In this document: positions 1 through 64,000 of the stretch, one piece after another | Layout of the letters: each line of letters opens with the position of its first letter | Position numbering within the stretch: the stretch's first letter is position 1 | Virus record (IMG/VR): IMGVR_UViG_3300029518_000200 | Length of the DNA: 64,000 nt | Strand: one strand, 5' to 3' | DNA from: a virus | Lineage: Duplodnaviria; Heunggongvirae; Uroviricota; Caudoviricetes | The notes under the pieces: generated by a model | Told to the model about the DNA's origin: nothing | The model's database searches: none | The model's input: the letters and a program-made list of their open reading frames with translations, nothing else | Translations under genes and position numbers: made by a program

Positions 1-408
1 ATGAAAAACAAATATCAGAAGTTACATAGAATTGTAATTGGAAAAAGTGGCAGCGGAAAATCTTTTAGCATTTTATCAGGTGTGAAAGAAGATAATAAAA
101 TAAACGTTATTTGTTATCCAGAAGTAATAGGTGCTCATTTAGATGTTTACGAAAAGGCATTTCCAAAGATATTTTTGAAATATAGACAAGAAGCTGTAAG
201 TACAGTAAGTACAATGCCGCCGCACATAACAAATATTAATGAAAATACATTATTAAAATGTGATCATCATTATAGCCCAAATATATTTAATCTCATTGAA
301 TGGGCCAAGCAGGATAGTGAAGATTTAAGCAGGTATCGCTTTATTTTTCTTGATAGTCTATGGAATCAGTTAAATCAGGCTGATAAAATTAAGTATTTAG
401 AAAGGTGA
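1..408 (+). CDS. P-loop NTPase (Walker A GKSGSGKS). The N-terminal block HRIVIGKSGSGKS resembles VirD4/TraG-type ATPases. It may be 5'-partial.
   Basis: ORF starts at the window edge; Walker A motif read in the translation. Confidence 0.45.
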   Translation: MKNKYQKLHRIVIGKSGSGKSFSILSGVKEDNKINVICYPEVIGAHLDVYEKAFPKIFLKYRQEAVSTVSTMPPHITNINENTLLKCDHHYSPNIFNLIEWAKQDSEDLSRYRFIFLDSLWNQLNQADKIKYLER

Positions 409-412
409 GAGA

Positions 413-667
413 ATGAACCCAAAAAACGAAATAAAGGTAAAAGATGTTTTGAAGCTAATACCCAACAGAAGTATCGCCATGATTCTTGTGGAAGATAAAA
501 CATATGATTTTAATGTTGGATTTACTGATAATAGAGCTATAAAAAGGTGTAAGAAAATTTTTGGGCATTTTAAAACGGAAAAAGAAGAGCAAGAGTACGT
601 TTCAAATAAATTAGTAAGTTATCTTAGTTCGGATAAAAGTGGGGTAATAACTATACACACTAGGTAA
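413..667 (+). CDS. hypothetical protein
   Basis: ORF packed in a co-directional operon. Confidence 0.4.
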   Translation: MNPKNEIKVKDVLKLIPNRSIAMILVEDKTYDFNVGFTDNRAIKRCKKIFGHFKTEKEEQEYVSNKLVSYLSSDKSGVITIHTR

Positions 668-701
668 ACCAATAAACTGAAATTTAAGCGAGGCAAAGAA
701 T

Positions 702-1097
702 ATGTTTGATTTGACAAAAGAACAAGTATTACAAACATTAGCAAACTATGAAAAAATAATGGATAGAGTAGCAGAAGTGGTTGATGAAATCGGCTTTACA
801 ACAACTGAATTCAATGCATTTGAATCAGATAAGACTGAATTTGACAAAGATACCGTTTATGTAACGGCATATGATAGTAACTATGATTCATATGATGCAA
901 CAAGCGGTTCATTTCCATTAGATTTTCTGTTTGAAAGTAAAGAATGCCATAAAGATTGGTATAAAAACAAAAGAGAAAAAGCCAAACAGGAAAGACTGCA
1001 AGAAGAAGAACAAAGGCAAAAAGAACAGGAATTAGCCGAATTGCAGAGGTTAAAAGAAAAGTATGATATGCCAGACGGCAAACATAGAAAGAAATAA
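702..1097 (+). CDS. hypothetical acidic/coiled-coil protein
   Basis: ORF with SD gcgaggca upstream; KE-rich C-terminus. Confidence 0.45.
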   Translation: MFDLTKEQVLQTLANYEKIMDRVAEVVDEIGFTTTEFNAFESDKTEFDKDTVYVTAYDSNYDSYDATSGSFPLDFLFESKECHKDWYKNKREKAKQERLQEEEQRQKEQELAELQRLKEKYDMPDGKHRKK

Positions 1098-1102
1098 TCA
1101 TA

Positions 1103-1516
1103 ATGACAGAATTGGAATCATTCGCATGTAGCGGAACTGATAAAGAAGCATTTATCAAAGCACTTGACTTCATCACAGGTATAAACGAATATGATATCAA
1201 TGGATTCTTCATTGATACAACAGGATATCTCGTATTCTGTAAATATATTAGCGAAAATAAACAAAACGAAATGGCGTACCCGTTCAAACAAACAAGTATT
1301 TCGTTAGCTGAACATGCATTTTCATACCTCGAATCATTATCTGATGACGACTTAAGAAAAATGGGAGCTGAACCATCTGGATACGAAGAATCCTACAATA
1401 TCGGATTTGAATTGTTTACACTGGACTGGTACAGCGACGAACATAAGATAAACAGATATACTTGGGGCAAAACAGTACTTGCTGTAAAACCGAAACTGAT
1501 TGAATACGGAAAATAA
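1103..1516 (+). CDS. hypothetical protein
   Basis: ORF, tight spacing to the previous gene. Confidence 0.45.
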   Translation: MTELESFACSGTDKEAFIKALDFITGINEYDINGFFIDTTGYLVFCKYISENKQNEMAYPFKQTSISLAEHAFSYLESLSDDDLRKMGAEPSGYEESYNIGFELFTLDWYSDEHKINRYTWGKTVLAVKPKLIEYGK

Positions 1517-1561
1517 ATATTATAAGAATCACATTCACCTAAATAGAAGGAGAGAATAAAG

Positions 1562-1813
1562 ATGAATCATTTAACGCTTGGTATTTACAGCAACGGACAA
1601 TATAAGTTCAACGTTGTTCGAGACGAAGATTTAGAAAGCCACATAGAGTACAACAAAACATGGCGATGGGGCAGGCTTCTCTATGTAGACGGAAAAAGAG
1701 TATGGAATGGCTGCGTAAAGACTGAATGTTTAAAAAAATATGATGATATTGCAAAAAACTTTTATGAAAACAACAATATCAACATGAACAAGGCAACAAT
1801 CCCTTACAGATAA
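1562..1813 (+). CDS. hypothetical protein
   Basis: ORF with SD gaaggagag. Confidence 0.4.
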   Translation: MNHLTLGIYSNGQYKFNVVRDEDLESHIEYNKTWRWGRLLYVDGKRVWNGCVKTECLKKYDDIAKNFYENNNINMNKATIPYR

Positions 1814-1860
1814 TAATCTAAACTGAAATTTGATAAAATATTTTATTAGAGGTAAATGCA

Positions 1861-2214
1861 ATGAAATACTATAAGGTTAGAATTTGGAATAGCTTTGGAA
1901 AATCATGGGAAATCATTACTTATCTTGCATTTTCAGATGAATATTTAGCAGAGCTAAAAAAAGAAATGGATGACGAAACAGATAATAATGCAGTAATAGA
2001 TAACTATATAGATGAGCTAGGCAGTTTCAATGTTGAAGAGCAATGTATTGCGGAAAAAGCACTGGATAAAAATCGTAGTAACAATAATTATATGCCATAT
2101 AATTTGGAAACAAAACATACATATGATGAAATTACAAAAAACGAATGGATTGCTCATGGCGGATATATAGCTGATGATGAATTGAAAGAACTGCAAATTA
2201 TTTGGACAAACTAA
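1861..2214 (+). CDS. hypothetical protein
   Basis: ORF with SD. Confidence 0.4.
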   Translation: MKYYKVRIWNSFGKSWEIITYLAFSDEYLAELKKEMDDETDNNAVIDNYIDELGSFNVEEQCIAEKALDKNRSNNNYMPYNLETKHTYDEITKNEWIAHGGYIADDELKELQIIWTN

Positions 2215-2232
2215 AATTTAGGAGAATAATGT

Positions 2233-2433
2233 ATGAGAGAAATCACAAAAGCAGATAAAGAAGGATACGCTGGCTTTGCTACTAAATCTACAAATGATTG
2301 TTCTTTCATTCAGAGAAAATACACAGACAATGATATTTTCGGACACGATAGTTATGATGTTTATTGCACCAAAACTGGAGAATTAAGAAAAATATGTGGC
2401 ATTGTATGTGAGAGATGCAGTATGAGAAGTTAA
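2233..2433 (+). CDS. small Cys-rich protein (possible zinc ribbon)
   Basis: ORF with SD aggagaa; CxxC motifs near the C-terminus. Confidence 0.35.
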   Translation: MREITKADKEGYAGFATKSTNDCSFIQRKYTDNDIFGHDSYDVYCTKTGELRKICGIVCERCSMRS

Positions 2434-2451
2434 AGTAAAGGGCTAAAATTT

Positions 2452-2763
2452 ATGATTGGTAAAAAAATATTTACATACGCTGCATATTCAGACGGAAAAG
2501 ATTACGAAAATCTGAAAGCATTTCTCAAAGAATGTTATCAGAAGCGGAATAGGAGGGCGAATATGTTCATAAGAACAATGGATGGAGAGTTGATTAACTC
2601 AGACAGTATTATTCAGATACAGGGAGCTTTTGGGTTATGGTTGAAGGTCAAAATATCAAATGGTACAAGCCATTACATTAATGAGAAGGATGCATCAAAA
2701 TTCATACCGGAGAAAGAACTCAAACAATTTGAGTCAGATATTGAATGGCTTAGACTACAATAG
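2452..2763 (+). CDS. hypothetical protein
   Basis: ORF. Confidence 0.4.
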   Translation: MIGKKIFTYAAYSDGKDYENLKAFLKECYQKRNRRANMFIRTMDGELINSDSIIQIQGAFGLWLKVKISNGTSHYINEKDASKFIPEKELKQFESDIEWLRLQ

Positions 2764-2798
2764 TTGACAGGCAGTAATTTAGATTGGAGTGATAAACA

Positions 2799-3023
2799 AT
2801 GAGTGAAGAATTAAAACCATGTCCGTTTTGTGGAAGGGAACCAAAAATTAAAGCAGTTATGAAATCTTATGGTTTGACAATTTGGTGCGCATGTAAATGT
2901 GGCGCACAAACAGGGGGATTTTGCCCAAACACGAGCAATGAGGATAATACTATGAAAAAAATATCGAGAGAAGTACGGAAAAAGCTATTAAAGCATGGAA
3001 TAGGAGGGCGAGCAATTAGATGA
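2799..3023 (+). CDS. Lar-family restriction-alleviation-like zinc-finger protein
   Basis: N-terminal ELKPCPFCG motif typical of the Lar family; overlaps the start of the following methyltransferase gene. Confidence 0.5.
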   Translation: MSEELKPCPFCGREPKIKAVMKSYGLTIWCACKCGAQTGGFCPNTSNEDNTMKKISREVRKKLLKHGIGGRAIR

Positions 3024-3490
3024 AGCCAATTTTGGATGTATGCTGTGGAAGTAAAATGTTTTACTTTGATAAAAGCAATCCCAATGTAGTTTTTATGGAC
3101 TGCAGAGAATTAGAAGATACTCTTTGCGATGGACGTAAACTGAAAATAAAGCCAGATGTTATAGGGGATTTTCGTAATATTCCTTTTCCTGACAGCACAT
3201 TTCATTTAGTTGTGTTTGATCCACCTCACTTAATTAAAGTTGGCGATAATTCGTGGCTGGCTAAGAAATATGGAAAATTAACAGACACTTGGCCAAGTGA
3301 TATAAAGAGAGGTTTTAGCGAATGTATGAGAGTACTTAAACCGTATGGAACACTCATTTTTAAATGGAATGAACAACAGATAAGGTTGTCAGAAATACTA
3401 AAAAATATAGATTACAAGCCTGTATTTGGAAATAAAAGAGCTAATACGCATTGGCTTGTGTTTATGAAAGGTGGTGGAGTGAATGCATAA
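3020..3490 (+). CDS. small N6-adenine/N4-cytosine-type DNA methyltransferase
   Basis: LDVCCGS (SAM-binding motif I) and VVFDPPHL (motif IV, DPPH). Confidence 0.65.
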   Translation: MKPILDVCCGSKMFYFDKSNPNVVFMDCRELEDTLCDGRKLKIKPDVIGDFRNIPFPDSTFHLVVFDPPHLIKVGDNSWLAKKYGKLTDTWPSDIKRGFSECMRVLKPYGTLIFKWNEQQIRLSEILKNIDYKPVFGNKRANTHWLVFMKGGGVNA

Positions 3491-3722
3491 AATTGTAGAA
3501 AAGAAGATATTGCCGAAGTACTTTGATGCGGTCATTCATGATAAGAAAAAGTTTGAAATCTGCAAGGATGAGGATGATTTGCGAATAGGTGATGCAGTAA
3601 TCCTTAAGGAGTGGAACGGTGAAAAGTATACCGGACGTGAGGTCGGCAGAAATATAGTGTATATTTTGCGCGATGCTCCGGAATATGGATTAATGCCAGG
3701 TTATGTAATATTTGGATGGTAA
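3483..3722 (+). CDS. DUF3850 / ASCH-like (PUA-fold) protein
   Basis: PKYFDAV..KKKFEICKDE..IGD..LKEW..YTGREV pattern matches DUF3850. Confidence 0.5.
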   Translation: MHKIVEKKILPKYFDAVIHDKKKFEICKDEDDLRIGDAVILKEWNGEKYTGREVGRNIVYILRDAPEYGLMPGYVIFGW

Positions 3723-3904
3723 GGAGTCGTAGACATTCATGAAACATAGATTTAGATTCGTTCGTGATGATGTATGCGGAACAGTCGGAGTCCGCATTGA
3801 TAAGATTTGGAAGACGCAGAACGAAGTAAAAATGCAATTAATACTGAGTATCAAAAAGTGATTCAAACTTACAAAGATGCAATATCAGATATAGGAGGAA
3901 AATA

Positions 3905-4468
3905 ATGATGTTAATTGATTCACGATTTGAACAGGAATATATCGAAGCTAAAAAATATTGCAAGATGAGCAAATGGAATTTCATAGGTGTGTCTCTTTTC
4001 TTTTTGCCACTTTCAATAGCAATGATGTATGTACTAGGGCATATTTTTCTGGTGGTAATTGGAAAAGAGCCTATGAATATATCTTTGTTTCAATTTATTG
4101 TGCTAAGTGTAATAATTGCAAGTTTACTCATAGCCATGATTACTCTTGAGATATATTTCTTTTTGACATACAAAAGGTTAAAAAATCATGTAAAAGATTT
4201 TACGGAAAACCGATTAATAAAGAAAGATTATACTATTAAATCAGTAGATATAATCACAGATGAAGAGATTAAGACTATAGATCATGTACATTCAGCAGAA
4301 GACACAAAAATTACAAGAATTGGAAAATTCTATGCTGTAGATAAAGACGGCGATGAATGGACCCAATCAGTGGACATGCAAGAAGTATCATATAAAGTTG
4401 GCGATGTGATTACAAGAATATTCTACAGTGATGGCGAGGAAGCAGATTTTATATACGTAAATAATTAA
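3905..4468 (+). CDS. membrane protein (2-3 TM) with soluble C-terminal domain
   Basis: hydrophobic helices in the translation. Confidence 0.45.
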   Translation: MMLIDSRFEQEYIEAKKYCKMSKWNFIGVSLFFLPLSIAMMYVLGHIFLVVIGKEPMNISLFQFIVLSVIIASLLIAMITLEIYFFLTYKRLKNHVKDFTENRLIKKDYTIKSVDIITDEEIKTIDHVHSAEDTKITRIGKFYAVDKDGDEWTQSVDMQEVSYKVGDVITRIFYSDGEEADFIYVNN

Positions 4469-4632
4469 AACAACAAAACAGGTGTTTTCAACTATTTAAT
4501 AGCTGAGAACACTGTCATGTGATAGGAGAAAATATATGAAGAAAAAATTAGCAGCTATAGCACTTGTAACAAGACTTACCATAGCAGTTTTTACCGGCTG
4601 CGAGTATATTGACAGCAAAAGGAGAATAAGCA

Positions 4633-4926
4633 ATGAGGTTAATTGATGCAACAATTCAGTCAAAGGCTTTGACTGACTATATTTTAGAAAGAAAGTCCAC
4701 GTTTATACGTGTGTTGGAAGAGGGAGATAATGATTTTCTTCTTGCGCTGTTAACGGATTATTTTAAGGAACAGCCAACTGCTTATGATGTAGATAAGGTT
4801 GTTAGTGAAATGGAAAAAGATAAATTTATTGACTGTGAGACTATATTGTCAGATATACATCAGGGATATAATGCCGGGTTAAACAGGGCAATCGAGATTG
4901 GGAAAGGTGGTGGAGTGAATGGCTAA
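4633..4926 (+). CDS. hypothetical protein
   Basis: ORF; ends KGGGVNG with the same 20-nt junction as gene 3020-3490. Confidence 0.4.
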   Translation: MRLIDATIQSKALTDYILERKSTFIRVLEEGDNDFLLALLTDYFKEQPTAYDVDKVVSEMEKDKFIDCETILSDIHQGYNAGLNRAIEIGKGGGVNG

Positions 4927-5113
4927 GTGGAATGCAAGCGTGGGTTTGCAACTTTCGATTGATTATGATGACATCGAAGCTGATACACAGGAAGAAGCAG
5001 AACAGATTGCAAAAGACAGAGCATTGGAAGATATCGACTGGAACAACTGTGAATGTGATACTGACAATCCGATTGTGTATTGTTGCTACAAGGAGGGAAC
5101 AGAAGATGAGTAG
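4919..5113 (+). CDS. small acidic protein
   Basis: ATG embedded in the repeated junction aaaggtggtggagtgaATG. Confidence 0.3.
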   Translation: MAKWNASVGLQLSIDYDDIEADTQEEAEQIAKDRALEDIDWNNCECDTDNPIVYCCYKEGTEDE

Positions 5114-5714
5114 AGTGTTACCAATTTTATTCAACATGAAAATGGTTCGGGCAATTCTGGATGGGAGAAAGAGTTGTACAAGAAGAATAATTAAACCACA
5201 ACCGCAAGGATATTTTGAAGTAAGTGAAGAACCGTTGTATATATATGATACAGACGGAAAACAAGGCAAAATTACACCACCATATCAGCCGGGAGATATC
5301 CTGTATGTCCGAGAAACATGGAAACAGGCACCAAATGGATATTATTACTACGAGGATTGGCAGAAAGATGATATTGCAGATGTTACAAAATGGAAACCAT
5401 CAATCCATATGCCGAAAGAGGCTGCTCGTATCTGGCTTAAGGTTACGGATGTTAGGGTGGAACGATTGCAGGAGATTACGAGACTCAGTGTACAGAAAGA
5501 AGGAATTGAAGTAGATCCGAAGGAATGCGCTGGTAAATTTGATTTCATCACGGAATTGTTTCTCTTATTTCAGGAATTGTGGGATTCTACTATCAAGAAA
5601 TCTGACCTTGATAGTTATGGCTGGGATGCGAATCCTTACGTATGGGTGATCGAATTTGAGCGATGCGAAAAGCCGAAAGAAGAAAAGGGAAATGATTCGG
5701 GCGATTCTAAATGA
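5106..5714 (+). CDS. ASCH-domain protein
   Basis: internal start after SD aggaggg; AILDGRKSCTRR is a GxKxx(E/T)xR ASCH-like motif. Confidence 0.45.
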   Translation: MSRVLPILFNMKMVRAILDGRKSCTRRIIKPQPQGYFEVSEEPLYIYDTDGKQGKITPPYQPGDILYVRETWKQAPNGYYYYEDWQKDDIADVTKWKPSIHMPKEAARIWLKVTDVRVERLQEITRLSVQKEGIEVDPKECAGKFDFITELFLLFQELWDSTIKKSDLDSYGWDANPYVWVIEFERCEKPKEEKGNDSGDSK

Positions 5715-6178
5715 AAGGAAAGTTGTACATGGGTGATATATTAATTGGATTATTTCTTATATTTTTGGGGACGGCAGGATTCACATTTTTGTTAGGCTCT
5801 CGATGCAAAAAGGCATGTAGAATTTTTATTTACATTATTTTGTGGAGTATGTGCATTTCGGGAGGTGTCTTAATATATAAAGTCTATCAGGACTGCAAAG
5901 CTGAAGTTAAAAAACAGGAAGCTCATTGTGAATATGTTAAGAATAAAATAGCAGCAGAATATCCTGACGCACTGGATTATTCCACAGCGAAACCATTTAT
6001 TATCTGGCTCTGCGATTCTGATGATTATGATGGCACGTTTGAGTCTGATGGTGTCAAATATAAATTCAAAGAAACAGAAGATTTGCATGGAAATAAGGTA
6101 TTAAGTATCATCAGTACCGGGAAGAAAAATCCTGATACAAAAGTAATCAAAATGGATGATAATTTGGAGGCAGACTAA
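5711..6178 (+). CDS. membrane protein
   Basis: two N-terminal TM helices. Confidence 0.4.
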   Translation: MKGKLYMGDILIGLFLIFLGTAGFTFLLGSRCKKACRIFIYIILWSMCISGGVLIYKVYQDCKAEVKKQEAHCEYVKNKIAAEYPDALDYSTAKPFIIWLCDSDDYDGTFESDGVKYKFKETEDLHGNKVLSIISTGKKNPDTKVIKMDDNLEAD

Positions 6179-6264
6179 TGAAAGAGGGGAAAATCATTTT
6201 CAAACAATGAAGAAAGGTAGGTATATTGATTTGGTTGGTAACTGTAATAGGTTAAGAAAGGAAT

Positions 6265-7077
6265 TTGTATATGTTTTCACTAGAATATCTTAGACGAACG
6301 AGCCTTTTAAATGGAAAAGAAAAATTAATGGGAAATATAAGCTCTACAATAAGCAATATTGACAAAATGTCATTTATTGTAGTAGACAGAGATGGCAAGG
6401 AATACAAACATTTCAATAAAAAGGATTATGATGTTAAAATACTTGATCTTGTGCATCCTCAAAAATCAAACCGATATAATCCATTTGCTCATATACATAA
6501 TGATGCAGACGTTTTGTCTATGATTAATTCACTTTTTACTTTTAATATAAATGAAATAAAGCCGAATTCAGTTTTTGATATGGCAGAAAGAAAATTATTA
6601 ACTGCATTTTGTTTTTATGTATTGGACAAATATAAAGATCAGCCAGATAAGCAAAATTTTACATATATAAATAAAATACTTGCAACATTACATACAACAG
6701 ATGATTTTGATGGATTTTTTAACGATTTTTATAAGCTAAATGAAGAGAAACCGGCATATTATTATTATAAAGAAGCAAGACGATGTAGTTCAGATTCATT
6801 TAAAGTAGTTATCATATCCATGGGTTTAAGATTAAGTGTATTTAATATCCCTCAAATAGCAGATTTAACGGCTGCAGATGATTTTGATATCGAAAATCTT
6901 GGTAATAAAAAAACTGCAGTATTTATAAATATTCCAACATCCGATACCTTTCTTAATTTTATTGCAAATATGCTTATTATGCAGGCTTTTTCATTGCAAC
7001 AATTAGTAGCACACAATAAGAAAAAATATAATGTGGCGTTCGTTCTTGACGAATATTTTAATGTCAATAATTCATGA
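6265..7077 (+). CDS. VirD4/TraG-like type IV coupling-protein fragment. It has no Walker A motif and ends right after the Walker B motif; likely a pseudogene or remnant.
   Basis: D..GKEY, NRYNPF, dpfW-like helix and FVLDEY blocks align to the T4CP core; paralogous to ORF 35050-36213. Confidence 0.45.
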   Translation: MYMFSLEYLRRTSLLNGKEKLMGNISSTISNIDKMSFIVVDRDGKEYKHFNKKDYDVKILDLVHPQKSNRYNPFAHIHNDADVLSMINSLFTFNINEIKPNSVFDMAERKLLTAFCFYVLDKYKDQPDKQNFTYINKILATLHTTDDFDGFFNDFYKLNEEKPAYYYYKEARRCSSDSFKVVIISMGLRLSVFNIPQIADLTAADDFDIENLGNKKTAVFINIPTSDTFLNFIANMLIMQAFSLQQLVAHNKKKYNVAFVLDEYFNVNNS

Positions 7078-7183
7078 CTGAAGTCACAGGTGTGTGAAGC
7101 AGGTTTATGCTCTGAAGGTTTTGCGTCTACAAAACCCAATTTTGTTATGTCATATAAATAATAAAATAAAGGAGGAAACCATT

Positions 7184-7693
7184 ATGACAAGTAGTGATCA
7201 CAAAAAATTCATTTTGGAAACTTATAAAAGTGACCATGACTTATTGGGATTATCAGCAGTAGATTGCGAATCAATACTAACAGATGATTGTAAAATGTTG
7301 CAGCTGTATATTGGAGATAATCCTGAGTCATATTATTTTGGCGAAATGTATGGCTGTTTTGAATACAATAATGATCTGTATTCTTTTTCATGGCATATTC
7401 ATGAGCCAAATCAAAAACTTGCTTCATTGTCAAACCGAATGACGAATTTTAGTAAATTGGTAGTTAAGACTAGAAACTTTAATTATGTTGCTGAAGAAAT
7501 GGCTGATAGCGGGTATAAGGCATTCTGGCTTTATACTCCGGACTCTTATTTGAACGGATTTGACCTGAGTCTTCGTCTATTTATGAAAAAGATAAAAGAG
7601 TATGCCATTTCAGAACAGTTATGTAAGAAGATCAGAAAACTTGATCAAAAGCATCTTGCATGGAAGCGAGAACTCAAGAGGTCTTCTCTTTAA
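7184..7693 (+). CDS. hypothetical protein
   Basis: start placed at the ATG after SD aaggaggaaacc. Confidence 0.45.
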   Translation: MTSSDHKKFILETYKSDHDLLGLSAVDCESILTDDCKMLQLYIGDNPESYYFGEMYGCFEYNNDLYSFSWHIHEPNQKLASLSNRMTNFSKLVVKTRNFNYVAEEMADSGYKAFWLYTPDSYLNGFDLSLRLFMKKIKEYAISEQLCKKIRKLDQKHLAWKRELKRSSL

Positions 7694-7886
7694 ATTATCA
7701 AATAAGTGGAAGAGGCATCTTGATAAGTAAATTGCAATAAGAGTTCTTCGGAACTCTTATTTTTTTTCAGCAAAAGTATATAAATATGAATTTTGTTTGG
7801 ACAAAATCCCAAAAAGAAATACTATATAAATATAAAAGTTATCGGCAATATTTTACCAATTCGGAATTATTAGAAAGTGAGGGATA

Positions 7887-8117
7887 TTGATGAAAATGGA
7901 TAAGGAATTTGAACAGTTTGACGCATATGTTAAGAATAAAACGTTGGAAGGGTTCATTCAAGGTATTCAATATGCCTGTGAACATATTTATTCAAGATGT
8001 AAACATGAAAGCATGCCTTATCTGTTGGATAAGGGAGATGATTCTATGTACTTATCATTATCTGAAATCAAATCTATAATAAAAGAAGTAAAGGAAGAAG
8101 ACAATACTAAAAAATGA
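7887..8117 (+). CDS. hypothetical protein
   Basis: ORF downstream of a class-B promoter; SD gtgaggga. Confidence 0.45.
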   Translation: MMKMDKEFEQFDAYVKNKTLEGFIQGIQYACEHIYSRCKHESMPYLLDKGDDSMYLSLSEIKSIIKEVKEEDNTKK

Positions 8118-8210
8118 GTAATCTCGACTTACTTATAAAAGACTTAAGATCTAAGAACGGGAATTTTCGGTTATTTGTAGCCGAGTCGTTCACTAAAAAG
8201 GAGAGATATA

Positions 8211-9650
8211 ATGACTTATAATTCGGAACGACGAATTGATAAATATACTTTCATATCACTTATGCTGGTATATTTTTATGATGCATTTTCAAGTGCGGCA
8301 CTGCTTTCAGAAAAGGGCGTGTCGGGACTGTATATGCTTCATCTAATAGTAGCATTAGTTGGAGCAGCTGTCACAATAGCTGCATTTGTAAAACAAAGTG
8401 GAGCAATAATCTGTGGATGGATAATGCTGCTTACATATCTGGCCGCTCATGCAATACTCATGTTATCAAGTATATTTTTATATTCATTTGTACTTGCATT
8501 TCCATTGTTTCTGTTATCACTGGGATATTTAAACGAAATACTTATTAAGATAAACAGTATCGGAATAGGAACTGCCGCAATAATTCACTATTTAATGTGC
8601 ATAGGCAAAACGGACAAATCCAGTGTAGCGCTTGCTGTCATAATTATTGTGTTGTGCATGATAGCTGTTAATCTGATTGGAAAACATCTTCAGCTTCTGA
8701 CAGAAGAGATTGCTGACCAGATATTAGGGGAAGCAGAAGAAAAGAAGAAACAGGCAGACAAGACACTGGCTATTGCTCAGGATATTGCTGCAAATGCTAA
8801 GGATGCTGCAGAGATGCATGAGATTACAAACGAAAAGCTTCAAATAAGCAATACTGCCATGCAGAACATTGCTGACAGTACAGAGACAACAGCTGAGTCG
8901 GTACAGACACAGGCAGGGGCATGTATTGATGTTACAGATGATCTCGAGCAGATGAAACAGGGTATTGCAGATTTTCTGTCGTTAGTTAAATCGGCAGGAG
9001 AATCAGTATCACAGGGACGTGATTACGTAGATGTGCTTAAGGCAAAAACGACAGAGGTTAATGGGTCAAACGATGAGATTGTGAATTCGCTTGAGAATAT
9101 TCTTGCCAACATAAATGATGTAAAGGATATTTTGGAAACAATTAATTCAATTTCCGCACAGACGAATTTACTCGCACTCAACGCTTCCATTGAAGCATCG
9201 CACGCAGGAGATGCAGGCAGGGGATTTGCTGTTGTCGCAGAGGAAATCAGAAAGCTTGCTGAACAGACCAAGGAGTCGCTTGTCAGCATTAATGAGCTTG
9301 TAGACAACTTTGTTGACAATGCGGATGGAACCAAAGAGTGTCTTAAAAAGTCTGTACATGCAGTAAAAGAACAGAATGATGCACTCGCAAGTACTGCTGC
9401 CCAGTTTGAGAACATTGACAATGGTATTTCGGACTTAAAGAATGTGTCCGACACAATTGAAGATAAAATTACGCACATATCTGCTTCAATTCAGCTTGTG
9501 TCTGACAATATAAGAGATTTGTCCGCAACAAGCGAAGAAGTAGCAGCGGCATCGTCAGAGGGACTTTCCACATTTGCAGATGCAATGGGAAGCTATGAAA
9601 CATTAGGAAATAAACTGACAGAGATTGATGCGCTTGCAGGAAAGCTGTAA
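8211..9650 (+). CDS. methyl-accepting chemotaxis protein-like transducer (multi-TM N-terminus plus MCP signalling domain)
   Basis: [35 protein letters not shown] is the conserved MCP hairpin tip. Confidence 0.7.
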
Positions 9651-9697
9651 AGACCGGCAGAGCTGGTTTTACATATAAAAACGATAAGGAGGTACAC

Positions 9698-9862
9698 ATG
9701 GGAGCATTTATCATGCTTGTAACCATAGGACTTGCTGTCATCTGGATTCTGCTTTCAAAGCATTTTGAGCAGATAGGCAGGTTCTTTTCCGGAATGAGCC
9801 CCGGAGACAAAAATGAAGACAAAAAGGAAAGTGAGGAACGAAATGTCAAAGAAGAAAGATAA
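9698..9862 (+). CDS. small membrane protein (54 aa)
   Basis: SD aggagg 8 nt upstream; one TM helix; below the ORF-track size cutoff. Confidence 0.3.
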   Translation: MGAFIMLVTIGLAVIWILLSKHFEQIGRFFSGMSPGDKNEDKKESEERNVKEER

Positions 9863-9950
9863 GCATATTGCCTACGATGATCCGAACAGTTGGACATATA
9901 ATTATGCAGTTAAGCAGGAAAAAGACGATGACGAAAGAGAGGAAGCAATA

Positions 9951-10859
9951 ATGAGCAAAAAGAGTGCAAACAGCACGATAAACTGGATTAAAGGAGCGGT
10001 CATATGCGCTGTGTTTTTAATCTTTGTAGTGGTATTCATTAACCTGTTAACAGTAAGGGTACCTGCAGGATATGCGGCAGTCCAGTATAACATGAACGGA
10101 GGCGTGCAGGATAAGTCGCTTGGTCAGGGATGGCACATTAAGAGCCCGTTCGTTAAAACAACACTGTACACGGTAGGTTTGGAACAGTCATATTTAACTG
10201 CATCAGATAAAGGTGATTCTCCGTCAGATGAAAGTTTTTCAGCGAGTTCGTCTGAAGGAAAGGCTATGACGATTGAGCTTACATATAGCTACCAGTTCCA
10301 GCAGGACACTTTGAATAAAGTCTTTACTCGATTCAAAGGTCGTTCCGGGGTCGAAGTGAGAGACAGCTTTATCAAGCCAAATATCGTTTCATGGACCAAG
10401 GAAGTTGTTGCCAAGTACAAGGTTTCAGACATTATTGGCTCAAAGCGTGAAGATGTCAATATGGCTATTACCGATTATCTTGCTGACAAGTTTGCTGATT
10501 ACAATATTTCAATCTCAAACGTTTCACTCTCAAATGTAGAAGTGGATGAAGACACAAAAAAGGCAATTGACGCAAAGATTGCAGCACAGCAGAACGCTGA
10601 GACACAGGCGATCCAGAACCAGACTAATATTGACAAAGCAAAAGCTGATGCTGAAGCCAAAGTTACAGCTGCTCAGGGTGATGCAGATGCAAAAGTCATC
10701 GCGGCGCAGGCAGAAGCTGATGCAAATGCGAAGATTAACAGCTCAATTACTGACCAGTTGATCCGCATGAAAGAAGCTGAGGCAAGACTCAAACATGGAT
10801 GGGTAACAGTACAGAGCAGCGATACTGTTGTTACAAAGGATGCTGATTCGGATAAATAA
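9951..10859 (+). CDS. SPFH/band-7 (prohibitin-like) membrane protein
   Basis: N-terminal TM, then an SPFH-like core and an AQ/EA-rich coiled coil. Start chosen at the ATG after SD gaggaagca; the ORF-track start at 9813 is also possible. Confidence 0.6.
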   Translation: MSKKSANSTINWIKGAVICAVFLIFVVVFINLLTVRVPAGYAAVQYNMNGGVQDKSLGQGWHIKSPFVKTTLYTVGLEQSYLTASDKGDSPSDESFSASSSEGKAMTIELTYSYQFQQDTLNKVFTRFKGRSGVEVRDSFIKPNIVSWTKEVVAKYKVSDIIGSKREDVNMAITDYLADKFADYNISISNVSLSNVEVDEDTKKAIDAKIAAQQNAETQAIQNQTNIDKAKADAEAKVTAAQGDADAKVIAAQAEADANAKINSSITDQLIRMKEAEARLKHGWVTVQSSDTVVTKDADSDK

Positions 10860-11293
10860 AAAAGGAGTGGAATTATTATAGCAACGAAACAATTCATTCA
10901 GACTTTGGCATTTTTAGCCATGTTAGCGGGTTTTGTATTTTTTGTATTTGGGATTGTGCATACAGTTGCAAACGAAACGGACGACATTGGCAAAAAAGGA
11001 GGAGTATGCCTTATTATTATAGGCGTATTGGGTTTCTTTGCTGGAGTTGCAGGATGCTACGTGAGTAGTATAGTTGGATGATGCTGACAAAGACAGCGAG
11101 TAGGAAAAGAAACATGGGCAGGAATTAATTTTCCTGCCTTTTGCATATGAAAGGTGGCATTTATGGCGATTAAGCTTGCTGACGAGATTATTGAAGAAAT
11201 AAAGAATAGACAGCCAATTGTCGTGACAGATGTGTCTGCAAACGGCGAGGAGTATGAACAATGGCTATATGAAGAAGATAAGGAGAAAAATCT

Positions 11294-11620
11294 ATGAACA
11301 GAATAAATATTAATGGAAAAACAATCGCATGTTCAGGAACTAATGTTATCATTAACAATGGAAAGGTTATTGTAGATGGCGATATAGTTCAGGAATGCAA
11401 TAGTGGTAATATTAAAGTAACCATCGAAGGCGATGTAAATAAAATACGGATCAGTAGAGGATTAGTAGAAATTCACGGCAATTCAGGAAACATTGATTGC
11501 GGTGGTAGTTGTGAAGTCGGTAGAGACGTCAAAGGAGATATAGATGCTGGTAGTTCTGTAACTTGTGGTAATGTGTCAGGAGATATAGATGCTGGTGGAA
11601 GTGTAAGATGTAGAAGATAA
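11294..11620 (+). CDS. Gly/Val/Ile repeat beta-helix-like protein (bactofilin-like?)
   Basis: reiterated G-x-I/V-x-G-D-I/V units. Confidence 0.35.
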   Translation: MNRININGKTIACSGTNVIINNGKVIVDGDIVQECNSGNIKVTIEGDVNKIRISRGLVEIHGNSGNIDCGGSCEVGRDVKGDIDAGSSVTCGNVSGDIDAGGSVRCRR

Positions 11621-11631
11621 GGAGAAAAACA

Positions 11632-11997
11632 ATGGGAATTAATACAGAAACTGTAGCATTTATTGGATTTTTAAACAAGCTTGCAAAGATGAGTGAGGAT
11701 GATATCCATCCATTTTCAACTGTTACGCCTGATAATAAAAAGGGTCTTTTTTACGACGATACCTCACCTATTAATGCTGAGACTTCTCTGGATAATTATG
11801 TATCTTATCCATTAATTGCTGATTATTTCATTGGTCCAAATATATTTACAACATGGACTGAGAAATATGTAAATGAACGTATTAAAATTGTTGTAAATGT
11901 GAATGATGAGGGAGAAGCATATGTTAATGTTACATCAGAAGATGATAATAGACTTTACATTGTTATCAAAGATGGGTACTGGTACAATGTAGAGTAA
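11632..11997 (+). CDS. hypothetical protein
   Basis: ORF with SD aggagaaaaac. Confidence 0.45.
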   Translation: MGINTETVAFIGFLNKLAKMSEDDIHPFSTVTPDNKKGLFYDDTSPINAETSLDNYVSYPLIADYFIGPNIFTTWTEKYVNERIKIVVNVNDEGEAYVNVTSEDDNRLYIVIKDGYWYNVE

Positions 11998-12232
11998 GAT
12001 AGGAAGCATAATAGCATAATATTAGTAAAGGGTATAGCTGTTAACTATACCTTTTTTTTATGTTTCAAAGTATCTCTTTATGTCTTCATTTGGAATAATC
12101 CTGTGCTCGTTTCTGATATAATTTGTTTTCCACGGCATCTGTTTTTGTGTAATTTCTGTAAGAGAAGCTACTGAATATTCTGCACATTTATTTATAATAT
12201 CTTTCATTTGTCTAAAGAAATCTGCAATTATT

Positions 12233-12275
12233 TTTGGACAAAATCTTCTTTGTAAATATTATATATGAAAAAGAT
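12233..12275 (+). promoter_or_regulatory. class-B sigma-70-like promoter TTGGAC-17-TATTAT (near-identical copy at 21001-21040)
   Basis: ttttggacaaaatcttctttgtaaatattatatat. Confidence 0.5.
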
Positions 12276-12400
12276 TAATTTGATGGGAATTACCGTGTAA
12301 AAAGTAATTTGGTCTTTTCAAATTACTGACAGATTTACCTGTTCACAGCGGAACCCATATTTATTATATAGGATCGTTTTAGACAAAGGAGAGAAGATTA

Positions 12401-14386
12401 ATGGCGGAAAGATGGATACAGGACAGGCATTATCTCATGGTGCCGTTTGATGATAAAGACAGAGCCAAGAGACTTGGTGCCAGATGGGATTTTGAAAAGA
12501 AGAAATGGTATTATACGGGCAATGATGGCAGGAGATTTGCTGAATGGATACCGTCTGAAGCAGCAAAGGTATCGGATTTGTCAGAAGAGCAGCAGCAGAT
12601 GATTGCGCTTGCAAAAGAGGGTAGGAATGTACTTGTTGACGCATGCATTGGAAGCGGAAAGACAACTACAATTCAGACTCTTTGTAATGAGGTGACTGAC
12701 AAACAGATACTATATCTTACCTACAACAGACTTTTAAAGGTGGATGCCAAGAGCAAAATTACTGAAAACAATGTAACTGTTACCAACTATCATGGCTTTG
12801 CTTCCATGATACTCAGAAATGCAGGTATATCCTCAGGTGTTGCTGAGCTCATACAGACTCTGCTTGCAAATAGTGAGAAGATTGTTATTCCAAGGTATGA
12901 TCTTTTAGTTATTGATGAGTATCAGGACATTGACAGGGAGATTTCCGAGATGCTTGAGTGTATTAAGGACCAGAATCCTGGCATACAAATTGTTGCTGTT
13001 GGCGATATGAAGCAGAAGATTTATGATAAAACAACGCTTAATGCGGCAGAATTCATCAGTGATTTTCTTGAAGACTTTGAGAGAGTATCGTTTACACAGT
13101 GTTTTCGTTTATCTGCACCTCTTGCAGCACGTCTTGGCCGCATATGGGAGAAGCCTATTAACGGCGTAAACAAAAACTGTACAGTCAGAACAATGGCGCT
13201 GGACGATACTGTCAGTTTTCTTGCTTCCCAGAATCCTGCTGACATATTATGTCTTGGCAAGCGTGACGGGCTGATGGCATCAGTGTTAAATGAATTGGAG
13301 AGAAAATATCCAAGCCGTTTTAACAAAAGAACTGTTTACGCAAGCATTAATGACAGGGATTCGGGTGGAGCAACAGAGCCTACAAAATCAACTGCCATTT
13401 TCACAACATTTGATGGCAGCAAGGGACTGGAGCGAAAGATATGTGTGGTATTTGATTACACCCTTGACTATTGGTCATCAAGAAGTCTTGCACCTGATAC
13501 AAAATATGAGATACTCAGGAATATTTTCTGTGTTGCAATGAGCAGGGGAAAACAGCAGATAATCATTGTTGCCAATGATCCAAATCAGGTATTATCTGAA
13601 GATATATTGTCAGTACCATTTAAGACAAGAAAAGAATATTTAAGAGCATTTCAGGTAAGCGAAATGTTTGATTTTAAGTATGACGAGGATATTGAGGACT
13701 GTTATTCGTTAATAAGAAAACGTAAGATAAGACGTTCTGACAATACGGTTATTGATATTGACTCAACTGACTGCATGATTGACCTGTCACCATGCATAGG
13801 CATTTATCAGGAAGCCAGCTTTTTCAAGAAGTATGATATTATGCAGCAGATAGAATATGTAAAGGATTTTCATGATGACAAAGCGCTGCTTCAGCTAAAA
13901 CCCGGTGCAACCATGGAAGACAAGGTATTATTCCTTACTGCATATGAGACTAAGCAGGACAGATATTATTGTCAGGTAAAACCGCCATTTATTACAGATG
14001 AGCAGTCTGAAGCCATTCACAAAAGACTTGCTACCGAGTTTACTGGTAACGAAAACGTGCAGCAGGACTTTACCATGAGTCTTTCTGATGCGTCAGGTGT
14101 GCCATACTGTATCTGTGGACGACCGGACGTTATCAAGAACAAAACTGTATTTGAGCTTAAATTTGTCAGTGAACTGGAACACAAACACTTTTTACAGTGT
14201 GCTGTTTACATGGTAGCATTTGGATTAAAAAAAGGAATTCTTTGGAATGTAAAAACCAATGAACGGTATTCAATATCAATTCCTGATGAAGAAATGTTTA
14301 TTCAGGCAGTAATGAAAACTGTTACCAAGGGATCCGCAAAGAGAGCGTACATTGAGACATGTGACTGCGCAAAAAGAGCATCATAA
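12401..14386 (+). CDS. UvrD-like SF1 helicase fused to a C-terminal PD-(D/E)xK (RecB/Cas4-like) nuclease. It carries an N-terminal DUF5710-like KW motif.
   Basis: Walker A CIGSGKTTTI, motif II LLVIDEYQD, and a C-terminal GRPDV..ELKFV..QCAVYMV nuclease signature. Confidence 0.7.
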   Translation: MAERWIQDRHYLMVPFDDKDRAKRLGARWDFEKKKWYYTGNDGRRFAEWIPSEAAKVSDLSEEQQQMIALAKEGRNVLVDACIGSGKTTTIQTLCNEVTDKQILYLTYNRLLKVDAKSKITENNVTVTNYHGFASMILRNAGISSGVAELIQTLLANSEKIVIPRYDLLVIDEYQDIDREISEMLECIKDQNPGIQIVAVGDMKQKIYDKTTLNAAEFISDFLEDFERVSFTQCFRLSAPLAARLGRIWEKPINGVNKNCTVRTMALDDTVSFLASQNPADILCLGKRDGLMASVLNELERKYPSRFNKRTVYASINDRDSGGATEPTKSTAIFTTFDGSKGLERKICVVFDYTLDYWSSRSLAPDTKYEILRNIFCVAMSRGKQQIIIVANDPNQVLSEDILSVPFKTRKEYLRAFQVSEMFDFKYDEDIEDCYSLIRKRKIRRSDNTVIDIDSTDCMIDLSPCIGIYQEASFFKKYDIMQQIEYVKDFHDDKALLQLKPGATMEDKVLFLTAYETKQDRYYCQVKPPFITDEQSEAIHKRLATEFTGNENVQQDFTMSLSDASGVPYCICGRPDVIKNKTVFELKFVSELEHKHFLQCAVYMVAFGLKKGILWNVKTNERYSISIPDEEMFIQAVMKTVTKGSAKRAYIETCDCAKRAS

Positions 14387-14394
14387 CAATAATA

Positions 14395-14427
14395 AAAGGA
14401 GCAGCATTATTTGCCGCTCCTTTTTAG
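14395..14427. terminator. bidirectional rho-independent terminator
   Basis: AGGAGCAGC..GCCGCTCCT followed by ttttt. Confidence 0.6.
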
Positions 14428-14428
14428 T

Positions 14429-16225
14429 TTACTTATTTGCATCGTCCCATGCAGACTTGACATTATTCCAGACGTTCTTGGTTCTATTGTACAAGTAATC
14501 CGGAATAGTAAGCTCTCCGATAAATGCATTATTAAAAGCGCTTTCATTGAGATAAACATGGCCATCAAGATTGTCTGCAAAGGTCAGCGTGTCAATATTG
14601 GTGTCTGCGAATGCATTCTCGCTGATCATTACATTCTTCCATGAAACATCTGCTGTAACATTCAGGTTCTTAATGTAACACTCAACAAATGCACATTCAT
14701 CTACATTCCAGACTTTATCCGGCAGAATAATTTCTGTCATGAGTTTGTTTCCACCGCATCTGTAAAAGATATAAGGTGCAAAATACTCAATGGAACTTTC
14801 TGATAAGTCTGCCAGTTTAAGGTTTTTGCATTTATAAAAGGCATTGGGGCCAAGAATCTTGCAGCATTTTGACAGTTTGACAGATGTGAGTCCGCTGCAT
14901 TCAAAGGTACTTCCGCCAATATCAGCTGCAGATGAAAGGTCAATCTGTTTGAGGCTGTCTGTGCCATAAAATGCATATTTACCCAGCTGAACAATCTTGT
15001 CTGCATTATTCACCTTTTTAAGGGCTTCGCAGCTCATAAACATTCCCTCTGGAACTACAAACTCTTTTGCAGGAAGTGTTACTTCTTCGAGGTTACAGCA
15101 GTCCCTGAAACATTCAGTTTCTACGAACTCTACTGAGTCTGGAAGGGTAATACTCTTAAGGCCAGACTCGGAAAAAGCCTGTCTGCCAATTCTTGCCAGT
15201 TTCTTTGGCAGGACAATTTTTGTCAGTTGTCTAGTATTAAAAAATGCATAATTGCTGATTTTAGTGACATTCTCTGGTACTTCAAATTCTTTTAAGTCTG
15301 TGTAATCAAAAGCACCATAGCCAATGGATGTGATTTTGCTATCCATTCCTGTAAACGAAACTTTTTCAAGGCTGGTACAGTGAGAGAATAACGTCTGTGG
15401 AATTTCTTTTGTGTCCTGAGGAATGTTTGTGCCTCTTACTTCAATTACGGCTTCTGTCAGTTGATGACATCTATAAAAGACTTCCTTTGTTCCTTCAATG
15501 GAGTTCAAGTTTTCTACAGTGATGTGTTTTATTCCGCATCCTGAGAAAGCACTGTCGTTGACACGAATGTCCTTTGGCAGAACATCGAAATCAAGAGACT
15601 TACATCCCGAGAAACCACCTTTACCAATAGTCTTGATGCTGCTAAGATCAATGCTTTTAAGGTTTTCACAGAGCCTGAAACATATACCCGGAACCTTTAT
15701 GTCTGTTCCTTTAAATGTAACAGTTTCAAGGTTCTTACATTCATCAAACATTGCCATTGTAAGCGGAAAATTTGCAGGGATTGTTACCTGATTAAGTTTT
15801 GAATTGCTAAACGTGCGTGCGCCAACATATTCAGGATGTTCAGGCAGGTCCACTGACTCTATTCCGGAGTCTGTAAATGCATCAACGTCAAGATGCTTGA
15901 GATTCTTTGGCAGATGAACCTTTTTAAGCATCTTGCATCCGAAGAATGCCTGTGCCTCAATAATCTCAACACTTTCAGGGATGTTAATTTCCTTAAGGTC
16001 TGCGCACTCAAAGAATGCATTCGTCTCAATAGTTTTGAGCCCTTCTGGCAGCACTACTTTGGTAACATTCGATTTATTTGCGAATACGTTTGAACCAATA
16101 ATTGTAATGCCTTTTGGTACAATAACTGTGCCTGTTGCGTTACATTCGTATAAAACGTTATTATCTGTAACAAATATTTCCTCCTTAATGTTCTCTACGC
16201 CTGTTTTGATAATGTTTACTTTCAT
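14429..16225 (-). CDS. BspA-type leucine-rich-repeat (LRR_5) protein, no signal peptide
   Basis: about 20 repeats of the AF..C..L..I.IP..V..IG..AF pattern; paralog of the next two LRR genes. Confidence 0.7.
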   Translation of the reverse strand: MKVNIIKTGVENIKEEIFVTDNNVLYECNATGTVIVPKGITIIGSNVFANKSNVTKVVLPEGLKTIETNAFFECADLKEINIPESVEIIEAQAFFGCKMLKKVHLPKNLKHLDVDAFTDSGIESVDLPEHPEYVGARTFSNSKLNQVTIPANFPLTMAMFDECKNLETVTFKGTDIKVPGICFRLCENLKSIDLSSIKTIGKGGFSGCKSLDFDVLPKDIRVNDSAFSGCGIKHITVENLNSIEGTKEVFYRCHQLTEAVIEVRGTNIPQDTKEIPQTLFSHCTSLEKVSFTGMDSKITSIGYGAFDYTDLKEFEVPENVTKISNYAFFNTRQLTKIVLPKKLARIGRQAFSESGLKSITLPDSVEFVETECFRDCCNLEEVTLPAKEFVVPEGMFMSCEALKKVNNADKIVQLGKYAFYGTDSLKQIDLSSAADIGGSTFECSGLTSVKLSKCCKILGPNAFYKCKNLKLADLSESSIEYFAPYIFYRCGGNKLMTEIILPDKVWNVDECAFVECYIKNLNVTADVSWKNVMISENAFADTNIDTLTFADNLDGHVYLNESAFNNAFIGELTIPDYLYNRTKNVWNNVKSAWDDANK

Positions 16226-16426
16226 ATTGTATTTCCTCCTTTATTTTTGTTTAATATGAAAATTAGTTACAGGATAAATATGAGTTTTAATGGAAGACGA
16301 GCAAAAGATTATAGTAAAAGTGAAAGTTCTGTGATATAATAATTGTAGAAACAGAAAACGTTAATTTTGTATAAACTCCATCTTAATTATGCAGTTAATA
16401 ACATAAATTAAGAAAGGAGAGATGAT

Positions 16427-17206
16427 ATGAAATTAACGGAAGAAGAAAAGAAAGCGAAGGTTGAACCCTTCAGACCTATTGACGACGTATTCTTTGAAGC
16501 ATTAGCTCAAAACCCGAAAGTTTGTCAGGAGATTCTAAGAGTAATCTTGGAAGATGATAAACTTATCGTGGATGAGGTAATAACTCAATGCAGCGAAAAG
16601 AATATCTACGGCAGGTCAGTAAGGCTTGATGCTCTTTGTACATTGGGTACAGGAGAAAAGTGCAACATCGAAATTCAGAGGTCTGACAATGATGATCATC
16701 TAAAACGAGCGCGCTTTAATGCATCCAGCATAACAGTCAAATCGTCAGAGATTGGCAGCAAGTTTAAAGATGTTGTTGATGTGTGTATTGTTTATATATC
16801 CCAGTTTGATATATTCAGACATGGCAGAACGATATATCATGTTGACAAGGTGATCAGAGAGACTGGAATTGTAGTAGATGATGGACTTAAAGAAGTGTTC
16901 GTCAATACCGCAGTTAACGATGGTTCAACCATTTCGGAACTTATGTCTTGTTTTCTTGCTAAAGAAGTGGACAATCCTAAGTTTCCGATGCTGTCAAATG
17001 AGGTAAAACGGTTAAAAAACACGGAAGGAGGTCTTGATTCTATGTGTGATTTAATGGAGAAATACAATCAGGAGGCTGTCGATAAAAAGATTATTCCTGC
17101 GGTTAAAAAGCTTGCGAAAGCTGGCACATCTGTAAAAGATTTAGCTGAAGCATTTGATAAGTCAATAGATGAAATCGAGGCCATCCTTGATTCTTCTGAA
17201 GATTAA
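16427..17206 (+). CDS. Rpn/YhgA-like PD-(D/E)xK recombination-promoting nuclease / putative transposase
   Basis: PIDDVFF..L, D..C..G.G.KCNIEIQ motifs. Confidence 0.6.
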   Translation: MKLTEEEKKAKVEPFRPIDDVFFEALAQNPKVCQEILRVILEDDKLIVDEVITQCSEKNIYGRSVRLDALCTLGTGEKCNIEIQRSDNDDHLKRARFNASSITVKSSEIGSKFKDVVDVCIVYISQFDIFRHGRTIYHVDKVIRETGIVVDDGLKEVFVNTAVNDGSTISELMSCFLAKEVDNPKFPMLSNEVKRLKNTEGGLDSMCDLMEKYNQEAVDKKIIPAVKKLAKAGTSVKDLAEAFDKSIDEIEAILDSSED

Positions 17207-17269
17207 AATTAAAAATTGTAACCAAAAAGACGTCTTATTAATGAGGCGTCTTTTTTTTTGCATTATAAA

Positions 17270-17300
17270 AACAGAGCCCCCATAAAGAGGCTCTGTTAAC
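17270..17300 (-). terminator. rho-independent terminator after LRR gene 17304-19052
   Basis: aacagagcccccataaagaggctctgtt. Confidence 0.6.
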
Positions 17301-17303
17301 GGT

Positions 17304-19052
17304 TTACTGTATCTTATCAATTGCATCCTTAAATCTGTCATACATATGATCAGGTATAGCAAGTTTGCCAACTTTTGCGTCTTCAAATGCAAGAGAATGA
17401 ACGACAGTTTTCATCAGGTGATTAGTATCATCGGTAAATATTAATTCACTAATAAATGATTTGCTAAAAGCATTATTGCCTACATATGTACCTGCGTTTA
17501 TGGTAAGTTTGTTGAGCTTGGCTCTAAGAAAACAGCTATTGTCAAAAGCTGTAACATCCTGAGGGAGCTGAACATCTTTTAATCCTTTGCAGAAGCAGAA
17601 GCACTGGTAAGGAATTTCTTGTATTTTGCAGGCTTTCATATCTACTGTCTGAAGATTCTTGCAATGATGGAACGCTGATATGCCAAGTTGTGAAAATTTA
17701 TCAGAAAAGACTGCTTCACGAATACCTGTATAAGCAAACGCCATAAGATCTAATGATTGCAGCTTGCTGAAATCAAATGTTTCCAGATTTTTGCAACCAT
17801 AAAATGCATGGTCACAAATAGTGTCTACGTTCGGTACATTTACTGTTTTTAAGCTGCAGCAGTCTTCAAAAATTCCTGATGGAATTTTGGTAACTGATTC
17901 TGGCAGGGTAACTGCTGTTAGTTCTATGCAGTTATAAAATGCATAGTCCCCAAGCTTTTTTATCTTATTAGGAATAACAATGTCTTTTAATCCGCTTCCT
18001 GCAAATGCCATTGTCCCTATCTGTCTAAGGTTCTCAGGCAGATGAATATTTTCAATACCACTGTCGTAGAAAGCTTCTTTGCTGATTGTTTTGATTGTGT
18101 CAGGCAATGAAATTGTATTCAGGTTTTTTGTTTCTTTGAATGCAGCAGCTTCAATGACAGTCAGGTTTTTGGTACGTCCTGTAAACACAACTGTCTGTAA
18201 ATTTTTACATCCTTTAACCAATGCACTTGATACGGATGTTGGTCCGTCAGCAACATTGATTGTCAGTTTTTTCAGAGATTTACAGTCGGCGAATACCCTG
18301 TTGCAGACTTTAGAGATGTCTTCAATGATTACATCTGTGGCACCTGATTCCTCAAATGCACTTACTGCAACCAGTGTATCAGCCGGGATAGTACTTACTG
18401 ACAGATTCTGGCATCCGCGGAATGCTTCATCTTTTATGAGAGCAGTCTTTGTTATATCAATTTCTGTCAGATTAATGCAGTTACAGAAGCATCTTTCTGG
18501 AATTGTGATGTGGCTGCCAAGAAGATTGATACTATGAAGCTTCTGACATTTTTCAAACATTGCTGAATTGAGTGTGAAGTTTTCAGGAATATCAGTTGTC
18601 TCAATGTCTGTTCCGGCAAACACTTCGGTTCCAACAAAGTTGACGTTTTCTGGAAGAATTAGCTGCTTAATACCTGCTTCATAAAACGCATAGTCGCTAA
18701 TTTCCTTCATCGTCTTAGGCAGTATAACTGTCTCCAGAAAAAAGCATCCTTTGAAGGCTCCGTGTCCAATAACTTTAAGTGTCTCTGGGAAATTAATTTT
18801 TCTGAGCTTGGTACAAAAATTAAAAGCATCAGAACCAATAGTCTCAATTCCCTCTGGCAGAACAACTTCTTCTACATTAGTTCCTGCAAAACACGCTCTG
18901 CCAATAGTTTTTATACCCTTTGGGATGATGATTGTTTTTTGGCCATTTGGTGTGCACTTGATAAGTGTGTCATTATCATTTGTGAACACCGGTTCCTGTT
19001 TACAAGTTTCTCCTTTGACATATCCTTCTGTTTTGATAATTTGTAATTCCAT
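17304..19052 (-). CDS. BspA-type leucine-rich-repeat protein, no signal peptide
   Basis: LRR_5 repeats; conserved N-terminal ...KQEPVFT and C-terminal IPDHMYDRFK shared with 19163-20932. Confidence 0.7.
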   Translation of the reverse strand: MELQIIKTEGYVKGETCKQEPVFTNDNDTLIKCTPNGQKTIIIPKGIKTIGRACFAGTNVEEVVLPEGIETIGSDAFNFCTKLRKINFPETLKVIGHGAFKGCFFLETVILPKTMKEISDYAFYEAGIKQLILPENVNFVGTEVFAGTDIETTDIPENFTLNSAMFEKCQKLHSINLLGSHITIPERCFCNCINLTEIDITKTALIKDEAFRGCQNLSVSTIPADTLVAVSAFEESGATDVIIEDISKVCNRVFADCKSLKKLTINVADGPTSVSSALVKGCKNLQTVVFTGRTKNLTVIEAAAFKETKNLNTISLPDTIKTISKEAFYDSGIENIHLPENLRQIGTMAFAGSGLKDIVIPNKIKKLGDYAFYNCIELTAVTLPESVTKIPSGIFEDCCSLKTVNVPNVDTICDHAFYGCKNLETFDFSKLQSLDLMAFAYTGIREAVFSDKFSQLGISAFHHCKNLQTVDMKACKIQEIPYQCFCFCKGLKDVQLPQDVTAFDNSCFLRAKLNKLTINAGTYVGNNAFSKSFISELIFTDDTNHLMKTVVHSLAFEDAKVGKLAIPDHMYDRFKDAIDKIQ

Positions 19053-19126
19053 ATTATTTTCCTCCTTTATTATTATTTTTTAATATGATTACAGAATAAA
19101 TATGAGTTTTAATGAGAGATAAGTAA

Positions 19127-19160
19127 AAAACAGAGTCCCCATAGAGAGACTCTGTTAACA
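19127..19160 (-). terminator. rho-independent terminator after LRR gene 19163-20932
   Basis: aacagagtccccatagagagactctgtt. Confidence 0.6.
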
Positions 19161-19162
19161 GT

Positions 19163-20932
19163 TTACTGCATTTGGCTGATCGCTTTTTTAAACCTGCCAT
19201 ACATATGATCAGGAATAATGAGCCTGCCAACTTTTGCGCCTTCAAAAGCGGATATGTCAACAATAGTTCTTGTTGGACTGTCTGTATCATCAACAAATTC
19301 CAGTTCATCAATAACTGCTCCGCTGAGTGCATGGTAATCAATACGCATTCCAGCCTTTATTACGAGGCTGTTAAATTTTACTGACTCAAAACAACCGTCA
19401 GCGAACTTGCGAACATTTAACGGAAGCTTAATGTCTGTAAGCTTATTGCAATCTTCAAAACAGCGTGTTGATATTGTTTTGATATTATCGCAGGCTGACA
19501 TATCAACCGACTGAAGATCTTTGCAACTACAGAATATTGACGGCTGAAGCTTTGTCAGTTTGTTAGAAAGCACCGCTTTACGAATGCCTGTGCCTGCAAA
19601 CGATGTACTTCCAAGTTCTTTGATCTGACTGAAGTCAAAGGCTGTTAACATTTCGCAGTTACAGAAAGCGCTGTCACAAACAACTGTTATGTTTGGAGCA
19701 TTTACAGTTTTCAGCTTGCAACAGTCTATGAAAGCGTATCTTGGAATTGTCGTAATTGACTCTGGGAGTGTAACATCTGTTAACTCATAACATCTATTAA
19801 ATACCCCTCTGCCAAGCTTTGTTACTCTATCCGGAACAATAATACTTTTAATGCCTGATGAACCAAATGCACCATTACCTATCTGTCTAAGGTCCTCAGG
19901 CAGATGAATGTTTTTAATGCCACTGTTATAAAAAGCGCACTGCTCAATTGTTCGGATACTGTCTGGCAGTGAGATTTCTCTCAGCATTGTTGTTCCCATG
20001 AATGCAGCAGCTTTGATGCTTGACAGATTCTCAGTATGTCCTGTAAAAGCGACGGTCTGCAAACTTGTGCAGTGTGCTGCCAGTTCTTTAGGAATGCATA
20101 AATTATCGGCAATTGCTAGTCCGTCAGGAACATTGATTGTCAGTTTCTTCAGAGATTTGCAGTCAGAGAATGCTTTTTCCTCGACTTCTGAGATGTCTTC
20201 GATAGTAACATCTTCTACTCCTGTTTTCATAAATGCGCATGCACTGACATATGTATGGGCAGGAATGACATTTACTGACAGGTTGTGACACTCAAGGAAT
20301 GCAGAGTCCTTTATGAACAATGCTTTGCTGATGTCTATTTCTTCCAGATTAGTACAGTAGTAGAAGCATCTTTCCGGGATAAGCACCCAATTTGATTCAA
20401 AATTTACACTGCGAAGCTGCTGACAGTTAGAAAACATTGCTTTGTTCAGTCTGAGGTTTTTAGGAACGTTAATACTTTTGACCTTTATAGCACTAAAAAC
20501 ACTAATTCCTGTTGATAGAACATTTTTTGGATCCGGCAGAGTTAACTGTTTAATGCCTGCATTGTAAAAGGCGTAATCGCCTATTTTTGTTAGGGTTGTA
20601 GGCAGTATAACTTCTACCAGTGAACCACAATTCATAAAAGTCCTGTCCTTTACGGTCTCAAGTCCTTCAGGAAAATTAATCTTTTTGAGATTAAAACAGT
20701 CTGCAAATGCTTTTGACTCAATACACTTAATTCCCTCTGGCAGGATTACTTCTTCCACATCGGCACTGGCGAAGCACATTTTGCCGATAGTCTTCACATC
20801 TGCTGGGATTGTTATTGCTGTACAGCCGTTTAATTCACAGCTGATAAGCGTACTGTTCTCAATTGTGAATACTGGTTCCTGTTTATAGGTTTCTTTCTTC
20901 ATGCGTCCCGTTTCTTTGATAATTAATTCCAT
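19163..20932 (-). CDS. BspA-type leucine-rich-repeat protein, no signal peptide
   Basis: LRR_5 repeats; paralog of 17304-19052. Confidence 0.7.
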   Translation of the reverse strand: MELIIKETGRMKKETYKQEPVFTIENSTLISCELNGCTAITIPADVKTIGKMCFASADVEEVILPEGIKCIESKAFADCFNLKKINFPEGLETVKDRTFMNCGSLVEVILPTTLTKIGDYAFYNAGIKQLTLPDPKNVLSTGISVFSAIKVKSINVPKNLRLNKAMFSNCQQLRSVNFESNWVLIPERCFYYCTNLEEIDISKALFIKDSAFLECHNLSVNVIPAHTYVSACAFMKTGVEDVTIEDISEVEEKAFSDCKSLKKLTINVPDGLAIADNLCIPKELAAHCTSLQTVAFTGHTENLSSIKAAAFMGTTMLREISLPDSIRTIEQCAFYNSGIKNIHLPEDLRQIGNGAFGSSGIKSIIVPDRVTKLGRGVFNRCYELTDVTLPESITTIPRYAFIDCCKLKTVNAPNITVVCDSAFCNCEMLTAFDFSQIKELGSTSFAGTGIRKAVLSNKLTKLQPSIFCSCKDLQSVDMSACDNIKTISTRCFEDCNKLTDIKLPLNVRKFADGCFESVKFNSLVIKAGMRIDYHALSGAVIDELEFVDDTDSPTRTIVDISAFEGAKVGRLIIPDHMYGRFKKAISQMQ

Positions 20933-21089
20933 ATTATTTTTTCCTCCTTTATATAATTGAATATGAAATAAAAGCTACAGAATAAATATGGATTTTGTTT
21001 TGGACAAAATTGGATTTGTAAATATTATATATATAAGAATTAGGCTGTTTACGGCCAAGTAATTTATACATACATAGGAGGACATTATT

Positions 21090-22016
21090 ATGTCAGAAAC
21101 ACAAAGACCACAGATCAGCGCTATGATAACCAGAATGGACATCAATCTGCTGACAGAAAGACATGGATCCAGTGCAATTGCTCCGGACAATGATTACGTA
21201 TTCGGAATGTGCAGAAGTCTTGAGGACTGTATTGAACCGACAAGCAGCGATGAATATGCTGATATTATCACAATGGTTAAGGATTATTATGCAGCAGAGT
21301 ATTTAAGAACACTTATAAGACGCATTGCAGGAGTCAGATACGCAGATGCTAAGAGCCAGAAAGAATTCTGCGACAAGTGTCGCAAGCTGTATTTTATTAC
21401 AGTTGATGAGAACAATAATGATTTCTTATATGACATTCCTGACTGCAAGGACATTAGCTTTAAACATGAGTTTGTTAACTGGAATGATCTGAATACAAAG
21501 TCACCGTTTCTTGGACTTCTTGTCATGATGGGTTCATATACTGCTTCGCAGACTGCCATGCACATGGCTTCACACTGGGAGGAGAAAATAGCGGATGCTT
21601 ATGATGATGATGTTAACGCTATTGTTAATCAGATCTGGGCAAAGAGATTTCGTTTTGAAGATGTCAGCGATGTTGACAAGACAATTACATGCGTAGGTGT
21701 CTATGCTGCTGATGAAGATGGTAACAGAACTACTTCGGCAGTTCCATTACATTACATTGATTGTGATGACGACTTGTTTTCCGGCATTACTGCTGACGAT
21801 ATTACATGCGTGCCAATTAACATTGTTGCCGAGGGAATACTTGATACACTTAACAATTTAAGCATGCAGATTGGAGTAGAGTCTCTGATTAACTTCTACA
21901 ACATCATTGAGGAAGCAAAGGGAGAAGATGATCTCTGCGATGGTGATTGTGACAACTGTGAGTGCTGCGAAGATTGTGCTGACGACGAGTCAGAATTTGA
22001 CGAGGTTGATGATTAA
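21090..22016 (+). CDS. hypothetical highly acidic protein with a Cys/Asp/Glu-rich C-terminal tail
   Basis: ORF after a class-B promoter; tail DDLCDGDCDNCECCEDCADDESEFDEVDD. Confidence 0.5.
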   Translation: MSETQRPQISAMITRMDINLLTERHGSSAIAPDNDYVFGMCRSLEDCIEPTSSDEYADIITMVKDYYAAEYLRTLIRRIAGVRYADAKSQKEFCDKCRKLYFITVDENNNDFLYDIPDCKDISFKHEFVNWNDLNTKSPFLGLLVMMGSYTASQTAMHMASHWEEKIADAYDDDVNAIVNQIWAKRFRFEDVSDVDKTITCVGVYAADEDGNRTTSAVPLHYIDCDDDLFSGITADDITCVPINIVAEGILDTLNNLSMQIGVESLINFYNIIEEAKGEDDLCDGDCDNCECCEDCADDESEFDEVDD

Positions 22017-22094
22017 CAGGTTTATTGCAAAGAGGGGCCTTTTGCGAGGCTCTTTTTTGTTACTGGCAGTGAAAAGCGAAAGGAGAGTACTATT

Positions 22095-24197
22095 TTGAGA
22101 AAAGGTCAGGAGAAGCTGATTAAAAGAGCAGAAGAACTGCTGCCAAAAGAATTTGTGGAAAAGCTCATGGACGAGTCGTTTACCATTGAACAGCTTGAAT
22201 CGTTATTTCGCTGGATGTTTTGGTTCAAAGACTGCCCGGAAATACTTGATGACTGGGATACTTTTTGTCAGGATGCATTTTCTCTCAAGCATGTATATGC
22301 GATAACAGGAGACTGGCAGCGGACACATGAACTCTGTACTTACATGAAAGAAAAATTTCATGGCTGCAGGTATTATGTCATGGATGATTACTGGCAGGCA
22401 TTTGCTTACAGGATATATTCTGCGAAAAAGGATGATCAGTACTTATTCAACAAGGATGATATGACACATATCCTTGATTATATACGTGAAAATATTCTTT
22501 GCAACGATTATTCTGATTGCAAGTCGAGTAAGGACTTTTTAGGAGTTTCTGATGAATTCAGTGATTACAGTGACTTTATGTATAAATTTATAAAAGTAAA
22601 TTCTGGCATAGGGCTTGCGCTGGTATTAATTGAAGAAGGCACATGTTCTAAAGACATGGATGAAATCTTAAGGATTATACGGCTTACGTCTCAGATGGTT
22701 AACGGTGGCATGGAAGCGAGGGCACGGTGTTATATTAAAGCAGGCATTACTGACGAAGAGTGGATTCAGTACGAACAGATGATTGAGAATAATGTTTTTA
22801 ACAGGAATATTGTGGCAGCAGAAATTGCCTTCAAATATTATCCGGGCTTTAAGGATCTTGTTGACAGCATTATGGAAAGAAATGATGCATCCTTATATTT
22901 CATCAGTAACGAGCTGGGTAACGGTTACAGCAGTGGACGTATAAATCTTACTAACACTGAGTTTGTCGAGCCGATCTTTAATACATGTACTAAGCTTGAC
23001 TGCGCGGAATTTGGCAGCGAAAATATTGTGTCTGTTAATGAGCCAGTCATAAAGTTTTCATGGAAGATTACTTTCTCAGGAATATTCTTAACGTTTAGAA
23101 AATACGAAAGCACTGCCATATATAATGCACATTCGCGGGATGACTCCAATTATGGAGATGAACCATTATATTCGTGCCGACATGATGGACGCACTAAATT
23201 GGACAGAACATATCTGTTTACGAATGATTATAGCGTTCTTATGCAGATTCCATCAGGAAAATGGGTACCAGCCGGTTTTCATACAATTAACAATGATGTC
23301 AGAAAAGGATGCGGCTTTATAGGAACTATATTATCGTGGTTTTTTCAGCGTATTAAAGATGCAAAAGAATGTGTGTGGAAAGATATTATGGCATATTCTG
23401 TCAGGGATTATGACCTGCTGCCAGCATTTACCTGCAACGAGATTACTGCTGGGCACACTCTTAATGAAGTAATGAATGCCCATTATAAAAATGCAGGCTT
23501 TATCGACTGGAGCAGATGTGACCTGCGCCTTGGGTATCTCATTATGCAGGCCCTGCCACTTGTTAATGAAAAAAGCAGAAACTTTCTGCTGGCAAACAAA
23601 TATATGAGCTTTGAAGAATTCATGAAAACCTATTGTGTTCATGCCAAGAGAATTTACATTGATCCGGAAATAAAAAGAGTGGATTCAAGACGTTATGTTG
23701 TTAAAAGATTTTTATTTGAAATCATTCAAAAGAGAATTGGTGCTGACATAGATCCAATTATTTATGATTATATTGATATGTCAGAAATGCTGCACAGAAA
23801 GATTTCAATCATGTTTACATCTGAAAAGAAGGTTAATGATGCGCATGATGATCTGGCGAAGGAGCTTACGGCTAAAAACACTCCAAATGTAAAGGTTCCC
23901 AAGAATTCAAAGTTTAATCGTCTCGCAAAGCTGCTGCCAGATGATATGGAATGGATTAAATCTAAAAGGAGACTTGTTCGGGAAGGCAGTGAAATGCACA
24001 ACTGTGTTGCCGAATATGCGAATAAAATCAACAAAGATTCCTGTGCTATATATTCATTTGTGTATAACAACAAGCGGTATACAGTAGAATTTGTTGCATA
24101 CAAAAACAGGTATTCCATTAAGCAGCTCTATGGCGTCTGCAACAGCGAACCGGAAGCAGGCGTTGAGGATTACGTAAAAGGATTTTTAGCAGAATAA
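22095..24197 (+). CDS. large hypothetical protein (700 aa). The C-terminal block EGSEMHNCVAEY...KRYTVEF may be PcfJ-like; this is uncertain.
   Basis: long ORF followed by a rho-independent terminator. Confidence 0.5.
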   Translation: MRKGQEKLIKRAEELLPKEFVEKLMDESFTIEQLESLFRWMFWFKDCPEILDDWDTFCQDAFSLKHVYAITGDWQRTHELCTYMKEKFHGCRYYVMDDYWQAFAYRIYSAKKDDQYLFNKDDMTHILDYIRENILCNDYSDCKSSKDFLGVSDEFSDYSDFMYKFIKVNSGIGLALVLIEEGTCSKDMDEILRIIRLTSQMVNGGMEARARCYIKAGITDEEWIQYEQMIENNVFNRNIVAAEIAFKYYPGFKDLVDSIMERNDASLYFISNELGNGYSSGRINLTNTEFVEPIFNTCTKLDCAEFGSENIVSVNEPVIKFSWKITFSGIFLTFRKYESTAIYNAHSRDDSNYGDEPLYSCRHDGRTKLDRTYLFTNDYSVLMQIPSGKWVPAGFHTINNDVRKGCGFIGTILSWFFQRIKDAKECVWKDIMAYSVRDYDLLPAFTCNEITAGHTLNEVMNAHYKNAGFIDWSRCDLRLGYLIMQALPLVNEKSRNFLLANKYMSFEEFMKTYCVHAKRIYIDPEIKRVDSRRYVVKRFLFEIIQKRIGADIDPIIYDYIDMSEMLHRKISIMFTSEKKVNDAHDDLAKELTAKNTPNVKVPKNSKFNRLAKLLPDDMEWIKSKRRLVREGSEMHNCVAEYANKINKDSCAIYSFVYNNKRYTVEFVAYKNRYSIKQLYGVCNSEPEAGVEDYVKGFLAE

Positions 24198-24277
24198 TTG
24201 TGAGGAGAGTATTGGTTAAAAACTGATACTCTTTTTTTATGTTTATTGACGGGATTATTTGTCAGCAAGAAAGACTA

Positions 24278-25416
24278 GTATTAAGAATATATGATACCGG
24301 ATAGTTGCATACAGTATCAGCAATAAGCAATACTGTTTACAATTAAATAGTATCAAGAGTATATGATACTAATTGATTTGCTGACAAGGGTGGGCAGTAT
24401 TATTGGTATCAGTAATATATGATACCGGATTATTGCGGACAGTATTAGCTATGTATGATACTAATTGCTGGCGAATGGTATTACTAATATATGATACTTT
24501 TTAAGGAATGATTGTCAGCAGGATAAATGGTATCAGGTATGTATGATACTAAATGATTGTTAACAGTATTAGTATATACGTAATACTTTTGAAGATATAT
24601 GGTATCATACATGTGTGATACTATTTTGATAAGAAGAAACTGGTATCAGTATATATGTAATACCAGATAGCTGTAAACGGTATTACTAATATATGATACT
24701 AATTGTTGGCAAATGGTATTACTAATATATGATACTTTTTAAAGAATGATTGTCAGCAGGATAATTGGTATCAGGTATGTATGATACTAAATAATTGTAA
24801 ACGGTATTAGTATATACGTAATACTTTTTGAAAGTGTTTGGTATCAGCAATATGTGATACTAAATTATTTGCTGACAGGATAGCTTGTTAACGGTATTAC
24901 TATATACATGATACTATTTGCGGCAAAATGGTATTACTAATATGTAATACTTTTCAGGGATATTTGGTATTAGTAATATATGTTACCGGATAATCGGGTA
25001 TCAAGAATATATGATACCAATTAATTGCAAACAGTATTAGTATATACATAATACTTTTAAGCCAGTCTGGTATCAGATATGTGTAATACTATTTTAATAG
25101 GAAGAAACTGGTATCAGTATATATATGATACTAATTGATTGTAAACGGTATTAGTATATATGTGATACTTTTTGAAGGTATTTGGTATCAAGCATGTGTG
25201 ATACTAAATAGTTTGTTATGAGAATATTTGCTGACGGTATTAGTAATAAATGATACTAATTTGTGGCAGATGGTATTAGTAATAGATAATACTTTTCAGG
25301 AATATTTGGCAGCAGTGAGTTTGGTATTAAACATGTATGATACTAATTAACTGTAAACGGTATTAGTATATATATAATACTTTTTGAAAATATATGGTAT
25401 CAAGAATATATGATAC
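24278..25416. repeat. array of about 29 palindromic sites GGTATYA-N8-TGATACT, spaced about 35-50 bp apart, with a higher-order period of about 240 bp
   Basis: read directly; examples ggtatcagtaatatatgatacc, ggtatcaggtatgtatgatact, ggtattactaatatatgatact. Confidence 0.9.
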
Positions 25417-25900
25417 TAAATAACTTGCTGCGAGGGTATTTGTTAACACGCGGAAGCAGTATTTATTAGTGAGAAATGACTTGTTAAGGATTATTGCGGG
25501 GAAACAGGCATTGTTTAAGGGATTATTGGCAGGAGATAAGATAAATATAATAAGGAAAAATGCTAGGGGAAATCTGGCAAGAAGATATTTTGTTACGAGT
25601 TAATTGCACACGAAAAATACTGTAAATACTAGGAGTTAATGGGAAACAAGGGATTAAGAAGACTTTGTGTGGAAAGATACTGGTAACAAAAGGATTGTTG
25701 CGGAGCGAGGCGTGTTAAATATTAACTTTTGGGGAGTTAACTTAATACTAAACTTATTATTTTACAAGAGGGCTTAGGCAGGGGGCCGTCAAAATAATAA
25801 GTCAGGAAACCTTCTTATCAGGAAAGTAATTTGGGACAGAAGAGATTAAAAAACATCAACTGCTGAGAAGTAATTGCTGACGGATAGGTGTTGACAAGAA
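25417..25900. repeat. purine-rich non-coding tract with reiterated short motifs (ATTATTGSSGG, TTGCTGACRG, GTTAA)
   Basis: no ORF; the motifs continue the spacer motifs of the palindrome array. Confidence 0.6.
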
Positions 25901-25928
25901 AGATGCCTAGAAGAGTGGTAAAGAAAAA

Positions 25929-25978
25929 TAGTAGTATACACGCTACTACTTTTAAAATAGTAGTAGATTTTTATCTAC
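25929..25978 (+). promoter_or_regulatory. two adjacent hairpins (AGTAGTA-7-TACTACT and AGTAGAT-4-ATCTACT), candidate oriT/nic region upstream of the relaxase gene
   Basis: perfect 7-bp inverted repeats read in the sequence. The position upstream of the mob gene is typical of MOBV plasmids. Confidence 0.4.
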
Positions 25979-26048
25979 TTCTTTTAAATTTGTCTAAAAT
26001 CCATATTTGTATCACATTAAAAAATGATAATTAAAGAGGTGATACAAA

Positions 26049-27224
26049 ATGGGTGGAACAGCGTCTATTAGAATTGTACCAATTCATTCAAAAACAACTA
26101 TACAGAGAACAGAATTACATAATGAACGAAAAGAAGGAGACCTTACCGGTAAACATATAGACAAAAATAAAATCATACATAATAAGACTCTCATTGGCAG
26201 TGCAAACGATGACTTTTACAGAAAGGTTGTAGAAAAGATAACAGAACAGGAGTTCACAGATGACGGATGGAATATTTCAGAATCAGCATTTAATAAGGAA
26301 AACTTAAGGTTTGCAAATGGCAGAAAGGTGCGGTCAGATGCAATTCTTGCAGCAGAAGCCATAGCTCATTATCCCGGTCAGATGAATATAACTGAAATGG
26401 GAGACCGTTATCCTGCTAATCCGGATGAATTTCAAAAGTGGCAGGACAATACTATTAAATTTTTGCAGAACAAATTCGGTAAAGAAAATGTTATCAATGC
26501 GGTTTTGCATATGGATGAAAGCTCACCGCATATCCATGCTGTAGTGATTCCAATATGTAAGAATAAAAATAATGAGAATACGTTGAAATTTTGTCATTAT
26601 GTTGATGGTAAGAAAGGCTGTGCACAGCTTCAGACTGAATATGCAAAAGCAGTCGGTTACGAACGCGGTGTCAGCCAGCAGAACGTTAACTATCAGAGCA
26701 TCAAGCAGGCAAGGGCAATACTTACTCAGAGTGTAGGTGCCGAACTGCCGCCGGTTGAAAAAAGAGAGTCAGCTAAAGAATACCGTGAAAGGGTAAATCC
26801 TGAATATGAAAAGGTGAGAGTACAGAGAGACGTAGCAACTGCTGATGTTAAGAAATATAAGAATGTTCAGAAACAGGCTGCTAAAAAGGATCAGATTATT
26901 GAGTCACAAAAACAACAGATTGATGATTTAAACAAGCGCTTAAAGATTGCTGAAGCTGAAGCACTGAAATATAAAGAGGAAAAGGAAATGGAGAAGCTTG
27001 GCATGATGATAAGCGATAATACTCAGGAGGAGAATGAACTTTATTACAGACTTCAGAGAAACTATATTACTCTTGGCGAAAAGTATGTTATGGAGCACAG
27101 CAAGACTCAGGATATTATTGACAAAGACAATGATGGTGTTGACGACAGAATTACAGGTTTTAGGGATGAAGACCATGATGGCATTGATGACAGGTATGAA
27201 GAACCAGAGGATATTGGCAATTAA
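26049..27224 (+). CDS. MOBV-family (Mob_Pre/MobM-like) relaxase
   Basis: HMDESSPHIHAVV matches the HxDE...PHxH metal-binding motif; N-terminal ...R.V.IHSK...H.ER; coiled-coil C-terminus. Confidence 0.7.
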   Translation: MGGTASIRIVPIHSKTTIQRTELHNERKEGDLTGKHIDKNKIIHNKTLIGSANDDFYRKVVEKITEQEFTDDGWNISESAFNKENLRFANGRKVRSDAILAAEAIAHYPGQMNITEMGDRYPANPDEFQKWQDNTIKFLQNKFGKENVINAVLHMDESSPHIHAVVIPICKNKNNENTLKFCHYVDGKKGCAQLQTEYAKAVGYERGVSQQNVNYQSIKQARAILTQSVGAELPPVEKRESAKEYRERVNPEYEKVRVQRDVATADVKKYKNVQKQAAKKDQIIESQKQQIDDLNKRLKIAEAEALKYKEEKEMEKLGMMISDNTQEENELYYRLQRNYITLGEKYVMEHSKTQDIIDKDNDGVDDRITGFRDEDHDGIDDRYEEPEDIGN

Positions 27225-27249
27225 ATCAGCATTTAATTTAAGAACTGTT

Positions 27250-27283
27250 ATTTTTAGCAGTTCTTTTTTTTTGCTGAAACTTT
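27250..27283 (+). terminator. terminator after the relaxase gene
   Basis: agaactgttatttttagcagttct followed by T9. Confidence 0.6.
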
Positions 27284-27341
27284 TCTAAAACTCATATTTA
27301 TTATAGTCATATTAATTAAATAAAAAAGGAGGAAAAATATT

Positions 27342-29126
27342 ATGGCTAATAAGTGGTTAAAAAGAAGTGCTACCCCGGAACACATTTCTGAGATAGTAAA
27401 AGAAAGAACAGGTATGAGTGAGCAGGAGCTTCTAAATGATGTAAAAGTTTATCACATCAATAATATGCAGGAAGCAATGGCATTGTTTACGGATGCTGTC
27501 ATAAAGCGTTATATGATGATATTTCACACAGATTATGATGGTGACGGCATCAATTGTGCAAACATCGCGCGTAATCTTGCCAGCGTTCTTGGCATAACGG
27601 ATCTTGTGAAGGTAGTTGTCCCTAGACGTTTTTCAGACGGCTATGGTGTACAGGTTCGTCATGTTGAAGCCTATGCAGAATGGGGATGTAAACTTCTCAT
27701 TCTTGCAGATAATGGTATTGCTGCCATTGAACCTGTAAAGAGAGCAAAAGAATTAGGAATGAAAGTAATCATTCTGGATCATCATGAGAAATTTGTGAAT
27801 GACCAGAAAGAAGTAGTACTTCCTGATGCAGATGTTCTCTGCGATCCGCATGTAACTGGCGCTGACTTTGTAGACTATTGTGGAGCTGGACTCATGTATA
27901 TATTCGCAAATTCAATTGTGAGTACATGTCCATGGCTCAGCGATGGAGCTAAAGAAAAGTTTCATGCAGTGACAAGCGTATATGCTGCCATTGGTACAGT
28001 TGCCGATGTTGTTCCCCTCACAGGAGAAAACAGACGCATTGTAAAGGCTGGCATCAAAAATGCGCTTGCAGGCAGAGCGTCAACAGGAATGATGGAACTT
28101 CTTAAGGATGCAAACATGCTTGACCGCATAACTGCACCTCAGATGGCATTCTTTCTGTGTCCGATGTTCAATGCATATGAACGTCTGGATGATGGCGGTT
28201 CAGCAGAAGTTTCTGATGCAACATCTTATATGGGTGTGCATGATGAGTCTATTGAAAACAACTGCCAGACTATCAAAGATAAAAATGAGGAACGTAAGAA
28301 ACTTGCAGAAGAGGCTTTTGCTAGAGCGGTTGATTATATCAATGCTAACAATCTGCAAAATGAGCGTTTTATTGTTTTTGTCGATGAAGATGGTTCTGCT
28401 GGAATCAATGGACTTACGGCTGGCAAGATTACAGAAAAGTACCGCCGCCCAAGTATTGTTGTCAGCCCTACGATTGATGATAATATTTTAAAGGGTTCAG
28501 GCCGTTCTCGTTACTGGGCAAATCTTAAAAAGATACTTGATCAGAGCAATGAGTTCATTGAGAAATATGGTGGACATCCGGGTGCCTGCGGTATTACATT
28601 GACAAGAGATAAAATCAATGATTTTATCAAAGCTGTTAATGACCTCACTCCTGAAGCTCCTGCGGAAGAACAGTCTGACATAATCCTTTATGACAAGGAA
28701 TGCAGAGTTGTAAATCTCCGTAAGATGTTTGAAGAGACTGAAAAATACCAGCCGTTCGGTGAAGGCAATCCTGAGATTGTTTTCAGAATTGATGATATTG
28801 ACATCGTTGGCAAAAAGCGTTACAGAGCTGAAGGTGTTGATTATTATCAGTTCATGGGAGCTAATAAGCAGCATGTAAAATTGTTTGCAAATGGTTTCCA
28901 GCTCATCTGGTTTGGTGGAGCAGAAGAGTACAAGAAAATGGGCTGTCCGCTCAAGGTGTCCGTTCTTGGAACGCTTAATGAAAATATATATGTGCCTGAT
29001 CGTGAAGCAATACCTCGTAAAGAGTATCGTACTTTACAGGTTCAGATTACAGACTTAAAGCCTGCTGATGTTGGCGATAAATCTGAATGGCAGAACATTC
29101 CGGATGCAATCGCCGACTTGATGTAA
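27342..29126 (+). CDS. DHH-family phosphoesterase (RecJ-like) with DHHA1 domain
   Basis: HTDYDGDG (motif I), ILDHH (motif III), GGHPGACG (DHHA1 GGGH). Confidence 0.7.
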   Translation: MANKWLKRSATPEHISEIVKERTGMSEQELLNDVKVYHINNMQEAMALFTDAVIKRYMMIFHTDYDGDGINCANIARNLASVLGITDLVKVVVPRRFSDGYGVQVRHVEAYAEWGCKLLILADNGIAAIEPVKRAKELGMKVIILDHHEKFVNDQKEVVLPDADVLCDPHVTGADFVDYCGAGLMYIFANSIVSTCPWLSDGAKEKFHAVTSVYAAIGTVADVVPLTGENRRIVKAGIKNALAGRASTGMMELLKDANMLDRITAPQMAFFLCPMFNAYERLDDGGSAEVSDATSYMGVHDESIENNCQTIKDKNEERKKLAEEAFARAVDYINANNLQNERFIVFVDEDGSAGINGLTAGKITEKYRRPSIVVSPTIDDNILKGSGRSRYWANLKKILDQSNEFIEKYGGHPGACGITLTRDKINDFIKAVNDLTPEAPAEEQSDIILYDKECRVVNLRKMFEETEKYQPFGEGNPEIVFRIDDIDIVGKKRYRAEGVDYYQFMGANKQHVKLFANGFQLIWFGGAEEYKKMGCPLKVSVLGTLNENIYVPDREAIPRKEYRTLQVQITDLKPADVGDKSEWQNIPDAIADLM

Positions 29127-29506
29127 AATTAAAATAAGGTGCCTTTATGGTGCCTTATTTTTTTGTTGATTTTGTATATTGACACAAGATATAGTCTTTT
29201 TTGTAAAAATATCACTATATTTTGAAAATTAACTTGACATTTAATGCGGTATCAGCTATAGTAATACTAGATAGAAAAGATAGAAATTTCTACACAATAG
29301 TTAATAGAAGATAAAACGGTTCGACTTAGCCAGATAAATAAGTCAATCGAAGTTGTCGATTATAACAGCTATTACTGATGCATTTGCTCATGTAACGTCA
29401 TCGGTCAGAGCGATTAGCAAACGGCATGCAGTTCTTACAAAAATACATATATTTACAAACCAATTAAAAAGAAGGGTACTGGCAGGGGCCAATATCCTTC
29501 TTATTT

Positions 29507-29713
29507 TTATTGCTGCTGATATTTGTGATAAACATAAAGAAAAACAAAAATCGCAATCACCATAAATAATGGAATGATTAAATTAATCAGCGCTGTAAAA
29601 ACTTCTGATATAATCAGCTTCTTAAGTATAAACTTTATCAGCGCGCCAATGGCATATCCTGCTCCTATGAACAGCATCATTATGACAATCCATTTCTTTT
29701 CTATTTCCTGCAT
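29507..29713 (-). CDS. small 2-TM membrane protein
   Basis: start at the ATG after SD aaaggaggaaaaa. Confidence 0.4.
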   Translation of the reverse strand: MQEIEKKWIVIMMLFIGAGYAIGALIKFILKKLIISEVFTALINLIIPLFMVIAIFVFLYVYHKYQQQ

Positions 29714-29745
29714 TATTATTTTTCCTCCTTTCACTGGAATATAAA

Positions 29746-30588
29746 CTATTCCTGATTTGGTTCCATTCCCTCATCAACCTTTGAAATATCGGAATGTGTT
29801 GACGGAGTAAGCTCGTCATAATCCCTTAAGTATTCAGTAGAGTACGGAGTAAGATTCATTCGCTGATATTTGAATGGGAAAATATTATGGCACTCACTGC
29901 ATTCAGCTTCGTCTTCAAATACCATTGTATGCAGATATCCATCAAGGTATATAAGAGTTCCCTGCTTCAAAATGGTCAAATCCTTATCGGCTACGTCTCC
30001 ATAACTGTACACAAACGGATAATCCGTATGATCTTCTTCATCTATTGAGTCTTTCACAAACAGTTTACGGTTTACTGCCAGCTGATACCTTGCGTATAAA
30101 TCTCCATGATCCGTCTCTCCGTGAAGAATCTTATCTGTCGGCGTACACACCCTGCCAATTACCTTTGCATGATTTGAATGTTCTGCGCGTGTGTATAAAT
30201 ACTGGAAACCTTCTGTATCATTACTTAAGTGTGTTACCATATCTACATATGTAGGATAAATTGTAGATACTGGTGTCGGAATCAAAACAGCAGTGTTGCA
30301 TTCCGGACAAATCTTTCGTCTCATTGCATTCTGCGTTCTGAAAATGCCCTCAATTTCTATAATGTCGTGTAACTTAAATTCCTTAATCTTACGAACCAGT
30401 GATGGTTCTGTTGTTGATATAAGCGGCTTATCCCATTTTGGAGATATATTGCCAGCTTCATCATTTGGATTTCTCCTGACTACCCATAACTGAAATAAAG
30501 CTGATTCTACACCGGATACCGGATCTGTTGCAAATCTAGGTTCATTTCTTAACTGTCCCATGAGCAGCACAAAGTTTTCTTTTGCCAT
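29746..30588 (-). CDS. SSB-like protein with two OB-fold repeats, each followed by a CxxC...CxxC zinc ribbon
   Basis: FVLLMGQLRNEPRF, FQLWVVRR, VIGRVCTP..LAVNRK and GTLIYLDGYL patterns resemble SSB OB folds. Confidence 0.45.
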   Translation of the reverse strand: MAKENFVLLMGQLRNEPRFATDPVSGVESALFQLWVVRRNPNDEAGNISPKWDKPLISTTEPSLVRKIKEFKLHDIIEIEGIFRTQNAMRRKICPECNTAVLIPTPVSTIYPTYVDMVTHLSNDTEGFQYLYTRAEHSNHAKVIGRVCTPTDKILHGETDHGDLYARYQLAVNRKLFVKDSIDEEDHTDYPFVYSYGDVADKDLTILKQGTLIYLDGYLHTMVFEDEAECSECHNIFPFKYQRMNLTPYSTEYLRDYDELTPSTHSDISKVDEGMEPNQE

Positions 30589-30705
30589 ATTTATCAAATT
30601 CCTTTCTATTTTTGTTAATCCACTGGGATTTATATAAATATGAGTTTTACAAATAAACGGCAAAAGAAAAAGGCTTTAGATAATTAATATCTAAAGCCTG
30701 TCTGT

Positions 30706-31770
30706 TTACGCGGGAGTCTCTATCAGTGATACAAACTCATAGCGTCTGCATATGTTTTCATATGTATTACTGTCAATACTATATGCATATGCATTTAAGT
30801 CTGCCGGTATCATCAGGTCAGTCTGAATTGTTGCCAGATACCTTGAGACAAATGCCATCTGACGATTGTCTTTCAGTACTTTCATTGGAGGCCTACTGAT
30901 GCCAAGCTCGTCTTTCCACTTCTTTGCCAGCATTTTTTCCTTGGCAGCATCATTTTCACATGCGTCTATAGCTGCATAAATATTCTCTATTGAACCATAG
31001 AAATCAAGCAGTGGTACAGCCGCTTTCGGTCCAAGGCCTCTGACACCGGGAATGTTGTCGGAAGAATCACCCATGAGTCCTTTAAGGTCTGCAATCAACG
31101 TTGAATCAACGCCATGCTCGCCTTTAATAATGTCATCAGTGAAATTAATTGCCTTACATGGAAGACAGTCATCTTCTGAATATGACTTTCTTGCAGCCAC
31201 ATACTGCCATTCTTCAACCTTTCTAATGTCATACTTAATGCGCATCCGCTCAGCAGTGTCAGCAGAAGTCTGCATAATCCAAACATCAATGTTATCTGTT
31301 TTAAGCTGAAGATAATCATGATCCTTTGTAAGAATTTTTATCTTCATAAACGGATTTTCAAAGTGACTGGCAACAGAACCTATTAGATCATCTGCCTCAT
31401 AGTCTCCACTCTCAAGAACCATGATACCAAGTTCATTGAGAATGGCTTTTAATGTCGCAAACTGCTGTTGAAGACACTCCGGCTTAGGTTTTCTCTGCGC
31501 TTTGTATTCAGGGTACAGCTTACGTCTGAATGTATCTCTGGTCTTATCAAACGCAACGGCCATATACTCAGGTCTATGAATACGGATAATATTCATAATG
31601 TCCATGAGTGTTGAATACACACCATTTGTATATATTCCATTTGATGTATGCAGAATTTTGTCTGCATATCTGTCGTATTTGTCATCATCCTTACAAAACT
31701 TAATCTCAGGCGGGAGATTTCCCATGAAATTAGTAGTCAAGAGTGATGAACCGTCAATAAGTAAAAACAT
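30706..31770 (-). CDS. 5'-3' exonuclease / flap endonuclease (Pol I N-terminal domain family)
   Basis: LLIDGSSLL N-terminus; H3TH motif GDSSDNIPGVRGLGPKAA. Confidence 0.75.
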   Translation of the reverse strand: MFLLIDGSSLLTTNFMGNLPPEIKFCKDDDKYDRYADKILHTSNGIYTNGVYSTLMDIMNIIRIHRPEYMAVAFDKTRDTFRRKLYPEYKAQRKPKPECLQQQFATLKAILNELGIMVLESGDYEADDLIGSVASHFENPFMKIKILTKDHDYLQLKTDNIDVWIMQTSADTAERMRIKYDIRKVEEWQYVAARKSYSEDDCLPCKAINFTDDIIKGEHGVDSTLIADLKGLMGDSSDNIPGVRGLGPKAAVPLLDFYGSIENIYAAIDACENDAAKEKMLAKKWKDELGISRPPMKVLKDNRQMAFVSRYLATIQTDLMIPADLNAYAYSIDSNTYENICRRYEFVSLIETPA

Positions 31771-31912
31771 AATATTTTCCTCCTTTAAATTTGTTTTATG
31801 TCTACCTAATAAAGATGGATTTTGTTTACGAATACGTTATTTATCAGAAAACTCCATATCTATTTCGTAGTTTATTTATTCATATTCAAACAAAACAAGG
31901 AGGAAAAATAAT

Positions 31913-32962
31913 ATGAGAAATAAAGGATTTTCAAAAGAGGGTAAAGAAGAGTGGTATAAAACAATGGTTATATACCGTTTCATGGCCAATTACAATCTTG
32001 CAGGAGATATGGCAAAATCAAATGCTTGTTTCGACCTGTTAGCAGAGAGGTGTTATTTCAAAACAGCTTTTGAGAATTTTGTTCATAAGCACTATGGTTT
32101 TTATGGTGCTACAGAAATGAAGTTCATTTATGAAGATGTGACAAGGGAAGAGTATGAGGCTTCTCTAATGTCTTATCTGAGAAAACGCTTCAAAACGGTT
32201 TATCCGTTTGACCTGCCAGATATTCCAAAAGGATTTGATGGACCAAATGATATTCCGTTAACATTGGATGAGATTGCAGAACTGTCTGAGACAAATAAGT
32301 TTTATTTCAGCCACTTGCAGAAATCTATCAGGATATTTGCAACCGAATGGTGTGCTAAATATTCTGCTGAACTTGCACAGAAGAGATACCCGGGACTGAC
32401 GACACAGCTCAGTAAAATGTATGTTCGTATGAGAAAATGGACACATTATGCTGTTGATTTATGTGACAGTAATGATGTTATTGTTGACGCTTTTTGGAAT
32501 GAATCTGGCCAGTTGTTTTCATGGGAGACCATTAATCATCTAAAAAGGATTTTTGGCTATCCTGAGGAGCCTGAATACAGTGAGAATTATATTCAAAAGA
32601 AAGCTGTTAACAAAGCACGCAGGAAAGAAGAATTAGAGACTCCATTTCTTGAGTTTATGGAGAATACTGGTCTCAGAAAAATCAGCATCACTAAGCTTGA
32701 GAAAGAGCTGGATCTTACTTTTGATACACAGACATCTTTTAATAAAGAAGAATTTGACTGTATTAAAAAGTGGTTCATGAGCTGCAAGAAAGCCAGAACC
32801 TGTAACGGGTATTTTGGTAAGGTTCCGGACAGTCTTGTAAGAAGCTATAACTGCAAAGGTCATGACCTTTTGGTTGCAGTCCTTTCTGATATATCCGAAT
32901 TTAAGGATATAAGTCCTGTTGTTAAAACAATGGCAGCAGAAGGACTTAAAGCTATTGCGTAA
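31913..32962 (+). CDS. hypothetical protein
   Basis: ORF with SD aaggaggaaaaa; bidirectional terminator downstream. Confidence 0.5.
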   Translation: MRNKGFSKEGKEEWYKTMVIYRFMANYNLAGDMAKSNACFDLLAERCYFKTAFENFVHKHYGFYGATEMKFIYEDVTREEYEASLMSYLRKRFKTVYPFDLPDIPKGFDGPNDIPLTLDEIAELSETNKFYFSHLQKSIRIFATEWCAKYSAELAQKRYPGLTTQLSKMYVRMRKWTHYAVDLCDSNDVIVDAFWNESGQLFSWETINHLKRIFGYPEEPEYSENYIQKKAVNKARRKEELETPFLEFMENTGLRKISITKLEKELDLTFDTQTSFNKEEFDCIKKWFMSCKKARTCNGYFGKVPDSLVRSYNCKGHDLLVAVLSDISEFKDISPVVKTMAAEGLKAIA

Positions 32963-33002
32963 ATAAAAAAGAGGGACATTTACTGTCTCTCTTTTTTTTT
33001 GA

Positions 33003-34235
33003 CTATATTGTTTTTATTTCAGGTTTTGCGCTATTTCCAAAATGAATACCTTTATTCTGTTCAATAAGCAGACCATAAATTGTATCAGGATTTTTCTCAG
33101 CCGATTTTATTATTTCCATCAGTTTTATTATCCTGTATGGTATCTTGTTCTTGGCTCCTGAGAATTTAAGAATTACTTCCTTGAGCAGTGCAATAGTATT
33201 CTTGTTAGGGATATTATTTTTACATATAAGCTGGATATTAAATCTATCTTTAACATATCCCCATTTTAAGCCAAAAATATGTTTTATATCCTGAAAATTC
33301 CTGACAATTAAGTTTGTGCAGATTTTTGTTTTTACGCCACTGAGTTCAGGATGCAGAATATAATATAAAGCATCTGTATAATTCCAGCTTTCATTGAATA
33401 TAATATACACCTTTTCCGGCAGGAAAGTTCTTATTAGTGCAGTTTTTATACAGTAGCTGTACATAAATATAAATATCTGCCACGTTTTATTATCCAGTAT
33501 TTCATGGTCCTGATTAGATGCTGCCATAATAATCATCTTTTCCTGAGGTTTGGATGTAAAATTATCTACTAATCCATCATCTGCTGACAGGATGTCTGTA
33601 ATACGCTGGCTTAAATAGCATTCTGTCCCAAGGCAGATTTCATTCATAATCTTTCTGTAAGTATCAACATTGTTGTCACAGAGTTCCATAAATAATGACC
33701 AGTAATATGACACTGAGCTGTTTCCTTTTATATTTTCAGCTTCCTGTACGTACTCAAGTAGCATATGTTCATCATCTTTGCATTCCTTTATAAGGTCAAA
33801 TGCTTTTAACAAATCAGCGTCACCAGTACTTTTGTTAAAAATTTTTATACAAATAATAGCAGTAGCAAGAGCAAATGCAGCGGCTTTGCGTGATCTTTTT
33901 AATTTTGCATACATATTTTCATTTGCTTTAATTGCATCAGATATTTCAGACTCACTCTGTTTTATGAGCCCCATACAGAATGTCACGATGTCCATTTCTG
34001 ACTTCAGATACTTTACCGGATTAAATTTCATGCCGGTTATTGTCTCCGGTGTTATGTATACAGCTTTATTATCTGATTGTATTTCATTGTTAGTAACAAT
34101 AAATGCTCTTGCATTTTTATCAGAAATTCCTGTAAACAGAGTATTCATATATTTTTCGTTTATGAAACATGCGGTATCGTCACTTGTCTGCGGTATAATT
34201 GTTATGGTGTTTTGGTTAAATAATTGCGTTTTCAT
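33003..34235 (-). CDS. hypothetical protein
   Basis: start at MKTQLF after SD ggagga; class-A box upstream. Confidence 0.5.
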   Translation of the reverse strand: MKTQLFNQNTITIIPQTSDDTACFINEKYMNTLFTGISDKNARAFIVTNNEIQSDNKAVYITPETITGMKFNPVKYLKSEMDIVTFCMGLIKQSESEISDAIKANENMYAKLKRSRKAAAFALATAIICIKIFNKSTGDADLLKAFDLIKECKDDEHMLLEYVQEAENIKGNSSVSYYWSLFMELCDNNVDTYRKIMNEICLGTECYLSQRITDILSADDGLVDNFTSKPQEKMIIMAASNQDHEILDNKTWQIFIFMYSYCIKTALIRTFLPEKVYIIFNESWNYTDALYYILHPELSGVKTKICTNLIVRNFQDIKHIFGLKWGYVKDRFNIQLICKNNIPNKNTIALLKEVILKFSGAKNKIPYRIIKLMEIIKSAEKNPDTIYGLLIEQNKGIHFGNSAKPEIKTI

Positions 34236-34516
34236 GTAAAATCCTCCTTTATATGAAGATGGGTTTTGCTTACAGCAGGCAATATTGCCTGTCATTTACC
34301 AGAATCCATCTTTATTGTATGAAAAATGACAGGAGAAAATAATAATGATAATTTTAATTGTAATAGCAGCAGTAATAATAATGTTCAATATATACAAACT
34401 ACATAAAAGACAGCAAGAAAATCTTCCTACCTATGAACAGATTGGAATGATTGCTATAACGATATTGTTTGTAATACTGGCATTTAAAGAATATTTCAAA
34501 TTATAGGAGAGGAACA

Positions 34517-34795
34517 ATGTTTTCATTGGCGTGCAGCATTTTAATTTTTTATATGACATACAAAAGATATATCGTCAGCGGACATTTTGACAAAGATACA
34601 GCTGACTTTTACAGACGAAATGGAATGCTGTCAAGGGATGATCTGTTAATGGGTTTATTTTTAATATCAGGCATTAGTGATTTTATAAGTGCATTTACTG
34701 AGACAAATTTCATTGAAAAGGTTTGCGCATCAACAGCTGGATGTCTTATGTTTGCAAGTGCGGGAATTATATATATGGTGAAAAATTGTGATTAA
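34517..34795 (+). CDS. small membrane protein
   Basis: ORF with SD aggagaggaa. Confidence 0.4.
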   Translation: MFSLACSILIFYMTYKRYIVSGHFDKDTADFYRRNGMLSRDDLLMGLFLISGISDFISAFTETNFIEKVCASTAGCLMFASAGIIYMVKNCD

Positions 34796-35049
34796 AATTA
34801 GGAGAAAATTCATGGTTAAATGCTATAAACCAAATATGACTAATCTCAAAGGAAAATTGGGACGTGAAATTATGGCTGCAATTAAAAATACCCCGCCTAG
34901 TAACCATTCAAAATTGAATAGGCTGGCAGAAGAAGGAATAAAATCTGTATTAGCTGAGAGAAAGAGAGATTGCTGATTTTATGCGTTCATTTATCAGAAT
35001 CCATTTTTATTATATAGAAATATTACCATTTTGAAGGAAATAAATAAGT

Positions 35050-36213
35050 ATGAAGAATATATTTACACATCACAAGCAGCCGAATTACCCATATTATGAC
35101 ATCCCAAATGCAAAATGCAATATTGTAATAGGCAGTGCGGGTATGGGAAATACATCAGGATATACAAAACCTGTATTGTATAATGCGAAGCTGGGAATAT
35201 CTTATATCGCTACTGGATTTTTTGATGACAGAAATTTTAAAAGTTCTGCTGACAATTGTTCCCATAAAGTAAAATATTTCAATTTCAGTGGCAGAAACAA
35301 CTCATTTCATTACAATCCACTGAGATACATTAAAAATGCACAGGATGCTATGGAACTGGCACAAATTATGTCAGACTCAGTATCATTGACAAGCAAAAAA
35401 GAATTTTCTGTTATCAAACATCTTAAAGACGAATTACTGGCAGCGCTTATTCTGTATGTCTGTGAAGAATATAAAGATGACTGGAGCATGAGAAATCTTG
35501 CAGAGCTGGACAGTTTACTCCATTCATCATTCATCTGCCAGAGTGGATTTGATGAAATTAATGTTAACAGCGAAGCAGGCAAATTGTATTCACATGTAAA
35601 AGAAATTTGCAGCTCAGATTTTTTAGACAAACTCTTTTATGAGTTAAATGTCGATATTATGTGTCTGAAATTAATTGATAAATATGACATTTTAAACGAT
35701 GATAACTCTTTTACGGATGTAATTGATTTTGAGGATATATATAAGGAAGATACAATTATATTCATCAATGAGTATATTGATGATATAAGCAGTTCTTATT
35801 CTTACACATTTATAGCATCAGCATTTGTAAATCAGGCTATGAATGCGTATAGAAAAAAGCAGGAGAGCGGTAATAAGGTAAGATTTGTCCTTGATGAATT
35901 CCAGAGTCTTTATATTCCAGATCTTAATGACAAGATTGAAGTTGTTACAGAAAATAACTGTGAGGTTGATATTATAAGCCAATCGTTTTATCAGATTGCT
36001 GATGCTCCGAAAATCATTGACTTATGCGACAATATCATCTGCATGGGAACAATAGATTGTAATGCTGCTAAACTTATTTATGCTTTGTCAAATATTAATG
36101 TATTCAAATTAAGTGCAACAGAATGTATCGTAGTCGAAAAGGATAACAATATTACACATGATAATGTTATGAAGATAGTTTCATATAATAGAAAAAAGAA
36201 ATGGATTCTCTAA
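35050..36213 (+). CDS. VirD4/TraG-like coupling-protein ATPase domain. It has no N-terminal TM region and its Walker A lysine is replaced (GSAGMGNTSG).
   Basis: YNPL block, ALILYV helix, Walker B FVLDEF and the QS..Q block IISQSFYQI. Confidence 0.5.
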   Translation: MKNIFTHHKQPNYPYYDIPNAKCNIVIGSAGMGNTSGYTKPVLYNAKLGISYIATGFFDDRNFKSSADNCSHKVKYFNFSGRNNSFHYNPLRYIKNAQDAMELAQIMSDSVSLTSKKEFSVIKHLKDELLAALILYVCEEYKDDWSMRNLAELDSLLHSSFICQSGFDEINVNSEAGKLYSHVKEICSSDFLDKLFYELNVDIMCLKLIDKYDILNDDNSFTDVIDFEDIYKEDTIIFINEYIDDISSSYSYTFIASAFVNQAMNAYRKKQESGNKVRFVLDEFQSLYIPDLNDKIEVVTENNCEVDIISQSFYQIADAPKIIDLCDNIICMGTIDCNAAKLIYALSNINVFKLSATECIVVEKDNNITHDNVMKIVSYNRKKKWIL

Positions 36214-36216
36214 AAA

Positions 36217-36254
36217 ATACAGCAGTATCACAATTAAATATGATACTGCTGTAT
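36217..36254. terminator. bidirectional terminator with a 14-bp-arm hairpin and T-run. The hairpin contains a GTATCA-N10-TGATAC site.
   Basis: atacagcagtatca...tgatactgctgtat followed by tttttt. Confidence 0.6.
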
Positions 36255-36266
36255 TTTTTATTCGTC

Positions 36267-37370
36267 TTACTCATCCAAAAGTGTTCTATTTTCTTTCTTC
36301 TTCTTCTCATCATTTTTCACATATCTCATGGTAGTGCTGATATTTGCATGTCCCAGCACGCTCTGAGTATATACTAAATCAAGGCTTTTGTCATATACTT
36401 TTGTGGCGCATGAACTTCTGAGAGAGTGTGCATGAAAGTTTGTCACTTCAGGCGCTGCAATCTTTGCGTATTTTTTTACCATTATTTCAACGCTTCGTAC
36501 AGATAATCTTGTACCTTTCTTTACACCTTTCGTTGACACGAACAGGGCATCTTCATCATCTGCAATTCCAAGTGTTTCCTTCATGTTTTTACGTACATCG
36601 AGCCAATCCAAAAGTACATTCTCGGTTGTATTATCAAAGTAAACAATATCTTCATTTCCACGTTTTCTGATAATTTTGAAACAGTGTTCATCAGTATTAA
36701 TGTCACGTACATCGAGAGAAACAAGCTCTGATACACGTATTCCGGTGTGCAGTGCGAGAGTGTAGATGGCAAGATCTCTTGCTGATGTAATTATTCTTGA
36801 AGCTTCCTGCCTTGCACTGATTTGTTCTGAACCACCAAGAATTGTGTCATATATTGACTCAGTCTGTCTGTCTGTAAGGGCAATGGGAATGGTTTTATCA
36901 ACCTTTTTCTGTCTGATTTTAAGCACAGGAGCCTTGTCTACAATGTCATTCTCAAGAAAATAATTGTATAACGAACGGAGAGCGCTTAAGTAATTGTTTC
37001 TAGTAGATGACTTTGATGGCACGATATATTTGCCGGTCTGCATTCTGGCATCAAGTTCTTCCTTTAAAACTGCGCCATATTTCTGTATGTGATTTAGAAA
37101 TTCTTCAAAATCGGCCTTTTTGAGCCTGTCTAAATCCTGAACTGTAAACTGTTCAATTGAATCATATTTCTTATTAAAATAAACATTGTAATCGAGCAGC
37201 CACATCAAGAAGAACTGTATACGTTGTAAATAAGCTAACTGTGTTAAAGGCTTTGTATAACCAGCTATTGACCTGATATAACCTGCACAGAAATCAGGCA
37301 GCATCATTTTTAAATTGTATATCTTCGCTTCAGTCTCAGCATTTTTCTGGTCTTTATATTCGCGGGCCAT
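36267..37370 (-). CDS. tyrosine recombinase / phage-type integrase
   Basis: LALHTGIRVSEL, HAHSLRSS and LGHANISTTMRY catalytic motifs (R..H..R..Y). Confidence 0.8.
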   Translation of the reverse strand: MAREYKDQKNAETEAKIYNLKMMLPDFCAGYIRSIAGYTKPLTQLAYLQRIQFFLMWLLDYNVYFNKKYDSIEQFTVQDLDRLKKADFEEFLNHIQKYGAVLKEELDARMQTGKYIVPSKSSTRNNYLSALRSLYNYFLENDIVDKAPVLKIRQKKVDKTIPIALTDRQTESIYDTILGGSEQISARQEASRIITSARDLAIYTLALHTGIRVSELVSLDVRDINTDEHCFKIIRKRGNEDIVYFDNTTENVLLDWLDVRKNMKETLGIADDEDALFVSTKGVKKGTRLSVRSVEIMVKKYAKIAAPEVTNFHAHSLRSSCATKVYDKSLDLVYTQSVLGHANISTTMRYVKNDEKKKKENRTLLDE

Positions 37371-37530
37371 ATAATTTCCTCCGTAAATGTAATCTGTTTT
37401 TATAAAATAATTATAACAAGAAATCCCATTTTTTACAATACAACATGTAGCGTGTAATGATTTACAATATACCATATATAGGACTAAATTAAGCCAAGAA
37501 CCCCATATGTAGTATTTAAGGTATCTCGTT

Positions 37531-37556
37531 ATTCGCATAATTGAAATTATGCGAAT
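37531..37556. repeat. perfect 26-bp palindrome ATTCGCATAATT-GA-AATTATGCGAAT, 160 bp upstream of the integrase start
   Basis: read directly. Confidence 0.8.
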
Positions 37557-37689
37557 AAATAAAAATATATTCTTACTACTATTATCTTCGTTTCTACCTA
37601 TTTTTATAGGAAGCTTTTGCTAACTCAATATACTAAATTACTTGTAAACAAATAATGTTTTATGCACAAAAAAAAAGAAAGCAATTCGT

Positions 37690-38064
37690 TCACGCTTCCT
37701 TTTCTTTGTATTTCTTTGTCAGATTTCTTATAAGCAGTCCAGTCATTGCAATTATTATTGCAGCATCAATATCTGCCAGCAAATGTTTTGCCATCATAAA
37801 ACCTGTTTTCATTTGTCTGCATACGTTATTCATTATGACTATATTTCCTGTGCAAAACATCATTAAAACAAAATCTGTACCGACAAGTATCATTTTTAAT
37901 TTCGATACACATCCATTATTTATGCAGATTCTTGTGTAAGCAAATAATCCTGTCAGCCTTAAAATAATGGCAACGAAATTATACTGCATCTGCCATGATG
38001 CAAACAAAGCTAACGCTATCAATATAAACTGCAATGCTGTTGCAGATTTTTCATCAACTTTCAT
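37690..38064 (-). CDS. small polytopic membrane protein (GtrA-like?)
   Basis: about 4 TM helices, Lys-rich C-terminus; last gene of a three-gene membrane-protein operon. Confidence 0.35.
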   Translation of the reverse strand: MKVDEKSATALQFILIALALFASWQMQYNFVAIILRLTGLFAYTRICINNGCVSKLKMILVGTDFVLMMFCTGNIVIMNNVCRQMKTGFMMAKHLLADIDAAIIIAMTGLLIRNLTKKYKEKEA

Positions 38065-38444
38065 ACTACTACCACTCCCTTTACGTTTCTTATTATTCCA
38101 AATATGATTAAACTAATTATTAGTGCATACAATACTATATTTTCTATTCTATTCCATTTGCAGTTTTTATCTATAACCCAACAAACATACATTTTCCCGA
38201 TAAAATAATATATAACAGACTGTAATATAAATAGTATCGGATTTGCTGCAAATGCGCCTGCAAAATTCATCTGAGCCATATTAATAAGCATATGGGTTAC
38301 TCCGCAACCGGGGCACTTAAGTCCTGTTATCATTCTGAATACACATGGAACTGCAAAGTGAAAGCGGGCCAACATGTAGTAAGCAAATCCCGCTGCTACT
38401 GCCAGTCCGCCTGCCAACAAGCGTTTAATTTTCAGCATAGTCAT
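38061..38444 (-). CDS. DUF2752-like membrane protein
   Basis: CPGCGVTH motif. Confidence 0.4.
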   Translation of the reverse strand: MTMLKIKRLLAGGLAVAAGFAYYMLARFHFAVPCVFRMITGLKCPGCGVTHMLINMAQMNFAGAFAANPILFILQSVIYYFIGKMYVCWVIDKNCKWNRIENIVLYALIISLIIFGIIRNVKGVVVV

Positions 38445-38760
38445 TAACAGTGTCCTGAAGAATACAATAATTTACAATTCCCAGACCAAAAATCTGAAGG
38501 ACAATAAAAAGTATTGTATGTGATCCACCGTTCTTGAGCTTGTCTACTTTAGCGCCCATTCTGTATGCCCAGTACCAAGAATATATGCCGCATGTAATTA
38601 ATGTAAACAGAAATGCCATTCCTCCACTTGTTGTGTAAGAATCATCAGGTGTAAGCGCGTTTGCATCATTGTTAAGGCATATAAACCAGTAAATTCCATA
38701 CAGGCCGCATGTAATAATGGAAAGCACTACAGCCAATACAATGTTTCTCTTTTTAATCAT
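38425..38760 (-). CDS. DUF4234-like membrane protein
   Basis: CGIYGIYW / CGIYSWYW motifs. Confidence 0.4.
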   Translation of the reverse strand: MIKKRNIVLAVVLSIITCGLYGIYWFICLNNDANALTPDDSYTTSGGMAFLFTLITCGIYSWYWAYRMGAKVDKLKNGGSHTILFIVLQIFGLGIVNYCILQDTVNDYAEN

Positions 38761-38874
38761 ATTTTCAACCTTTCTGAGCCGTCTGCTCGTTTTATTTTTG
38801 TATATGATATATATGGATTTTATAGATTTATCGCAAAAAAAAAGAGCCATACATAAGTACAGCTCTCCTTTTGT

Positions 38875-39615
38875 TTACTTAGAAACCTTTTCAAGAATTC
38901 CCTTAACGAAATCACTTTTAAGAAAAGTTTCTGTATCCTCATCATATTTGGCATTATAACGATGCCAGTAATCACGATGAGTCTGCACAATCTTTTCAGG
39001 ATCATGCTCCATCAGTGCAGAGAATGGAACATATAGATCATGGGTAGAATACGCTGTTTTCTCTGGATTTTCAAAGTATATCCAGTCGTTATAAATGCCA
39101 ACCTCGTAAATGCTGACCTTATATTCTGCCACCCATGGACATCTGCTCAAGAGAAGTTCTCTTGTAACATCAGGTGCCCCAGATACATTCTGATACTGAT
39201 TTGCTACTAGATAAACAGAACCCATATCCTGTTTCTCACGAGACCAGCTGCCACGACTCTCCGTAAACTTGCCCTTTTCATGTCTTAAGAACATTCCTAT
39301 AGAACACTCTTCTGACATAGTGTGAATCCATTGTTCTGAGGTAAGATCACGTTTGCCCATATTGTTTTTGACGGCAATTTCAATCTCCTTGTCAGAAAAA
39401 TACTGACTGAGATACTTATACTGTCTGAAGAACCGCTTTATCATCTCCATTGTGTATGATGAGTCAGCTTTTCTTTTAGCAATATCCGCCGCTCTTTTGT
39501 TAGCTTCGGCCTCTTTCTGTAAACCAACAGCATCTTTCACAAGACGCTGCATTAATTCCTCATCAGAAATGTTAACCCACTTTTTTATAAGCTCTAAATC
39601 CAATAAACTTGCCAT
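38875..39615 (-). CDS. hypothetical protein
   Basis: cassette with class-A box, SD and terminator. Confidence 0.5.
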   Translation of the reverse strand: MASLLDLELIKKWVNISDEELMQRLVKDAVGLQKEAEANKRAADIAKRKADSSYTMEMIKRFFRQYKYLSQYFSDKEIEIAVKNNMGKRDLTSEQWIHTMSEECSIGMFLRHEKGKFTESRGSWSREKQDMGSVYLVANQYQNVSGAPDVTRELLLSRCPWVAEYKVSIYEVGIYNDWIYFENPEKTAYSTHDLYVPFSALMEHDPEKIVQTHRDYWHRYNAKYDEDTETFLKSDFVKGILEKVSK

Positions 39616-39722
39616 AATATCGTCCTCCTTGTTTTTTTTATTTTTTTTGATAAATATAGCGTTATAAATATGGATTTTCGTGACAAAAATAAAAAGGACC
39701 GGAATTTTCCAGTCCTTAAATC

Positions 39723-40235
39723 CTATTCTCTGAATGCTTTCTGCTGATGTTCATTGATAAAAGCAAATACTTTTTCATATTCACTTATGTCTCTTATTGC
39801 AAATGCCCTGTCGCTGCGGTCATTCCAGCAGTCAACTGTTACTGTACCTGTATGTAGTACCTTGTCTGCGAAACTGGTAATTTCCTTTACATGAGCAATG
39901 TCAATATATGGTTTCATTTCCACAGTTGTTGTGATGACACCTGATTTAATATAAACAGCTTTGTCTGTTACCATGTATTCTGTGCACCGTGCTTTCATCC
40001 ACATATAAAATGCATTACACAGATATATGCCGACAGGTATCAGCATAAACAGCATTGCATATAAGCCCCAGCTTTGAGGTTTGATACACTTTAAGAAATA
40101 ACGTAGAAATACTCCATATAAAATAAGAAGAATCAATGTTTTATTCAAAAATGCACACATAAGCACTTTTATAAGAGCCATTCTGCCCTGCCATAAAATG
40201 TTTTCGTCATTGTTCATTTTATTCTGTATTCGCAT
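39723..40235 (-). CDS. membrane protein with bacterial PH (bPH_2/YdbS-like) domain
   Basis: 2 TM helices, then a YMVTDKAVYIKSG...VTV pattern. Confidence 0.45.
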   Translation of the reverse strand: MRIQNKMNNDENILWQGRMALIKVLMCAFLNKTLILLILYGVFLRYFLKCIKPQSWGLYAMLFMLIPVGIYLCNAFYMWMKARCTEYMVTDKAVYIKSGVITTTVEMKPYIDIAHVKEITSFADKVLHTGTVTVDCWNDRSDRAFAIRDISEYEKVFAFINEHQQKAFRE

Positions 40236-40274
40236 AATACTTTCTCCTTCCAATATTTTCTATAAATATGGATT

Positions 40275-41897
40275 TCACAGTTTCTCATATAAATACTGAT
40301 TTTTGCCTTTGTATACCAGCTTATATTTTTCAGGATGTCCTGTAACATATCTATAAAGAGCGTCTGTTGTCGCTTTTACTACATAATATTTTGCATCAAG
40401 CTCATCAACAAGTTTTCCGTATTCCTCTGCTGTGTCTATTTCTTTTATTAGGCCTGTTTTTGTTGTAATACTTCTTTTAATTGTACTATAAGCCGGTAAT
40501 CCATATTCAATATGAACCTGCACACCAAGATTTGTTTCATCATAATCATTTGTGTCAGAGTAAGCAATTGTGTATAGCTCCGGTCTTGCATCCATGAGTA
40601 CTTTAATTCCCTTGTATTCATAATAATTGCCACTATCCCATTGGGTAAATACTCTGTCAGTATTATGTTCTTTTAAATATTCTGCTATTTTAATTTCGTC
40701 TTTGCTTATTGTAGCATTTGGAGTATTCAATGCCTCTTCTGTAGGTTTAAATTCTTTTGTTGAAACAACTGTAGTAATAACTATTAGTAAAAACAAAACA
40801 GCCATCATAAACGTACAGCCAATATAAAACCATTTGTATGCCAGACTTATTTTTACTTCTTTTAATTTTGTCGTTTCAAGATATTTAATAAAATCACTTA
40901 AAACAAACAGTATTCCTATAACATAAAATGACAGCCATTTTATTTGCAATGATATAAGGAGTGTAAATCCCAGATACATAAATATTGTTGAAAATTTAAT
41001 TCTTTTCTTATATATCATGGCTATAAATATCACAAATACCACTATAAATATCAAAAACAGTTCTATTGTTGGTTTCCCAAAGCTTAATGGCTGCTGCTCA
41101 ACTATTGTAATAAAACCGAATACATTATCATGTAAAACTTTAAATACATATAATATGGAATCAGCTCCATATGGATTAATAAAAAGAGATACTGCCATCA
41201 TTAACCATGTAATAAATATTGGTTTATACTGTTTCTTTTTAAAATTGTCGCATAAACTATTTGGAATTTTATCTTTAAATATTTTCTTCATTGGTATCAT
41301 ATACGGAAAAAACACTACATAATGCATTATCCAATATGAAGCATGAATATTTATCTCAATTAATGTGCATAATGGAATTATGAACAGATATTTTGTATTG
41401 CCTGTTTTTATCACTTTTTCTATGCAGATAATCTCCGTCATAATTAGAATAAATGTAAACATCTGAGGACGCAGGTTTATATATCCAAAGCAGATAAGTG
41501 TAATTGCTAACACAATAAGCGTTAATGTTTTATTCCAATTCGAACCTCTTATTTTTAAAAATGTATGCATCGTAAACATCATTCCAATAATGAAAGTTAA
41601 TTCTAATATGCACAGTCCAAGAGAACCTGCCAATTTACTCACTCCTGCTACTATTACACAGTACAGCCAGTTTTGTATCACTATATCCGGCAGTGATCCG
41701 CCCTTAAATGGTGCAAATACAAATGGGTTTGTATGCGGTATACCATGTTTTAAGATATATTTACCATTAGCAAGCAGATAATACAAATCCGTATCCGTAT
41801 AATCAGTGGTAAATATCATTATTATCGCAAACAGCATTATTAACTCCATTGCAAAGAGCAATTTATCTGCATTTATTTTCTTTAATTTATTTTTCAT
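40275..41897 (-). CDS. large polytopic membrane protein, GT-C/YfhO- or GtrC-like glycosyltransferase candidate
   Basis: more than 10 TM helices; overlaps the stop of the upstream GT2 gene. Confidence 0.5.
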   Translation of the reverse strand: MKNKLKKINADKLLFAMELIMLFAIIMIFTTDYTDTDLYYLLANGKYILKHGIPHTNPFVFAPFKGGSLPDIVIQNWLYCVIVAGVSKLAGSLGLCILELTFIIGMMFTMHTFLKIRGSNWNKTLTLIVLAITLICFGYINLRPQMFTFILIMTEIICIEKVIKTGNTKYLFIIPLCTLIEINIHASYWIMHYVVFFPYMIPMKKIFKDKIPNSLCDNFKKKQYKPIFITWLMMAVSLFINPYGADSILYVFKVLHDNVFGFITIVEQQPLSFGKPTIELFLIFIVVFVIFIAMIYKKRIKFSTIFMYLGFTLLISLQIKWLSFYVIGILFVLSDFIKYLETTKLKEVKISLAYKWFYIGCTFMMAVLFLLIVITTVVSTKEFKPTEEALNTPNATISKDEIKIAEYLKEHNTDRVFTQWDSGNYYEYKGIKVLMDARPELYTIAYSDTNDYDETNLGVQVHIEYGLPAYSTIKRSITTKTGLIKEIDTAEEYGKLVDELDAKYYVVKATTDALYRYVTGHPEKYKLVYKGKNQYLYEKL

Positions 41898-42873
41898 TTA
41901 TCCTGCATTCCTTATCTTTTTCCATAAATTTTATTCTAAAATTTTGTCTCTGTCTTACATTGTCACTCTCCTGTATCTGGCCTACAAAGAAAGCTGTAAT
42001 TCCTGCCAACATTAAAAAACATCCTGCTATTAATGTAGGGAACCTCTTTACAAGTCCTGTTTCAAAGTATTCAACAAAGACTGGGACATTAAACAATATT
42101 CCTGCAGCAAATAATATAATGCTTATCAGTCCATAGAATTTAAGAGGCTTGTACAGCCATATCATCATAAAAAGCTGTTTTAAAACTCTTATTCCATCAG
42201 AAATCGTCTGAAGTTTTGACTCGCTTCCTGCTATCCTGTCATGATATTCAATTTTAACATCTGCTGTAGGTATTTTGTTTGCAGCTGCATGTATATTCAT
42301 TTCTGTTTCAATAGAAAATCCTTCTGAAAGAACAGGGAATGTTTTTACAAATCTGTATGAAAACATTCTAAAGCCTGAAAGAATATCCTTGTAATTCTTA
42401 TTAAACATTTTATTGATACTGTTTTTCATAAGCTTGTTTCCAAAATTATGAAACCGTCTTTTATTTTCAGTAAAATAGCTTGTTGACAATCTGTCACCTG
42501 TAACCATGTCAGCCCGACCATTTACAATCATTTCATACATTTCTATGAAACTCTCTACTCCATATGTATTATCACCATCAATCATGCAATAAGCTCTTGC
42601 ATCAATTTCCATAAAAGCCTGCCTGATAACATTTCCCTTGCCCTGTTCAAAACACTGATTGACAGAAACATTAATATCTTTGTTCAGACAGCTCCATTCT
42701 TTTGTTTTTTCAACGGTATTATCTGTTGAATTATTGTCATAAACCCATATGCCAATATCCAGTGGACCATATATTTGATTAAGTTTTACTATTGCAGGCT
42801 TAAGCTGCGTTAGTGTGTCCATAATACTAAGTGCCTCATTATAGCATGGTATTATAACTGCTAAATCTGTCAC
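41887..42873 (-). CDS. GT2 polyprenol-phosphate glycosyltransferase (GtrB/CsbB-like)
   Basis: IIPCYNE, DGDNTY (DxD), two C-terminal TM helices. Confidence 0.7.
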   Translation of the reverse strand: MTDLAVIIPCYNEALSIMDTLTQLKPAIVKLNQIYGPLDIGIWVYDNNSTDNTVEKTKEWSCLNKDINVSVNQCFEQGKGNVIRQAFMEIDARAYCMIDGDNTYGVESFIEMYEMIVNGRADMVTGDRLSTSYFTENKRRFHNFGNKLMKNSINKMFNKNYKDILSGFRMFSYRFVKTFPVLSEGFSIETEMNIHAAANKIPTADVKIEYHDRIAGSESKLQTISDGIRVLKQLFMMIWLYKPLKFYGLISIILFAAGILFNVPVFVEYFETGLVKRFPTLIAGCFLMLAGITAFFVGQIQESDNVRQRQNFRIKFMEKDKECRINEK

Positions 42874-42982
42874 TATTTTTTCTCCTTTTTAAATTTTCTT
42901 ATACGATAAATATGGTTTTTAATAAATACACGATAATAATTGCACGCTTAAAGTTTTGCATGTAGTCTGTACGTATAAAAAG

Positions 42983-43075
42983 GTATCATATTTAAAATTG
43001 ATACTATATTTGTTTTTAGTATCATAATTAAAAATGATACGTTTTATATGTAAGTATCATATTTAGAATTGATAC
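42983..43075 (+). promoter_or_regulatory. three GTATCA-N10-TGATAC palindromes (42983-43004, 43019-43040, 43054-43075) directly upstream of an extended -10 element (tgatataat, 43089-43097)
   Basis: read directly. Confidence 0.7.
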
Positions 43076-43128
43076 GTATTACTGCTTATGATATAATACA
43101 CATATAATATAGAAAGTGAGGACCTGTA

Positions 43129-43632
43129 ATGCCAAAACCTGTTGATGTAGCTGCATGGGATTTTACAAAGAAAATGGAAAATCTTGCAAAAGAAAATGAT
43201 ATATATGCGGTTTGCCTGCATTATAATATAAAAGATAATTCCATTAATCAAAAGCAAAATGAAATATCATATAACATCCTAAAAGATTTATGCGCAAATG
43301 TAGGAGTTAATTTATCAGTATCAGATGATGAACTTTTTCTAAATATTGATGCTGAAAAGTATGTGGCCGTAACACGTCAAACAGCTGGACGCCCAGCAAA
43401 TATTATTTTTAAAGATGATGCTTATTCTGTATATTCATATGCTGATATTCTATACATGAAAAATCAAGGCATGACAGATAATGATGTTGCTAAGAAAATA
43501 AACATGCCAATAGCAACTTTCAAACGTCACAAAAAGAAAATGATGTCATCTGTCTTTGTAAAACGACTGGATAATGGCAAGCTGAATGATATGGAATATT
43601 TAAACAGTCAACTTGAAGGCTTGTCATTCTAA
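43129..43632 (+). CDS. putative DNA-binding protein with a C-terminal helix-turn-helix
   Basis: C-terminal block GMTDNDVAKKINMPIATFKRHKKK; terminator downstream. Confidence 0.45.
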   Translation: MPKPVDVAAWDFTKKMENLAKENDIYAVCLHYNIKDNSINQKQNEISYNILKDLCANVGVNLSVSDDELFLNIDAEKYVAVTRQTAGRPANIIFKDDAYSVYSYADILYMKNQGMTDNDVAKKINMPIATFKRHKKKMMSSVFVKRLDNGKLNDMEYLNSQLEGLSF

Positions 43633-43707
43633 AGTATCTGCCTAAAAATGTGCCCAGATTGGGCAGATAAATAAAAAGAGTACCCAGAACGGATACTCTT
43701 TTTTTTG

Positions 43708-43866
43708 TTTATTCTTTTATGAAAGCTGTATGTTTTCCTGCATGTTCGCAGTTATTACTGCAAACAAGACATCTTTCTTCATACGGCTTCATTCTGGCAT
43801 AATTACAGTACATGCCGGGATTTTCCCGTTGACTATATATATCAGGAACTAACGTTACTTTCTTCA
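43708..43866 (-). CDS. small zinc-ribbon protein (52 aa)
   Basis: SD ataggagg; CxxC..CxxxC; co-transcribed with 43877-44302. Confidence 0.3.
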
Positions 43867-43876
43867 TGGCAGCCTC

Positions 43877-44302
43877 CTATGCAATAAAGTCAAACTTTAC
43901 GCCGCCGACTTTACCCTTTTGAGTTTCTGGATTAAAGTTTTCAATTACCAGAAATTCATCTACTCGGCAGATCCCTGTTTCAAGTTCCCTGTCATTGAAT
44001 GACTCTAAGAAATCTTTACAGTTGCCATCATATATCTCATCGTATTCAGTAGCTAATGGCTCTTCACTGTCACCATATATGATAATATCTTCATTGTCCA
44101 AAATCTTCTGTTTTGGATTTTTAAGTCTTACTACATAGTCACCGTTTATATCATGCTGAAGATGTTCATACGTAACAAGTATATCTGACTTGGACATATG
44201 CACCGGAAAGTCAAAAAATAAAGAATTTAACTCTGTATCATATTTTTTATACTCTGACATTACATGCTCATATAATTCCTGCGGATTTTTTATTATTTCC
44301 AT
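43877..44302 (-). CDS. hypothetical protein
   Basis: start at MEIIKN after SD ggagag; preceded by the 59-bp hairpin element. Confidence 0.45.
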   Translation of the reverse strand: MEIIKNPQELYEHVMSEYKKYDTELNSLFFDFPVHMSKSDILVTYEHLQHDINGDYVVRLKNPKQKILDNEDIIIYGDSEEPLATEYDEIYDGNCKDFLESFNDRELETGICRVDEFLVIENFNPETQKGKVGGVKFDFIA

Positions 44303-44369
44303 ATTTCTCTCCATTCTACCTGCCCGCAAAGGACAGGATTTAAAAACCCATGCCCTTATCGGACAATTA

Positions 44370-44630
44370 TCATAATACAAACCTTACAATTCCAAGATTT
44401 TTAGGAAGTTTCATAAACTCACCTATTCCGCCATGCAATATTTTTCTGGCTTCTGCTTTCGTATATCCAAGATTATCACACCAGTCTGAGCAAAAATCCT
44501 CCCAGTCAGAATACCATGCGCAGATTTCAGGATTAATATTATATCGTCTGGCATGTTTTTCAATTTTCTCTTTAAGCTCATCTGTTACAGTGATATATCC
44601 AGACAGATATTTTACACTTTTTGGGTCCAT
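44370..44630 (-). CDS. hypothetical protein
   Basis: preceded by the second copy of the 59-bp hairpin element. Confidence 0.45.
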   Translation of the reverse strand: MDPKSVKYLSGYITVTDELKEKIEKHARRYNINPEICAWYSDWEDFCSDWCDNLGYTKAEARKILHGGIGEFMKLPKNLGIVRFVL

Positions 44631-44702
44631 ATTTTCTCCATTCTACCTGCCCATAAAGGGCAGGATTTAAAAACCCATGCTCTTATCGGACAAGTTTACA
44701 TG

Positions 44703-46835
44703 TTATTCCCCTATCATCTCAAGGAATTCATCCTCAGAAATAATAGGCACGCCAAGCTCCTTAGCTTTCTTATTCTTTCCTGATGTACTTTCTACATCAT
44801 TATTAATAAGATAGCAAGTCTTTCCTGTTACAGATCCAGTCGCTTTGCCACCCATTTCTTCAATTTTCGCCTGCAGTTCTGCACGGTTCTTAAAGTGATT
44901 GACTGAGCCGGTAATGGCAAACGTTTTGCCGGAAAGAATATCTTTGCCAGCAGATACATCTGCTTCTGCTGGAACCTCGACATCAATCCATCTGAGCAGG
45001 TCATAAACCTCGGGGTTATTTGAGATTCTCCACATCTCATCCAGCAAATCCTTCTCAAATGGAATCCATCCAAGATACCTGCTGCCCCAGTCCCAGAGAC
45101 TGAGCTCAATTTTTTCTCCAATTCCATCTATATCTGTAAAAGTTTTACGATTATAAACATCGTTGAAAAACTTCTTGACATTACCTTTATAGGCCTTATC
45201 GAACAGTTTAGCCTGTCCTTTTCCTACCATAGGAATGCCAAGCGCATGAATGAATGGCACAAATGTTGTCTTACGGCTTATCTGAATTGATTTCCAAATA
45301 TTGTCATATGATTTCTGTCCAAAACCATCCATTGCAGCAATGTTACGCTCAAAAGTATCAAGTCTGTACAGATCTGCAAGCTGCTTAATGAAGCCCTTTT
45401 CAATGAATTTCTCAAGGGTTTTCTCTGACAGACCGACAATATCCATGCAGTCTCTCTCGCAGAAATGTACGAATTTCTTAACCTGCTTTACAGCACAGTT
45501 AGGATTTGTACACATCTCTACTTCAACGTCTCTGTCACCAGAATGTGTAATCATTGGCGATGTTTCCATGCCGCATACCGGACATGTACATGCATGAGAC
45601 TCAGCGTAAGTAAGTTCATCTCCCGGTGTTAGATTCTTATCAATACATGGAATTATCTTATTCGCTTTGAACACTGAAATCTTATCACCGACTCTCAGAC
45701 GCAGTTTCTTGACGATTGATACGTTATGTACGCTCGCTCTTGTAACTGTAGTGCCTTCAAGTTGTACCGGATCAAAGACTGCAACAGGATTAATACGTCC
45801 CGTTCTGCTAGGAGACCATTCAATTTCTCTCAAAGTAGTTTCAACGCACTCATCTGCCCACTTGAAAGCAAAGCCTGTGAGTCTGTTAGGATGATGTCCT
45901 GTAACAGGAAGTGCATCAGCAGTTTTATAATCATCCGATGCAACGACAAGTCCGTCTACAGGATAATCCAGTGTCTCTACTCTGTCAGAGAAACTATTCA
46001 TAACATTGATAATCTGATCCGGTAAATCTGAATCTACATCTGGATTGCTTGAATAAGCTCTTGCAAGTTCATGCTCCACAACACCAAAGCCAAGTCTCTC
46101 AAGCAGTGTCAGTGCGCCAAAAAATGTTGCCGGTACCTCAATCTTGTCATCAGCAGCAGGCTCCATATAAACAAGCTTAAAAGCTTTAAATATAACCTTT
46201 CTGCCTTTAAGTCCCGGTTCCTTCATAGTGATAGTAGAATTTGCAAGATTACGAGGATTTGAATATTCTTCTTCACCTTCTTCCAGATTTGAATTAATTC
46301 TTTCAAATTCTGAATAGGTCATCAGCGCTTCTCCTCTTACTATAAGTTTTCCTTTGAAACCTATGGTCATAGGAATACCTTCGATGTAAGACGCTTGATA
46401 AGTCATATCACTTCCAATCTCACCATTTCCTCGAGTGACGGCCTGTACAAGTCGTCCGCAGCCACCATTTCTGCTACCATCATAGGTTAAACAAAGCGTA
46501 CAACCATCGAGTTTGTGCATTACAACACAGTCTCCACTGGCCGCTTTTGAAAAGACTTTTGGAAATTCGTAAATGTCCTTTGTCTTATCAAGTGACAGTG
46601 CCGGAAACTCATGTCTTACCTTTTTAAGACCATTTCCGCCAATCTCATCTGCACCAACTTTTGATGTAGGTGAATCTGGCAGAATAATTCCTGTCTCTTC
46701 CTCAAGCTGTGCAAGCTGATCAAACATTGTATCCCATTCATGGTTTGACATAATTTCGTCTTTGCCATTGTAGTAGGCATTTGATGCTTCATTTAACTTG
46801 TTAACCAGTTCCTTCATTCTTAGTGTTTTGTCCAT
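44703..46835 (-). CDS. ligA: NAD+-dependent DNA ligase (LigA) with C-terminal BRCT
   Basis: full-length match to the LigA architecture (adenylation, OB, Zn-finger CxxC, HhH, BRCT). Confidence 0.85.
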   Translation of the reverse strand: MDKTLRMKELVNKLNEASNAYYNGKDEIMSNHEWDTMFDQLAQLEEETGIILPDSPTSKVGADEIGGNGLKKVRHEFPALSLDKTKDIYEFPKVFSKAASGDCVVMHKLDGCTLCLTYDGSRNGGCGRLVQAVTRGNGEIGSDMTYQASYIEGIPMTIGFKGKLIVRGEALMTYSEFERINSNLEEGEEEYSNPRNLANSTITMKEPGLKGRKVIFKAFKLVYMEPAADDKIEVPATFFGALTLLERLGFGVVEHELARAYSSNPDVDSDLPDQIINVMNSFSDRVETLDYPVDGLVVASDDYKTADALPVTGHHPNRLTGFAFKWADECVETTLREIEWSPSRTGRINPVAVFDPVQLEGTTVTRASVHNVSIVKKLRLRVGDKISVFKANKIIPCIDKNLTPGDELTYAESHACTCPVCGMETSPMITHSGDRDVEVEMCTNPNCAVKQVKKFVHFCERDCMDIVGLSEKTLEKFIEKGFIKQLADLYRLDTFERNIAAMDGFGQKSYDNIWKSIQISRKTTFVPFIHALGIPMVGKGQAKLFDKAYKGNVKKFFNDVYNRKTFTDIDGIGEKIELSLWDWGSRYLGWIPFEKDLLDEMWRISNNPEVYDLLRWIDVEVPAEADVSAGKDILSGKTFAITGSVNHFKNRAELQAKIEEMGGKATGSVTGKTCYLINNDVESTSGKNKKAKELGVPIISEDEFLEMIGE

Positions 46836-46946
46836 AGTGTTTTCCTCCTTTATTTTATTTATATATGAACATTATAAAGATGGATTTTCTACGCAAAAGA
46901 AAAGGACACTTCAATGTTAAAATGTCCTTTGTAAAGTTTACTATCT

Positions 46947-47450
46947 TTAGAGCAACCCATGATCTTCACAGTAATCCTGCATATGGTCAGCAGTTTCATC
47001 ACCCATATACTTTCTTACCATGTCAACATTAATGCCAGACTCCAGCATATTTTCATATACTTCAGTCTCGTCAACGCTGTGTTCAACTGCATCGTTGAAC
47101 CTTGACTGGATCTCAGCAACCATGTCGGCATCCTGCTCCGTTTCCAGCCACATCATATGATTATCGCCAACAAGTGAGCAGGTAAACAGGATTTCATTGC
47201 CATTTTCATCATAGACAACCATGTCCTCATCACAGCTCTTTAGAAAATTCATTAATCTCTTAACTGTGATTTTATTCTTGCCCGAGCATGATGCCTGTAA
47301 GAAAAGCTTTTTCGGCATTGGAATAAATATGAAAGCTGATTTTTGCATGCCAGACAAATATGCCTCACTGTGAGGTCCGCCAAAGCGAATAACTGCATCT
47401 GCTTCTAAAGTAAGATTATTGATGTGTTCTTTTATTGTTTTTACTGTCAT
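46947..47450 (-). CDS. hypothetical acidic protein
   Basis: class-A cassette. Confidence 0.5.
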   Translation of the reverse strand: MTVKTIKEHINNLTLEADAVIRFGGPHSEAYLSGMQKSAFIFIPMPKKLFLQASCSGKNKITVKRLMNFLKSCDEDMVVYDENGNEILFTCSLVGDNHMMWLETEQDADMVAEIQSRFNDAVEHSVDETEVYENMLESGINVDMVRKYMGDETADHMQDYCEDHGLL

Positions 47451-47550
47451 AATTTTCCTCCTTTATATTGTTTTATTTATATATGACATTATAAAAATGG
47501 ATTTCACACAAAAGAAAGACATCTCAATATTGAGACGTCTTTTTCTTTGT

Positions 47551-48513
47551 TTACTCGGTAACTTTGATTCCAGTACATTCATAAAAAATGTCTGGATCAA
47601 AATTTGGAATACTTTTAATTATCTGTTTATTACAATCAGATAACTCGTTCCACCACAACTGACCACATTCAGATTCATCAAGTACCTTGAGATAACCGCC
47701 CATTGTTTCATATGTTGGGTATGCTGTCTTTTCTTCATCAGTCATATCTTCTTCATCTACCCATTCAACAACATCCTTTGGTATCTGATTCAGTAAATCT
47801 CTTGCATCTGAATTTATCCATTCACGATATGTTATATCTGACGGCTTATTGAACAACATGATTTTCTGTTCCTCTGTATTGAAACAACCAGTATTAAAAG
47901 ACGATTTGTTCCAGTCCCCAGTGTTGTAGTCCCCAGTGTTACCGTATCCGGTGTTGTAGTATCCGGTGTTACAATTCCCAGTGTTCCAGTCACCAGTGTT
48001 CATGCTTCCGGTGTTCCTATCCCCGACGTTGCAGTTCCCGGTGTTGTTGTTCCCAGTGTTCCTGTCACCAGTGTTACAGTCCCCGGTGTTGTAGTATCTG
48101 GTGTTGCAGTCCCCGGTGTTGTAGTATCCGGTGTTGTAGTCTCCGGTGTTGTAGTATCCGGTGTTGTAGTCCCCGGTGTTGCAGCGGCCTGTACAATTCT
48201 TTCCAGTATTGACGATTCGCAACACTTCATCCCACGGAATTTCACGCACGATTTCTAGTTTGTCAGTGCATGACTTATCACCGTCTGTTCTTACCTCACC
48301 ATAGGCAATGACTTCTGCAACCTTGTTTTCACTGTTGAAACTGTAATAATTGAAACAGTCGGCAGCAGTTTGACAGAAATGCATACCGTGACTGCAAATA
48401 TCAAGTTCTCCTTCTTCCTCAAATTTTCCGGGGCAAGTGTACTGCTTAGTATGCCCATTAGGTGAACAAGTCCAATCTGAATGGAACACTTTAAATCCTT
48501 TTACTTTTGCCAT
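47551..48513 (-). CDS. protein with about 28 tandem NTGxx pentapeptide repeats (NTGDY/NTGYY/NTGNC...) after a Cys-rich N-terminal domain
   Basis: 15-nt DNA periodicity at 47880-48190; start at MAKVKG after an SD. Confidence 0.55.
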   Translation of the reverse strand: MAKVKGFKVFHSDWTCSPNGHTKQYTCPGKFEEEGELDICSHGMHFCQTAADCFNYYSFNSENKVAEVIAYGEVRTDGDKSCTDKLEIVREIPWDEVLRIVNTGKNCTGRCNTGDYNTGYYNTGDYNTGYYNTGDCNTRYYNTGDCNTGDRNTGNNNTGNCNVGDRNTGSMNTGDWNTGNCNTGYYNTGYGNTGDYNTGDWNKSSFNTGCFNTEEQKIMLFNKPSDITYREWINSDARDLLNQIPKDVVEWVDEEDMTDEEKTAYPTYETMGGYLKVLDESECGQLWWNELSDCNKQIIKSIPNFDPDIFYECTGIKVTE

Positions 48514-48565
48514 AATATTTTCCTCCTTTATATTGTTTTTATATATGACAAAACAAAGATGGATT

Positions 48566-49156
48566 TTATAGCCTAAAAATACTGCTATTTTCGCATACCC
48601 ATATATCAAGATTCATTTCACCGTTATATGTTCTTGCGACATTTTTCATTGTCTCGAAATTCTCATCTGAATAATACACAAGCTTCACCGTTGTTAGCGT
48701 GCTTTCCGGATGTTTTGAAAAATAATCTTTTACTGCCTGTAATGAAATATAGTCAGCTTTCTCAACGGGAAAATGATAAACTCCTGTAGATATTGATGGA
48801 AATGCAATACTCTCAAATTTATGTCTGCCCGCAAGTACCAAGGCATTCATATAACAGTTATAAAGTTGTTTAACCTTTTCTTCTTTTGCTTTATCTGATA
48901 AATTGTCTTTCCATATTGGACCTACTGTATGAATAATTCCTTTGCATAAAAGATTGTATGCACCTGTCAGCTTAACTTCTGCTATCTGGCATCCGCCAAG
49001 TGTTCTGCATTCTGCTAATAATCCTGGTCCTGCAGCTCTATGAATTGCTCCGTCTACACCGCCACCGCCAAGCAGAGTGCTGTTTGCTGCATTAACAATT
49101 ACATCCACATCATTTAGCTGCGTAATATCTGTTTTTTGTAAAAATACTGTCTGCAT
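48566..49156 (-). CDS. macro-domain (ADP-ribose binding/processing) protein
   Basis: VIVNAANSTLLGGGGVDGAIHRAAG. Confidence 0.75.
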   Translation of the reverse strand: MQTVFLQKTDITQLNDVDVIVNAANSTLLGGGGVDGAIHRAAGPGLLAECRTLGGCQIAEVKLTGAYNLLCKGIIHTVGPIWKDNLSDKAKEEKVKQLYNCYMNALVLAGRHKFESIAFPSISTGVYHFPVEKADYISLQAVKDYFSKHPESTLTTVKLVYYSDENFETMKNVARTYNGEMNLDIWVCENSSIFRL

Positions 49157-49254
49157 AATTAATTCCTTTCTTACATGTATTACTTATATAGTATTTAAAA
49201 TCTTCGATTTGTCCCAAAAGAAAAGCAGGAAAATTAATTCCTGCCAGTCTTTGT

Positions 49255-49872
49255 TTACGCAACATTATTTTTAAATTTTTCAAGACGTTTCTTACTACTT
49301 TCTCTCAGGTCAATTCCCTCGATAAGCTCATCGAGCAGGTCCCATCCAGTATTGCCTATCAGATTCCATGGTTTATCAAGCAAAAATCCTCTGATTGAAT
49401 TAAGCGCCTCTGCTGCCGTTGCTGCACAGTCGAGCTTTTCTTTAACAATGTCTATGTCAAGAACATCGTAAGCATCATCATCTTCTGTAATAATGACCGT
49501 GTCTGATTCAAGTTCCAAACAACTATCACATTCAACAATGTCATACACTGTAAGTTCATCAACGCCCATGTTGTCTTTTATCTCATTTGCTGCCTTTTCT
49601 GATAAAAACTCTGGAAGTGGACACATTGACAACTCAATATGTACATCGTTATGTCCTTCTTCACCCTCTCCAATAAACTGACCTAAAGCCGTTGCTCTGA
49701 TTATCAGTTTATAAGTAAACGGTTTATAAGCCTCATCGTCAGAATGATAAGTTTTCTTGGACTGAAAGATAGCAAATCCATCATCGTTGTATAACTCCTC
49801 AAACTTATCCAAAAGCTCTATTTTCTGCGCTGCCTCAAAAGATACTGCTCCAAAACTTAATACATCTGCCAT
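49255..49872 (-). CDS. hypothetical strongly acidic protein
   Basis: class-A cassette. Confidence 0.5.
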   Translation of the reverse strand: MADVLSFGAVSFEAAQKIELLDKFEELYNDDGFAIFQSKKTYHSDDEAYKPFTYKLIIRATALGQFIGEGEEGHNDVHIELSMCPLPEFLSEKAANEIKDNMGVDELTVYDIVECDSCLELESDTVIITEDDDAYDVLDIDIVKEKLDCAATAAEALNSIRGFLLDKPWNLIGNTGWDLLDELIEGIDLRESSKKRLEKFKNNVA

Positions 49873-49979
49873 AATATCATCCTCCTTTGTTTTTTTATTT
49901 TTTTTGATAAATATAGCAATATAAATATGAGTTTTGAAACATTAAAAGACACCTGACATATTATCAGGCGCCCATTATT

Positions 49980-51440
49980 TTATCTGTCATTTCCAATATC
50001 TTCATCTTCCATTGCATCAGATAAATCACCATTTTCGATATTTGCTCTTACTGAACTCCAGTCAAGATTATTCTCTCCTGAGAAGATTCTATCAGCATCA
50101 TCTAAAAATTTCATTGGCATATCAAGATTTGATAAGCCTGAACAGTCTTTAAAAGCATTATCACCAATGGCAAACATACTGTTAGGAATATTTATATCTG
50201 TAAGCGATTTACATCCTTCAAACGCGTTATCACCAATAGACACCGTTCTTTCAGGAATATCAATTCGCTTTAAACTCTCGCATCCTTTGAAATATTCCTT
50301 TGGAATAAATACAAGATTATTTGGCATGCGCACATTTTCAACAGCCTTTCTTTCCGGGCTGTCTTTCGGTATTTTCTCAAGGTCTTCAAAATACACTACT
50401 TTTTTATATTCCTTGTTCTGTACTGGTTCTTCCTGAGCTTTTTCTACATTTCTTATCTGATGAATTCCACCGCATACAGGTGATGTCTGAATAATACGTC
50501 CTGCTGCATTTCCATAAACTGCAGGATCATTTACAATCTGCAATTTTGCTGGTCTCTGGTTCATTATTGAAAGTGGATTTGGCGCATAAATCTTTATGTC
50601 ATTAAATGTTCCGCCATTTAAAATATTAACAGCGGGATTATCAGTCTGCGTTACCGTGTATGTTGTCCCATGTTCTGTCGAGAAGAAAAATCCATTCATT
50701 TTCTGTGCCCTCCTTTGTGGATGTTTTTCTGGTATATTATTTATTTCAATAGGAACGCCTGAAGTTCTATCGAAGACCATCTCAATTCCTCTACTTGGTC
50801 TTTTTACTGTCATTGTTGAATTATTTCGTTCCTTTATCTGCTGTTTTTCTCGTTCTCTGTCAGCCTTTTTGTCTGCTTCCATTACTAATCCGGTAACAAC
50901 TAAAACTGGCAGCGCTCCTGGAATTTCCTTTGCGCCAAGATTTTTAATAATATCAGGTGAAAAGTCTTTTGAGTCAGTAATAAGTCGTCTGTTCCATTCC
51001 AGTTCGTTAAAGTCTCCACGTTTTGAGCATCTATCTTTTCTAATATCATCGGGAGTATTCAAATAATATAGCTGAACATTGCTGTTAGCAGGAACATTTT
51101 CCATTACGGACTTTATTGCTGACGGCGGCAGCACTGTAACATATTTCTTATTTTCAATATCCATATCATGAGGTTTTTCAAGTCCATAACGCCGTATATT
51201 TGTATTCCCTGACTTATTTACCACTTCATATGCTCTGCATTCAAGCATTTCTCCATTAGCAATCATTTTGTCCAGTTCACTGCTTGTTCTGAAATTGTAC
51301 TGCACTCCATATTCCTCACCCGGTCTCATAGGCCTGTCTGTTGACGACATTAACTGTTCATATCCATACGTATCAGCAAGTTCTCTTTGTATGGTATCTT
51401 TCCCGCTTGCAGTTTTACCCATTAAAATAATTAAGCTCAT
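49980..51440 (-). CDS. fusion of a guanylate-kinase-like P-loop domain (N-terminal) with BspA-type LRR repeats (C-terminal)
   Basis: GKTASGKDT and STDRPMRPGEEYGVQYNF (guanylate-kinase TTRxPRxGE..G.dY.F signature); C-terminal ..CESLKRIDIP..SIGDNAFEGCKSL.. Confidence 0.6.
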   Translation of the reverse strand: MSLIILMGKTASGKDTIQRELADTYGYEQLMSSTDRPMRPGEEYGVQYNFRTSSELDKMIANGEMLECRAYEVVNKSGNTNIRRYGLEKPHDMDIENKKYVTVLPPSAIKSVMENVPANSNVQLYYLNTPDDIRKDRCSKRGDFNELEWNRRLITDSKDFSPDIIKNLGAKEIPGALPVLVVTGLVMEADKKADREREKQQIKERNNSTMTVKRPSRGIEMVFDRTSGVPIEINNIPEKHPQRRAQKMNGFFFSTEHGTTYTVTQTDNPAVNILNGGTFNDIKIYAPNPLSIMNQRPAKLQIVNDPAVYGNAAGRIIQTSPVCGGIHQIRNVEKAQEEPVQNKEYKKVVYFEDLEKIPKDSPERKAVENVRMPNNLVFIPKEYFKGCESLKRIDIPERTVSIGDNAFEGCKSLTDINIPNSMFAIGDNAFKDCSGLSNLDMPMKFLDDADRIFSGENNLDWSSVRANIENGDLSDAMEDEDIGNDR

Positions 51441-51551
51441 TTGTCATTATCTCCTTATTTTGATGTAATAAATATGGATTTTCGTAAAAATGAACAAACA
51501 AAAAGACTCCTCATTAGTAAGGAGCCTTTAAGCTTAAAATGTCAAAAAATC

Positions 51552-52319
51552 TCAATCACCATTATCCAGCACTGATGCATTTGATTCCATGTCAATACTT
51601 GTAATACGCATGTACTTTGTCCAGTAAGACACAGAATTTACTGCAACCGTATTGTCTTTGGCATTACAGTGACACCAGAGATCATTACCTTCAGTGTCCT
51701 TGCCGCAATATATGCCGACGTGATTTGTACGAGTATGTTTCTCGCCATTTTCGTCAGTATATATTGTATCTCTACCATCCATAAGGAATGCCAGATCACC
51801 CGGCTTTAATTCCTCATGGCTGATATACTGAGCACGTCCGCCTTCAACATTCTCTGTTGACTGCATCCATGTGCCCTCTCCTATGTCCTGACCCGTAACA
51901 AGCCAGAATACATATTCAACAAAACCAGAACAGTCTAAAGACTCGTCGGTCTTCCAGTTATTATTATAATCTGGTTTGCTGCCAAGATTATATGTAAACT
52001 GGTTAACCATGCCCATTGCTGTATTAACAATACAGTAACGAGTCTGACTGAGTCCATCATATCCGTTAATAGAATATGTTGGCTCAGGTTCAACAACTGG
52101 TTCAGCTACGAGGGCTGGCTCGATTACTGGTTCTGAAAAATCAATTTCAGAAACAGCCTTTGTGACACCTGCAGTCGGTACTGGTGTCTCTGCAATTGTA
52201 GCAGCTGACGCAGTACTTGTTTCTGCTGCGCTTACTGTCTTGACATTGATGTTTAATACACCAACAATAGATAATGTTGCCACCGAAATAATTAAAAAAT
52301 TCTTTTTGTTCATATTCAA
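51552..52319 (-). CDS. secreted NlpC/P60-family peptidase
   Basis: signal peptide; LDCSGFV (catalytic Cys) and HVGIYCG (His). Confidence 0.65.
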   Translation of the reverse strand: MNMNKKNFLIISVATLSIVGVLNINVKTVSAAETSTASAATIAETPVPTAGVTKAVSEIDFSEPVIEPALVAEPVVEPEPTYSINGYDGLSQTRYCIVNTAMGMVNQFTYNLGSKPDYNNNWKTDESLDCSGFVEYVFWLVTGQDIGEGTWMQSTENVEGGRAQYISHEELKPGDLAFLMDGRDTIYTDENGEKHTRTNHVGIYCGKDTEGNDLWCHCNAKDNTVAVNSVSYWTKYMRITSIDMESNASVLDNGD

Positions 52320-52418
52320 TATCCTCCTTTATTTTTTTGTTAGAATATAAATTTCTATAGATATGGATTTTAAAGAACAACAAAAAAGCCATGTATTGTA
52401 CACGGCTTTTTCTTTTTT

Positions 52419-52688
52419 TTACATATTATAAAAAGGATGTTTTGGTTCAAACATCTCTTTTTCTTCTTCAGATGCAGCTTCATAATATTCTCGCATTGTT
52501 GAGTAATCAAAAGTTACATCTTCACAATACAACTGCCCAAATCTCATATATCGAGCAATTGTCATACTTTTCTTCTCAGGCTCATTTTTCAATACCTGAG
52601 CAAAAATGGAAAATTCATTTGGTTTATTTTTTTCTTTTGCCTTACAGACAAAAAGAGCTCCCACCTCTGCTTTTGAAAAATCATACAT
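52419..52688 (-). CDS. hypothetical protein
   Basis: start at MYDFSK after SD aaaggagatgg. Confidence 0.45.
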   Translation of the reverse strand: MYDFSKAEVGALFVCKAKEKNKPNEFSIFAQVLKNEPEKKSMTIARYMRFGQLYCEDVTFDYSTMREYYEAASEEEKEMFEPKHPFYNM

Positions 52689-52780
52689 AATTCCATCTCC
52701 TTTCTTTGTATGCATTAATATGAATATAGATGGGTTTTGTACGAAAAAAGAGAAACCAACATTGGTTTCTCTTTAACAGT

Positions 52781-53065
52781 TTACTTTAGTTCAGATTTTA
52801 AAATCTGACAAACTGCTGCTGCAAGTTCTTTTCTTGCGGCTTCTTCCTGCTCTTCCTGTTTGCGCTTTTTTGTTAACGCAATCTGATGAAGGAAGTCTCT
52901 TATTGCATCAATAGCTCCCAAGACACAAACAATGAAAATCAAGCAGGAGAACATAAACACTCCTGTCAACATCATCCTCTCGTTATGAGAAAATCTTCCC
53001 CCTAACGAAAGAATGCTGGCAATAACACATATTGCCACCCAGATTTTGAATCCCAAATTTTTCAT
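52781..53065 (-). CDS. small 2-TM membrane protein
   Basis: class-A cassette. Confidence 0.45.
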   Translation of the reverse strand: MKNLGFKIWVAICVIASILSLGGRFSHNERMMLTGVFMFSCLIFIVCVLGAIDAIRDFLHQIALTKKRKQEEQEEAARKELAAAVCQILKSELK

Positions 53066-53210
53066 ATATTCGTCCTCCTTTATTTTTTATATGAAATCTG
53101 CAATAAAGGTGGAGTTTGCACACAAAAAAAAGAGGATGATAAATCATCCTCTTAAAATGCTGTTCCTCCACCTTCATTCATGACTTTATCCTCCTTTACT
53201 TATGTGCTTT

Positions 53211-53915
53211 TTATATTTTCTGATTTCTTAAATTAATTTTCTGCACTTCACCGATAATATTGACTTTTTCAGCAACAAATCTTTGTGTGTGCTTTCCCGT
53301 TTTAGCATTCTTCCTGCCCTGAACGGTCCCTGTCATATCAACCCACGTTCCGGGAGTATATTTTGTATATACTAAGTCCTTTGCGCCGCCATTGGGAAAA
53401 CGCATTCCGGTTGCAGTTGATGATACAAATTCCTTTTCAATAAATGGGAATTTTGTATTCTCTCTCGTATTCTTAATCTTCTTCTTTGTGACTGTTTTAA
53501 CATTGATAATAATGTAATTGTCATTAATAGCCTTTGCCGACACGATCCTGCCTCTATACTGAACATTGTTTAAGTCTTTGGCTTTGTCATCTGCAACAGA
53601 CATCATGTTAAGCCCCCATACTTCAAGATGTTTTCCTCTCTGAGTGTGTCTGTCAACAATATTCTGCAAGACAGCCGTTACTGTTACCCTGTCGCCAATT
53701 TTAAACTGTTTTGGATATGTCTTTGCTTCTGTCTTAAAAAACCTTACATTAATAGTATCACGGCTGTACTGACCATTTCTTTTCTTAAAACGATACTCCC
53801 TGCCATTGTTTCCACATGATAAAAAGAAATCAGTGTAATATTTCTTTTCTACAATATCAAATATCTTACCTCTGAGGTGGACTTCATTATGGAAGTCAAA
53901 CATATTATTTGCCAT
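53211..53915 (-). CDS. hypothetical protein with SSB-like OB-fold patterns
   Basis: GDRVTVTAVLQN and WVDMTGTVQGRKN..KHTQRFVAEKVNII resemble SSB strands. Confidence 0.4.
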   Translation of the reverse strand: MANNMFDFHNEVHLRGKIFDIVEKKYYTDFFLSCGNNGREYRFKKRNGQYSRDTINVRFFKTEAKTYPKQFKIGDRVTVTAVLQNIVDRHTQRGKHLEVWGLNMMSVADDKAKDLNNVQYRGRIVSAKAINDNYIIINVKTVTKKKIKNTRENTKFPFIEKEFVSSTATGMRFPNGGAKDLVYTKYTPGTWVDMTGTVQGRKNAKTGKHTQRFVAEKVNIIGEVQKINLRNQKI

Positions 53916-54020
53916 TTTTCTTATTTCCTTTCGTGTTATTTGTACAATGAATATGGATTTTAATAATAAACAGCAAAAAAAAAGACCGTTACGAACTTAC
54001 ACGTAACGGCTGTGTATTAT

Positions 54021-55196
54021 TTAAAAATCATTTATTTCAATTATTGATAAGAAATCTTCTTCTGCTTCTTTCGTTTCATCGTCTTTATCTGTGAACGGTA
54101 TAAGAGTTTTTGACAACAGTTTATCAATTGGAGTCATTTCATCCTTTTCCATGTCATCATCTTTAATTTCAAGCATCCTTTTTAAAGTAAGATGCACTGC
54201 ATTAATTGTTCTTTTTGCGTTTATGATGGATGTATTGAACTTCTCGGCTACATCCTTTATATGTTCAGGTGGCACTATATAAAGCTGGTCATCCTTTTCA
54301 ACAAAACCATTTGACATCAGATACATCTGAACTCCTTCAGTGTTAGGCAGAGCATGCAGGGCTTCCATAATCTGAAGCTTTCTTTCATCTTTCATGACAT
54401 GGGTTTCAGGCTTCTCAAAATCCTCCGATGTTATATCTTCTGCCATTTCAATATTGGGAGCAACTGAGTCTTCCATATAAATGCTGCTTCTCTCATCAAA
54501 CATTTTCTGTCTCTGCATTGACAATGCAACTACGGCAACAGAAATGTTATTTGAGATTTTATCTTCATCAAGAAATTCCTTTTTAGCGCGTGCACGTTTT
54601 TCACGCTCAATTTCTTTCATTATATTATTGATAGTAGGCTGTCCGCCGCGGGCTTCAATTGCTTTTGCTGCTCTCTTTACTCTCTGATCTACCTTATAAT
54701 TCTGATTTGAGTTGCCGGATTCTTCTGCCGAGAATTCAGACATTGCATACTTACGGTTCTTCTCGCAAAAAGCCACAATAGATACAGGCGGTTTTGACTG
54801 ATACATCATTTTAATTGGATCATATTCGGTAATAACCTTTATAAACACATCGTCAACAATTGTCTCTACTGTTTCAACGAACTTTGCTGGTTCAATCATT
54901 AACGATTTCTTTTTAAGCATAGATTTGGTAAGTCCGGTAATAAGACTCTGTAATTTTACAGAAGCCATTTCGTTCAGCAGTCCATCACTGTCATCAATTT
55001 CTGATATGCTGCATCTAATGAGATCAATCACCAGTCTTAACCAATAACCTTGCTGTTTAGGATTTTCCCTGTAATATTTTTCTATTTCATTAAATGCCCT
55101 CTTTCTTTCAGATGTTGTTTTTGCTTCTTTGAGCAGGGAAAAACCTTCGACCTCGTTGTAGTCGAAGGGCACCCATTCCATCTCTTTTTTCGCCAT
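54021..55196 (-). CDS. hypothetical protein
   Basis: start after SD ggaggaaac; third gene of an operon. Confidence 0.5.
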   Translation of the reverse strand: MAKKEMEWVPFDYNEVEGFSLLKEAKTTSERKRAFNEIEKYYRENPKQQGYWLRLVIDLIRCSISEIDDSDGLLNEMASVKLQSLITGLTKSMLKKKSLMIEPAKFVETVETIVDDVFIKVITEYDPIKMMYQSKPPVSIVAFCEKNRKYAMSEFSAEESGNSNQNYKVDQRVKRAAKAIEARGGQPTINNIMKEIEREKRARAKKEFLDEDKISNNISVAVVALSMQRQKMFDERSSIYMEDSVAPNIEMAEDITSEDFEKPETHVMKDERKLQIMEALHALPNTEGVQMYLMSNGFVEKDDQLYIVPPEHIKDVAEKFNTSIINAKRTINAVHLTLKRMLEIKDDDMEKDEMTPIDKLLSKTLIPFTDKDDETKEAEEDFLSIIEINDF

Positions 55197-55212
55197 GTTT
55201 CCTCCAAATAAA

Positions 55213-55395
55213 TCACACAAATTGTTTCAATGGTACATTGTGTGACAGCTCAAACGCTGCCAATTCAGTAAGCATTGCAACCTCATCCAGTGTTAACTCT
55301 GAAGAGTTATTAACTACGTGATTTACTAGGGAACTTACATCATTAAATGTATTGGATAATAAATCATTTTCCAGTATACTCAATGCTCTTAACAT
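55213..55395 (-). CDS. small hypothetical protein
   Basis: ORF between operon partners. Confidence 0.35.
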   Translation of the reverse strand: MLRALSILENDLLSNTFNDVSSLVNHVVNNSSELTLDEVAMLTELAAFELSHNVPLKQFV

Positions 55396-55400
55396 ATATT

Positions 55401-56162
55401 TTACTCACTTTCTGTTTTGTTTTCAAGGCTTTCGTCAGGTTCTACAAAGAAACTATTATCTGGTGTTGTAATTGTTTCCATACTGCCATCAGCAGTCCAT
55501 TTATAATAATTTAAGTCCTGATTGTATTTTATGCAAAAACGAATTTCTTTGTAGTCTCCAACACCTTTAACAGTATTAACTATTTCATTTGCTATAGACT
55601 GAGTATCTTCATTTGTTGATAAAACCTGTATATAAGCAATATTGTTTTTTACATTTACATACGTATAATCATTTTTGTATGTATCAGGAATAGCCTGTGA
55701 TAAGTCATTTGACTCTTTGCTCATTTCACTTGGAACTTTTTCATATTGTACTGAATTTCCATTAATGGTTACATATCCAATCTGTTCTGTTGCATTATAG
55801 TTTTTATCAAATTTTCCATATGTAGCTTTTTCTGCTGCATCTGCACCCGGATACTGAATACCAGTTCCGTCTTCAAACAGAAACAATACCCATACCTTGT
55901 CGTTGTAAGCATTTAATACTGACTTAACAGTGTCAATGTATTCAAAATCACTCATCTTCTTAAAATCTGATTTCTTGACTTTTTCAACATGATAATCAAG
56001 GGAGCTTTCTATCTCGCTTCCCCATTCAGCATCATTTAAGCTGTTTTCAGTGGTTTCCCATCCATTTGCATTCTTTGCAGGCATTTTCGATACAGAATAA
56101 GCTGTTATGCCAAGTCCTGCAACAATAAGAATACCGGCAATGATAAGAATTTTCTTTTTCAA
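55401..56162 (-). CDS. secreted or membrane-anchored protein (TTG start)
   Basis: N-terminal KKKILIIAGILIVAGLGI; preceded by a GTATCA-N10-TGATAC site. Confidence 0.45.
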   Translation of the reverse strand: MKKKILIIAGILIVAGLGITAYSVSKMPAKNANGWETTENSLNDAEWGSEIESSLDYHVEKVKKSDFKKMSDFEYIDTVKSVLNAYNDKVWVLFLFEDGTGIQYPGADAAEKATYGKFDKNYNATEQIGYVTINGNSVQYEKVPSEMSKESNDLSQAIPDTYKNDYTYVNVKNNIAYIQVLSTNEDTQSIANEIVNTVKGVGDYKEIRFCIKYNQDLNYYKWTADGSMETITTPDNSFFVEPDESLENKTESE

Positions 56163-56208
56163 TTATAATCATTCCTTTCATATTAAATTATAGCACGAAA
56201 AGCTCTCG

Positions 56209-56230
56209 GTATCAATATTAATTATGATAC
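56209..56230. promoter_or_regulatory. GTATCA-N10-TGATAC palindrome nested in CTCTCG/CGAGAG arms, at the promoter of operon 56162->54021
   Basis: read directly. Confidence 0.6.
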
Positions 56231-56268
56231 ATCGAGAGTCTGCGTGTAAATTTATATAAAAAACCTTT

Positions 56269-56574
56269 TTATGCAAAAGTAAACACTTTTACGTTATCAA
56301 GGTCAATTGTGTTCGCGTTTTTATTTTCAGCAAAAGCATATGGAAATGCTGCTGTAAGCGTAATTGCTTTTATAAGGCCATTGATTTTTACATCAACAAT
56401 GTTGTTCTTTGTAAGAACATAGTCTGTCTGTCCAAGCTCTGTAACATGTCCTGTCTGAGGCTCATACTGATAAATTCCAAATAAGAATTCTTTTCCATTA
56501 ATATCTCTTTCCATGAATTTTACTGCCCATATTCCGTTACCTTTTAACTGATGTAATGCGTTTAATCCTGTCAT
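56269..56574 (-). CDS. hypothetical protein
   Basis: ORF. Confidence 0.4.
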   Translation of the reverse strand: MTGLNALHQLKGNGIWAVKFMERDINGKEFLFGIYQYEPQTGHVTELGQTDYVLTKNNIVDVKINGLIKAITLTAAFPYAFAENKNANTIDLDNVKVFTFA

Positions 56575-56697
56575 AAATTTTACCCTTAACTGTTCTCTGA
56601 TTATTTCTGTTTATCTTATTGATATTAATCATCGTTCGTTAATAATCCTTTCTTATATAAATATTGATTGATAAGTTATATTTTGTTAATTCTTGAT

Positions 56698-56862
56698 TTA
56701 ATAATCTTTTGCAAGTTCTTCTGCAATAACTGATTCGAGATGTTTTGTCATAATAAAACATGCAACAAAGAATAGTGTTATCACACCTACAATAATGAAT
56801 TTTACGTTGTTTGGCATGGCGTCGAGCTTATTTGCCATATCCATTAGCTTTGCTTCGTTCAT
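56698..56862 (-). CDS. small membrane protein (54 aa)
   Basis: SD gaaggaggaaacc; below the ORF-track size cutoff. Confidence 0.3.
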   Translation of the reverse strand: MNEAKLMDMANKLDAMPNNVKFIIVGVITLFFVACFIMTKHLESVIAEELAKDY

Positions 56863-57035
56863 CACAATGGTTTCCTCCTTCCCGTTTATTGTTTGTTTCT
56901 ATATATATAGTATTCCGTTTTTGATTTTTGTCCAAAGCGAAATACAATTTAGTATAAATTATTTTTTTTGCCCACAATATATAGTATAAAGAAAAATCCC
57001 TGAACATTAATATTCAGGGATAAAAGTTTACTTTT

Positions 57036-57332
57036 TTATACGGCAGTTTTTGCTGCTGCTTTAGCTACTTTTTTAGCACGGCATCTTTTAGCAGCTTTGA
57101 TGTCATGCTTAATTGCAGACACCAATTCGCCTGTTATAAGCGAAATTATATTACATACAATTTCACCTACAATCAAGCCGCACCAAAGAGCAGCTATTAA
57201 AATTGACCCATACTCAAATGTATGCGTATGAAGCATTGCAATTAATTCTGATATGATGCCGCACACCCACAAAGGTGCACCAAAAAGCATTCCTTTGCAG
57301 AAATTTTTTAAAAATACTTTCAATGTAATCAT
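57036..57332 (-). CDS. small membrane protein
   Basis: class-A cassette. Confidence 0.4.
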   Translation of the reverse strand: MITLKVFLKNFCKGMLFGAPLWVCGIISELIAMLHTHTFEYGSILIAALWCGLIVGEIVCNIISLITGELVSAIKHDIKAAKRCRAKKVAKAAAKTAV

Positions 57333-57724
57333 AAATCATTCCTCCTTTTATGATTGCGTAAAATTAATAAAGTTACCATAAATATGGGTTTTCTTGCAAA
57401 ATAACACAAAAAAAAAGAGGACCGGTTACAGTCCTCTTGATTCCTGTTTTCATACGTCTGCTTTTTAAATGCCGTAGCGGCAAATTCTATTATATCAGCC
57501 AGAGTACCACGTCTATAACACCTGCATAGGCATGGGTGAATGGCTGTATTTTATTTTATTCCCTGATTTTTAATATAGTTTTTTTTTACTACATCCAGTG
57601 AATTTTCACTTACTGTTGCAATAAAATAACTGTCAGATCAAAGATAAAGTTTCCAGTAATATTTTTTAAGCTGTATTTCAATATACTTAAAAAAAAGACA
57701 CCTCAACGAGATGTCCTTTTAAGT

Positions 57725-57868
57725 TTAAATCACAATGATTTGTGGTTTTTCGATGGAATATCCATCTTCTTTCATTTCTGAATAAGATTCAAATCCATTC
57801 TGCACCGCTACCATTTCATAATAATCAGTCAGCGGAACAATTCCTAAGTTGGTCTTTACGTATTCCAT
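57725..57868 (-). CDS. small protein (47 aa), downstream partner of a 24-aa ORF at 57882-57956
   Basis: SD gtaggagg; both lie behind one class-A box. Confidence 0.25.
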   Translation of the reverse strand: MEYVKTNLGIVPLTDYYEMVAVQNGFESYSEMKEDGYSIEKPQIIVI

Positions 57869-58056
57869 AATTCAAAACCTCCTACTCAAAGTCTGCATTG
57901 TCTGCGTCAACTACTGCATAGCCGTATTTGACAACCATCACTCTCATTTTTGCCATAATATCTTCCTCCTTTACTATTTTATATATGACAGTATAAATAT
58001 GGAGTTTTATGCGTAAAAAAAAAGAACACCTTGTAGAGATGTCCTTTTTTTTGAGT

Positions 58057-58257
58057 TTAAACCTGTCCGTTGACTTTTAGAAAATTATACGCCTGCGTTG
58101 CTGTCATCTGCTGCTGCATCATTACCGGTGCAAGTGTTCCAAATAATGTCAGTTTGCAGTCATAGCAAATTATTTCAGATTCTTTATCTCCAAAAATATT
58201 ATCTACTAAACTCGTTTTTCCACAGCAGGGACAGGTGTTTGGGATTTCTCTAATCAT
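58057..58257 (-). CDS. small zinc-ribbon protein
   Basis: CPCCG...CYDC. Confidence 0.4.
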   Translation of the reverse strand: MIREIPNTCPCCGKTSLVDNIFGDKESEIICYDCKLTLFGTLAPVMMQQQMTATQAYNFLKVNGQV

Positions 58258-58270
58258 GTCAGTTTCCTCC

Positions 58271-59083
58271 TTAAAAGCCTAAATGAATTATCCCGTCAAG
58301 ATAATTCTCAACGTGGTCACGCGTCTCGGATATGGCTCCAATCTTATTGAGTTCATCAATAATCTTTAAGAGCTTATCTTCCGCATCATAACCGCACGAT
58401 GTAAGATTGCCCCGATGGTCAAACGGAATTTTTGCTCCGCACAACGCCAGGATTCTCTCAAGTCCTGATATATTGTCAGAATTGTCAGCAGGAGATGTAT
58501 TTTCTGCTGACAATCTGATAAGCGCTTCCAATATATCCGCCGGAAGTTCATATGGACGATAATCAGTGTCTGAAAACGAATTATCATCAATACTGTAAAC
58601 CGTTGGAGATACTTCAACACAGGTTACTGCATCACAGGCATTGTCTGAATGCAGTTTGTCTGTCGGAATTTCAATGTGCAGTTCTCCCTGCACAGCGTTT
58701 TTTAAGTCCGCATTAGAAAAAATTCCTGTAGCAGCAAATTCTGTCAGAGGCATTGCAAAGTACAGATTTGTGACGCCTGTATCCGTTTTTGCGAGCTCAT
58801 CCATAATAAAGCCTGTATCTGAAATCTCATAATTGAGGCTCTCAATCATGAACCCATAGGTATCTGACAGGTAATCAACAACATCATCATTGATATCATT
58901 AATAAGTTCTGTCATTTTTTCATGGCTCTCTTTTGCCGCTTTAAGCCTGTCTTCTGTCAAAGAGAATTTTTCCTTTGGAATCTCAGTAAGCGTTGGCAGC
59001 AGCATTAACGCTTCTTTTGAAAGTGTGTCATCGTCCTGAACATCCCACAAGATGTTTGTTGCATATAATTTTATTTCTGCCAT
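58271..59083 (-). CDS. hypothetical acidic protein
   Basis: class-A cassette. Confidence 0.5.
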   Translation of the reverse strand: MAEIKLYATNILWDVQDDDTLSKEALMLLPTLTEIPKEKFSLTEDRLKAAKESHEKMTELINDINDDVVDYLSDTYGFMIESLNYEISDTGFIMDELAKTDTGVTNLYFAMPLTEFAATGIFSNADLKNAVQGELHIEIPTDKLHSDNACDAVTCVEVSPTVYSIDDNSFSDTDYRPYELPADILEALIRLSAENTSPADNSDNISGLERILALCGAKIPFDHRGNLTSCGYDAEDKLLKIIDELNKIGAISETRDHVENYLDGIIHLGF

Positions 59084-59199
59084 AATGTTCTCCTCCTTTA
59101 TTATTTTTATATGACGTAATAAATATGGAGTTTATATGCAGACAAAAAAGAGAACACCCTGTAAAGATGTCCTCTTTTTATTTAAATTTTAAGATTAAA

Positions 59200-59538
59200 C
59201 TACCATTTATTTTCTTCAAAAGTCACTTCCCATTCATTAATATAGTCTACAAACAGTTCCCTGAAATTTTTATCCAGTTCTTTTGGTGTACGCCCCTCTT
59301 TTTCTTCCATCTTTTTGAATGCTTTCCAGAGATTATCCATATGATATTTTTTCTCTTCTGCTGATACAGACTGCATGAGGAGGCTTAATACGTCACAGTC
59401 TTCACAGTTTTCAAAACATTCCAAGCCTTTATTCAGCGCATCTTTTGCTCTTTCATCATCCACATAACTTTTAAGCAGTACAGCAGTCATGAATTTCCTC
59501 ACCGTTTCATTATCCCTCAATAATCCTTTGTTACTCAT
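59200..59538 (-). CDS. hypothetical protein
   Basis: start after SD aaaggagaaaat. Confidence 0.45.
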   Translation of the reverse strand: MSNKGLLRDNETVRKFMTAVLLKSYVDDERAKDALNKGLECFENCEDCDVLSLLMQSVSAEEKKYHMDNLWKAFKKMEEKEGRTPKELDKNFRELFVDYINEWEVTFEENKW

Positions 59539-59658
59539 ATTTTCTCCTTTTTTTTTGTATGATGCCAAAATTATATCATTACATACAAACGTCTGTCACG
59601 CGTTTTTGCCAAAAAAAATACCCGCTGTGAATAACATTTCACAACAGGCATTTTTCAT

Positions 59659-60141
59659 TTACTGTTCTGGCAGCATATTGTGTTCTTTAAATGAGAACAT
59701 CTCCTTCGGCGATATTATGATGTGGTCCAAAAGCGGAATTGACATCATATTCGCTGCGCTTGCCAACTTACTCGTACTTCGGATATCGTCTGCCGAAGGC
59801 GTACAGTCATCACTCGGATGATTATGTGCTACGATAAAACTTACAGCTCCGCAGATACAGAGCCTTACAAAAATCTCTCTTGTGTTCATGAGACATGTCT
59901 GAGCTGAACCATGGAACACATCAAAAACTCCTATCGGTTTGCACTTTGTGGTGAGCGCGATGAGGTATACATGTTCCTCTGCCTGATATGAAGCCCTGAA
60001 CACCTCATCCAGTGCAGTCTTCACCTTCTGTGGCGAATTTAGATTGTCTACTGCTGTGCAGTTTCTGCTATTCTCTTTTACAAGAACGGCCTTGCAGTCC
60101 TTGCCTACTTCGATATTGTACTTTGTTATTCTCATATTCAT
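59659..60141 (-). CDS. RadC-like JAB/MPN domain protein
   Basis: IVAHNHPSDDCTPSADDI...LLDHII. Confidence 0.7.
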   Translation of the reverse strand: MNMRITKYNIEVGKDCKAVLVKENSRNCTAVDNLNSPQKVKTALDEVFRASYQAEEHVYLIALTTKCKPIGVFDVFHGSAQTCLMNTREIFVRLCICGAVSFIVAHNHPSDDCTPSADDIRSTSKLASAANMMSIPLLDHIIISPKEMFSFKEHNMLPEQ

Positions 60142-60352
60142 TTCCTCCTTTATTCAAAAAAATATATCAGTTAAAATGAATATGGAGTTTGCACAAAACA
60201 TATGCTTTCCGGGTACCACGCCTTTACTGCATTGCAGATAATATTTTTATCAAGTTCCGGCTCGGTGAACTACTCGGCTACAAGTAACTGAGTAGTTCCC
60301 TTGTCGTATCCATTGTTTTCATTGACATAAAAATTTCTTTTTTTAACCTGAT

Positions 60353-61102
60353 TTATTTTTCATATTTACCCTTAACGGCTCCATTATTGATATACATTGA
60401 TACATCATTGATATGTTCACCAATTGCCGCTGCAATGCTTGGCGCATAATTAACTTTGATTTCGTCCATTGCTTCATTTAGTGAATTGTTCTTATAAATA
60501 ATTTTCGCGACTGACTCCGCAATCTGATTTCTTCCCATTAGAGCTTCCGGAAGTCCACATTGCTCAACAAAGCATGTCTTTGCGCTTTCTGTGATCCAGA
60601 TGTCATCATCACTGTTATCCTTTACAGGTTCAGGCATTGGAAAAACTTCCTCTGCTTTTGGTTTGGTCTCTGCAGGTTTTACCTCTTCGACTGTATCTGC
60701 TTCAGGTTCAGCTTTCTCTGCTTGCGCTGTTTCTGTTTCTGTTTCCACCTTTGCTTTGTTTCTTGATTTTCTTACAGTTTTCTTCTTCGCTGCTGAACCC
60801 ATGACAGATATTCCTGCAAGTCCTGCAAACTGATTCGGAACATCAATGTTCGAAAGAAACATAACCTTTGTACCCTTTGCTGCGGATGCAGTGTTTGCTC
60901 CAAGAATGAAATACATTGCCGCCTCTGACTCTGCCTTTACAAACTCAATCTTTGCAGCAGCTTCATTTAATGCTGTAAGTCCATCAAAGTTGATTTCGCC
61001 ATTACCAAACAGTACAAGCTTGTCTGCCGGTTTTGAGCTTGAAATTGTCTTAATATCGCCATCAGAAAGTCCTGTGATATTGCCGTAATATAAATTTCCC
61101 AT
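60353..61102 (-). CDS. hypothetical protein with Ala/Lys/Glu-rich linker
   Basis: start after SD aaaggagaaag; co-transcribed with the dUTPase gene. Confidence 0.45.
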   Translation of the reverse strand: MGNLYYGNITGLSDGDIKTISSSKPADKLVLFGNGEINFDGLTALNEAAAKIEFVKAESEAAMYFILGANTASAAKGTKVMFLSNIDVPNQFAGLAGISVMGSAAKKKTVRKSRNKAKVETETETAQAEKAEPEADTVEEVKPAETKPKAEEVFPMPEPVKDNSDDDIWITESAKTCFVEQCGLPEALMGRNQIAESVAKIIYKNNSLNEAMDEIKVNYAPSIAAAIGEHINDVSMYINNGAVKGKYEK

Positions 61103-61118
61103 TTTCTTTCTCCTTTCT

Positions 61119-61562
61119 CTACTTTCCTGTACTGCCAAATCCGCCTTCACCACGGTTTGTATCTGTAAGTTCTGCAACCTCATCAAATGTAACCGGAAGA
61201 TATGGCATAACAACAAGCTGCGCTATTCTCTCGCCTGCTGTAATTGTCCTTGTTTTCTCTGAATCATTGTGAATCGCAACAATGTATTCACCTCTGTAGT
61301 CACTGTCACATACTCCTACACAGTTTGCCGGTCTTAATCCCTCTTTTGAAGCAAGTCCGCTTCTTGCAAATATTGCTCCGAAATATCCATCAGGGATTTC
61401 CATTGCAAGGCCTGTGCCAATCTTTGCTGTCTCATGCGGCTTAATCTGTACACTCTCTTTTACGTCCGCATACAAATCATAACCTGCAGCGTACTCGCTT
61501 CCTCTTGTTGGTGTTTTTGCTGTATCTGTTAATTTCTTGATTTTGATTTTTGCTGATAACAC
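61119..61562 (-). CDS. dut: dUTP diphosphatase
   Basis: AAGYDLYA, GLAMEIPDGYFG, RSGL and IAQLV motifs. Confidence 0.8.
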   Translation of the reverse strand: MLSAKIKIKKLTDTAKTPTRGSEYAAGYDLYADVKESVQIKPHETAKIGTGLAMEIPDGYFGAIFARSGLASKEGLRPANCVGVCDSDYRGEYIVAIHNDSEKTRTITAGERIAQLVVMPYLPVTFDEVAELTDTNRGEGGFGSTGK

Positions 61563-61658
61563 AATTAATTCCTCCTGTTTTTAATGTTATATATATAATA
61601 TTTCTTTTCCTGTTTTTGTCCAAAGAAAAAGACAGGAAATTTCCTGTCTTAATCTCGT

Positions 61659-62582
61659 TTACTGGGCTGTCTGCACTACAGGTGCTGAAAGACCTAATCT
61701 GTCACAGATTTTGTCACACAACTCATGCACCTTTTCAAACAGCACGCATCCCCTGCCAGTATTAATGGCAGCTTCGCCGCAAACACCACTTCCTGCAAAT
61801 TGGTCAAGAACAATCTCTTCCGGTTTTGTCAGGTACTCAATCAGTGTCTCAAACAGTTCAACAGGCTTTTCTGATTGCGCGATTCTGTCTTTCTTTGATA
61901 CCTGCTGATAGTCAAATTCTGTTGGCAGCATTCCGGCTGCACCTGACATAAAACGTGTAGGATTACCATTTGCATCTAGTCCGCGCTGTTTATCAGGCCG
62001 CAGTTTTCTTGCTGGTCCAAGCGAGAATATCAGACAGTCTTCGGTATTCTTTGCTTTACGTCCGGTATTTGAAACAAATGTACCTTTCTTCCAAGGTACC
62101 TTGCTATAATACTGGAACCCTGCAGCCTCTGCCATTTTCTTAAGCCTGTACAGATATTCGTAATTAGTTGCGGACTCGGCAGGAATGATTTCGCACAAGA
62201 AACTGCCTTGTTTCAATACCCTTGCCTTTTCAATGAAATCAGCAGGTGTATATTCAAAACAGTCATACTGCGCAAAGTTTCTTGAACCGCCTTTGTTGGC
62301 CTTCTTATCAAGCCACGGATGGTCTGTGATAATACAGTCAATTGACTTATCTTCAAGCATTGACAAGTCTCTGCCATCACCTTCAATCAGCACGCAGTCC
62401 TGATCCTTTGCAACATATACACCTTTTCTTACACGTAAGAATTTTACACCTAAATTTTCGTATATACGTGCTCTGACAGACTCATTATTTACACCAGTAC
62501 ACTTAGCATAAGCCTGCTTGAGAGTGAATTCCATACCTTTAAATGCTGACAACAATCTGTCAGCGATGCTTTTGTTTGCCAT
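61659..62582 (-). CDS. beta-class N6A/N4C DNA methyltransferase (orphan)
   Basis: CIITDHPW (motif IV) preceding DQFAGSGVCG (motif I). Confidence 0.7.
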   Translation of the reverse strand: MANKSIADRLLSAFKGMEFTLKQAYAKCTGVNNESVRARIYENLGVKFLRVRKGVYVAKDQDCVLIEGDGRDLSMLEDKSIDCIITDHPWLDKKANKGGSRNFAQYDCFEYTPADFIEKARVLKQGSFLCEIIPAESATNYEYLYRLKKMAEAAGFQYYSKVPWKKGTFVSNTGRKAKNTEDCLIFSLGPARKLRPDKQRGLDANGNPTRFMSGAAGMLPTEFDYQQVSKKDRIAQSEKPVELFETLIEYLTKPEEIVLDQFAGSGVCGEAAINTGRGCVLFEKVHELCDKICDRLGLSAPVVQTAQ

Positions 62583-62680
62583 AATGTATTCCTCCTTTAT
62601 ATTATTATTTATGACTACAATAAATATGGCTTTTAATAAAAAAGAAGCGTGGCCAAAATAAGTCACACTTCTCTTTTTGT

Positions 62681-63433
62681 TTACCGAACCATTTCAAATG
62701 GTCTTGCATAGCAGGTCATCTTGCTTCCAAGAACATCTGCTGAAACAGATAATGTATACAGACCTGATGGCGCCTGTCTTTCAATATGAGGTTCAGTAAG
62801 TTCAACATCCTTGTCTTTCTGAACCATCATCTGAAGCAGTTTTGTCCGGCATTCCAACACATCTCCAGTGTATGTTCGGTCGTAAATCTCGCCATTGTGT
62901 ACTGTTGTTATCAGCCACTTGCACCGATTGTATTCAGCAAAAACTTTATACTTTTCAGTATATGATTCCATCTGTTCTTTAGTCACATTTGTTTTTGCCA
63001 AATCAGCAGGCGTAAGTTTTCCTCTAAACAGCCACTCATACGGATTGTCGGTATAAGTGACAGGAATTTTTGGTATTAGCCTTGATTCAATAAACGCTTT
63101 TACGTCTATATCTGTCAGCATTCTTATGATGGCATTATCTCTGCCGTATCTGACATCAAATATTGGACAGCCTTCAATGTCAACAATCCTCATGCCGGGT
63201 CTCATGAATTCTAAATCAACGATGTTACAGAGCAGACCATCATACAGCTTCTTTACTGTCATACCAATTCCTGCACTAGACCTGAATACAAGAGCTGCCT
63301 CATTTGGATTATCTGTAAACGAAAATCCAACTACAGGGCAGAATGTATCATTTTCCATCCTGCCAACTTTCATACAGCCAAACCCTGCATCAATCTTCTT
63401 ATTTAATACCTCTAATATCTGCTTAATCGTCAT
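62681..63433 (-). CDS. hypothetical protein
   Basis: class-A cassette. Confidence 0.5.
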   Translation of the reverse strand: MTIKQILEVLNKKIDAGFGCMKVGRMENDTFCPVVGFSFTDNPNEAALVFRSSAGIGMTVKKLYDGLLCNIVDLEFMRPGMRIVDIEGCPIFDVRYGRDNAIIRMLTDIDVKAFIESRLIPKIPVTYTDNPYEWLFRGKLTPADLAKTNVTKEQMESYTEKYKVFAEYNRCKWLITTVHNGEIYDRTYTGDVLECRTKLLQMMVQKDKDVELTEPHIERQAPSGLYTLSVSADVLGSKMTCYARPFEMVR

Positions 63434-63475
63434 AATATCTTCCTCCTTTATTTATTATTTTATTTATGACTATAA

Positions 63476-63490
63476 AATAAATATGGGTTT
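63476..63490 (-). promoter_or_regulatory. class-A box (gene-direction AAAAYYCATATTTAT); representative of about 29 copies
   Basis: see findings for the full coordinate list. Confidence 0.6.
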
Positions 63491-63719
63491 TAATGGCAAA
63501 CAAAAAGCTCTCTATCTTTAGAGAGCTTTTTTAAGTTTACTCCGAGCCTTAGGACTCAAAGCCCCAACACTCATTGTCGAACTGTTTAAAAGTGAGAGTC
63601 TGACTGACGTCATATTACTATTGTACTAACGTTTCATCTCTTTTCGTCAGCAAGCGCTGGATAGCTGTCGTTGTAGTCGATAAAATAGCCGTCAGTGTGT
63701 ATTAATATGAATCTTACAG

Positions 63720-63992
63720 TTATGAATCCTCTTTCTTTGATGATACAAGTTCACAGAACTCATGGAAGTCTGTAATAAGTTTGCATTTTTCCTGAATCAT
63801 CTTATTGCTGTCGGCAACCCATTGTTTATATGGTTCACTTTTTATGAAAGCAGACCAGTTAGAGTACAGGTTTGATTGCGGATAGCCTTCTACGTCTGAG
63901 ATAGAGTTGAGAGTATCACGAATGTCGTACATCTGATGCTCAATATCGGGTAACGGTACAGGTTCTACTTTCGACGGTACAAATATTGGCAT
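63720..63992 (-). CDS. hypothetical protein (start at or beyond the window edge)
   Basis: ORF reaching the window end. Confidence 0.3.
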   Translation of the reverse strand: MPIFVPSKVEPVPLPDIEHQMYDIRDTLNSISDVEGYPQSNLYSNWSAFIKSEPYKQWVADSNKMIQEKCKLITDFHEFCELVSSKKEDS

Positions 63993-64000
63993 GATATTTT

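Follow-up and report, generated by a model that had tools for sequence, protein, structure and literature searches.

Three LRR genes form a tandem array on the minus strand of the 64-kb stretch of DNA analysed in this study (hereafter, the window): LRR1 (14429-16225; 598 aa, an LRR_5 solenoid throughout), LRR2 (17304-19052; a 582-aa LRR_5 solenoid) and LRR3 (19163-20932; 589 aa, the most polymorphic slot). A cassette encoding an Rpn-like PD-(D/E)xK nuclease (16427-17206, plus strand, 259 aa), with a terminator at 17224-17255 (plus strand), lies between LRR1 and LRR2. The array is bounded on one side by a conserved helicase gene (12401-14386, plus strand; DUF5710, UvrD-like and PDDEXK_3) and on the other by orf308 (21090-22016, plus strand) and a conserved gene for a PcfJ-like protein (22095-24197, plus strand; 89-97% amino acid identity between copies of the element). 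The orf308 product is a variable acidic protein with a Cys-rich tail, for which no family match was found in Pfam, NCBIfam or PADLOC. The window is part of a mobile element with conjugation-type and plasmid-type genes around the array, and a MobV relaxase gene lies approximately 5 kb from the LRR genes, which are oriented opposite to all of their neighbours. Positions 34377-56255 of the window share 96.4% nucleotide identity over 22 kb with Agathobacter rectalis M104/1, A. rectalis being a common gut bacterium. Companion genes on the element encode an orphan N6/N4 methylase, SSB, RadC, a Macro domain protein, a pentapeptide-repeat protein and a toxin-like nuclease.

All three LRR proteins match Pfam family LRR_5 (PF13306; E=5e-98 for LRR1, E=3e-177 for LRR2 and E=5e-95 for LRR3) and are built from the repeat unit AFxxCxxLxxIxLPxxVxxIg, as in known BspA-type LRR_5 proteins. 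They are colinear along their full length, with 53% identity between LRR2 and LRR3 and 33% identity between LRR1 and each of the others. With their ORF coordinates exact, these genes are the three tandem, diverging BspA-type LRR paralogs recognized in a preliminary description of the locus; the conserved N- and C-terminal blocks it had assigned to all three are present in LRR2 and LRR3 but only partial in LRR1. In an AF2 model of LRR2 (pLDDT 93.5), residues 20-582 form a single solenoid and residues 1-17 are disordered, and, among solved structures, the LRR_5 proteins 4FS7 and 4GT6 are closest in fold. Searches of Pfam and NCBIfam returned nothing beyond generic LRR matches, and PADLOC returned no match to the LRR proteins. 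The family is not part of the chromosomal housekeeping complement: among 185,579 species-representative genomes, no relative exceeded 31% identity. LRR1-3 share repeat family, fold and unit with BspA-type LRR_5 proteins such as B. ovatus BACOVA_04585 (PDB 4FS7), F. prausnitzii 4GT6 and pneumococcal PcpA, which likewise often form multigene families and also occur on large plasmids. However, those already known are secreted or located at the surface, carry signal peptides or anchors and mostly include other domains as well, while LRR1-3 are bare solenoids that lack any feature for export or anchoring and are encoded by exchangeable single-gene cassettes on a mobile element.

Each cassette is made up of a promoter-like box, a strong ribosome-binding site, a single-solenoid LRR_5 ORF and a hairpin terminator. 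The box CATATTTATYCTGTA occurs exactly three times (chance expectation 0.7), in each case 44-50 nt upstream of an LRR ATG, and the ribosome-binding site AAAGGAGG precedes each ATG; the earlier observation that each LRR gene has its own box and terminator was correct. The junction upstream of LRR1 (16226-16306, minus strand) contains the box AAAACTCATATTTATCCTGTA (16268-16288) and the AAAGGAGG ribosome-binding site, and the terminator hairpin after LRR1 (14394-14424, minus strand) is common to the convergent helicase gene. The terminator after LRR2 (17270-17297, minus strand; AACAGAGCCTCTTTATGGGGGCTCTGTT plus a T-run) is homologous to that of LRR3 (repeat D1). The junction between LRR3 and LRR2 (19053-19162, minus strand) contains the LRR3 terminator (19129-19156), a box (19090-19110) and a ribosome-binding site; its sequence is conserved and is the site of cassette exchange. 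Upstream of LRR3, a further junction (20933-21000, minus strand) carries a box (20976-20996) and a ribosome-binding site.

Comparison of 28 copies of the element from gut metagenomes revealed the strong variation that had been expected in related elements, with copies differing in cassette number, in the alleles at every slot and in whether and where the Rpn-like cassette is present. Amino acid identity between copies was 96-99% for the helicase, compared to 72-95% for LRR1, 74-100% for LRR2 and 63-93% for LRR3, where four deep lineages at 63-70% identity were observed. When alleles were clustered at 95% amino acid identity, the fewest clusters were found for the helicase (2), followed by PcfJ (3), Rpn (5), LRR2 (6), orf308 (9), then LRR1 and LRR3 (12 each). 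Alleles reassort between slots, and arrays contain one to four cassettes, some of these being disrupted. Identity drops abruptly from 100% to 71-77% at cassette junctions and within genes, and LRR1 is mosaic within the gene. The diversity of the array thus stems from homologous recombination between element lineages, with breakpoints at conserved junctions and inside ORFs. The LRR paralogs within the window are approximately 65% identical at the nucleotide level and therefore carry no recent conversion tracts, which does not bear out an earlier suggestion of recombination between them, and no element showed signs of recent exchange among its own paralogs.

The LRR genes have a higher dN/dS (0.21-0.31, or more broadly 0.2-0.35) than the helicase (0.03), with dS raised to 0.87 in LRR3 and pN/pS values of 0.65 and 0.82 in the youngest pairs. 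A dN/dS of 0.2-0.35 indicates purifying selection; positive selection was not demonstrated because dN/dS never exceeded 1, either for whole genes or for any repeat-position class. Polymorphic sites are most frequent in the AFxxCxx (33%) and VxxIgxx (31%) segments of the repeat, followed by the concave strand (14%), then the core (6%), placing the most variable positions off the canonical concave beta-sheet. The repeat core residues are invariant, and promoter boxes, ribosome-binding sites and terminators are conserved. Old alleles have been kept circulating and surface residues are under relaxed constraint; relaxed constraint together with recombination could explain the pattern of LRR variation. 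Listeria internalins, lamprey VLRs and plant NLR LRRs, variable repertoires subject to diversifying selection, similarly combine an invariant LRR core with variable surface residues and recombinant mosaic alleles. In those proteins, the variable residues cluster on the concave beta-sheet and dN/dS exceeds 1, whereas LRR1-3 vary on the AFxxCxx/Igxx face, keep the concave strand relatively conserved and have dN/dS <1.

The Rpn-like ORF scores above the Pfam PDDEXK_2 threshold (33.8 bits versus a cut-off of 27.4) but below that of NCBIfam Rpn (38.7 bits versus 52.1), in agreement with the earlier recognition of an Rpn-type PD-(D/E)xK gene among the LRR genes. The predicted nuclease retains D68, E82, Q84 and R94, the RpnA catalytic residues defined previously (PMC5350276), which are intact and invariant. 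Like the Rpn (YhgA-like) and RpnL-RpnS systems (PMC5350276, PMC10400941), it combines a D...ExQ...R pattern with a C-terminal tail that varies and with an internal ribosome-binding site and ATG (at M206), and, as reported for rpn genes, it behaves as a lone-gene insertion with neither terminal repeats nor target duplications. However, it matches PF12784 (PDDEXK_2) rather than PF04754, unlike E. coli Rpn, and four-residue repeat variation was not seen in its tail. Among the 28 copies, the cassette shifts position or is missing; it is flanked by LRR1/LRR2 or by LRR2/LRR3, and its insertion point in the junction is identical whichever slot is occupied. Rpn proteins have been described as toxin-antitoxin antiphage systems (PMC10400941), and the gene looks like a toxin/defence cassette that co-resides in the variable island, not the driver of exchange.

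A fourth LRR_5 domain lies in an ORF at 49980-51440 (minus strand, 486 aa, without a signal peptide), which is conserved across the element lineage and, as previously proposed, is a fusion with a guanylate-kinase-like domain, matching both Guanylate_kin and LRR_5. It is preceded by the same promoter-like box, which is element-wide. An AF2 model of the fusion, a check suggested earlier, was poor except for the LRR part. Because its conserved product joins a P-loop kinase-like domain to LRR_5, this gene argues for cytoplasmic use of LRR_5 on the element.

The LRR genes are very probably self-contained cassettes of a recombining, hypervariable array on an A. rectalis mobile element. A cytoplasmic conflict function for their products is a more tentative proposal, which we consider possible but somewhat short of probable, and we are evenly divided on the reading that blends anatomy and conflict function. 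The LRR proteins would stay cytoplasmic and serve as protein-binding modules in genetic conflict, with the variable AFxxCxx/Igxx face of the solenoid determining their specificity; most likely, they would either form a repertoire that confers immunity to toxins or nucleases entering the cell or inhibit the defences of recipients. The initial idea that cytoplasmic LRR arrays recall sensor modules of immune or anti-immune proteins is plausible. Precedents include LRR immunity proteins in polyimmunity loci (PMC3482391) and orphan immunity arrays on gut mobile elements (PMC12247911). By analogy, polyimmunity loci and AID/rAID arrays, including the Imm-LRR class, may be comparable in their tandem, same-strand, signal-less binding proteins on gut mobile elements, strain-variable gene number and alleles, and conserved intergenic junctions, and LRR proteins are among the listed immunity proteins. 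However, the LRR array has no adjoining recombinase and its cassettes are all members of a single family, not a mixture; in addition, because the host is Gram-positive, any toxin would have to arrive by a different route (e.g., T7SS/LXG). Anti-defence islands in the leading regions of conjugative elements (PMC11541004) resemble the locus in their typical companion genes and proximity to the MobV relaxase gene, but leading-region genes share the T-strand orientation. Because the LRR genes run opposite to their neighbours, an early-expressed leading-region operon is a poor fit, and a full-text search of that study found no report of an LRR family. Several observations count against the conflict reading, namely a dN/dS that never rises above 1, variable positions off the concave sheet, the generic nature of the LRR matches and the lack of a toxin gene with an export domain near the array. 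At 580-600 aa, the LRR proteins also far exceed familiar immunity or anti-defence proteins in size, and are several times larger than familiar immunity proteins.

Alternatively, though we consider it unlikely, the LRR proteins may be BspA-type surface or secreted adhesins that leave the cell by a non-Sec route (e.g., through the type IV secretion system of the element, through the flagellar export apparatus or upon cell lysis) and target host mucosa, recipient cells or other bacteria, with variability reflecting immune, phage or partner-specificity pressure. All LRR_5 relatives of solved structure carry cell-surface annotations, which also weighs against the conflict reading; A. rectalis is flagellated, the element carries T4SS-type genes, and the N-terminal 17 residues, although shared by the paralogs, are predicted to be disordered, as is often the case for export signals. 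The best NCBIfam matches are the surface adhesins HupY/LrrG and Gli349, but these reach only ~130 bits against a threshold of 1250. Moreover, a charged-then-hydrophobic N-terminus is absent from all three proteins, their 19-residue Kyte-Doolittle mean peaks at 1.24, and no membrane segment, lipobox, sortase motif or wall-binding domain was found in them. Longer starts that might reveal a signal peptide are ruled out by in-frame stops, which precede the ATGs by 6, 10 and 15 codons, confirming the initial view that signal peptides are absent. Each protein is, over its whole length, a rigid solenoid that buries 21-27 cysteines, and LRR_5 is fused to a cytoplasmic kinase-like domain on the same element.

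It is improbable that the locus is a two-part defence in which the LRR proteins sense an invader and release the Rpn-like nuclease as effector. LRR domains do act as sensors in eukaryotic immune receptors, and the Rpn-like gene, its catalytic residues intact, is embedded in the array in most copies. While Rpn proteins are documented antiphage toxins, they encode their own intragenic antitoxin (PMC10400941), and the Rpn-like gene has its own promoter and terminator on the opposite strand. In addition, some copies have no Rpn gene between or beside the recovered cassettes (L078/L160/L093, L092), its partner cassette changes, Rpn alleles assort independently of LRR alleles, no Rpn neighbour was found at generic LRR_5 loci (0/69), and PADLOC gave no match. 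We give an equally small chance to the cassettes being dispensable duplicates that drift and decay, their variability arising from weak constraint in a recombination-prone accessory region with no specific function. Split or truncated LRR ORFs (in L085, L087, L088, L095 and L106), variable cassette number and dN/dS <1 everywhere are consistent with such decay. However, most cassettes remain intact and full-length despite amino acid divergence of up to 37%, every complete array keeps at least one intact cassette, and the element is widespread (>120 near-identical LRR2 clusters on hundreds of contigs); purifying selection and the conserved core residues, boxes, ribosome-binding sites and terminators also argue against drift.

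The mechanism first proposed, in which paralogs within the element are exchanged or inverted through recombination driven by the Rpn nuclease, is very improbable. Over-expressed E. coli Rpn proteins raise RecA-independent recombination (PMC5350276), and the cassette sits at junctions in positions that differ between copies; however, all LRR genes share one orientation, with no inversion in 28 copies and no sizeable inverted repeats, the paralogs lack conversion tracts, and mosaicism involves alleles of different element copies, as expected from ordinary homologous recombination. Furthermore, arrays without Rpn between cassettes (L078, L093, L092) are equally diverged, the Rpn gene is itself a polymorphic cassette, and later work describes Rpn proteins as toxin-antitoxin/antiphage nucleases and argues that they are not transposases (PMC10400941). 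That the element is a large phage with LRR proteins as interchangeable receptor-binding or injected virion proteins is scarcely credible. In its favour, related contigs are recorded as viral in IMG/VR and in one GenBank virome record, a conserved N-terminus (a would-be docking peptide) precedes a varying body and most genes are single units under the element-wide promoter motif. However, the 64 kb yielded no genes for virions, packaging or lysis, MT835474.1, although recorded as "phage", codes for VirD4, a VirB4/TraC-like ATPase, topoisomerase III and RecD2-like helicases, relatives of the helicase occur on actinobacterial plasmids and in none of 50,697 phage records, and the neighbourhood consists of DNA-processing and transfer genes.

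For the cassette array on the A. rectalis element, reshuffling between otherwise near-identical element copies is of the kind typically shown by genes engaged in a molecular arms race.

The three tandem LRR_5 paralogs reported in the preliminary description are real, and they are more interesting for their behaviour in populations than for the reasons first given. Open reading frames, Pfam matches and end-to-end alignment agree on three minus-strand genes, with maximal ORFs of 598 aa (LRR1, 14429-16225), 582 aa (LRR2, 17304-19052) and 589 aa (LRR3, 19163-20932). Their products belong to the Pfam LRR_5 family (PF13306; 324, 580 and 314 bits, respectively, against a cut-off of 27.7), with LRR2 and LRR3 sharing 53% identity and LRR1 33% identity with either. 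Repeat mapping showed that a unit of 22-23 residues, AFxxCxxLxxIxLPxxVxxIgxx, spans nearly the entire length of each protein in approximately 18-20 copies. In the AlphaFold2 model of LRR2 (pLDDT 93.5), residues 20-582 form a single unbroken solenoid, capped by a beta-hairpin at its N-terminal end and by a short helical segment at its C-terminal end, and only residues 1-17 are predicted to be disordered; the caps make up most of the conserved N- and C-terminal blocks noted previously. The best Foldseek match to the model was 4FS7 (E = 7e-15), followed by 4GT6, PcpA and 4FDW, where 4FS7 and 4GT6 are LRR_5 proteins from gut bacteria, and the predicted fold is a solenoid like those of the solved LRR_5 structures.

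The claim that these proteins lack a Sec signal also held. No hydrophobic segment occurs in LRR1-3, where the highest mean hydropathy over 19 residues is 1.24. Each ATG is preceded by AAAGGAGG and has an in-frame stop 6-15 codons upstream of it, so a corrected start could not add a signal peptide. Searches of Pfam and NCBIfam identified no anchoring domain in any of the three. As judged from their sequences, LRR1-3 therefore do not appear to be classical BspA-like surface proteins, which would carry a Sec or lipoprotein signal or a membrane or wall anchor. The fourth LRR_5 domain, described as fused to a guanylate-kinase-like domain at 49980-51440 (GK-LRR), was likewise confirmed, and the fusion is conserved within the element lineage at 59-97% identity; its AlphaFold2 model (pLDDT 52.9) is of low confidence outside the LRR part.

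The variation of the locus was assessed in 28 metagenome copies whose helicase (12401-14386, plus strand) is 96-99% identical to that of the window at the amino acid level, over approximately 12 kb. Each gene was described by its amino acid identity to the window, its number of allele clusters at 95% amino acid identity, its dN/dS and its dS. The helicase formed 2 clusters (dN/dS 0.03, dS 0.20) and PcfJ, 89-97% identical, formed 3 (0.21 and 0.11), while the Rpn-like gene, either 75-79% or 96% identical, formed 5 (0.09 and 0.67). LRR2 (74-100% identity) had 6 clusters (dN/dS 0.31, dS 0.30) and orf308 (78-99%) had 9 (0.16 and 0.28); the largest number, 12, was found for both LRR1 (72-95%; 0.21 and 0.38) and LRR3 (63-93%; 0.23 and 0.87), the latter comprising four deep lineages. 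The LRR array is the most variable stretch within the region compared. As the preliminary description had proposed, related elements do vary in this family: the 28 copies differ in cassette number, in alleles and in the combination of alleles across slots. Most arrays contain three cassettes, but one cassette plus a remnant (copy L087), two (L085 and L096) and four (L106) were also observed, and LRR ORFs are split in several copies. LRR2 allele 5 was found with LRR1 alleles 2 and 6 and with six LRR3 alleles, and LRR3 allele 11 with LRR1 alleles 1, 5 and 6, indicating that alleles reassort among slots. Sliding-window comparison of the window with four other copies revealed abrupt drops from 100% to 71-77% identity at cassette junctions, such as that between the Rpn-like gene and LRR2, as well as within LRR1 and LRR3.

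These exchanges are not those of an inversion system of the shufflon or invertible-cassette type: relative to the helicase, the LRR genes point the same way in 28 of 28 copies, and the only inverted repeats at the array are two 20-nt pairs expected by chance. Within the window, the LRR paralogs are approximately 65% identical in nucleotide sequence, with a maximum of 80% over 124 nt at the 3' end, and their nucleotide alignment revealed no recent conversion tracts from paralog to paralog. The single orientation, the divergence of the paralogs and the lack of recent conversion all speak against the earlier suggestion that the interleaved nuclease could drive paralog exchange or inversion.

The nuclease gene itself (16427-17206, plus strand, 259 aa) lies between LRR1 and LRR2. 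Its assignment to the Rpn family is tentative: it exceeds the gathering threshold of PF12784 (PDDEXK_2; 33.8 bits against 27.4) and retains the catalytic residues, but falls below the cut-off of the NCBIfam Rpn family (TIGR01784; 38.7 bits against 52.1), and it has no match to PF04754. Residues D68, E82, Q84 and R94 are present and invariant across 11 alleles; the essential residues of the PD-(D/E)xK core in RpnA are D63, E82, Q84 and R94 (PMC5350276). Across the same alleles, the C-terminal 45 residues have a mean identity of 66%, compared with 91% elsewhere, and GGAAGGAGG occurs 10 nt 5' of a conserved internal ATG (M206, ~17042), where it overlaps conserved Gly codons. Rpn antiphage toxins carry intragenic RpnS antitoxins (PMC10400941), and by analogy this gene may encode a putative RpnS-like antitoxin from M206. 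The nuclease gene forms a module of approximately 970 bp (terminator, ORF and promoter) located in either the LRR2/LRR1 or the LRR3/LRR2 junction and missing from some junctions, always at the same point within the junction. No clear terminal repeats or target-site duplication were found at its ends, where there is just a doubtful TATAAT on both sides. Such insertion behaviour has been described for rpn genes (PMC10400941). An Rpn gene was a neighbour at 0 of 69 unrelated LRR_5 loci in a check of 25-31% identical LRR relatives in genomes, which covered Rpn, helicase and PcfJ. The Rpn-like gene is read as another cassette of the variable island and not as its engine.

Each LRR gene is preceded, 44-50 nt 5' of its ATG, by the box AAAAC(T/C)CATATTTAT(C/T)CTGTA (three exact copies, compared with 0.7 expected by chance) and followed by a hairpin terminator, those of LRR2 and LRR3 being homologous. 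The core CATATTTAT, with at most one mismatch, lies 26-63 nt upstream of approximately 28 ORF starts on the correct strand throughout the window, and 30 of its 106 matches fall in the 120 nt preceding an ORF start on the same strand, compared with an expectation of 6%. Genes preceded by this core include those for the relaxase, RecJ, FEN, ligase, GK-LRR and NlpC/P60; because the box recurs across the window, the LRR cassettes rely on the general promoter-like signal of the element. Homologous recombination has its obvious substrates in the conserved junctions, which combine a terminator, a box and a ribosome-binding site with the first and last codons. Written as AAAAYYCATATTTAT, the same promoter-like motif occurs, for example, at 12356-12364, 26002-26010 and 27293-27301 on the plus strand and at 46874-46882, 51468-51476 and 63477-63485 on the minus strand, and most genes of the window look like single units with their own box and often their own terminator. 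Because the motif is unlike the usual -35/-10 pair of sigma-70 promoters, it may be read by a sigma factor or transcription factor specific to the element.

The core of the LRR proteins is under purifying selection. The whole-gene dN/dS of the LRR genes (0.21-0.31, compared with 0.03 for the helicase) never exceeds 1, nor does that of any class of repeat position (0.61 or lower in all) or of the youngest pairs (0.65 and 0.82, from small counts), so that none of the three levels gave evidence of positive selection. The raised dS of the LRR genes points to old alleles that have been kept or imported by recombination. Variable positions were mapped in the 28-copy set and in 119 LRR2 alleles from a protein database. 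The core repeat residues (A, F, C, L, I, L, P, V, I) are invariant, and polymorphic sites make up 33% of the x positions of AFxxCxx and 31% of those of Igxx, compared with 14% in the concave-sheet strand LxxIxLPxx and 6% in the core. This concentration indicates that one face of the solenoid varies, and it is a different face from the concave one used by classical LRR receptors. No hot or cold segment along the solenoid was consistent across the three LRR classes.

The gene content of the window is that of a transferable element: MobV relaxase, PcfJ, two T4CP-like ATPase genes and NlpC/P60; the DNA-processing genes SSB, FEN, RecJ, NAD-dependent ligase and a tyrosine integrase; and an orphan methylase, RadC, a Macro-domain protein and a pentapeptide-repeat protein. 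No virion genes were found in the window. Actinobacterial plasmids carry relatives of the helicase at 40% identity; the phage collection contains none, and megablast of the locus against phage and plasmid collections returned no match. The ligase shares 98% identity with its counterpart in Agathobacter rectalis M104/1, whose record is colinear with 34377-56255 of the window at 96.4% nucleotide identity over 21.9 kb. This segment (L246, FP929043.1:3646197-3668326), in which the GK-LRR gene is broken into ORFs of 340 and 138 aa, is near the end of the 3.70-Mb record, which by extrapolation would stop within the element. A. rectalis is a flagellated member of the Lachnospiraceae, and the strong ribosome-binding sites and chemotaxis-type gene of the window fit such a host. 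The MCP-signal gene (8211-9650) is split into 289 and 189 aa in copy L001.

Close relatives of the LRR proteins are confined to this element. The possibility that the family is chromosomal housekeeping in the host was checked against species-representative genomes, which contained no LRR2 relative above 31% identity over a long alignment and just generic LRR_5 genes of 22-31% identity, with short segments of up to 53%; the element is therefore strain-variable cargo. It is common in human gut metagenomes: contigs of up to 330 kb yielded more than 120 clusters of LRR2 sequences at 93-100% identity. Cluster records for these LRR2 alleles held neither names nor taxonomy. A further 83,269-bp sequence from human faecal samples (MT835474.1, loci L240-L242; GenBank "UNVERIFIED: Bacteriophage sp.") has approximately 7.7 kb in common with the window, and its one LRR3-like gene, 62% identical, falls within this shared part. 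With genes for VirD4, a VirB4/TraC-like ATPase, topoisomerase III and two RecD2-like helicases, the sequence resembles a conjugative element rather than a phage. Inocles, giant oral elements, are similar in size to the longest contigs bearing this element (up to ~330 kb), but identity with them appears less likely given the GC content (36% in the window, approximately 32% in Inocles) and the source (gut versus oral samples). Approximately 140 human-gut contigs of up to 480 kb (L097-L104, L108-L159 and L161-L239), many of them filed as viral in IMG/VR and several of ~370-390 kb, carry a helicase with the architecture of the window's at 52-66% identity. These were dropped as copies of the element because the helicase alone is in common: no other similarity to the window occurs in the 10 kb flanking it on each side, and they have no LRR array. 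They may represent a separate family of very large elements.

Several other features of the element were observed. The gene next to the array, orf308 (21090-22016), has no family match; its product ends in a tail that is acidic and rich in Cys (CDGDCDNCECCEDCADDESEFDEVDD), varies from 308 to 345 aa with the start and approaches the LRR proteins in polymorphism. An AT-rich gap of 1.85 kb separates PcfJ from the MobV relaxase gene and contains tandem repeats at 24404-25190 (a 124-nt unit x3.4 and a 37-nt unit x2.2) built around the palindrome TGGTATCA..TATATATGATACCA; this repeat-rich stretch (24.4-25.2 kb) is a candidate for oriT or for an iteron-containing origin of replication. Two short ORFs resembling T4SS coupling proteins, at 6265-7077 (270 aa) and 35050-36213 (387 aa), lie on the same strand 28 kb apart. 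They are 25% identical across ~210 residues of the same region, which makes them paralogues and rules out halves of one gene split by a 28-kb insertion; neither has a canonical Walker A motif, with GSAGMGNT present in 35050-36213. From Band_7 to the helicase (10900-12400), gene content varies between copies (matching part of L001-L008 and L243), with ORFs of 121, 108 and 44 aa in some and ORFs of 49 aa and 67 aa (DUF4064) in others. Minus-strand genes at 44000-64000 form a same-strand run typical of anti-defence or establishment regions, including NAD ligase, Macro domain, GK-LRR, NlpC/P60, RadC, an orphan N6/N4 DNA methylase and a pentapeptide-repeat plus DUF7666 protein with a very strong match to PHROG 14105 (E = 6e-135).

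There are two main explanations for the function of the array. We infer a cytoplasmic binding role in conflict for LRR1-3 from the lack of export signals, the presence of a binding scaffold alone, the purifying selection on its core and the highest variability within the ~12 kb compared. The array would be a repertoire of cytoplasmic LRR binders, carried by a widespread A. rectalis mobile element and reshuffled by recombination, and the AFxxCxx face of the solenoid would fit each allele to a target of its own. Targets would be changing intracellular threats, either incoming polymorphic toxins and nucleases or defence proteins of the recipient met during transfer. This full reading is speculative and held with low confidence. 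Its main rival is that LRR1-3 are BspA-type adhesins exported by a non-classical route, in keeping with the annotation of all known LRR_5 relatives; LRR1-3, however, have no export or anchoring feature of any kind, and the same element carries a fusion of LRR_5 to a kinase-like domain.

[quoted passage not shown] Like orphan immunity arrays of the acquired interbacterial defence (AID) type, the LRR array consists of tandem, same-strand, signal-less genes on a mobile element, with strain-variable number and alleles, and a toxin-neutralising repertoire would be their Gram-positive, LRR-based counterpart. The rAID type has an adjacent recombinase, whereas no recombinase was found within the array in any copy and the nearest tyrosine integrase (36267-37538) is 15 kb away. 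The usual companions of anti-defence cargo (PMC11541004) are found in the window; leading-region anti-defence islands adjoin oriT on the side that is transferred first and have their genes on the transferred strand, while the LRR genes lie on the strand opposite to their neighbours. PADLOC-DB v2 profiles gave no match to LRR1-3, the Rpn-like ORF, orf308, PcfJ or GK-LRR, and only generic partial UvrD/GajB-type matches to the helicase.

LRR_5 families and variable cassette arrays on mobile elements are both known already; the difference here is that bare, signal-less LRR_5 solenoids are the exchangeable cassettes. LRR_5/BspA proteins rank with the most common repeat proteins in gut bacteria and are routinely taken for surface adhesins, and A. 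rectalis is one of the most abundant human gut species. A profile search of 1.84 billion representatives with the three-paralog alignment matched 437,914 cluster representatives, and was swamped by giant multi-repeat LRR_5 proteins and uninformative for the subfamily. Even with an ordinary function, the locus shows cassette-wise recombination in a clean, natural form and is a possible strain marker for the element in metagenomes. If the proteins are intracellular conflict binders, part of the LRR_5 family would need re-annotation, and the array would offer a tractable system for studying how LRRs confer specificity in bacterial immunity or anti-immunity, because the element is present in a cultured isolate, A. 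rectalis M104/1. Were the repertoire reading true, this very large family would have a second, intracellular, immunity-type function.

Follow-up and report, generated by a model that had tools for sequence, protein, structure and literature searches.

An ordered array of GTATCA dyads is inherited with a MOBV relaxase gene and its oriT-like region in gut Firmicutes

What is the role of a long run of small palindromes, in non-coding DNA, upstream of a relaxase gene? The question is raised by the stretch of DNA analysed here, which is 64,000 nucleotides in length and is referred to as the window. A first-pass annotation had described about 29 palindromic sites, 35-50 bp apart, and interpreted these as a candidate ParR/ParB-type centromere or iteron origin. 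The array and its flanks are as follows.

24202..24236, plus strand: intrinsic terminator of a PcfJ-like gene (terminator scan; site list)
24278..25416, no strand assigned: dyad array, 29 units (motif scan; orthologous arrays in 25+ loci)
25417..25920, plus strand: non-coding, strand-skewed tract (composition; no conserved ORF)

The description of the sites was accurate. A motif scan, allowing up to one mismatch, identified exactly 29 dyads of the form GTATYA-N8/9-TRATAC between positions 24278 and 25416. The spacer is N8 in 21 sites and N9 in 8. Perfect dyads number 27, compared to 0.003 expected from composition-matched shuffles, and there are none in the remaining ~62 kb of the window. Similarly, half-sites occur at 49 per kb inside the array and at ~2 per kb elsewhere. 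The consensus is tGGTATCA-nnAATATA-TGATACT for N8 units and GGTATTA-GTATATAYR-TAATACT for N9 units. All 29 dyads share one orientation. Centre-to-centre distances are quantised; 36-36.5 bp is commonest, with ~52, 41.5, 31, and 56 bp also found, close to the spacing first reported. Note that 36 bp corresponds to 3.4 helical turns. Hence, the dominant spacing is out of phase. The DNA between dyads falls into a few recurring classes, of 16, 15-16, 21, and 32 nt. On a larger scale, segments 24415-24590 and 24653-24828 are 88% identical and 238 bp apart, in agreement with the proposed period of about 240 bp. There is also a repeat family of 146 nt, with four copies in the array, and a 124-bp period (TRF). 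About one third of the units are directly followed by a run of T4-5. As had been argued, this is not a CRISPR; the units are dyads, the spacers belong to recurring classes, and there are no cas families.

A second motif had been said to recur between sites and to continue into the adjoining tract. The first part holds. Thus, TTG-N4-CA is found 14 times in the array (versus 1.0 +/- 1.0), within the 16-nt spacer class TAATTG....CAAAYG. Continuation into the tract is weak, with one occurrence against 0.3 expected. Loose TTGCTGAC-like matches number 6 there, compared to 1.1 expected.

We found no conserved ORFs in the array or tract, no Rfam match for the region at a permissive threshold, and no DNA similarity to the region in plasmid and phage collections. 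For the wider window, the only matches, and partial ones, are to unannotated human-gut 'Bacteriophage sp.' contigs. A promoter scan of the region detected modest enrichment (24 versus 16.5 +/- 3.8) and no consistent promoter. The array stems, with just 1-2 G-C pairs each, failed a terminator scan. An assembly artefact was rejected as the source of the array, since four independent assemblies have an identical-length gap with 0-5 mismatches. Copy-number variation due to misassembly is unlikely for the window-type array, though individual short-read contigs may still be affected. In one assembly, an IS66 element is found inside the array. Hence, contiguity of the array is not strictly required. 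A paired-site pattern with four matches in viral contigs was attributed to chance; all are in a coding tandem repeat (MSTVSETTDTNK x3) of an 853-aa protein.

The ORF upstream of the array (22095-24197) is PcfJ-like (Pfam PcfJ). The stem of its terminator itself contains a dyad, GTATTG-N9-TGATAC, and the array begins directly afterwards. On the other side, the tract is G/A-rich, as first described; positions 25431-25900 are 63% purine, with 123 G and 49 C. There are 10 GGG runs on the plus (relaxase-sense) strand versus 0 on the minus. The length of the tract is fixed among relatives. Hence, the last dyad is always ~650 bp from the relaxase ATG. Purine richness is not universal, since the counterpart spacer in locus L043 is T-rich. 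A hidden small accessory gene in the tract was considered and rejected; reading frames are not conserved among the window, L005, and L008.

Between the tract and the end of the relaxase gene, the following features are apparent.

25930..25979, minus strand: oriT-like set of three overlapping inverted repeats (conserved loop, co-varying stems, likeness to pMV158)
25930-25950, minus strand: IR2-like hairpin with invariant loop, part of the oriT-like set
25934-25946 (plus-strand coordinates), minus strand: 13-mer GTAGCGTGTATAC, invariant in 20 loci
25943-25966, minus strand: bridging inverted repeat, part of the oriT-like set
25962-25979, minus strand: IR1-like hairpin, part of the oriT-like set
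26006..26048, plus strand: dyad with 10-bp arms, TTTGTATCAC-N23-GTGATACAAA (sequence; site at 26009)
26049..27224, plus strand: MOBV (Mob_Pre) relaxase, 391 aa (Pfam, NCBIfam, PDB profile, fold match)

Assignment of the gene to the MOBV family, made in the first-pass annotation, is borne out by profile and fold matches. The protein scores 64 bits against Pfam PF01076 (Mob_Pre, cut-off 25.5) and 96.2 bits against NCBIfam MobV, slightly below the cut-off of 100. It has a profile match to MobM (4LVI, E=8e-8) and its AF2 model resembles the MobM fold (Foldseek, TM 0.73). The relaxase domain, residues 1-205, is followed by two helices, the first of 80 residues, and then by an acidic tail, DNDGIDDR. 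Motifs H24-N-x-R27 and H154-M-D-E...P160-H-x-H163 (HxxR and HxDE...PHxH) are invariant. As in MobM, dimerisation through a coiled coil is predicted, with the two relaxase domains on flexible tethers. The dyad at 26006..26048 encloses the relaxase Shine-Dalgarno sequence and terminates at the ATG. Some close relatives have this dyad and others lack it (last-dyad distance to mob of 40 versus ~650); it may be an autoregulatory site or RNA hairpin.

The 20 loci that share the invariant 13-mer include one with a relaxase only 67% identical. In the oriT-like stems, 6 of 14 pairs have changed on both sides, which was reached by 0 of 500 shuffles. Conversely, the variable Y/R arm position of the array dyads does not covary (Fisher p=0.45). 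Hence, it is sequence that is selected in the array and structure that is selected at oriT. The oriT of pMV158 (IR1/IR2/IR3, nic AGTGTG/TTATAC) is described in PMC3105389. By analogy with GTGTG/T of pMV158, the nick would be made in the minus strand, between 25939 and 25938. If oriT is read on this strand, the array would lie on the leading side of the nick. The oriT loop also contains TAGCGT, which may correspond to the ssoA CS-6 box.

Relaxase orthologs from 100% down to ~40% identity all have an array of the same half-site upstream, with 10-35 units. The window and 20 close relatives have 15-35 sites each. Locus L007, with an 81% identical relaxase, has 14. Loci L008, L011, L034, and L043 (39-42% identity) have 10-12 sites with N6 spacers; a 6-bp spacer is found in a Roseburia porci clade. 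Related ATCA-core repeats accompany relaxases with 32-35% identity. For L013 the repeat is TTATCA-N6-TGAGTA, and for L010 it is GTATCAGTGTAG, which resembles the pMV158 nic 10-mer GTATAGTGTG. No arrays were found beside remoter relaxases. Between families, the half-sites are conserved while spacers and tract are not. The position and orientation of the array, relative to the relaxase gene, are constant among loci.

All array-bearing loci have just one protein in common, the relaxase. Thus, when all window ORFs were compared (tblastn) with L008, L011, L034, L043, L013, and L010, covering +/-10 kb per locus, the relaxase alone was shared. Loci L026, L027, and L028 share only 24754-27202 with the window (96% identity), and their contexts are otherwise different. 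This segment runs from within the array, through tract and hairpins, to the end of the relaxase gene. Similarly, homology of L008 and L034 to the window begins at the array edge. We conclude that array, tract, oriT, and relaxase gene form a conserved, modular cassette, transplanted between elements. The carriers are integrative or mobilizable elements, and one very large element, of human-gut Lachnospiraceae-type Firmicutes. Arrays are also found in chromosomally integrated elements (Roseburia porci and metagenomes), adjoined by an integrase gene, a tRNA gene, and rimP-nusA-infB. We also considered whether the integrase binds the dyads, which would then be core- or arm-type recombination sites, and rejected this; integrases are 97% identical inside a clade and 19% identical between the N8/9 and N6 clades, and yet the arms are the same. 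A minimal 3.5-kb element (array-Mob-Int) in Roseburia was also rejected, since L034 has no att repeat within 8700-13100.

Because the conserved element is a dyad half-site, in an ordered multi-site array, the dyads very probably constitute a protein-recognition array. The data support a functional tie to the neighbouring relaxase, a candidate binder named in the first-pass annotation and still the best one. Our preferred explanation, held tentatively and at a little under even probability, is that the array serves in cis, as the part of an oriT/relaxase mobilization cassette that proteins bind, with the cassette's own relaxase as its most likely binder. The order is dyad array, strand-skewed tract, pMV158-like oriT, then MOBV relaxase gene, travelling as a unit. 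A sequence-specific dimer, most likely the relaxase, would occupy the 15-35 dyads cooperatively. Two flexibly tethered relaxase domains would tolerate N6, N8, and N9 spacers. Once occupied, the array would form a stretch of nucleoprotein, leading the nick, that could keep the local relaxase concentration high in cis. It could also govern nicking and the local topology of DNA at oriT, as well as expression of the relaxase. If the array is such a platform, a mobilizable element could enforce cis-preference, or regulate nicking, without an accessory protein.

Some observations count against a relaxase platform. Linear dsDNA is a poor substrate for MobM binding. The commonest spacing, 36 bp, is out of helical phase, and an IS66 insertion in the array is tolerated in one assembly. 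The AF2 model of the relaxase has no separate dsDNA-reading domain, and dyads of the N10 class occur independently of the relaxase. Furthermore, the oriT stems (AGTAGTA, AAGTGTA, and AGTTGTA) are unlike the array arm GTATCA. Hence, the sequences offer no direct reason why the relaxase domain should recognise the dyads.

The closest known system is that of pMV158. MobM is a dimer that binds the IR2 dyad (GTATA-N6-TATAC) on dsDNA, resulting in autorepression, and has a secondary regulatory site (PctII) elsewhere on the plasmid. The cassette has a relaxase of the same family and an oriT directly upstream of the mob gene. As in pMV158, its oriT consists of three inverted repeats that overlap, and a hairpin loop carries the nic-like motif G(Y)GTG/T-ATAC. 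However, the single oriT of pMV158 spans ~40 bp and there is just one secondary site, whereas the cassette adds 15-35 dyads over 0.5-1.6 kb and then a 0.5-kb skewed tract. Furthermore, the nic motif of pMV158 is on the coding strand, and that of the cassette is opposite the relaxase gene strand. The cassette's dyad arms also differ from its own oriT stems, as described above.

Multi-site relaxosome regions are a second point of comparison. In F and R1 there are TraM sites sbmA-C and TraY sites, RP4 TraK wraps ~180 bp beside nic, and oriT2 of pAD1 has short direct repeats. The TcpK boxes of pCW3 are a further multi-site accessory region (PMC6137059). Such regions resemble the array in having several ordered sites beside nic, where a nucleoprotein complex controls nicking or docking. 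They differ in having 2-6 sites and a dedicated small protein encoded next to oriT; the cassette lacks an accessory gene, and its sites number up to 35. The clt loci of Streptomyces contain 8-bp recognition repeats for TraB. Like the array, clt is a cis-acting transfer locus in which repeated short motifs are read, in that case by the transfer protein itself. In that system, however, an FtsK-like translocase transfers dsDNA, neither a relaxase nor a nick is involved, and the hosts and proteins are unrelated.

A bolder possibility, which we consider doubtful, is that the locus represents an unrecognised class of cis-acting conjugation element, consisting of a skewed tract on the leading side of oriT and 15-35 relaxase-specific dyads in an array that can expand. 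It would belong to one MOBV relaxase subfamily of gut Firmicutes, and its tract would be R-loop-prone or structure-free. This DNA would leave the donor first, and the array could serve the relaxase in cis, either as a reservoir or as a platform for loading. Alternatively, the array might work in the recipient, as a decoy or as a platform for priming. Small mobilizable elements could so gain an advantage when competing for the transfer machinery of a helper, and relaxase-mediated ('Pre'-type) recombination between units might tune array length.

Does the array instead act as single-stranded DNA? Array and tract might function solely in the single-stranded state, as a complementary-strand origin (an sso/ssi-like multi-hairpin priming site) or as ssDNA promoters, in the DNA that enters the recipient first. 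A minus-strand nick would make tract and array the first ~1.7 kb to be transferred. The units share one orientation, strand composition is strongly asymmetric, and the arms tolerate loops of 6-10 nt and longer, which is typical of stem recognition. ICEBs1 sso1, pMV158 ssoU/ssoA, and Frpo/ssi elements are likewise non-coding, orientation-fixed, and hairpin-capable, and adjoin a relaxase gene or oriT, as ssos do in ICEBs1 and RCR plasmids. Leading-region ssDNA elements (PMC11541004) are a possible parallel for the position of the array. In addition, deviations from symmetry in the array favour G.T on the plus strand, though this is a hint only, because the units are not independent and a G>C mutational skew could produce the bias. 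The plus strand also folds 30 kcal/mol more stably than the minus. Together, these two properties leave room for a single-strand or RNA role. However, both favour the plus strand, which is not the strand transferred under the polarity proposed above. Known ssos span ~200 bp, with three long stem-loops, conserved boxes, and no arrays, and can be recognised from their sequence similarity; here, there are 15-35 stems of 6-7 bp, without covariation at the variable position. The region has no similarity to entries in Rfam or in the plasmid and phage collections. Structure alone also leaves conservation of the 6-bp arm, across 40%-identical relaxases, unexplained. We regard a single-strand signal as unlikely. 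If correct, the concept of leading-region ssDNA elements would reach Gram-positive mobilizable elements.

A protein encoded outside the cassette might occupy the array. The host might supply it, as a nucleoid or regulatory protein, or the helper conjugative element might, as an accessory or coupling factor; its task would be to dock mobilizable DNA to the transfer machinery or to silence the region. GTATCA dyads are over-represented elsewhere in the window (7 versus 0.55 for control hexamers), so some trans factor in the system reads the arm. Dyads of the same half-site, with a fixed N10 spacer, occur at promoters and terminators elsewhere in the window. The lack of an obvious dsDNA-reading domain in the relaxase, and the mismatch between oriT stems and dyad arms, also favour an outside binder. 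Furthermore, wHTH accessory proteins for repeated oriT boxes are known on clostridial plasmids (TcpK, PMC6137059). On the other hand, the dyad spacer follows the relaxase clade (N8/9 versus N6), and a single host factor should keep one spacing. No shared candidate protein is found within +/-10 kb, and the cassette boundaries coincide with array and relaxase. Hence, an external factor seems quite unlikely, for docking and for silencing alike. The HTH protein encoded at 43129-43632 had been put forward as a binder. This can be set aside; it is without homologs in the other array-bearing loci, gives a weak LuxR/TraJ-like signal only, and its own promoter bears an N10-class site, unlike the array units.

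It is improbable that the array is a transcriptional insulator, made of tandem weak hairpin and U-tract units that keep transcripts of upstream genes from reading through into oriT, or a structured leader RNA of the relaxase gene. The T-runs after units, the bona fide terminator built from the same arms at the start of the array, terminator-like GTATCA hairpins at 36225 and 56209, and tolerance of G.T (G.U) on the sense strand are all in keeping with this. There is also a precedent near an ICE end, the terminator-insulator of Tn916 (PMC11658703). However, stems so poor in G-C pairs fail the terminator scan, arm sequence is conserved rather than pairing, no promoter is evident, and 15-35 copies are far above what insulation needs.

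A functionless satellite, amplified from a palindrome by slippage or unequal recombination and tolerated beside oriT, is highly improbable. Such DNA could vary from 15 to 35 copies between lineages, have mosaic and duplicated blocks, and tolerate IS66. It should not keep its arms beside relaxases that have diverged to 40%, in surroundings that have diverged, with constant position and orientation, as part of a transplanted cassette that is stable across samples.

Neither partition nor vegetative replication accounts for the array, and the centromere and iteron readings are scarcely credible. Type II, III, and Ib centromeres (parC-ParR, tubC-TubR, and omega heptad arrays) have ~10 or more short repeats, inverted ones included, that are cooperatively coated. 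Together with iteron clusters, these do resemble ordered short repeats in non-coding DNA, and one carrier may be a replicon of ~300 kb that would need partition. However, the ParA/ParM or Rep gene that such a function calls for, and that the annotation had proposed to look for, is absent from the ~60 ORFs of the 64-kb window, where no ParA/CbiA, ParM/actin-like, TubZ, ParB, RHH, or Rep family was detected. Nor was any partition family, NTPase or adaptor, found within +/-10 kb of related loci. There is no DnaA box between 24068 and 30190 and none enriched overall, cumulative GC skew turns at ~36 kb, away from the array, and dyads spaced by 36 or 52 bp are not in-phase direct iterons of 17-22 bp. 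The same arrays are in small integrated elements, beside integrase, tRNA gene, and rimP, and are inherited with the relaxase rather than any maintenance gene.

Among the conjugative hitch-hikers of gut Firmicutes, integrative and mobilizable elements are the most numerous, and their cis-acting DNA is almost unstudied. The array is a conserved non-coding partner of the relaxase/oriT cassette and is apparently undescribed; this large structure has no described counterpart in pMV158, the best-studied MOBV system. GTATCA dyad arrays upstream of Mob_Pre genes are a simple signature for oriT regions in metagenomes. The cassette is also common. Briefly, the relaxase cluster has 620 member sequences, which are near-identical, and the exact protein is present in 171 collection blocks.

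The non-coding region upstream of the MOBV (Mob_Pre) relaxase gene is dominated by an array of palindromic sites. Relevant features are as follows.

Features of the array region, and sites elsewhere in the window with the same arms
1.85 kb between the PcfJ-like gene terminator (24202-24236) and the relaxase gene (26049-27224, plus strand): non-coding stretch
Array unit, N8 type: consensus tGGTATCA-nnAATATA-TGATACT
Array unit, N9 type: consensus GGTATTA-GTATATAYR-TAATACT
25930-25979: three overlapping inverted repeats, between the purine-rich tract and the relaxase gene
42983-43075: three N10 sites, at intervals of 36 and 35 bp, on the promoter (TTACTG...TGATATAAT) of ORF 43129-43632
36225-36246, 37887-37908 and 56209-56230: single N10 sites

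A pattern scan, permitting at most one mismatch, returned exactly 29 GTATYA-N8/9-TRATAC sites at 24278-25416, in agreement with the first-pass annotation's count of about 29. Perfect sites number 27, compared to 0.003 expected from composition-matched shuffles, and none occurs in the other ~62 kb of the window. All units have the same orientation and are of two types (N8 and N9). Centre-to-centre distances are quantised at 36-36.5 bp, with minor classes of ~52, 41.5 and 31 bp, and the DNA between dyads consists of a small set of recurring spacer classes. A suggested higher-order period of ~240 bp was borne out by 176-nt blocks, 88% identical and 238 bp apart. The second motif noticed initially is enriched within the array (14 copies of TTG-N4-CA, where 1.0 +/- 1.0 are expected) but its persistence through the next 480 bp is faint. 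This adjoining tract is indeed purine-rich (63% purine; G 123, C 49), with GGG runs on the plus strand only. No Rfam family matched the array or tract, and the non-coding region has no conserved ORF.

About 60 window ORFs were scanned against Pfam, and the matches are those of a large mobile element from a low-GC Firmicute of the gut. They comprise PcfJ, the relaxase, two T4CP-like fragments, a tyrosine integrase, RecJ, SSB, 5'-3' exonuclease, NAD ligase, RadC, dUTPase, methylases, NlpC/P60, a Macro domain and BspA-type LRR proteins. The ParA/ParM or Rep gene anticipated for a centromere or iteron origin was not found; these ORFs include no ParA, ParM, TubZ, ParB or Rep family. Furthermore, there are no DnaA boxes near the array, and the turning point of cumulative GC skew lies by the integrase (near 36 kb) rather than at the array. 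Together, these observations argue against the centromere or iteron origin first proposed.

In tblastn searches with all window ORFs, the relaxase was the sole protein common to the window and distant array-bearing loci, whose integrases are not orthologous. Three loci (L026, L027 and L028) share only 24754-27202 with the window, at 96% identity. This stretch starts within the array and ends with the relaxase gene. Similarly, homology between loci L008 and L034 starts at the array edge. Judged from these boundaries, the array and relaxase together belong to a transplantable cassette. In several carriers, the integration site is beside a tRNA gene and rimP-nusA. Array length varies among lineages but is stable in any given lineage: in four independent assemblies the gap is the same length, with 0-5 mismatches. 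In one assembly, L016, an IS66-family element (5730-8515) divides the dyad array 10 + 21, the locus being otherwise 96-98% identical. The element has three ORFs (132, 118 and 541 aa), ends in inverted repeats GTAAACGTCAAACC...GGTTTGACGTTTAC and has a duplicated target, TTTTGAAA.

In the public collection, 171 blocks contain the exact relaxase, whose 90% cluster has 620 members; the contigs reach 328 kb. Homologs are from metagenomes and one isolate only. The largest contigs with the exact relaxase, from independent samples (L047, L048, L049 and cluster members), cluster at 293-328 kb (328,327; 323,372; 316,341; 309,955; 301,552; 292,869), which hints at a complete ~300-kb replicon as carrier. 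A same-arm array lies immediately upstream of every relaxase ortholog down to ~40% identity. Twenty close relatives and L005 (89% relaxase identity) have 15-35 sites each, L007 (81%) has 14, and L008, L011, L043 and L034 (Roseburia porci MUC/MUC-530-WT-4D) have 10-12, with a 6-bp spacer (GTATCAC-YWAG-RTGATAY). At 32-35% identity, related repeats are found upstream: TTATCA-GCAAGA-TGAGTA in L013 and TGTGTATCAGTGTAGGTG, then a very G-rich tract, in L010. Nothing comparable precedes relaxases more remote than this group. The L010 region (8420-9740; relaxase 34% identical) consists, in order, of a C-rich block (CCCTCCTC...), five of the repeats and a stretch of ~900 bp in which G-rich units (GGGTGGGTGTGGGAGTG) recur; the counts of GGG runs are 46 versus 9, and three G4-like clusters are all on the relaxase-sense strand. 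A skewed tract is present in the window, L005, L008, L011, L034, L010 and L031, though polarity is not universal, the L043 equivalent being T-rich. In L043 (1930-2960; a ~40% relative), 4-5 copies of a second, TTCTGCAGAATTCTTCAGAA-like palindrome are interspersed with the N6 dyads, which suggests a second binding activity in this family.

The inverted repeats at 25930-25979 resemble an oriT. A 13-mer, GTAGCGTGTATAC (minus-strand reading), is invariant in 20 loci, including one with a 67%-identical relaxase. In the flanking stems, 6 of 14 pairs have both-sided (compensatory) changes and 93% of cells are paired; such covariation was reached by 0/500 shuffles and was absent from slid controls. 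The minus-strand layout matches the pMV158 oriT (GCACACACTTTATGAATATAAAGTATAGTGTG/TTATACTTTA; PMC3105389), with an IR1-like hairpin (7-bp stem, 4-nt loop) then an IR2-like hairpin (GCGTG/TA in the loop). However, pMV158 is nicked on the mobM coding strand (PMC5863519), whereas the window's nic-like motif is opposite to the relaxase coding strand. With this polarity, and provided that the pMV158 comparison is valid, transfer would begin with the tract and array and end with the relaxase gene. A further dyad, TTTGTATCAC-N23-GTGATACAAA (26006-26048; 10-bp arms), surrounds the Shine-Dalgarno sequence of the relaxase gene and extends up to its ATG. Roughly half of the near-identical loci have this dyad and the rest lack it; it may form a hairpin that acts in translation or autoregulation.

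Between array families, only the arms are conserved. At their variable fifth position, combinations (C-G 26, T-G 19, T-A 13, C-A 11) do not covary (Fisher p=0.45), in contrast to the adjacent oriT stems. This pattern indicates sequence-specific recognition of the array, for which pairing alone is an insufficient account. In the predicted relaxase structure, a MobM-like relaxase domain precedes two helices, the first of 80 residues, and an acidic tail, an arrangement compatible with a MobM-like coiled-coil dimer. Paired, flexibly tethered DNA-binding domains of such a dimer could fit N6, N8 and N9 spacers. On duplex DNA, MobM binds the dyad IR2 (GTATA-N6-TATAC), repressing its own promoter; a secondary MobM regulatory site lies in another part of pMV158. 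Since the relaxase is the only co-inherited protein, the arms are conserved and MobM behaves in this way, we favour a predicted relaxase-binding platform, forming part of an extended oriT. That specific mechanism is offered tentatively, with slightly more doubt than confidence. A narrower claim is probably correct, namely that the array serves the mobilization cassette as a cis element and is a site of neither partition nor replication. Full-text literature searches found no description of dyad arrays adjoining MOBV relaxases, and we rate the region as an oriT/relaxosome of known type with unprecedented expansion. The relaxase C-terminus (27080-27224) carries a duplicated DNDG(I/V)DDR motif in its acidic tail. 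Relaxases of the array-bearing clade conserve this motif, which is disordered in the predicted structure and may be a secretion or coupling-protein signal.

Three points count against a relaxase platform: the cassette's own oriT stems are unlike GTATCA, MobM binds linear duplex DNA poorly and the 36-bp unit spacing is out of helical phase. The main rival is an sso-like or leading-strand function. However, known ssos span ~200 bp and have long stem-loops that are conserved (PMC4595007), and with the inferred polarity the strand that pairs better would not be the one transferred. Two features of the plus strand could reflect a role as single strand or RNA, or simply the G>C mutational skew: its folding is more stable than that of the minus strand by 30 kcal/mol, and symmetry departures favour G.T on it (57 vs 22 in the N8/9 family; 15 vs 2 at N6 family core positions). 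Recognition by a host or helper factor is possible.

The same arms recur in the window as a second class with fixed geometry, GTATCA-N10-TGATAC. Outside the array there are seven GTATCA dyads, five of them N10, whereas 632 control hexamers average 0.55. Perfect N10 sites are all right of 36.2 kb. The product of the ORF at 43129-43632 has a weak LuxR/TraJ-like HTH signal. Sites at 36225 and 56209 are cores of far longer palindromes (within 36209-36260 and 56200-56240), such as AAAAAATACAGCAGTATCA-N10-TGATACTGCTGTATTTTTT, and the former resembles a bidirectional terminator, lying where the T4CP-like and integrase genes converge. Terminators upstream of arrays share these arms (24202-24236 in the window; ~8936-8972 in L008).

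Gene orientation and cumulative GC skew both flip at ~36 kb, beside the integrase gene (36267-37538, minus strand). In the small element L027, 7 kb separate the cassette from a downstream gene for a 97%-identical integrase (17939-19222), on the relaxase strand. Hence, nested or adjacent elements may together make up the window. Two ORFs ~28 kb apart (6265-7077 and 35050-36213) have partial coupling-protein matches (T4SS-DNA_transf positions 91-313 and 252-346, plus TraG-D_C) and could represent a split, duplicated or decayed coupling protein. Three BspA-type leucine-rich-repeat proteins of ~590 aa are encoded in succession at 14429-20932 (minus strand), and a fourth LRR protein, with a fused guanylate-kinase-like N-terminus, at 49980-51440. 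Among otherwise syntenic loci these genes are highly variable, with 77-88% identity and rearrangements.

Follow-up and report, generated by a model that had tools for sequence, protein, structure and literature searches.

A promoter box of 15–21 bases precedes about 34 genes in the window, the whole 64-kb stretch of DNA that we analyzed. This box is probably the -10-proximal core promoter of an autoregulated sigma factor encoded by the same element. The window is part of a conjugative element of ~310–338 kb linked to Agathobacter rectalis, a gut bacterium. This element is probably extrachromosomal, a megaplasmid. It carries conjugation-related genes (a relaxase, coupling-protein-like genes, a VirB4-like ATPase, and topoisomerase III), and its gene orientation is uniform. 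The element is frequent in human gut metagenomes and was not found in the plasmid and phage databases searched. About a third of it was inspected.

With AAAAYYCATATTTAT and at most one mismatch, we found 22 matches, compared with 0.17 expected from dinucleotide shuffles of the window; none of the shuffles reached 22. A scan of the window with a 21-nt weight matrix, at a cut-off of at least 10 bits, defined the 34 sites listed below, whereas a first-order Markov null predicts 1.0. The original prediction had counted about 29 copies. All 29 of its positions were confirmed, and the matrix added 7131(+), 16373(+), 31849(+), 34301(+), and 34996(+).

7131..7151 (+): weak box-like site, 11.8 bits, lowest score, doubtful; gene 7184-7693; PWM scan
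7774..7794 (-): orphan box, 14.3 bits, no downstream gene; back-to-back with sigma-A-like promoter 7796
12350..12370 (+): box variant GGAACCCATATTTAT; helicase/PD-(D/E)XK gene 12401-14386
16268..16288 (-): box, 29.3 bits; BspA LRR gene 14429-16225
16373..16393 (+): box variant, divergent from 16268; PDDEXK_2 gene 16427-17206
19090..19110 (-): box; BspA LRR gene 17304-19052
20976..20996 (-): box, 30.2 bits; BspA LRR gene 19163-20932; back-to-back with sigma-A-like promoter 20999
25996..26016 (+): box; Mob_Pre relaxase gene 26049-27224
27287..27307 (+): box; RecJ-like gene 27342-29126
30628..30648 (-): box; SSB-domain gene 29746-30588
31803..31823 (-): box; 5'-3' exonuclease gene 30706-31770
31849..31869 (+): box, divergent pair with 31803, 25 nt between the 15-nt boxes; gene 31913-32962
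34247..34267 (-): box variant, SD starts 3 nt past the 15-nt box; gene 33003-34235
34301..34321 (+): box variant, divergent pair with 34247, palindrome 34276-34291 between; gene 34345-34506
34996..35016 (+): box variant; T4SS coupling-protein-like gene 35050-36213
38801..38821 (-): box; DUF4234 membrane-protein gene (start codon about 38760), operon to 37690
39658..39678 (-): box, module 87% identical to 49915; gene 38875-39615
40256..40276 (-): box; bPH_2 gene 39723-40235
42900..42920 (-): box; glycosyltransferase gene 41887-42873 and gene 40275-41897
46868..46888 (-): box; NAD-dependent DNA ligase gene 44703-46835; L001 orthologue without box
47485..47505 (-): box; gene 46947-47450
48547..48567 (-): box; DUF7666/pentapeptide gene 47551-48513; L001 orthologue without box
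49915..49935 (-): box; gene 49255-49872
51462..51482 (-): box, SD starts about 12 nt past the box; guanylate-kinase/LRR gene 49980-51440
52351..52371 (-): box; NlpC/P60 gene 51552-52319
52718..52738 (-): box variant; gene 52419-52688
53097..53117 (-): box variant; gene 52781-53065
53941..53961 (-): box; gene 53211-53915
57372..57392 (-): box; membrane-protein gene 57036-57332
57987..58007 (-): box; small ORF, start about 57945
59113..59133 (-): box; genes 58271-59083 and 58057-58257
60170..60190 (-): box variant; RadC gene 59659-60141
62614..62634 (-): box; N6/N4 DNA methylase gene 61659-62582
63471..63491 (-): box, 27.2 bits, array runs on past the window end; gene 62681-63433

Non-coding DNA makes up 14.7% of the window and holds 33 of the 34 sites (binomial P about 1e-26); the single site outside falls in an over-extended ORF call. 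A start codon lies 11–43 nt past the 21-mer at every site except 7774–7794(-), usually with AAGGAGG in between. The box is asymmetric, and its orientation is strictly that of the genes. The three LRR genes noted behind the module are indeed of the BspA type (LRR_5). In our best reading, the consensus is AAAAYCCATATTTAT-NN-TRTA. TTGACA matches were at background level at every offset from the box and sigma-70-type sites were at chance level, without enrichment. The box is therefore not a sigma-A-type promoter, and the description of a directional, promoter-like module lacking a canonical -35 held. The second, CATAT-type box that had also been described is enriched (CATAWW in 75 of 141 promoters vs. 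16.7 expected), but its start varies (20–25 or 30–31 from the box start) and about half of the promoters are without it. A two-box layout of half-sites is thus not general; downstream of the box, TRTA, fixed at +17 to +20, occurs more generally.

The array at 37.6–64 kb contains 36 genes and 19 boxes. About half of the genes have their own box, the transcription units comprise 1–3 genes, and canonical sigma-A-like promoters serve several of the genes that lack a box. The proposals that the module precedes nearly every gene from 37.6 kb onward and that the array consists of single-gene cassettes therefore go too far. The sigma-A-like promoters (TTTGGACAAAA-N13/14-TAYTATATA) form a second class that serves a minority of genes and is presumably read by the host housekeeping sigma factor. 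A hairpin with a T-run lies within about 10–30 nt upstream of 20 of the 34 boxes and precedes 15 of the 19 boxes in the array. Terminator-like sites were enriched (34 vs. 9.3; 13 vs. 3.7). Their T-runs begin 7–22 nt ahead of most boxes, which leaves no space for another promoter. The modules at 39658 and 49915, reported as identical over about 60 bp, agree at 67 of 77 positions (87%) from the box through codon 3. The proteins downstream are unrelated (blastp E = 0.08), and duplication of a module before unrelated genes is therefore seen, as predicted. Some modules have the 5' UTR in common besides the box (67/77 identity).

We compared 365 orthologous promoter pairs, located through their flanks. 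Box positions 0–14 change at 0–0.055, with 11 of the 15 at ≤0.005, compared with 0.11–0.20 for the flanks at -8 to -1 (except -3) and +15/+16; change is also low at +17 to +21. The box positions are under purifying selection. The box also proved specific to this element. In 185,579 species genomes (596 Gb), box plus SD formed clusters in one MAG only, UMGS1550, although the pattern used was stringent and looser host sites could escape it. Two contigs of this MAG carry box plus SD twice each, at least one of which is also among the gut-metagenome matches; the remaining 16 matches were single and in unrelated taxa. In metagenomes, at least 119 stretches carry the box, mostly from human gut, and it was absent from IMG/VR. 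The ligase and DUF7666 genes are 83–88% identical in another element, L001, and are without the box there.

An element-encoded sigma factor had been predicted, and one is present with the box before its own gene. It is an orphan, very divergent sigma-70-family protein of 231 aa, with sigma-2 and sigma-4 domains joined by a disordered linker of ~50 aa. Its region 4 is weakly similar to that of Bacillus phage sigma factors, and a tblastn search of PLSDB gave only one weak hit, in Acetoanaerobium. The box core YCATMTTTR lies directly 5' of the sigma gene of the A. rectalis element and of all traceable full-length relatives (L149, L150, L151/152, L153, and L154/155), which span five divergent lineages of 25–37% identity. 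In the relatives' loci, it also lies directly upstream of neighboring sigma-like genes and of other genes. Since no other promoter type is as common in these elements as the box, its position upstream of sigma genes carries less weight than that of a rare motif would. In distant lineages, the sigma-gene terminator is immediately followed by a box. A shared TTAGTG, about 16 nt 5' of CAT, is confined to the primary sigma-gene promoters.

As judged from these sequences, the element sigma, and not another factor, most likely reads the box. The element sigma would associate with the core RNA polymerase of the host and guide it to the box, an extended -10-type element with CATATTTAT as the -10 proper and AAAAYC immediately upstream; little or no sequence-specific -35 would be needed. 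Transcription would start about 5–7 nt past the box, near the conserved TRTA. The box would adjoin the start because the SD begins just 8–13 nt after it in 9 of 141 distinct promoters and because the two boxes of divergent gene pairs are separated by only 25–33 nt. An intrinsic terminator would close each unit of 1–3 genes, and the units would for this reason be insulated and could be shuffled. The position of the sigma gene behind a box implies positive autoregulation. Against the element sigma as the reader, region 4 is expected to read a -35, yet none is generally conserved, and a sigma gene with its own promoter alone would need a trigger. In addition, related elements encode two sigma-like paralogues, and either may serve either promoter class.

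It is unlikely that the box is mainly the binding site of an element-encoded global regulator acting over weak sigma-A promoters, either a repressor, for which KorA/KorB is a parallel, or an activator that replaces the -35, such as T4 MotA. The variable CATAWW/AT-rich stretch, enriched downstream, would then act as the -10, and the box would span about -36 to -22. In Firmicute conjugative plasmids, repeated regulatory sequences do stand before many operons under a self-controlling repressor (p576/EGeRS2; PMC8708921). However, where the SD follows closely, a downstream -10 would put the start at or past the SD. Furthermore, CATAWW shifts by more than 10 nt and is missing from half of the promoters, no separate -10 or -35 accompanies the asymmetric, gene-oriented box (the sole conserved element in fixed register besides the short TRTA, which is not a -10 hexamer), and no candidate regulator was found in the window. 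Reading by a host sigma, either a sporulation mother-cell sigma-E/sigma-K or sigma-A at a '-10 only' promoter with an upstream T-tract, is rather unlikely. In its 3' half, the box is similar to the -10 box of Firmicute mother-cell sigma factors, which counts for a host factor. The C. difficile version is CATATTAT/CATATAAT, and CATATTTAT equals it plus one extra T (PMC3789822). In addition, TTG peaks at -16 in 19 of 141 promoters, and a perfect TTGACA is present in one promoter family, 18 nt 5' of the box TATTTA (17 nt 5' of ATATTT). Against this, the 'ATA' or 'AC' -35 motif is absent 16–18 bp upstream, where the sequence is merely T-rich, and there is no TG as in an extended -10. The invariant AAAAYC half and near-identity over 15 bp far exceed the likeness expected within a host regulon. 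Box plus SD is repeated in just one MAG under the stringent pattern, canonical sigma-A-like promoters form a separate class in the array, and the element's own sigma gene sits behind the box in five lineages.

A role of the box in RNA, as a processing site, stabilizer, or protein site in read-through 5' UTRs with the hairpins as stability elements, is very unlikely. Strict co-orientation with the genes would fit an RNA signal too, and the element encodes cold-shock-domain and ProQ-C-like proteins. However, back-to-back boxes are the only intergenic element common to the divergent pairs, so the promoters must be there. The hairpins have canonical T-runs, boxes directly follow the sigma-gene terminator in distant lineages, and an Rfam search gave no match. 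The window is 36% GC and some modules share a 5' UTR, which could suggest that the motif only reflects an AT-rich intergenic composition or the recent copying of a single segment. This was ruled out by the shuffles, by 257 distinct box instances that are over 20% different beyond the box, and by flanks that diverge while the box does not. The box also persists in elements whose sigma proteins share only 25–37% identity.

Several phage sigma factors have their own promoter classes, including T4 gp55 (late TATAAATA), phiEco32 gp36, and SPO1 gp28 and gp33/34. As proposed for the element sigma, these redirect host core polymerase to near-identical promoters, and gp55 and gp36 need just one -10-region element and no -35, as proposed for the box. 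In contrast, the replicon here is conjugative, no phage structural genes were seen, temporal classes are not in evidence, and the similarity is limited to the weak region-4 match. For autoregulated ECF-type (group 4) sigmas, targets are predicted from a conserved motif upstream of the sigma gene. The two-domain architecture and the motif 5' of the sigma gene across homologues are alike, whereas the box is without the AAC -35 or CGT -10 pattern, the linker is long and disordered, no anti-sigma gene was recognized adjoining the sigma gene, and a single replicon holds the dozens or hundreds of promoters of the regulon. A precedent is plasmid pBS32 of Bacillus subtilis, where the sigma-70-family protein SigN (ZpdN) is the reader of a regulon on the plasmid, the sigN promoter included (PMC6751061). 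As here, a conserved promoter recurs before many genes of the plasmid, some of them for nucleotide metabolism and DNA replication, one promoter of this class drives the sigma gene itself (positive feedback, putative in our case), and the chromosome is without targets (PMC6751061). However, SigN has no detectable sequence relationship to the element sigma. Its promoters are bipartite (TTTACG ... AGATAWA; PMC6751061), unlike the contiguous 15–21-nt box without a conserved -35, and sigN also has LexA-repressed sigma-A promoters (PMC6751061), none of which were recognized upstream of the element sigma gene. The element is about four times the size of pBS32, and most of its promoters appear to be of the box type.

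The original prediction, which likened the region to a phage early region or a plasmid leading-region island, was partly supported overall. The element is conjugative, and part of its cargo is anti-defence-like (Lar, orphan methylases, RadC, an SSB-domain protein, and a macro-domain protein, of anti-restriction/establishment type), but no phage marks were seen in the window or the fetched loci. Anti-restriction or establishment cargo and uniform orientation recall pLS20-family plasmids, with repeated regulatory sequences (EGeRS1/EGeRS2) before many small, variable operons (PMC8708921), and the leading-region anti-defence islands of F-like plasmids, with ssDNA promoters (PMC11541004). The box, a 15–21-nt unstructured element, differs from EGeRS1 (400–600 bp with inverted repeats) and from EGeRS2 (a strong sigma-A promoter with a repressor operator) (PMC8708921), as well as from the long hairpins of Frpo-type ssDNA promoters (PMC11541004). 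Nor is it a leading-region or host-takeover signature, since it also lies in front of genes for conjugation, replication, and surface proteins across the element; genes with the box include the relaxase, RecJ, SSB-like, exonuclease, VirB4-like, NrdD, UvrD, and sigma genes. The element appears to run its own transcription program. If its sigma factor does read the box, the element would have a dedicated transcription system.

Allowing one mismatch at most, the motif AAAAYYCATATTTAT has 22 matches in the window, compared with 0.17 in dinucleotide-preserving shuffles, and none of 100 shuffles reached 22. We then scanned the window, as the original prediction had proposed, with a 21-nt weight matrix made from 141 distinct promoters (threshold ≥10 bits, first-order Markov null). 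The scan returned 34 sites against 1.0 expected, and all 29 coordinates of the original prediction were recovered among them. The motif is not as frequent in non-promoter DNA: non-coding DNA, which makes up 14.7% of the window, holds 33 of the 34 sites (binomial P about 1e-26), and the 34th falls within an over-extended ORF call. The promoter-box finding is genuine, and the probability that the box is a composition artefact is negligible. A Shine-Dalgarno (SD) sequence and a start codon lie just downstream of the box copies, in the same orientation as the gene, with one exception:

7774-7794, minus strand, orphan box without a downstream gene, pointing into the terminator of the convergent gene 7184-7693

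This orphan could drive a short antisense RNA or be a relic.

A hairpin and T-run precede 20 of the 34 boxes; within the 37.6-64 kb array this holds for 15 of 19. The hairpins adjoining boxes have short GC-rich stems followed by T-runs and are terminators of the upstream gene. In the window as a whole, terminator-like sites were 3- to 4-fold above shuffles and sigma-70-type promoter matches were at chance level (100 vs. 84.7 ± 9.6; 24 vs. 20.4 ± 4.2). The predicted array of boxed units exists, but its units are not all single-gene cassettes: the array counts 19 boxes and 36 genes, and a unit is one to three genes long. Several promoter sub-families share their entire 5' UTR (39658-39600/49915-49857; 46868/47485/48547; 57987/59113; 62614/63471), which points to duplication or recombination of whole modules. 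The pair 39658-39600 and 49915-49857, whose upstream regions had been described as identical, agrees at 67 of 77 positions between the box and codon 3, and the two downstream proteins are unrelated, as had been stated.

A set of 257 distinct boxes was assembled, whose surrounding sequence differs by more than 20%. Orthologous promoters were picked through their flanking similarity (n = 365 pairs), so that the choice was not biased by the presence of the box. The substitution frequency was 0-0.055 at box positions 0-14 and at most 0.005 at 11 of these 15. It was 0.11-0.20 at positions -8 to -1 (except -3) and at +15/+16, and was back down to 0.02-0.06 at +17 to +21. Given the low substitution at the box positions and at +17 to +21, the functional unit is therefore AAAAYCCATATTTAT-NN-TRTA. 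TRTA, at the fixed positions +17 to +20, is a more general downstream feature than the predicted second box, CATAWW. The latter was enriched (75 of 141 promoters vs. 16.7 expected), but it occurs in only about half of the promoters and its position varies, with starts at 20-25 or 30-31 counted from the box start.

The gap between box and SD was just 8-13 nt in 9 of the 141 promoters, the back-to-back boxes of the divergent pairs 31809/31849 and 34253/34301 are 25 or 33 nt apart, and the T-run of the terminator usually starts 7-22 nt 5' of the box. These short gaps, close divergent boxes and near T-runs argue that the box is a -10-proximal element adjoining the transcription start rather than a -35-region element. 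The box as a -35 with the second box as its -10 was rejected on the short box-SD gaps together with the variable position of the second box. The sigma-E -35 consensus is KMATATT; a sigma-E model with this -35 and a -10 CATA at about 14 nt has the wrong spacing, the second CATA following ATATT by 8-13 or 18-19 nt. An ECF-type AAC...CGT reading did not fit in spacing by eye, and a reverse-strand reading with ATGACA as the -35 was rejected because just 2 nt would separate it from the putative -10. Exactly between the divergent boxes 34253(-) and 34301(+), at 34276-34291, is a perfect palindrome of 16 bp, CAGGCAATATTGCCTG, possibly an operator.

A -35 consensus was sought at all offsets from the box and none was found; the mean match to TTGACA was at most 2.2 of 6 everywhere, in agreement with the original prediction that no canonical -35 is present. 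TTG at -16 occurred in only 13% of promoters. One promoter family has a perfect TTGACA, 18 nt 5' of the box TATTTA and 17 nt 5' of ATATTT. Box positions 5-7 are CCA or TCA, not the TGn of an extended -10. The box thus differs from a canonical sigma-A promoter, which has a -35 TTGACA 16-18 bp from TATAAT, or TGn. Canonical promoters were found in front of box-less array genes with an intergenic region of their own. Three of these genes have strong extended -10 sites, and a second conserved class, TTTGGACAAAA-N13/14-TAYTATATA (sigma-A-like TGGACA-16-TAYTAT), recurs, with five exact 11-mers against roughly 0.1 expected by a rough estimate:

56215-56187, minus strand, strong extended -10 site of a box-less gene
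43069-43097, plus strand, strong extended -10 site of a box-less gene
59599-59570, minus strand, strong extended -10 site of a box-less gene
7796-7835, plus strand, TTTGGACAAAA-class promoter, back-to-back with the box at 7780
12233-12270, plus strand, TTTGGACAAAA-class promoter, conserved motif
20999-21036, plus strand, TTTGGACAAAA-class promoter, back-to-back with the box at 20982
56936-56900, minus strand, TTTGGACAAAA-class promoter, conserved motif at 56926
61624-61588, minus strand, TTTGGACAAAA-class promoter, conserved motif at 61614
about 49218-49180, minus strand, variant of the TTTGGACAAAA motif near 49202-49218
about 3488 of L122 (an element locus with the sigma gene, outside the window), TTTGGACAAAA-class promoter

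Since box-less genes have such promoters, the box is a class apart from the sigma-A-like one within the same array.

The replicon itself was characterized by its genes. Pfam matches in the window included a Mob_Pre relaxase, two T4SS coupling-protein-like genes, a PcfJ-like protein and a tyrosine recombinase; RecJ, an SSB-domain protein, a 5'-3' exonuclease, an NAD-dependent ligase and dUTPase; RadC, Lar, DUF3850, DNA methylases, a macro-domain protein and NlpC/P60; and four BspA-type LRR proteins. The following deserve separate mention:

6271-7077, plus strand, T4SS coupling-protein-like gene, profile positions 91-313
35050-36213, plus strand, T4SS coupling-protein-like gene, profile positions 252-346
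36267-37370, tyrosine recombinase gene, near the coupling-protein-like gene 35050-36213
8211-9650, plus strand, methyl-accepting chemotaxis signalling-domain protein, unusual cargo
9813-10859, plus strand, SPFH/Band-7 protein, unusual cargo
49980-51440, minus strand, fusion of a guanylate-kinase N-terminus with a BspA-type LRR, unusual cargo

The two coupling-protein-like genes could be paralogues or one split gene. The relaxase gene (26049-27224) adjoins a repeat array: just 5' of it, at 24240-25440 (ORF-free 24197-26049), a palindromic unit of ~21 bp, GGTATYAnnAATATATGATACY, recurs at least 25 times at spacings of 36, 88, 128 and 238 nt. The arrangement resembles that of iterons, a centromere or an origin. 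Outside the window, element loci encode topoisomerase III, a VirB4-like ATPase, anaerobic ribonucleotide reductase, UvrD, thymidylate synthase, Thg1, PARG and Tad-pilus genes. Window proteins fall into clusters of 200-800 near-identical sequences, the longest contigs carrying them are repeatedly 310-338 kb, and the annotation of Agathobacter rectalis M104/1 includes close variants (90% clusters) of two of them. We conclude that the window comes from a conjugative extrachromosomal element of ~330 kb, probably a megaplasmid, which is linked to A. rectalis and is often met with in metagenomes of the human gut. Megablast of PLSDB with 24 kb of the window gave no match, and INPHARED held no counterpart except one unannotated 38-kb record, of which about 3.7-3.9 kb aligned (to 43.6-48.5 kb of the window) and had no boxes. 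The relaxase had no relative in GTDB species genomes or IMG/VR. The box with GTCATA gave 0 matches in IMG/VR, so nothing there favours a phage origin. A literature search on A. rectalis megaplasmids found no description of the element, and the motif string retrieved unrelated primers only.

We scanned the pattern box-N15-45-AAAGGAGG over one genome of each of 185,579 species (596 Gb). Twenty stretches matched, of which 16 were single matches in unrelated taxa, as expected by chance. The other four came from two MAGs with two matching contigs each. Those of an Actinomycetota MAG were judged to be chance because they had a single match per contig at 51-53% GC. The MAG 'uncultured Eubacterium sp. 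UMGS1550' had two matches on each of its two contigs, at least one of which (NODE_581) was also among the gut-metagenome matches. In the genome collection UMGS1550 is a species representative, into which the box contigs USBB01000032.1 and USBB01000017.1 were binned; they apparently belong to the A. rectalis-linked element. Among metagenome contigs, at least 119 stretches carried the pattern, mostly from human gut, and the box array runs on past the window end. The gut element MT835533.1, recorded as a 'Bacteriophage sp.' of 38 kb from human faeces, has the ligase and DUF7666/pentapeptide genes in common with the window at 83-88% identity (83-93% for 43630-48503 vs. 6934-10665 of the record); the regions upstream of these genes in MT835533.1 are different and have no box. 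By this comparison the genes moved between elements and had their promoters replaced. The box is a property of the element, not of the genes or the host.

The original prediction had suggested, as one example, an element-encoded sigma factor or activator as the reader of the box, and such a sigma gene was found. Pfam scans of about 150 element proteins, which covered ORFs of 150 aa or more outside the window and may represent a third of the element, gave a single Sigma70_r4 match and no other sigma factor or RNA polymerase. It is a 231-aa protein encoded at 2701-3396 of L122 and also at L020, a second element locus, scoring 32.4 bits against Sigma70_r4 (cut-off 24.1) and 56.5 bits against TIGR02937 over residues 43-227 (curated cut-off 42.9). 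An AlphaFold model from a 12-sequence alignment has confident helical domains at about 10-105 and 160-230 with a disordered linker between them. Both loci have 5-6 boxes and the topoisomerase III gene alongside the sigma gene. Exact copies of the protein occur on 506 contigs, including a 313,201-bp scaffold and, as the longest, one of 330,954 bp; this is also the length of the longest contig for three window proteins, and from the equal lengths we infer the same record. The sigma gene and the box promoters thus lie on the same replicon. The sigma family is rare. A word-based protein search returned only the protein's own cluster, and exhaustive HMMER over 1.84 billion representatives was needed to find about ten full-length relatives, 25-37% identical; PLSDB and INPHARED held no close homologue. 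In every case, a small gene with a cold-shock domain and a cluster of Tad/Flp-pilus-like genes (T2SSE, T2SSF, CpaB/SAF) precede the sigma gene, as seen at 2400-2700 of L122 and at the loci L143, L144, L150, L153 and L156-158. On its other side, the A. rectalis element encodes a 720-aa protein without Pfam match and then topoisomerase III.

The target promoter of an alternative sigma factor is usually assigned, as in the ECF literature, from a conserved motif upstream of its gene. We examined the contigs of five relatives that are 25-37% identical to the A. rectalis-element sigma. Directly upstream of the A. rectalis-element gene is AAAACCCATCTTTAT, and the same AAAACCCATCTTTAT precedes the gene at L149. 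The sigma or sigma-like genes have AAAATCCATCTTTGT and AAAACCCATCTTTGT at L151/L152 and GAATCTCATATTTAA and AAATCTCATATTTAT at L150/L153, and L154/L155 have two back-to-back copies of AAAACCCATATTTAT. The box core, YCATMTTTR, lies 40-60 nt 5' of the start codon in all ten sigma or sigma-like genes (six loci, five lineages). Given that about 45% of genes are boxed, ten of ten (about eight independent) is unlikely by chance, at roughly 0.002 by a rough estimate. Two sigma-like genes, close or divergent and each preceded by a box, were present at L150 (10001-11532), L151 (166-2604), L153 (8830-10360) and L154 (1947-3662), and other genes at the relatives' loci also follow the box core. The upstream half of the box is GAATCT/AAATCT instead of AAAAYC at L150/L153 and may co-vary with the sigma protein. 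TTAGTG about 16 nt upstream of CAT is common to the primary sigma-gene promoters.

In the mechanism we propose, a trigger would first switch on the sigma gene, which would be under its own positive feedback. The sigma would bind the host core polymerase and read the box as an extended -10-type element, with transcription starting near TRTA. Terminators would insulate the units, and host sigma-A would read a minority of the genes. Both the sigma dependence of the box promoters and the start position are inferred from sequence, the box-SD gaps setting indirect bounds on the latter. The main internal difficulty is that no -35 is conserved although a sigma-4 domain is present. Mobile elements that bring a sigma factor and promoter class of their own are a known kind of system. 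The experimentally characterized precedent is SigN of plasmid pBS32 (PMC6751061). As expected for a system of this type, the element encodes a sigma-2 plus sigma-4 protein, whose gene follows a promoter of its own class that is kept across homologues. Sequence homology to SigN itself is lacking, provided that pBS32 is in PLSDB, where tblastn gave only a weak Acetoanaerobium match.

Other readers of the box were weighed. Reading by a host sigma, either of the sporulation type or a '-10-only' sigma-A, seems quite improbable. CATATTTAT, which makes up the 3' half of the box, is similar to the -10 box of the C. difficile mother-cell sigma factors sigma-E/sigma-K, CATATTAT/CATATAAT (PMC3789822), but it is one base longer, and the mother-cell -35 motifs at 16-18 bp ('ATA' for sigma-E, 'AC' for sigma-K) are absent, the region from -20 to -8 being T-rich with neither preferred. 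It is unlikely that the box is the site of a global regulator overlapping weak promoters. In p576/EGeRS2-type control, a sigma-A promoter is combined with an autoregulated repressor operator; the box has no sigma-A consensus and no dyad symmetry by eye, and no repressor candidate was identified in the window. An RNA-level signal is very unlikely; an Rfam scan of the window at gathering thresholds had no match. The ssDNA promoters of plasmid leading regions are long imperfect hairpins, whereas the box is a linear 15-21-nt motif. The original prediction had likened the cargo to that of a leading-region island, but the boxes are not restricted to leading or establishment genes, as they also precede relaxase, RecJ, SSB-like, exonuclease, T4CP-like, VirB4-like, NrdD, UvrD and sigma genes. 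The central idea of the prediction was upheld.

We tentatively suggest, as a possibility short of an even chance, that the ~330-kb element is a transcriptionally autonomous replicon in which the orphan sigma, from a family that lacks a characterized relative, drives most genes (for conjugation, DNA metabolism, surface LRR proteins and anti-defence cargo) through more than 100 near-identical, terminator-insulated promoters. The element could then be turned on or off in its entirety as a bistable unit, with cargo pluggable behind the box. Notable are how large and widespread the element is, how strict and numerous its promoters are, and the orphan sigma family. Assembled contigs with element proteins number in the hundreds, but the plasmid and phage databases that were searched lack the element. 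A promoter about 20 bp long, with information content far above that of normal bacterial promoters, and a small dedicated sigma would explain coordinated or insulated expression of a large element. Gene cassettes that move between elements keep their coding sequence and swap promoters. In metagenomes, the box would serve as an easy marker by which to recognize the element, related elements and their transcription units and, if the proposal is true, the orthogonal sigma/promoter pair would serve genetic tools in hard-to-engineer Lachnospiraceae. Agathobacter (Eubacterium) rectalis ranks with the most abundant butyrate producers in the human gut. If the proposal is true, this very abundant gut bacterium would harbour the plasmid equivalent of a phage developmental programme.
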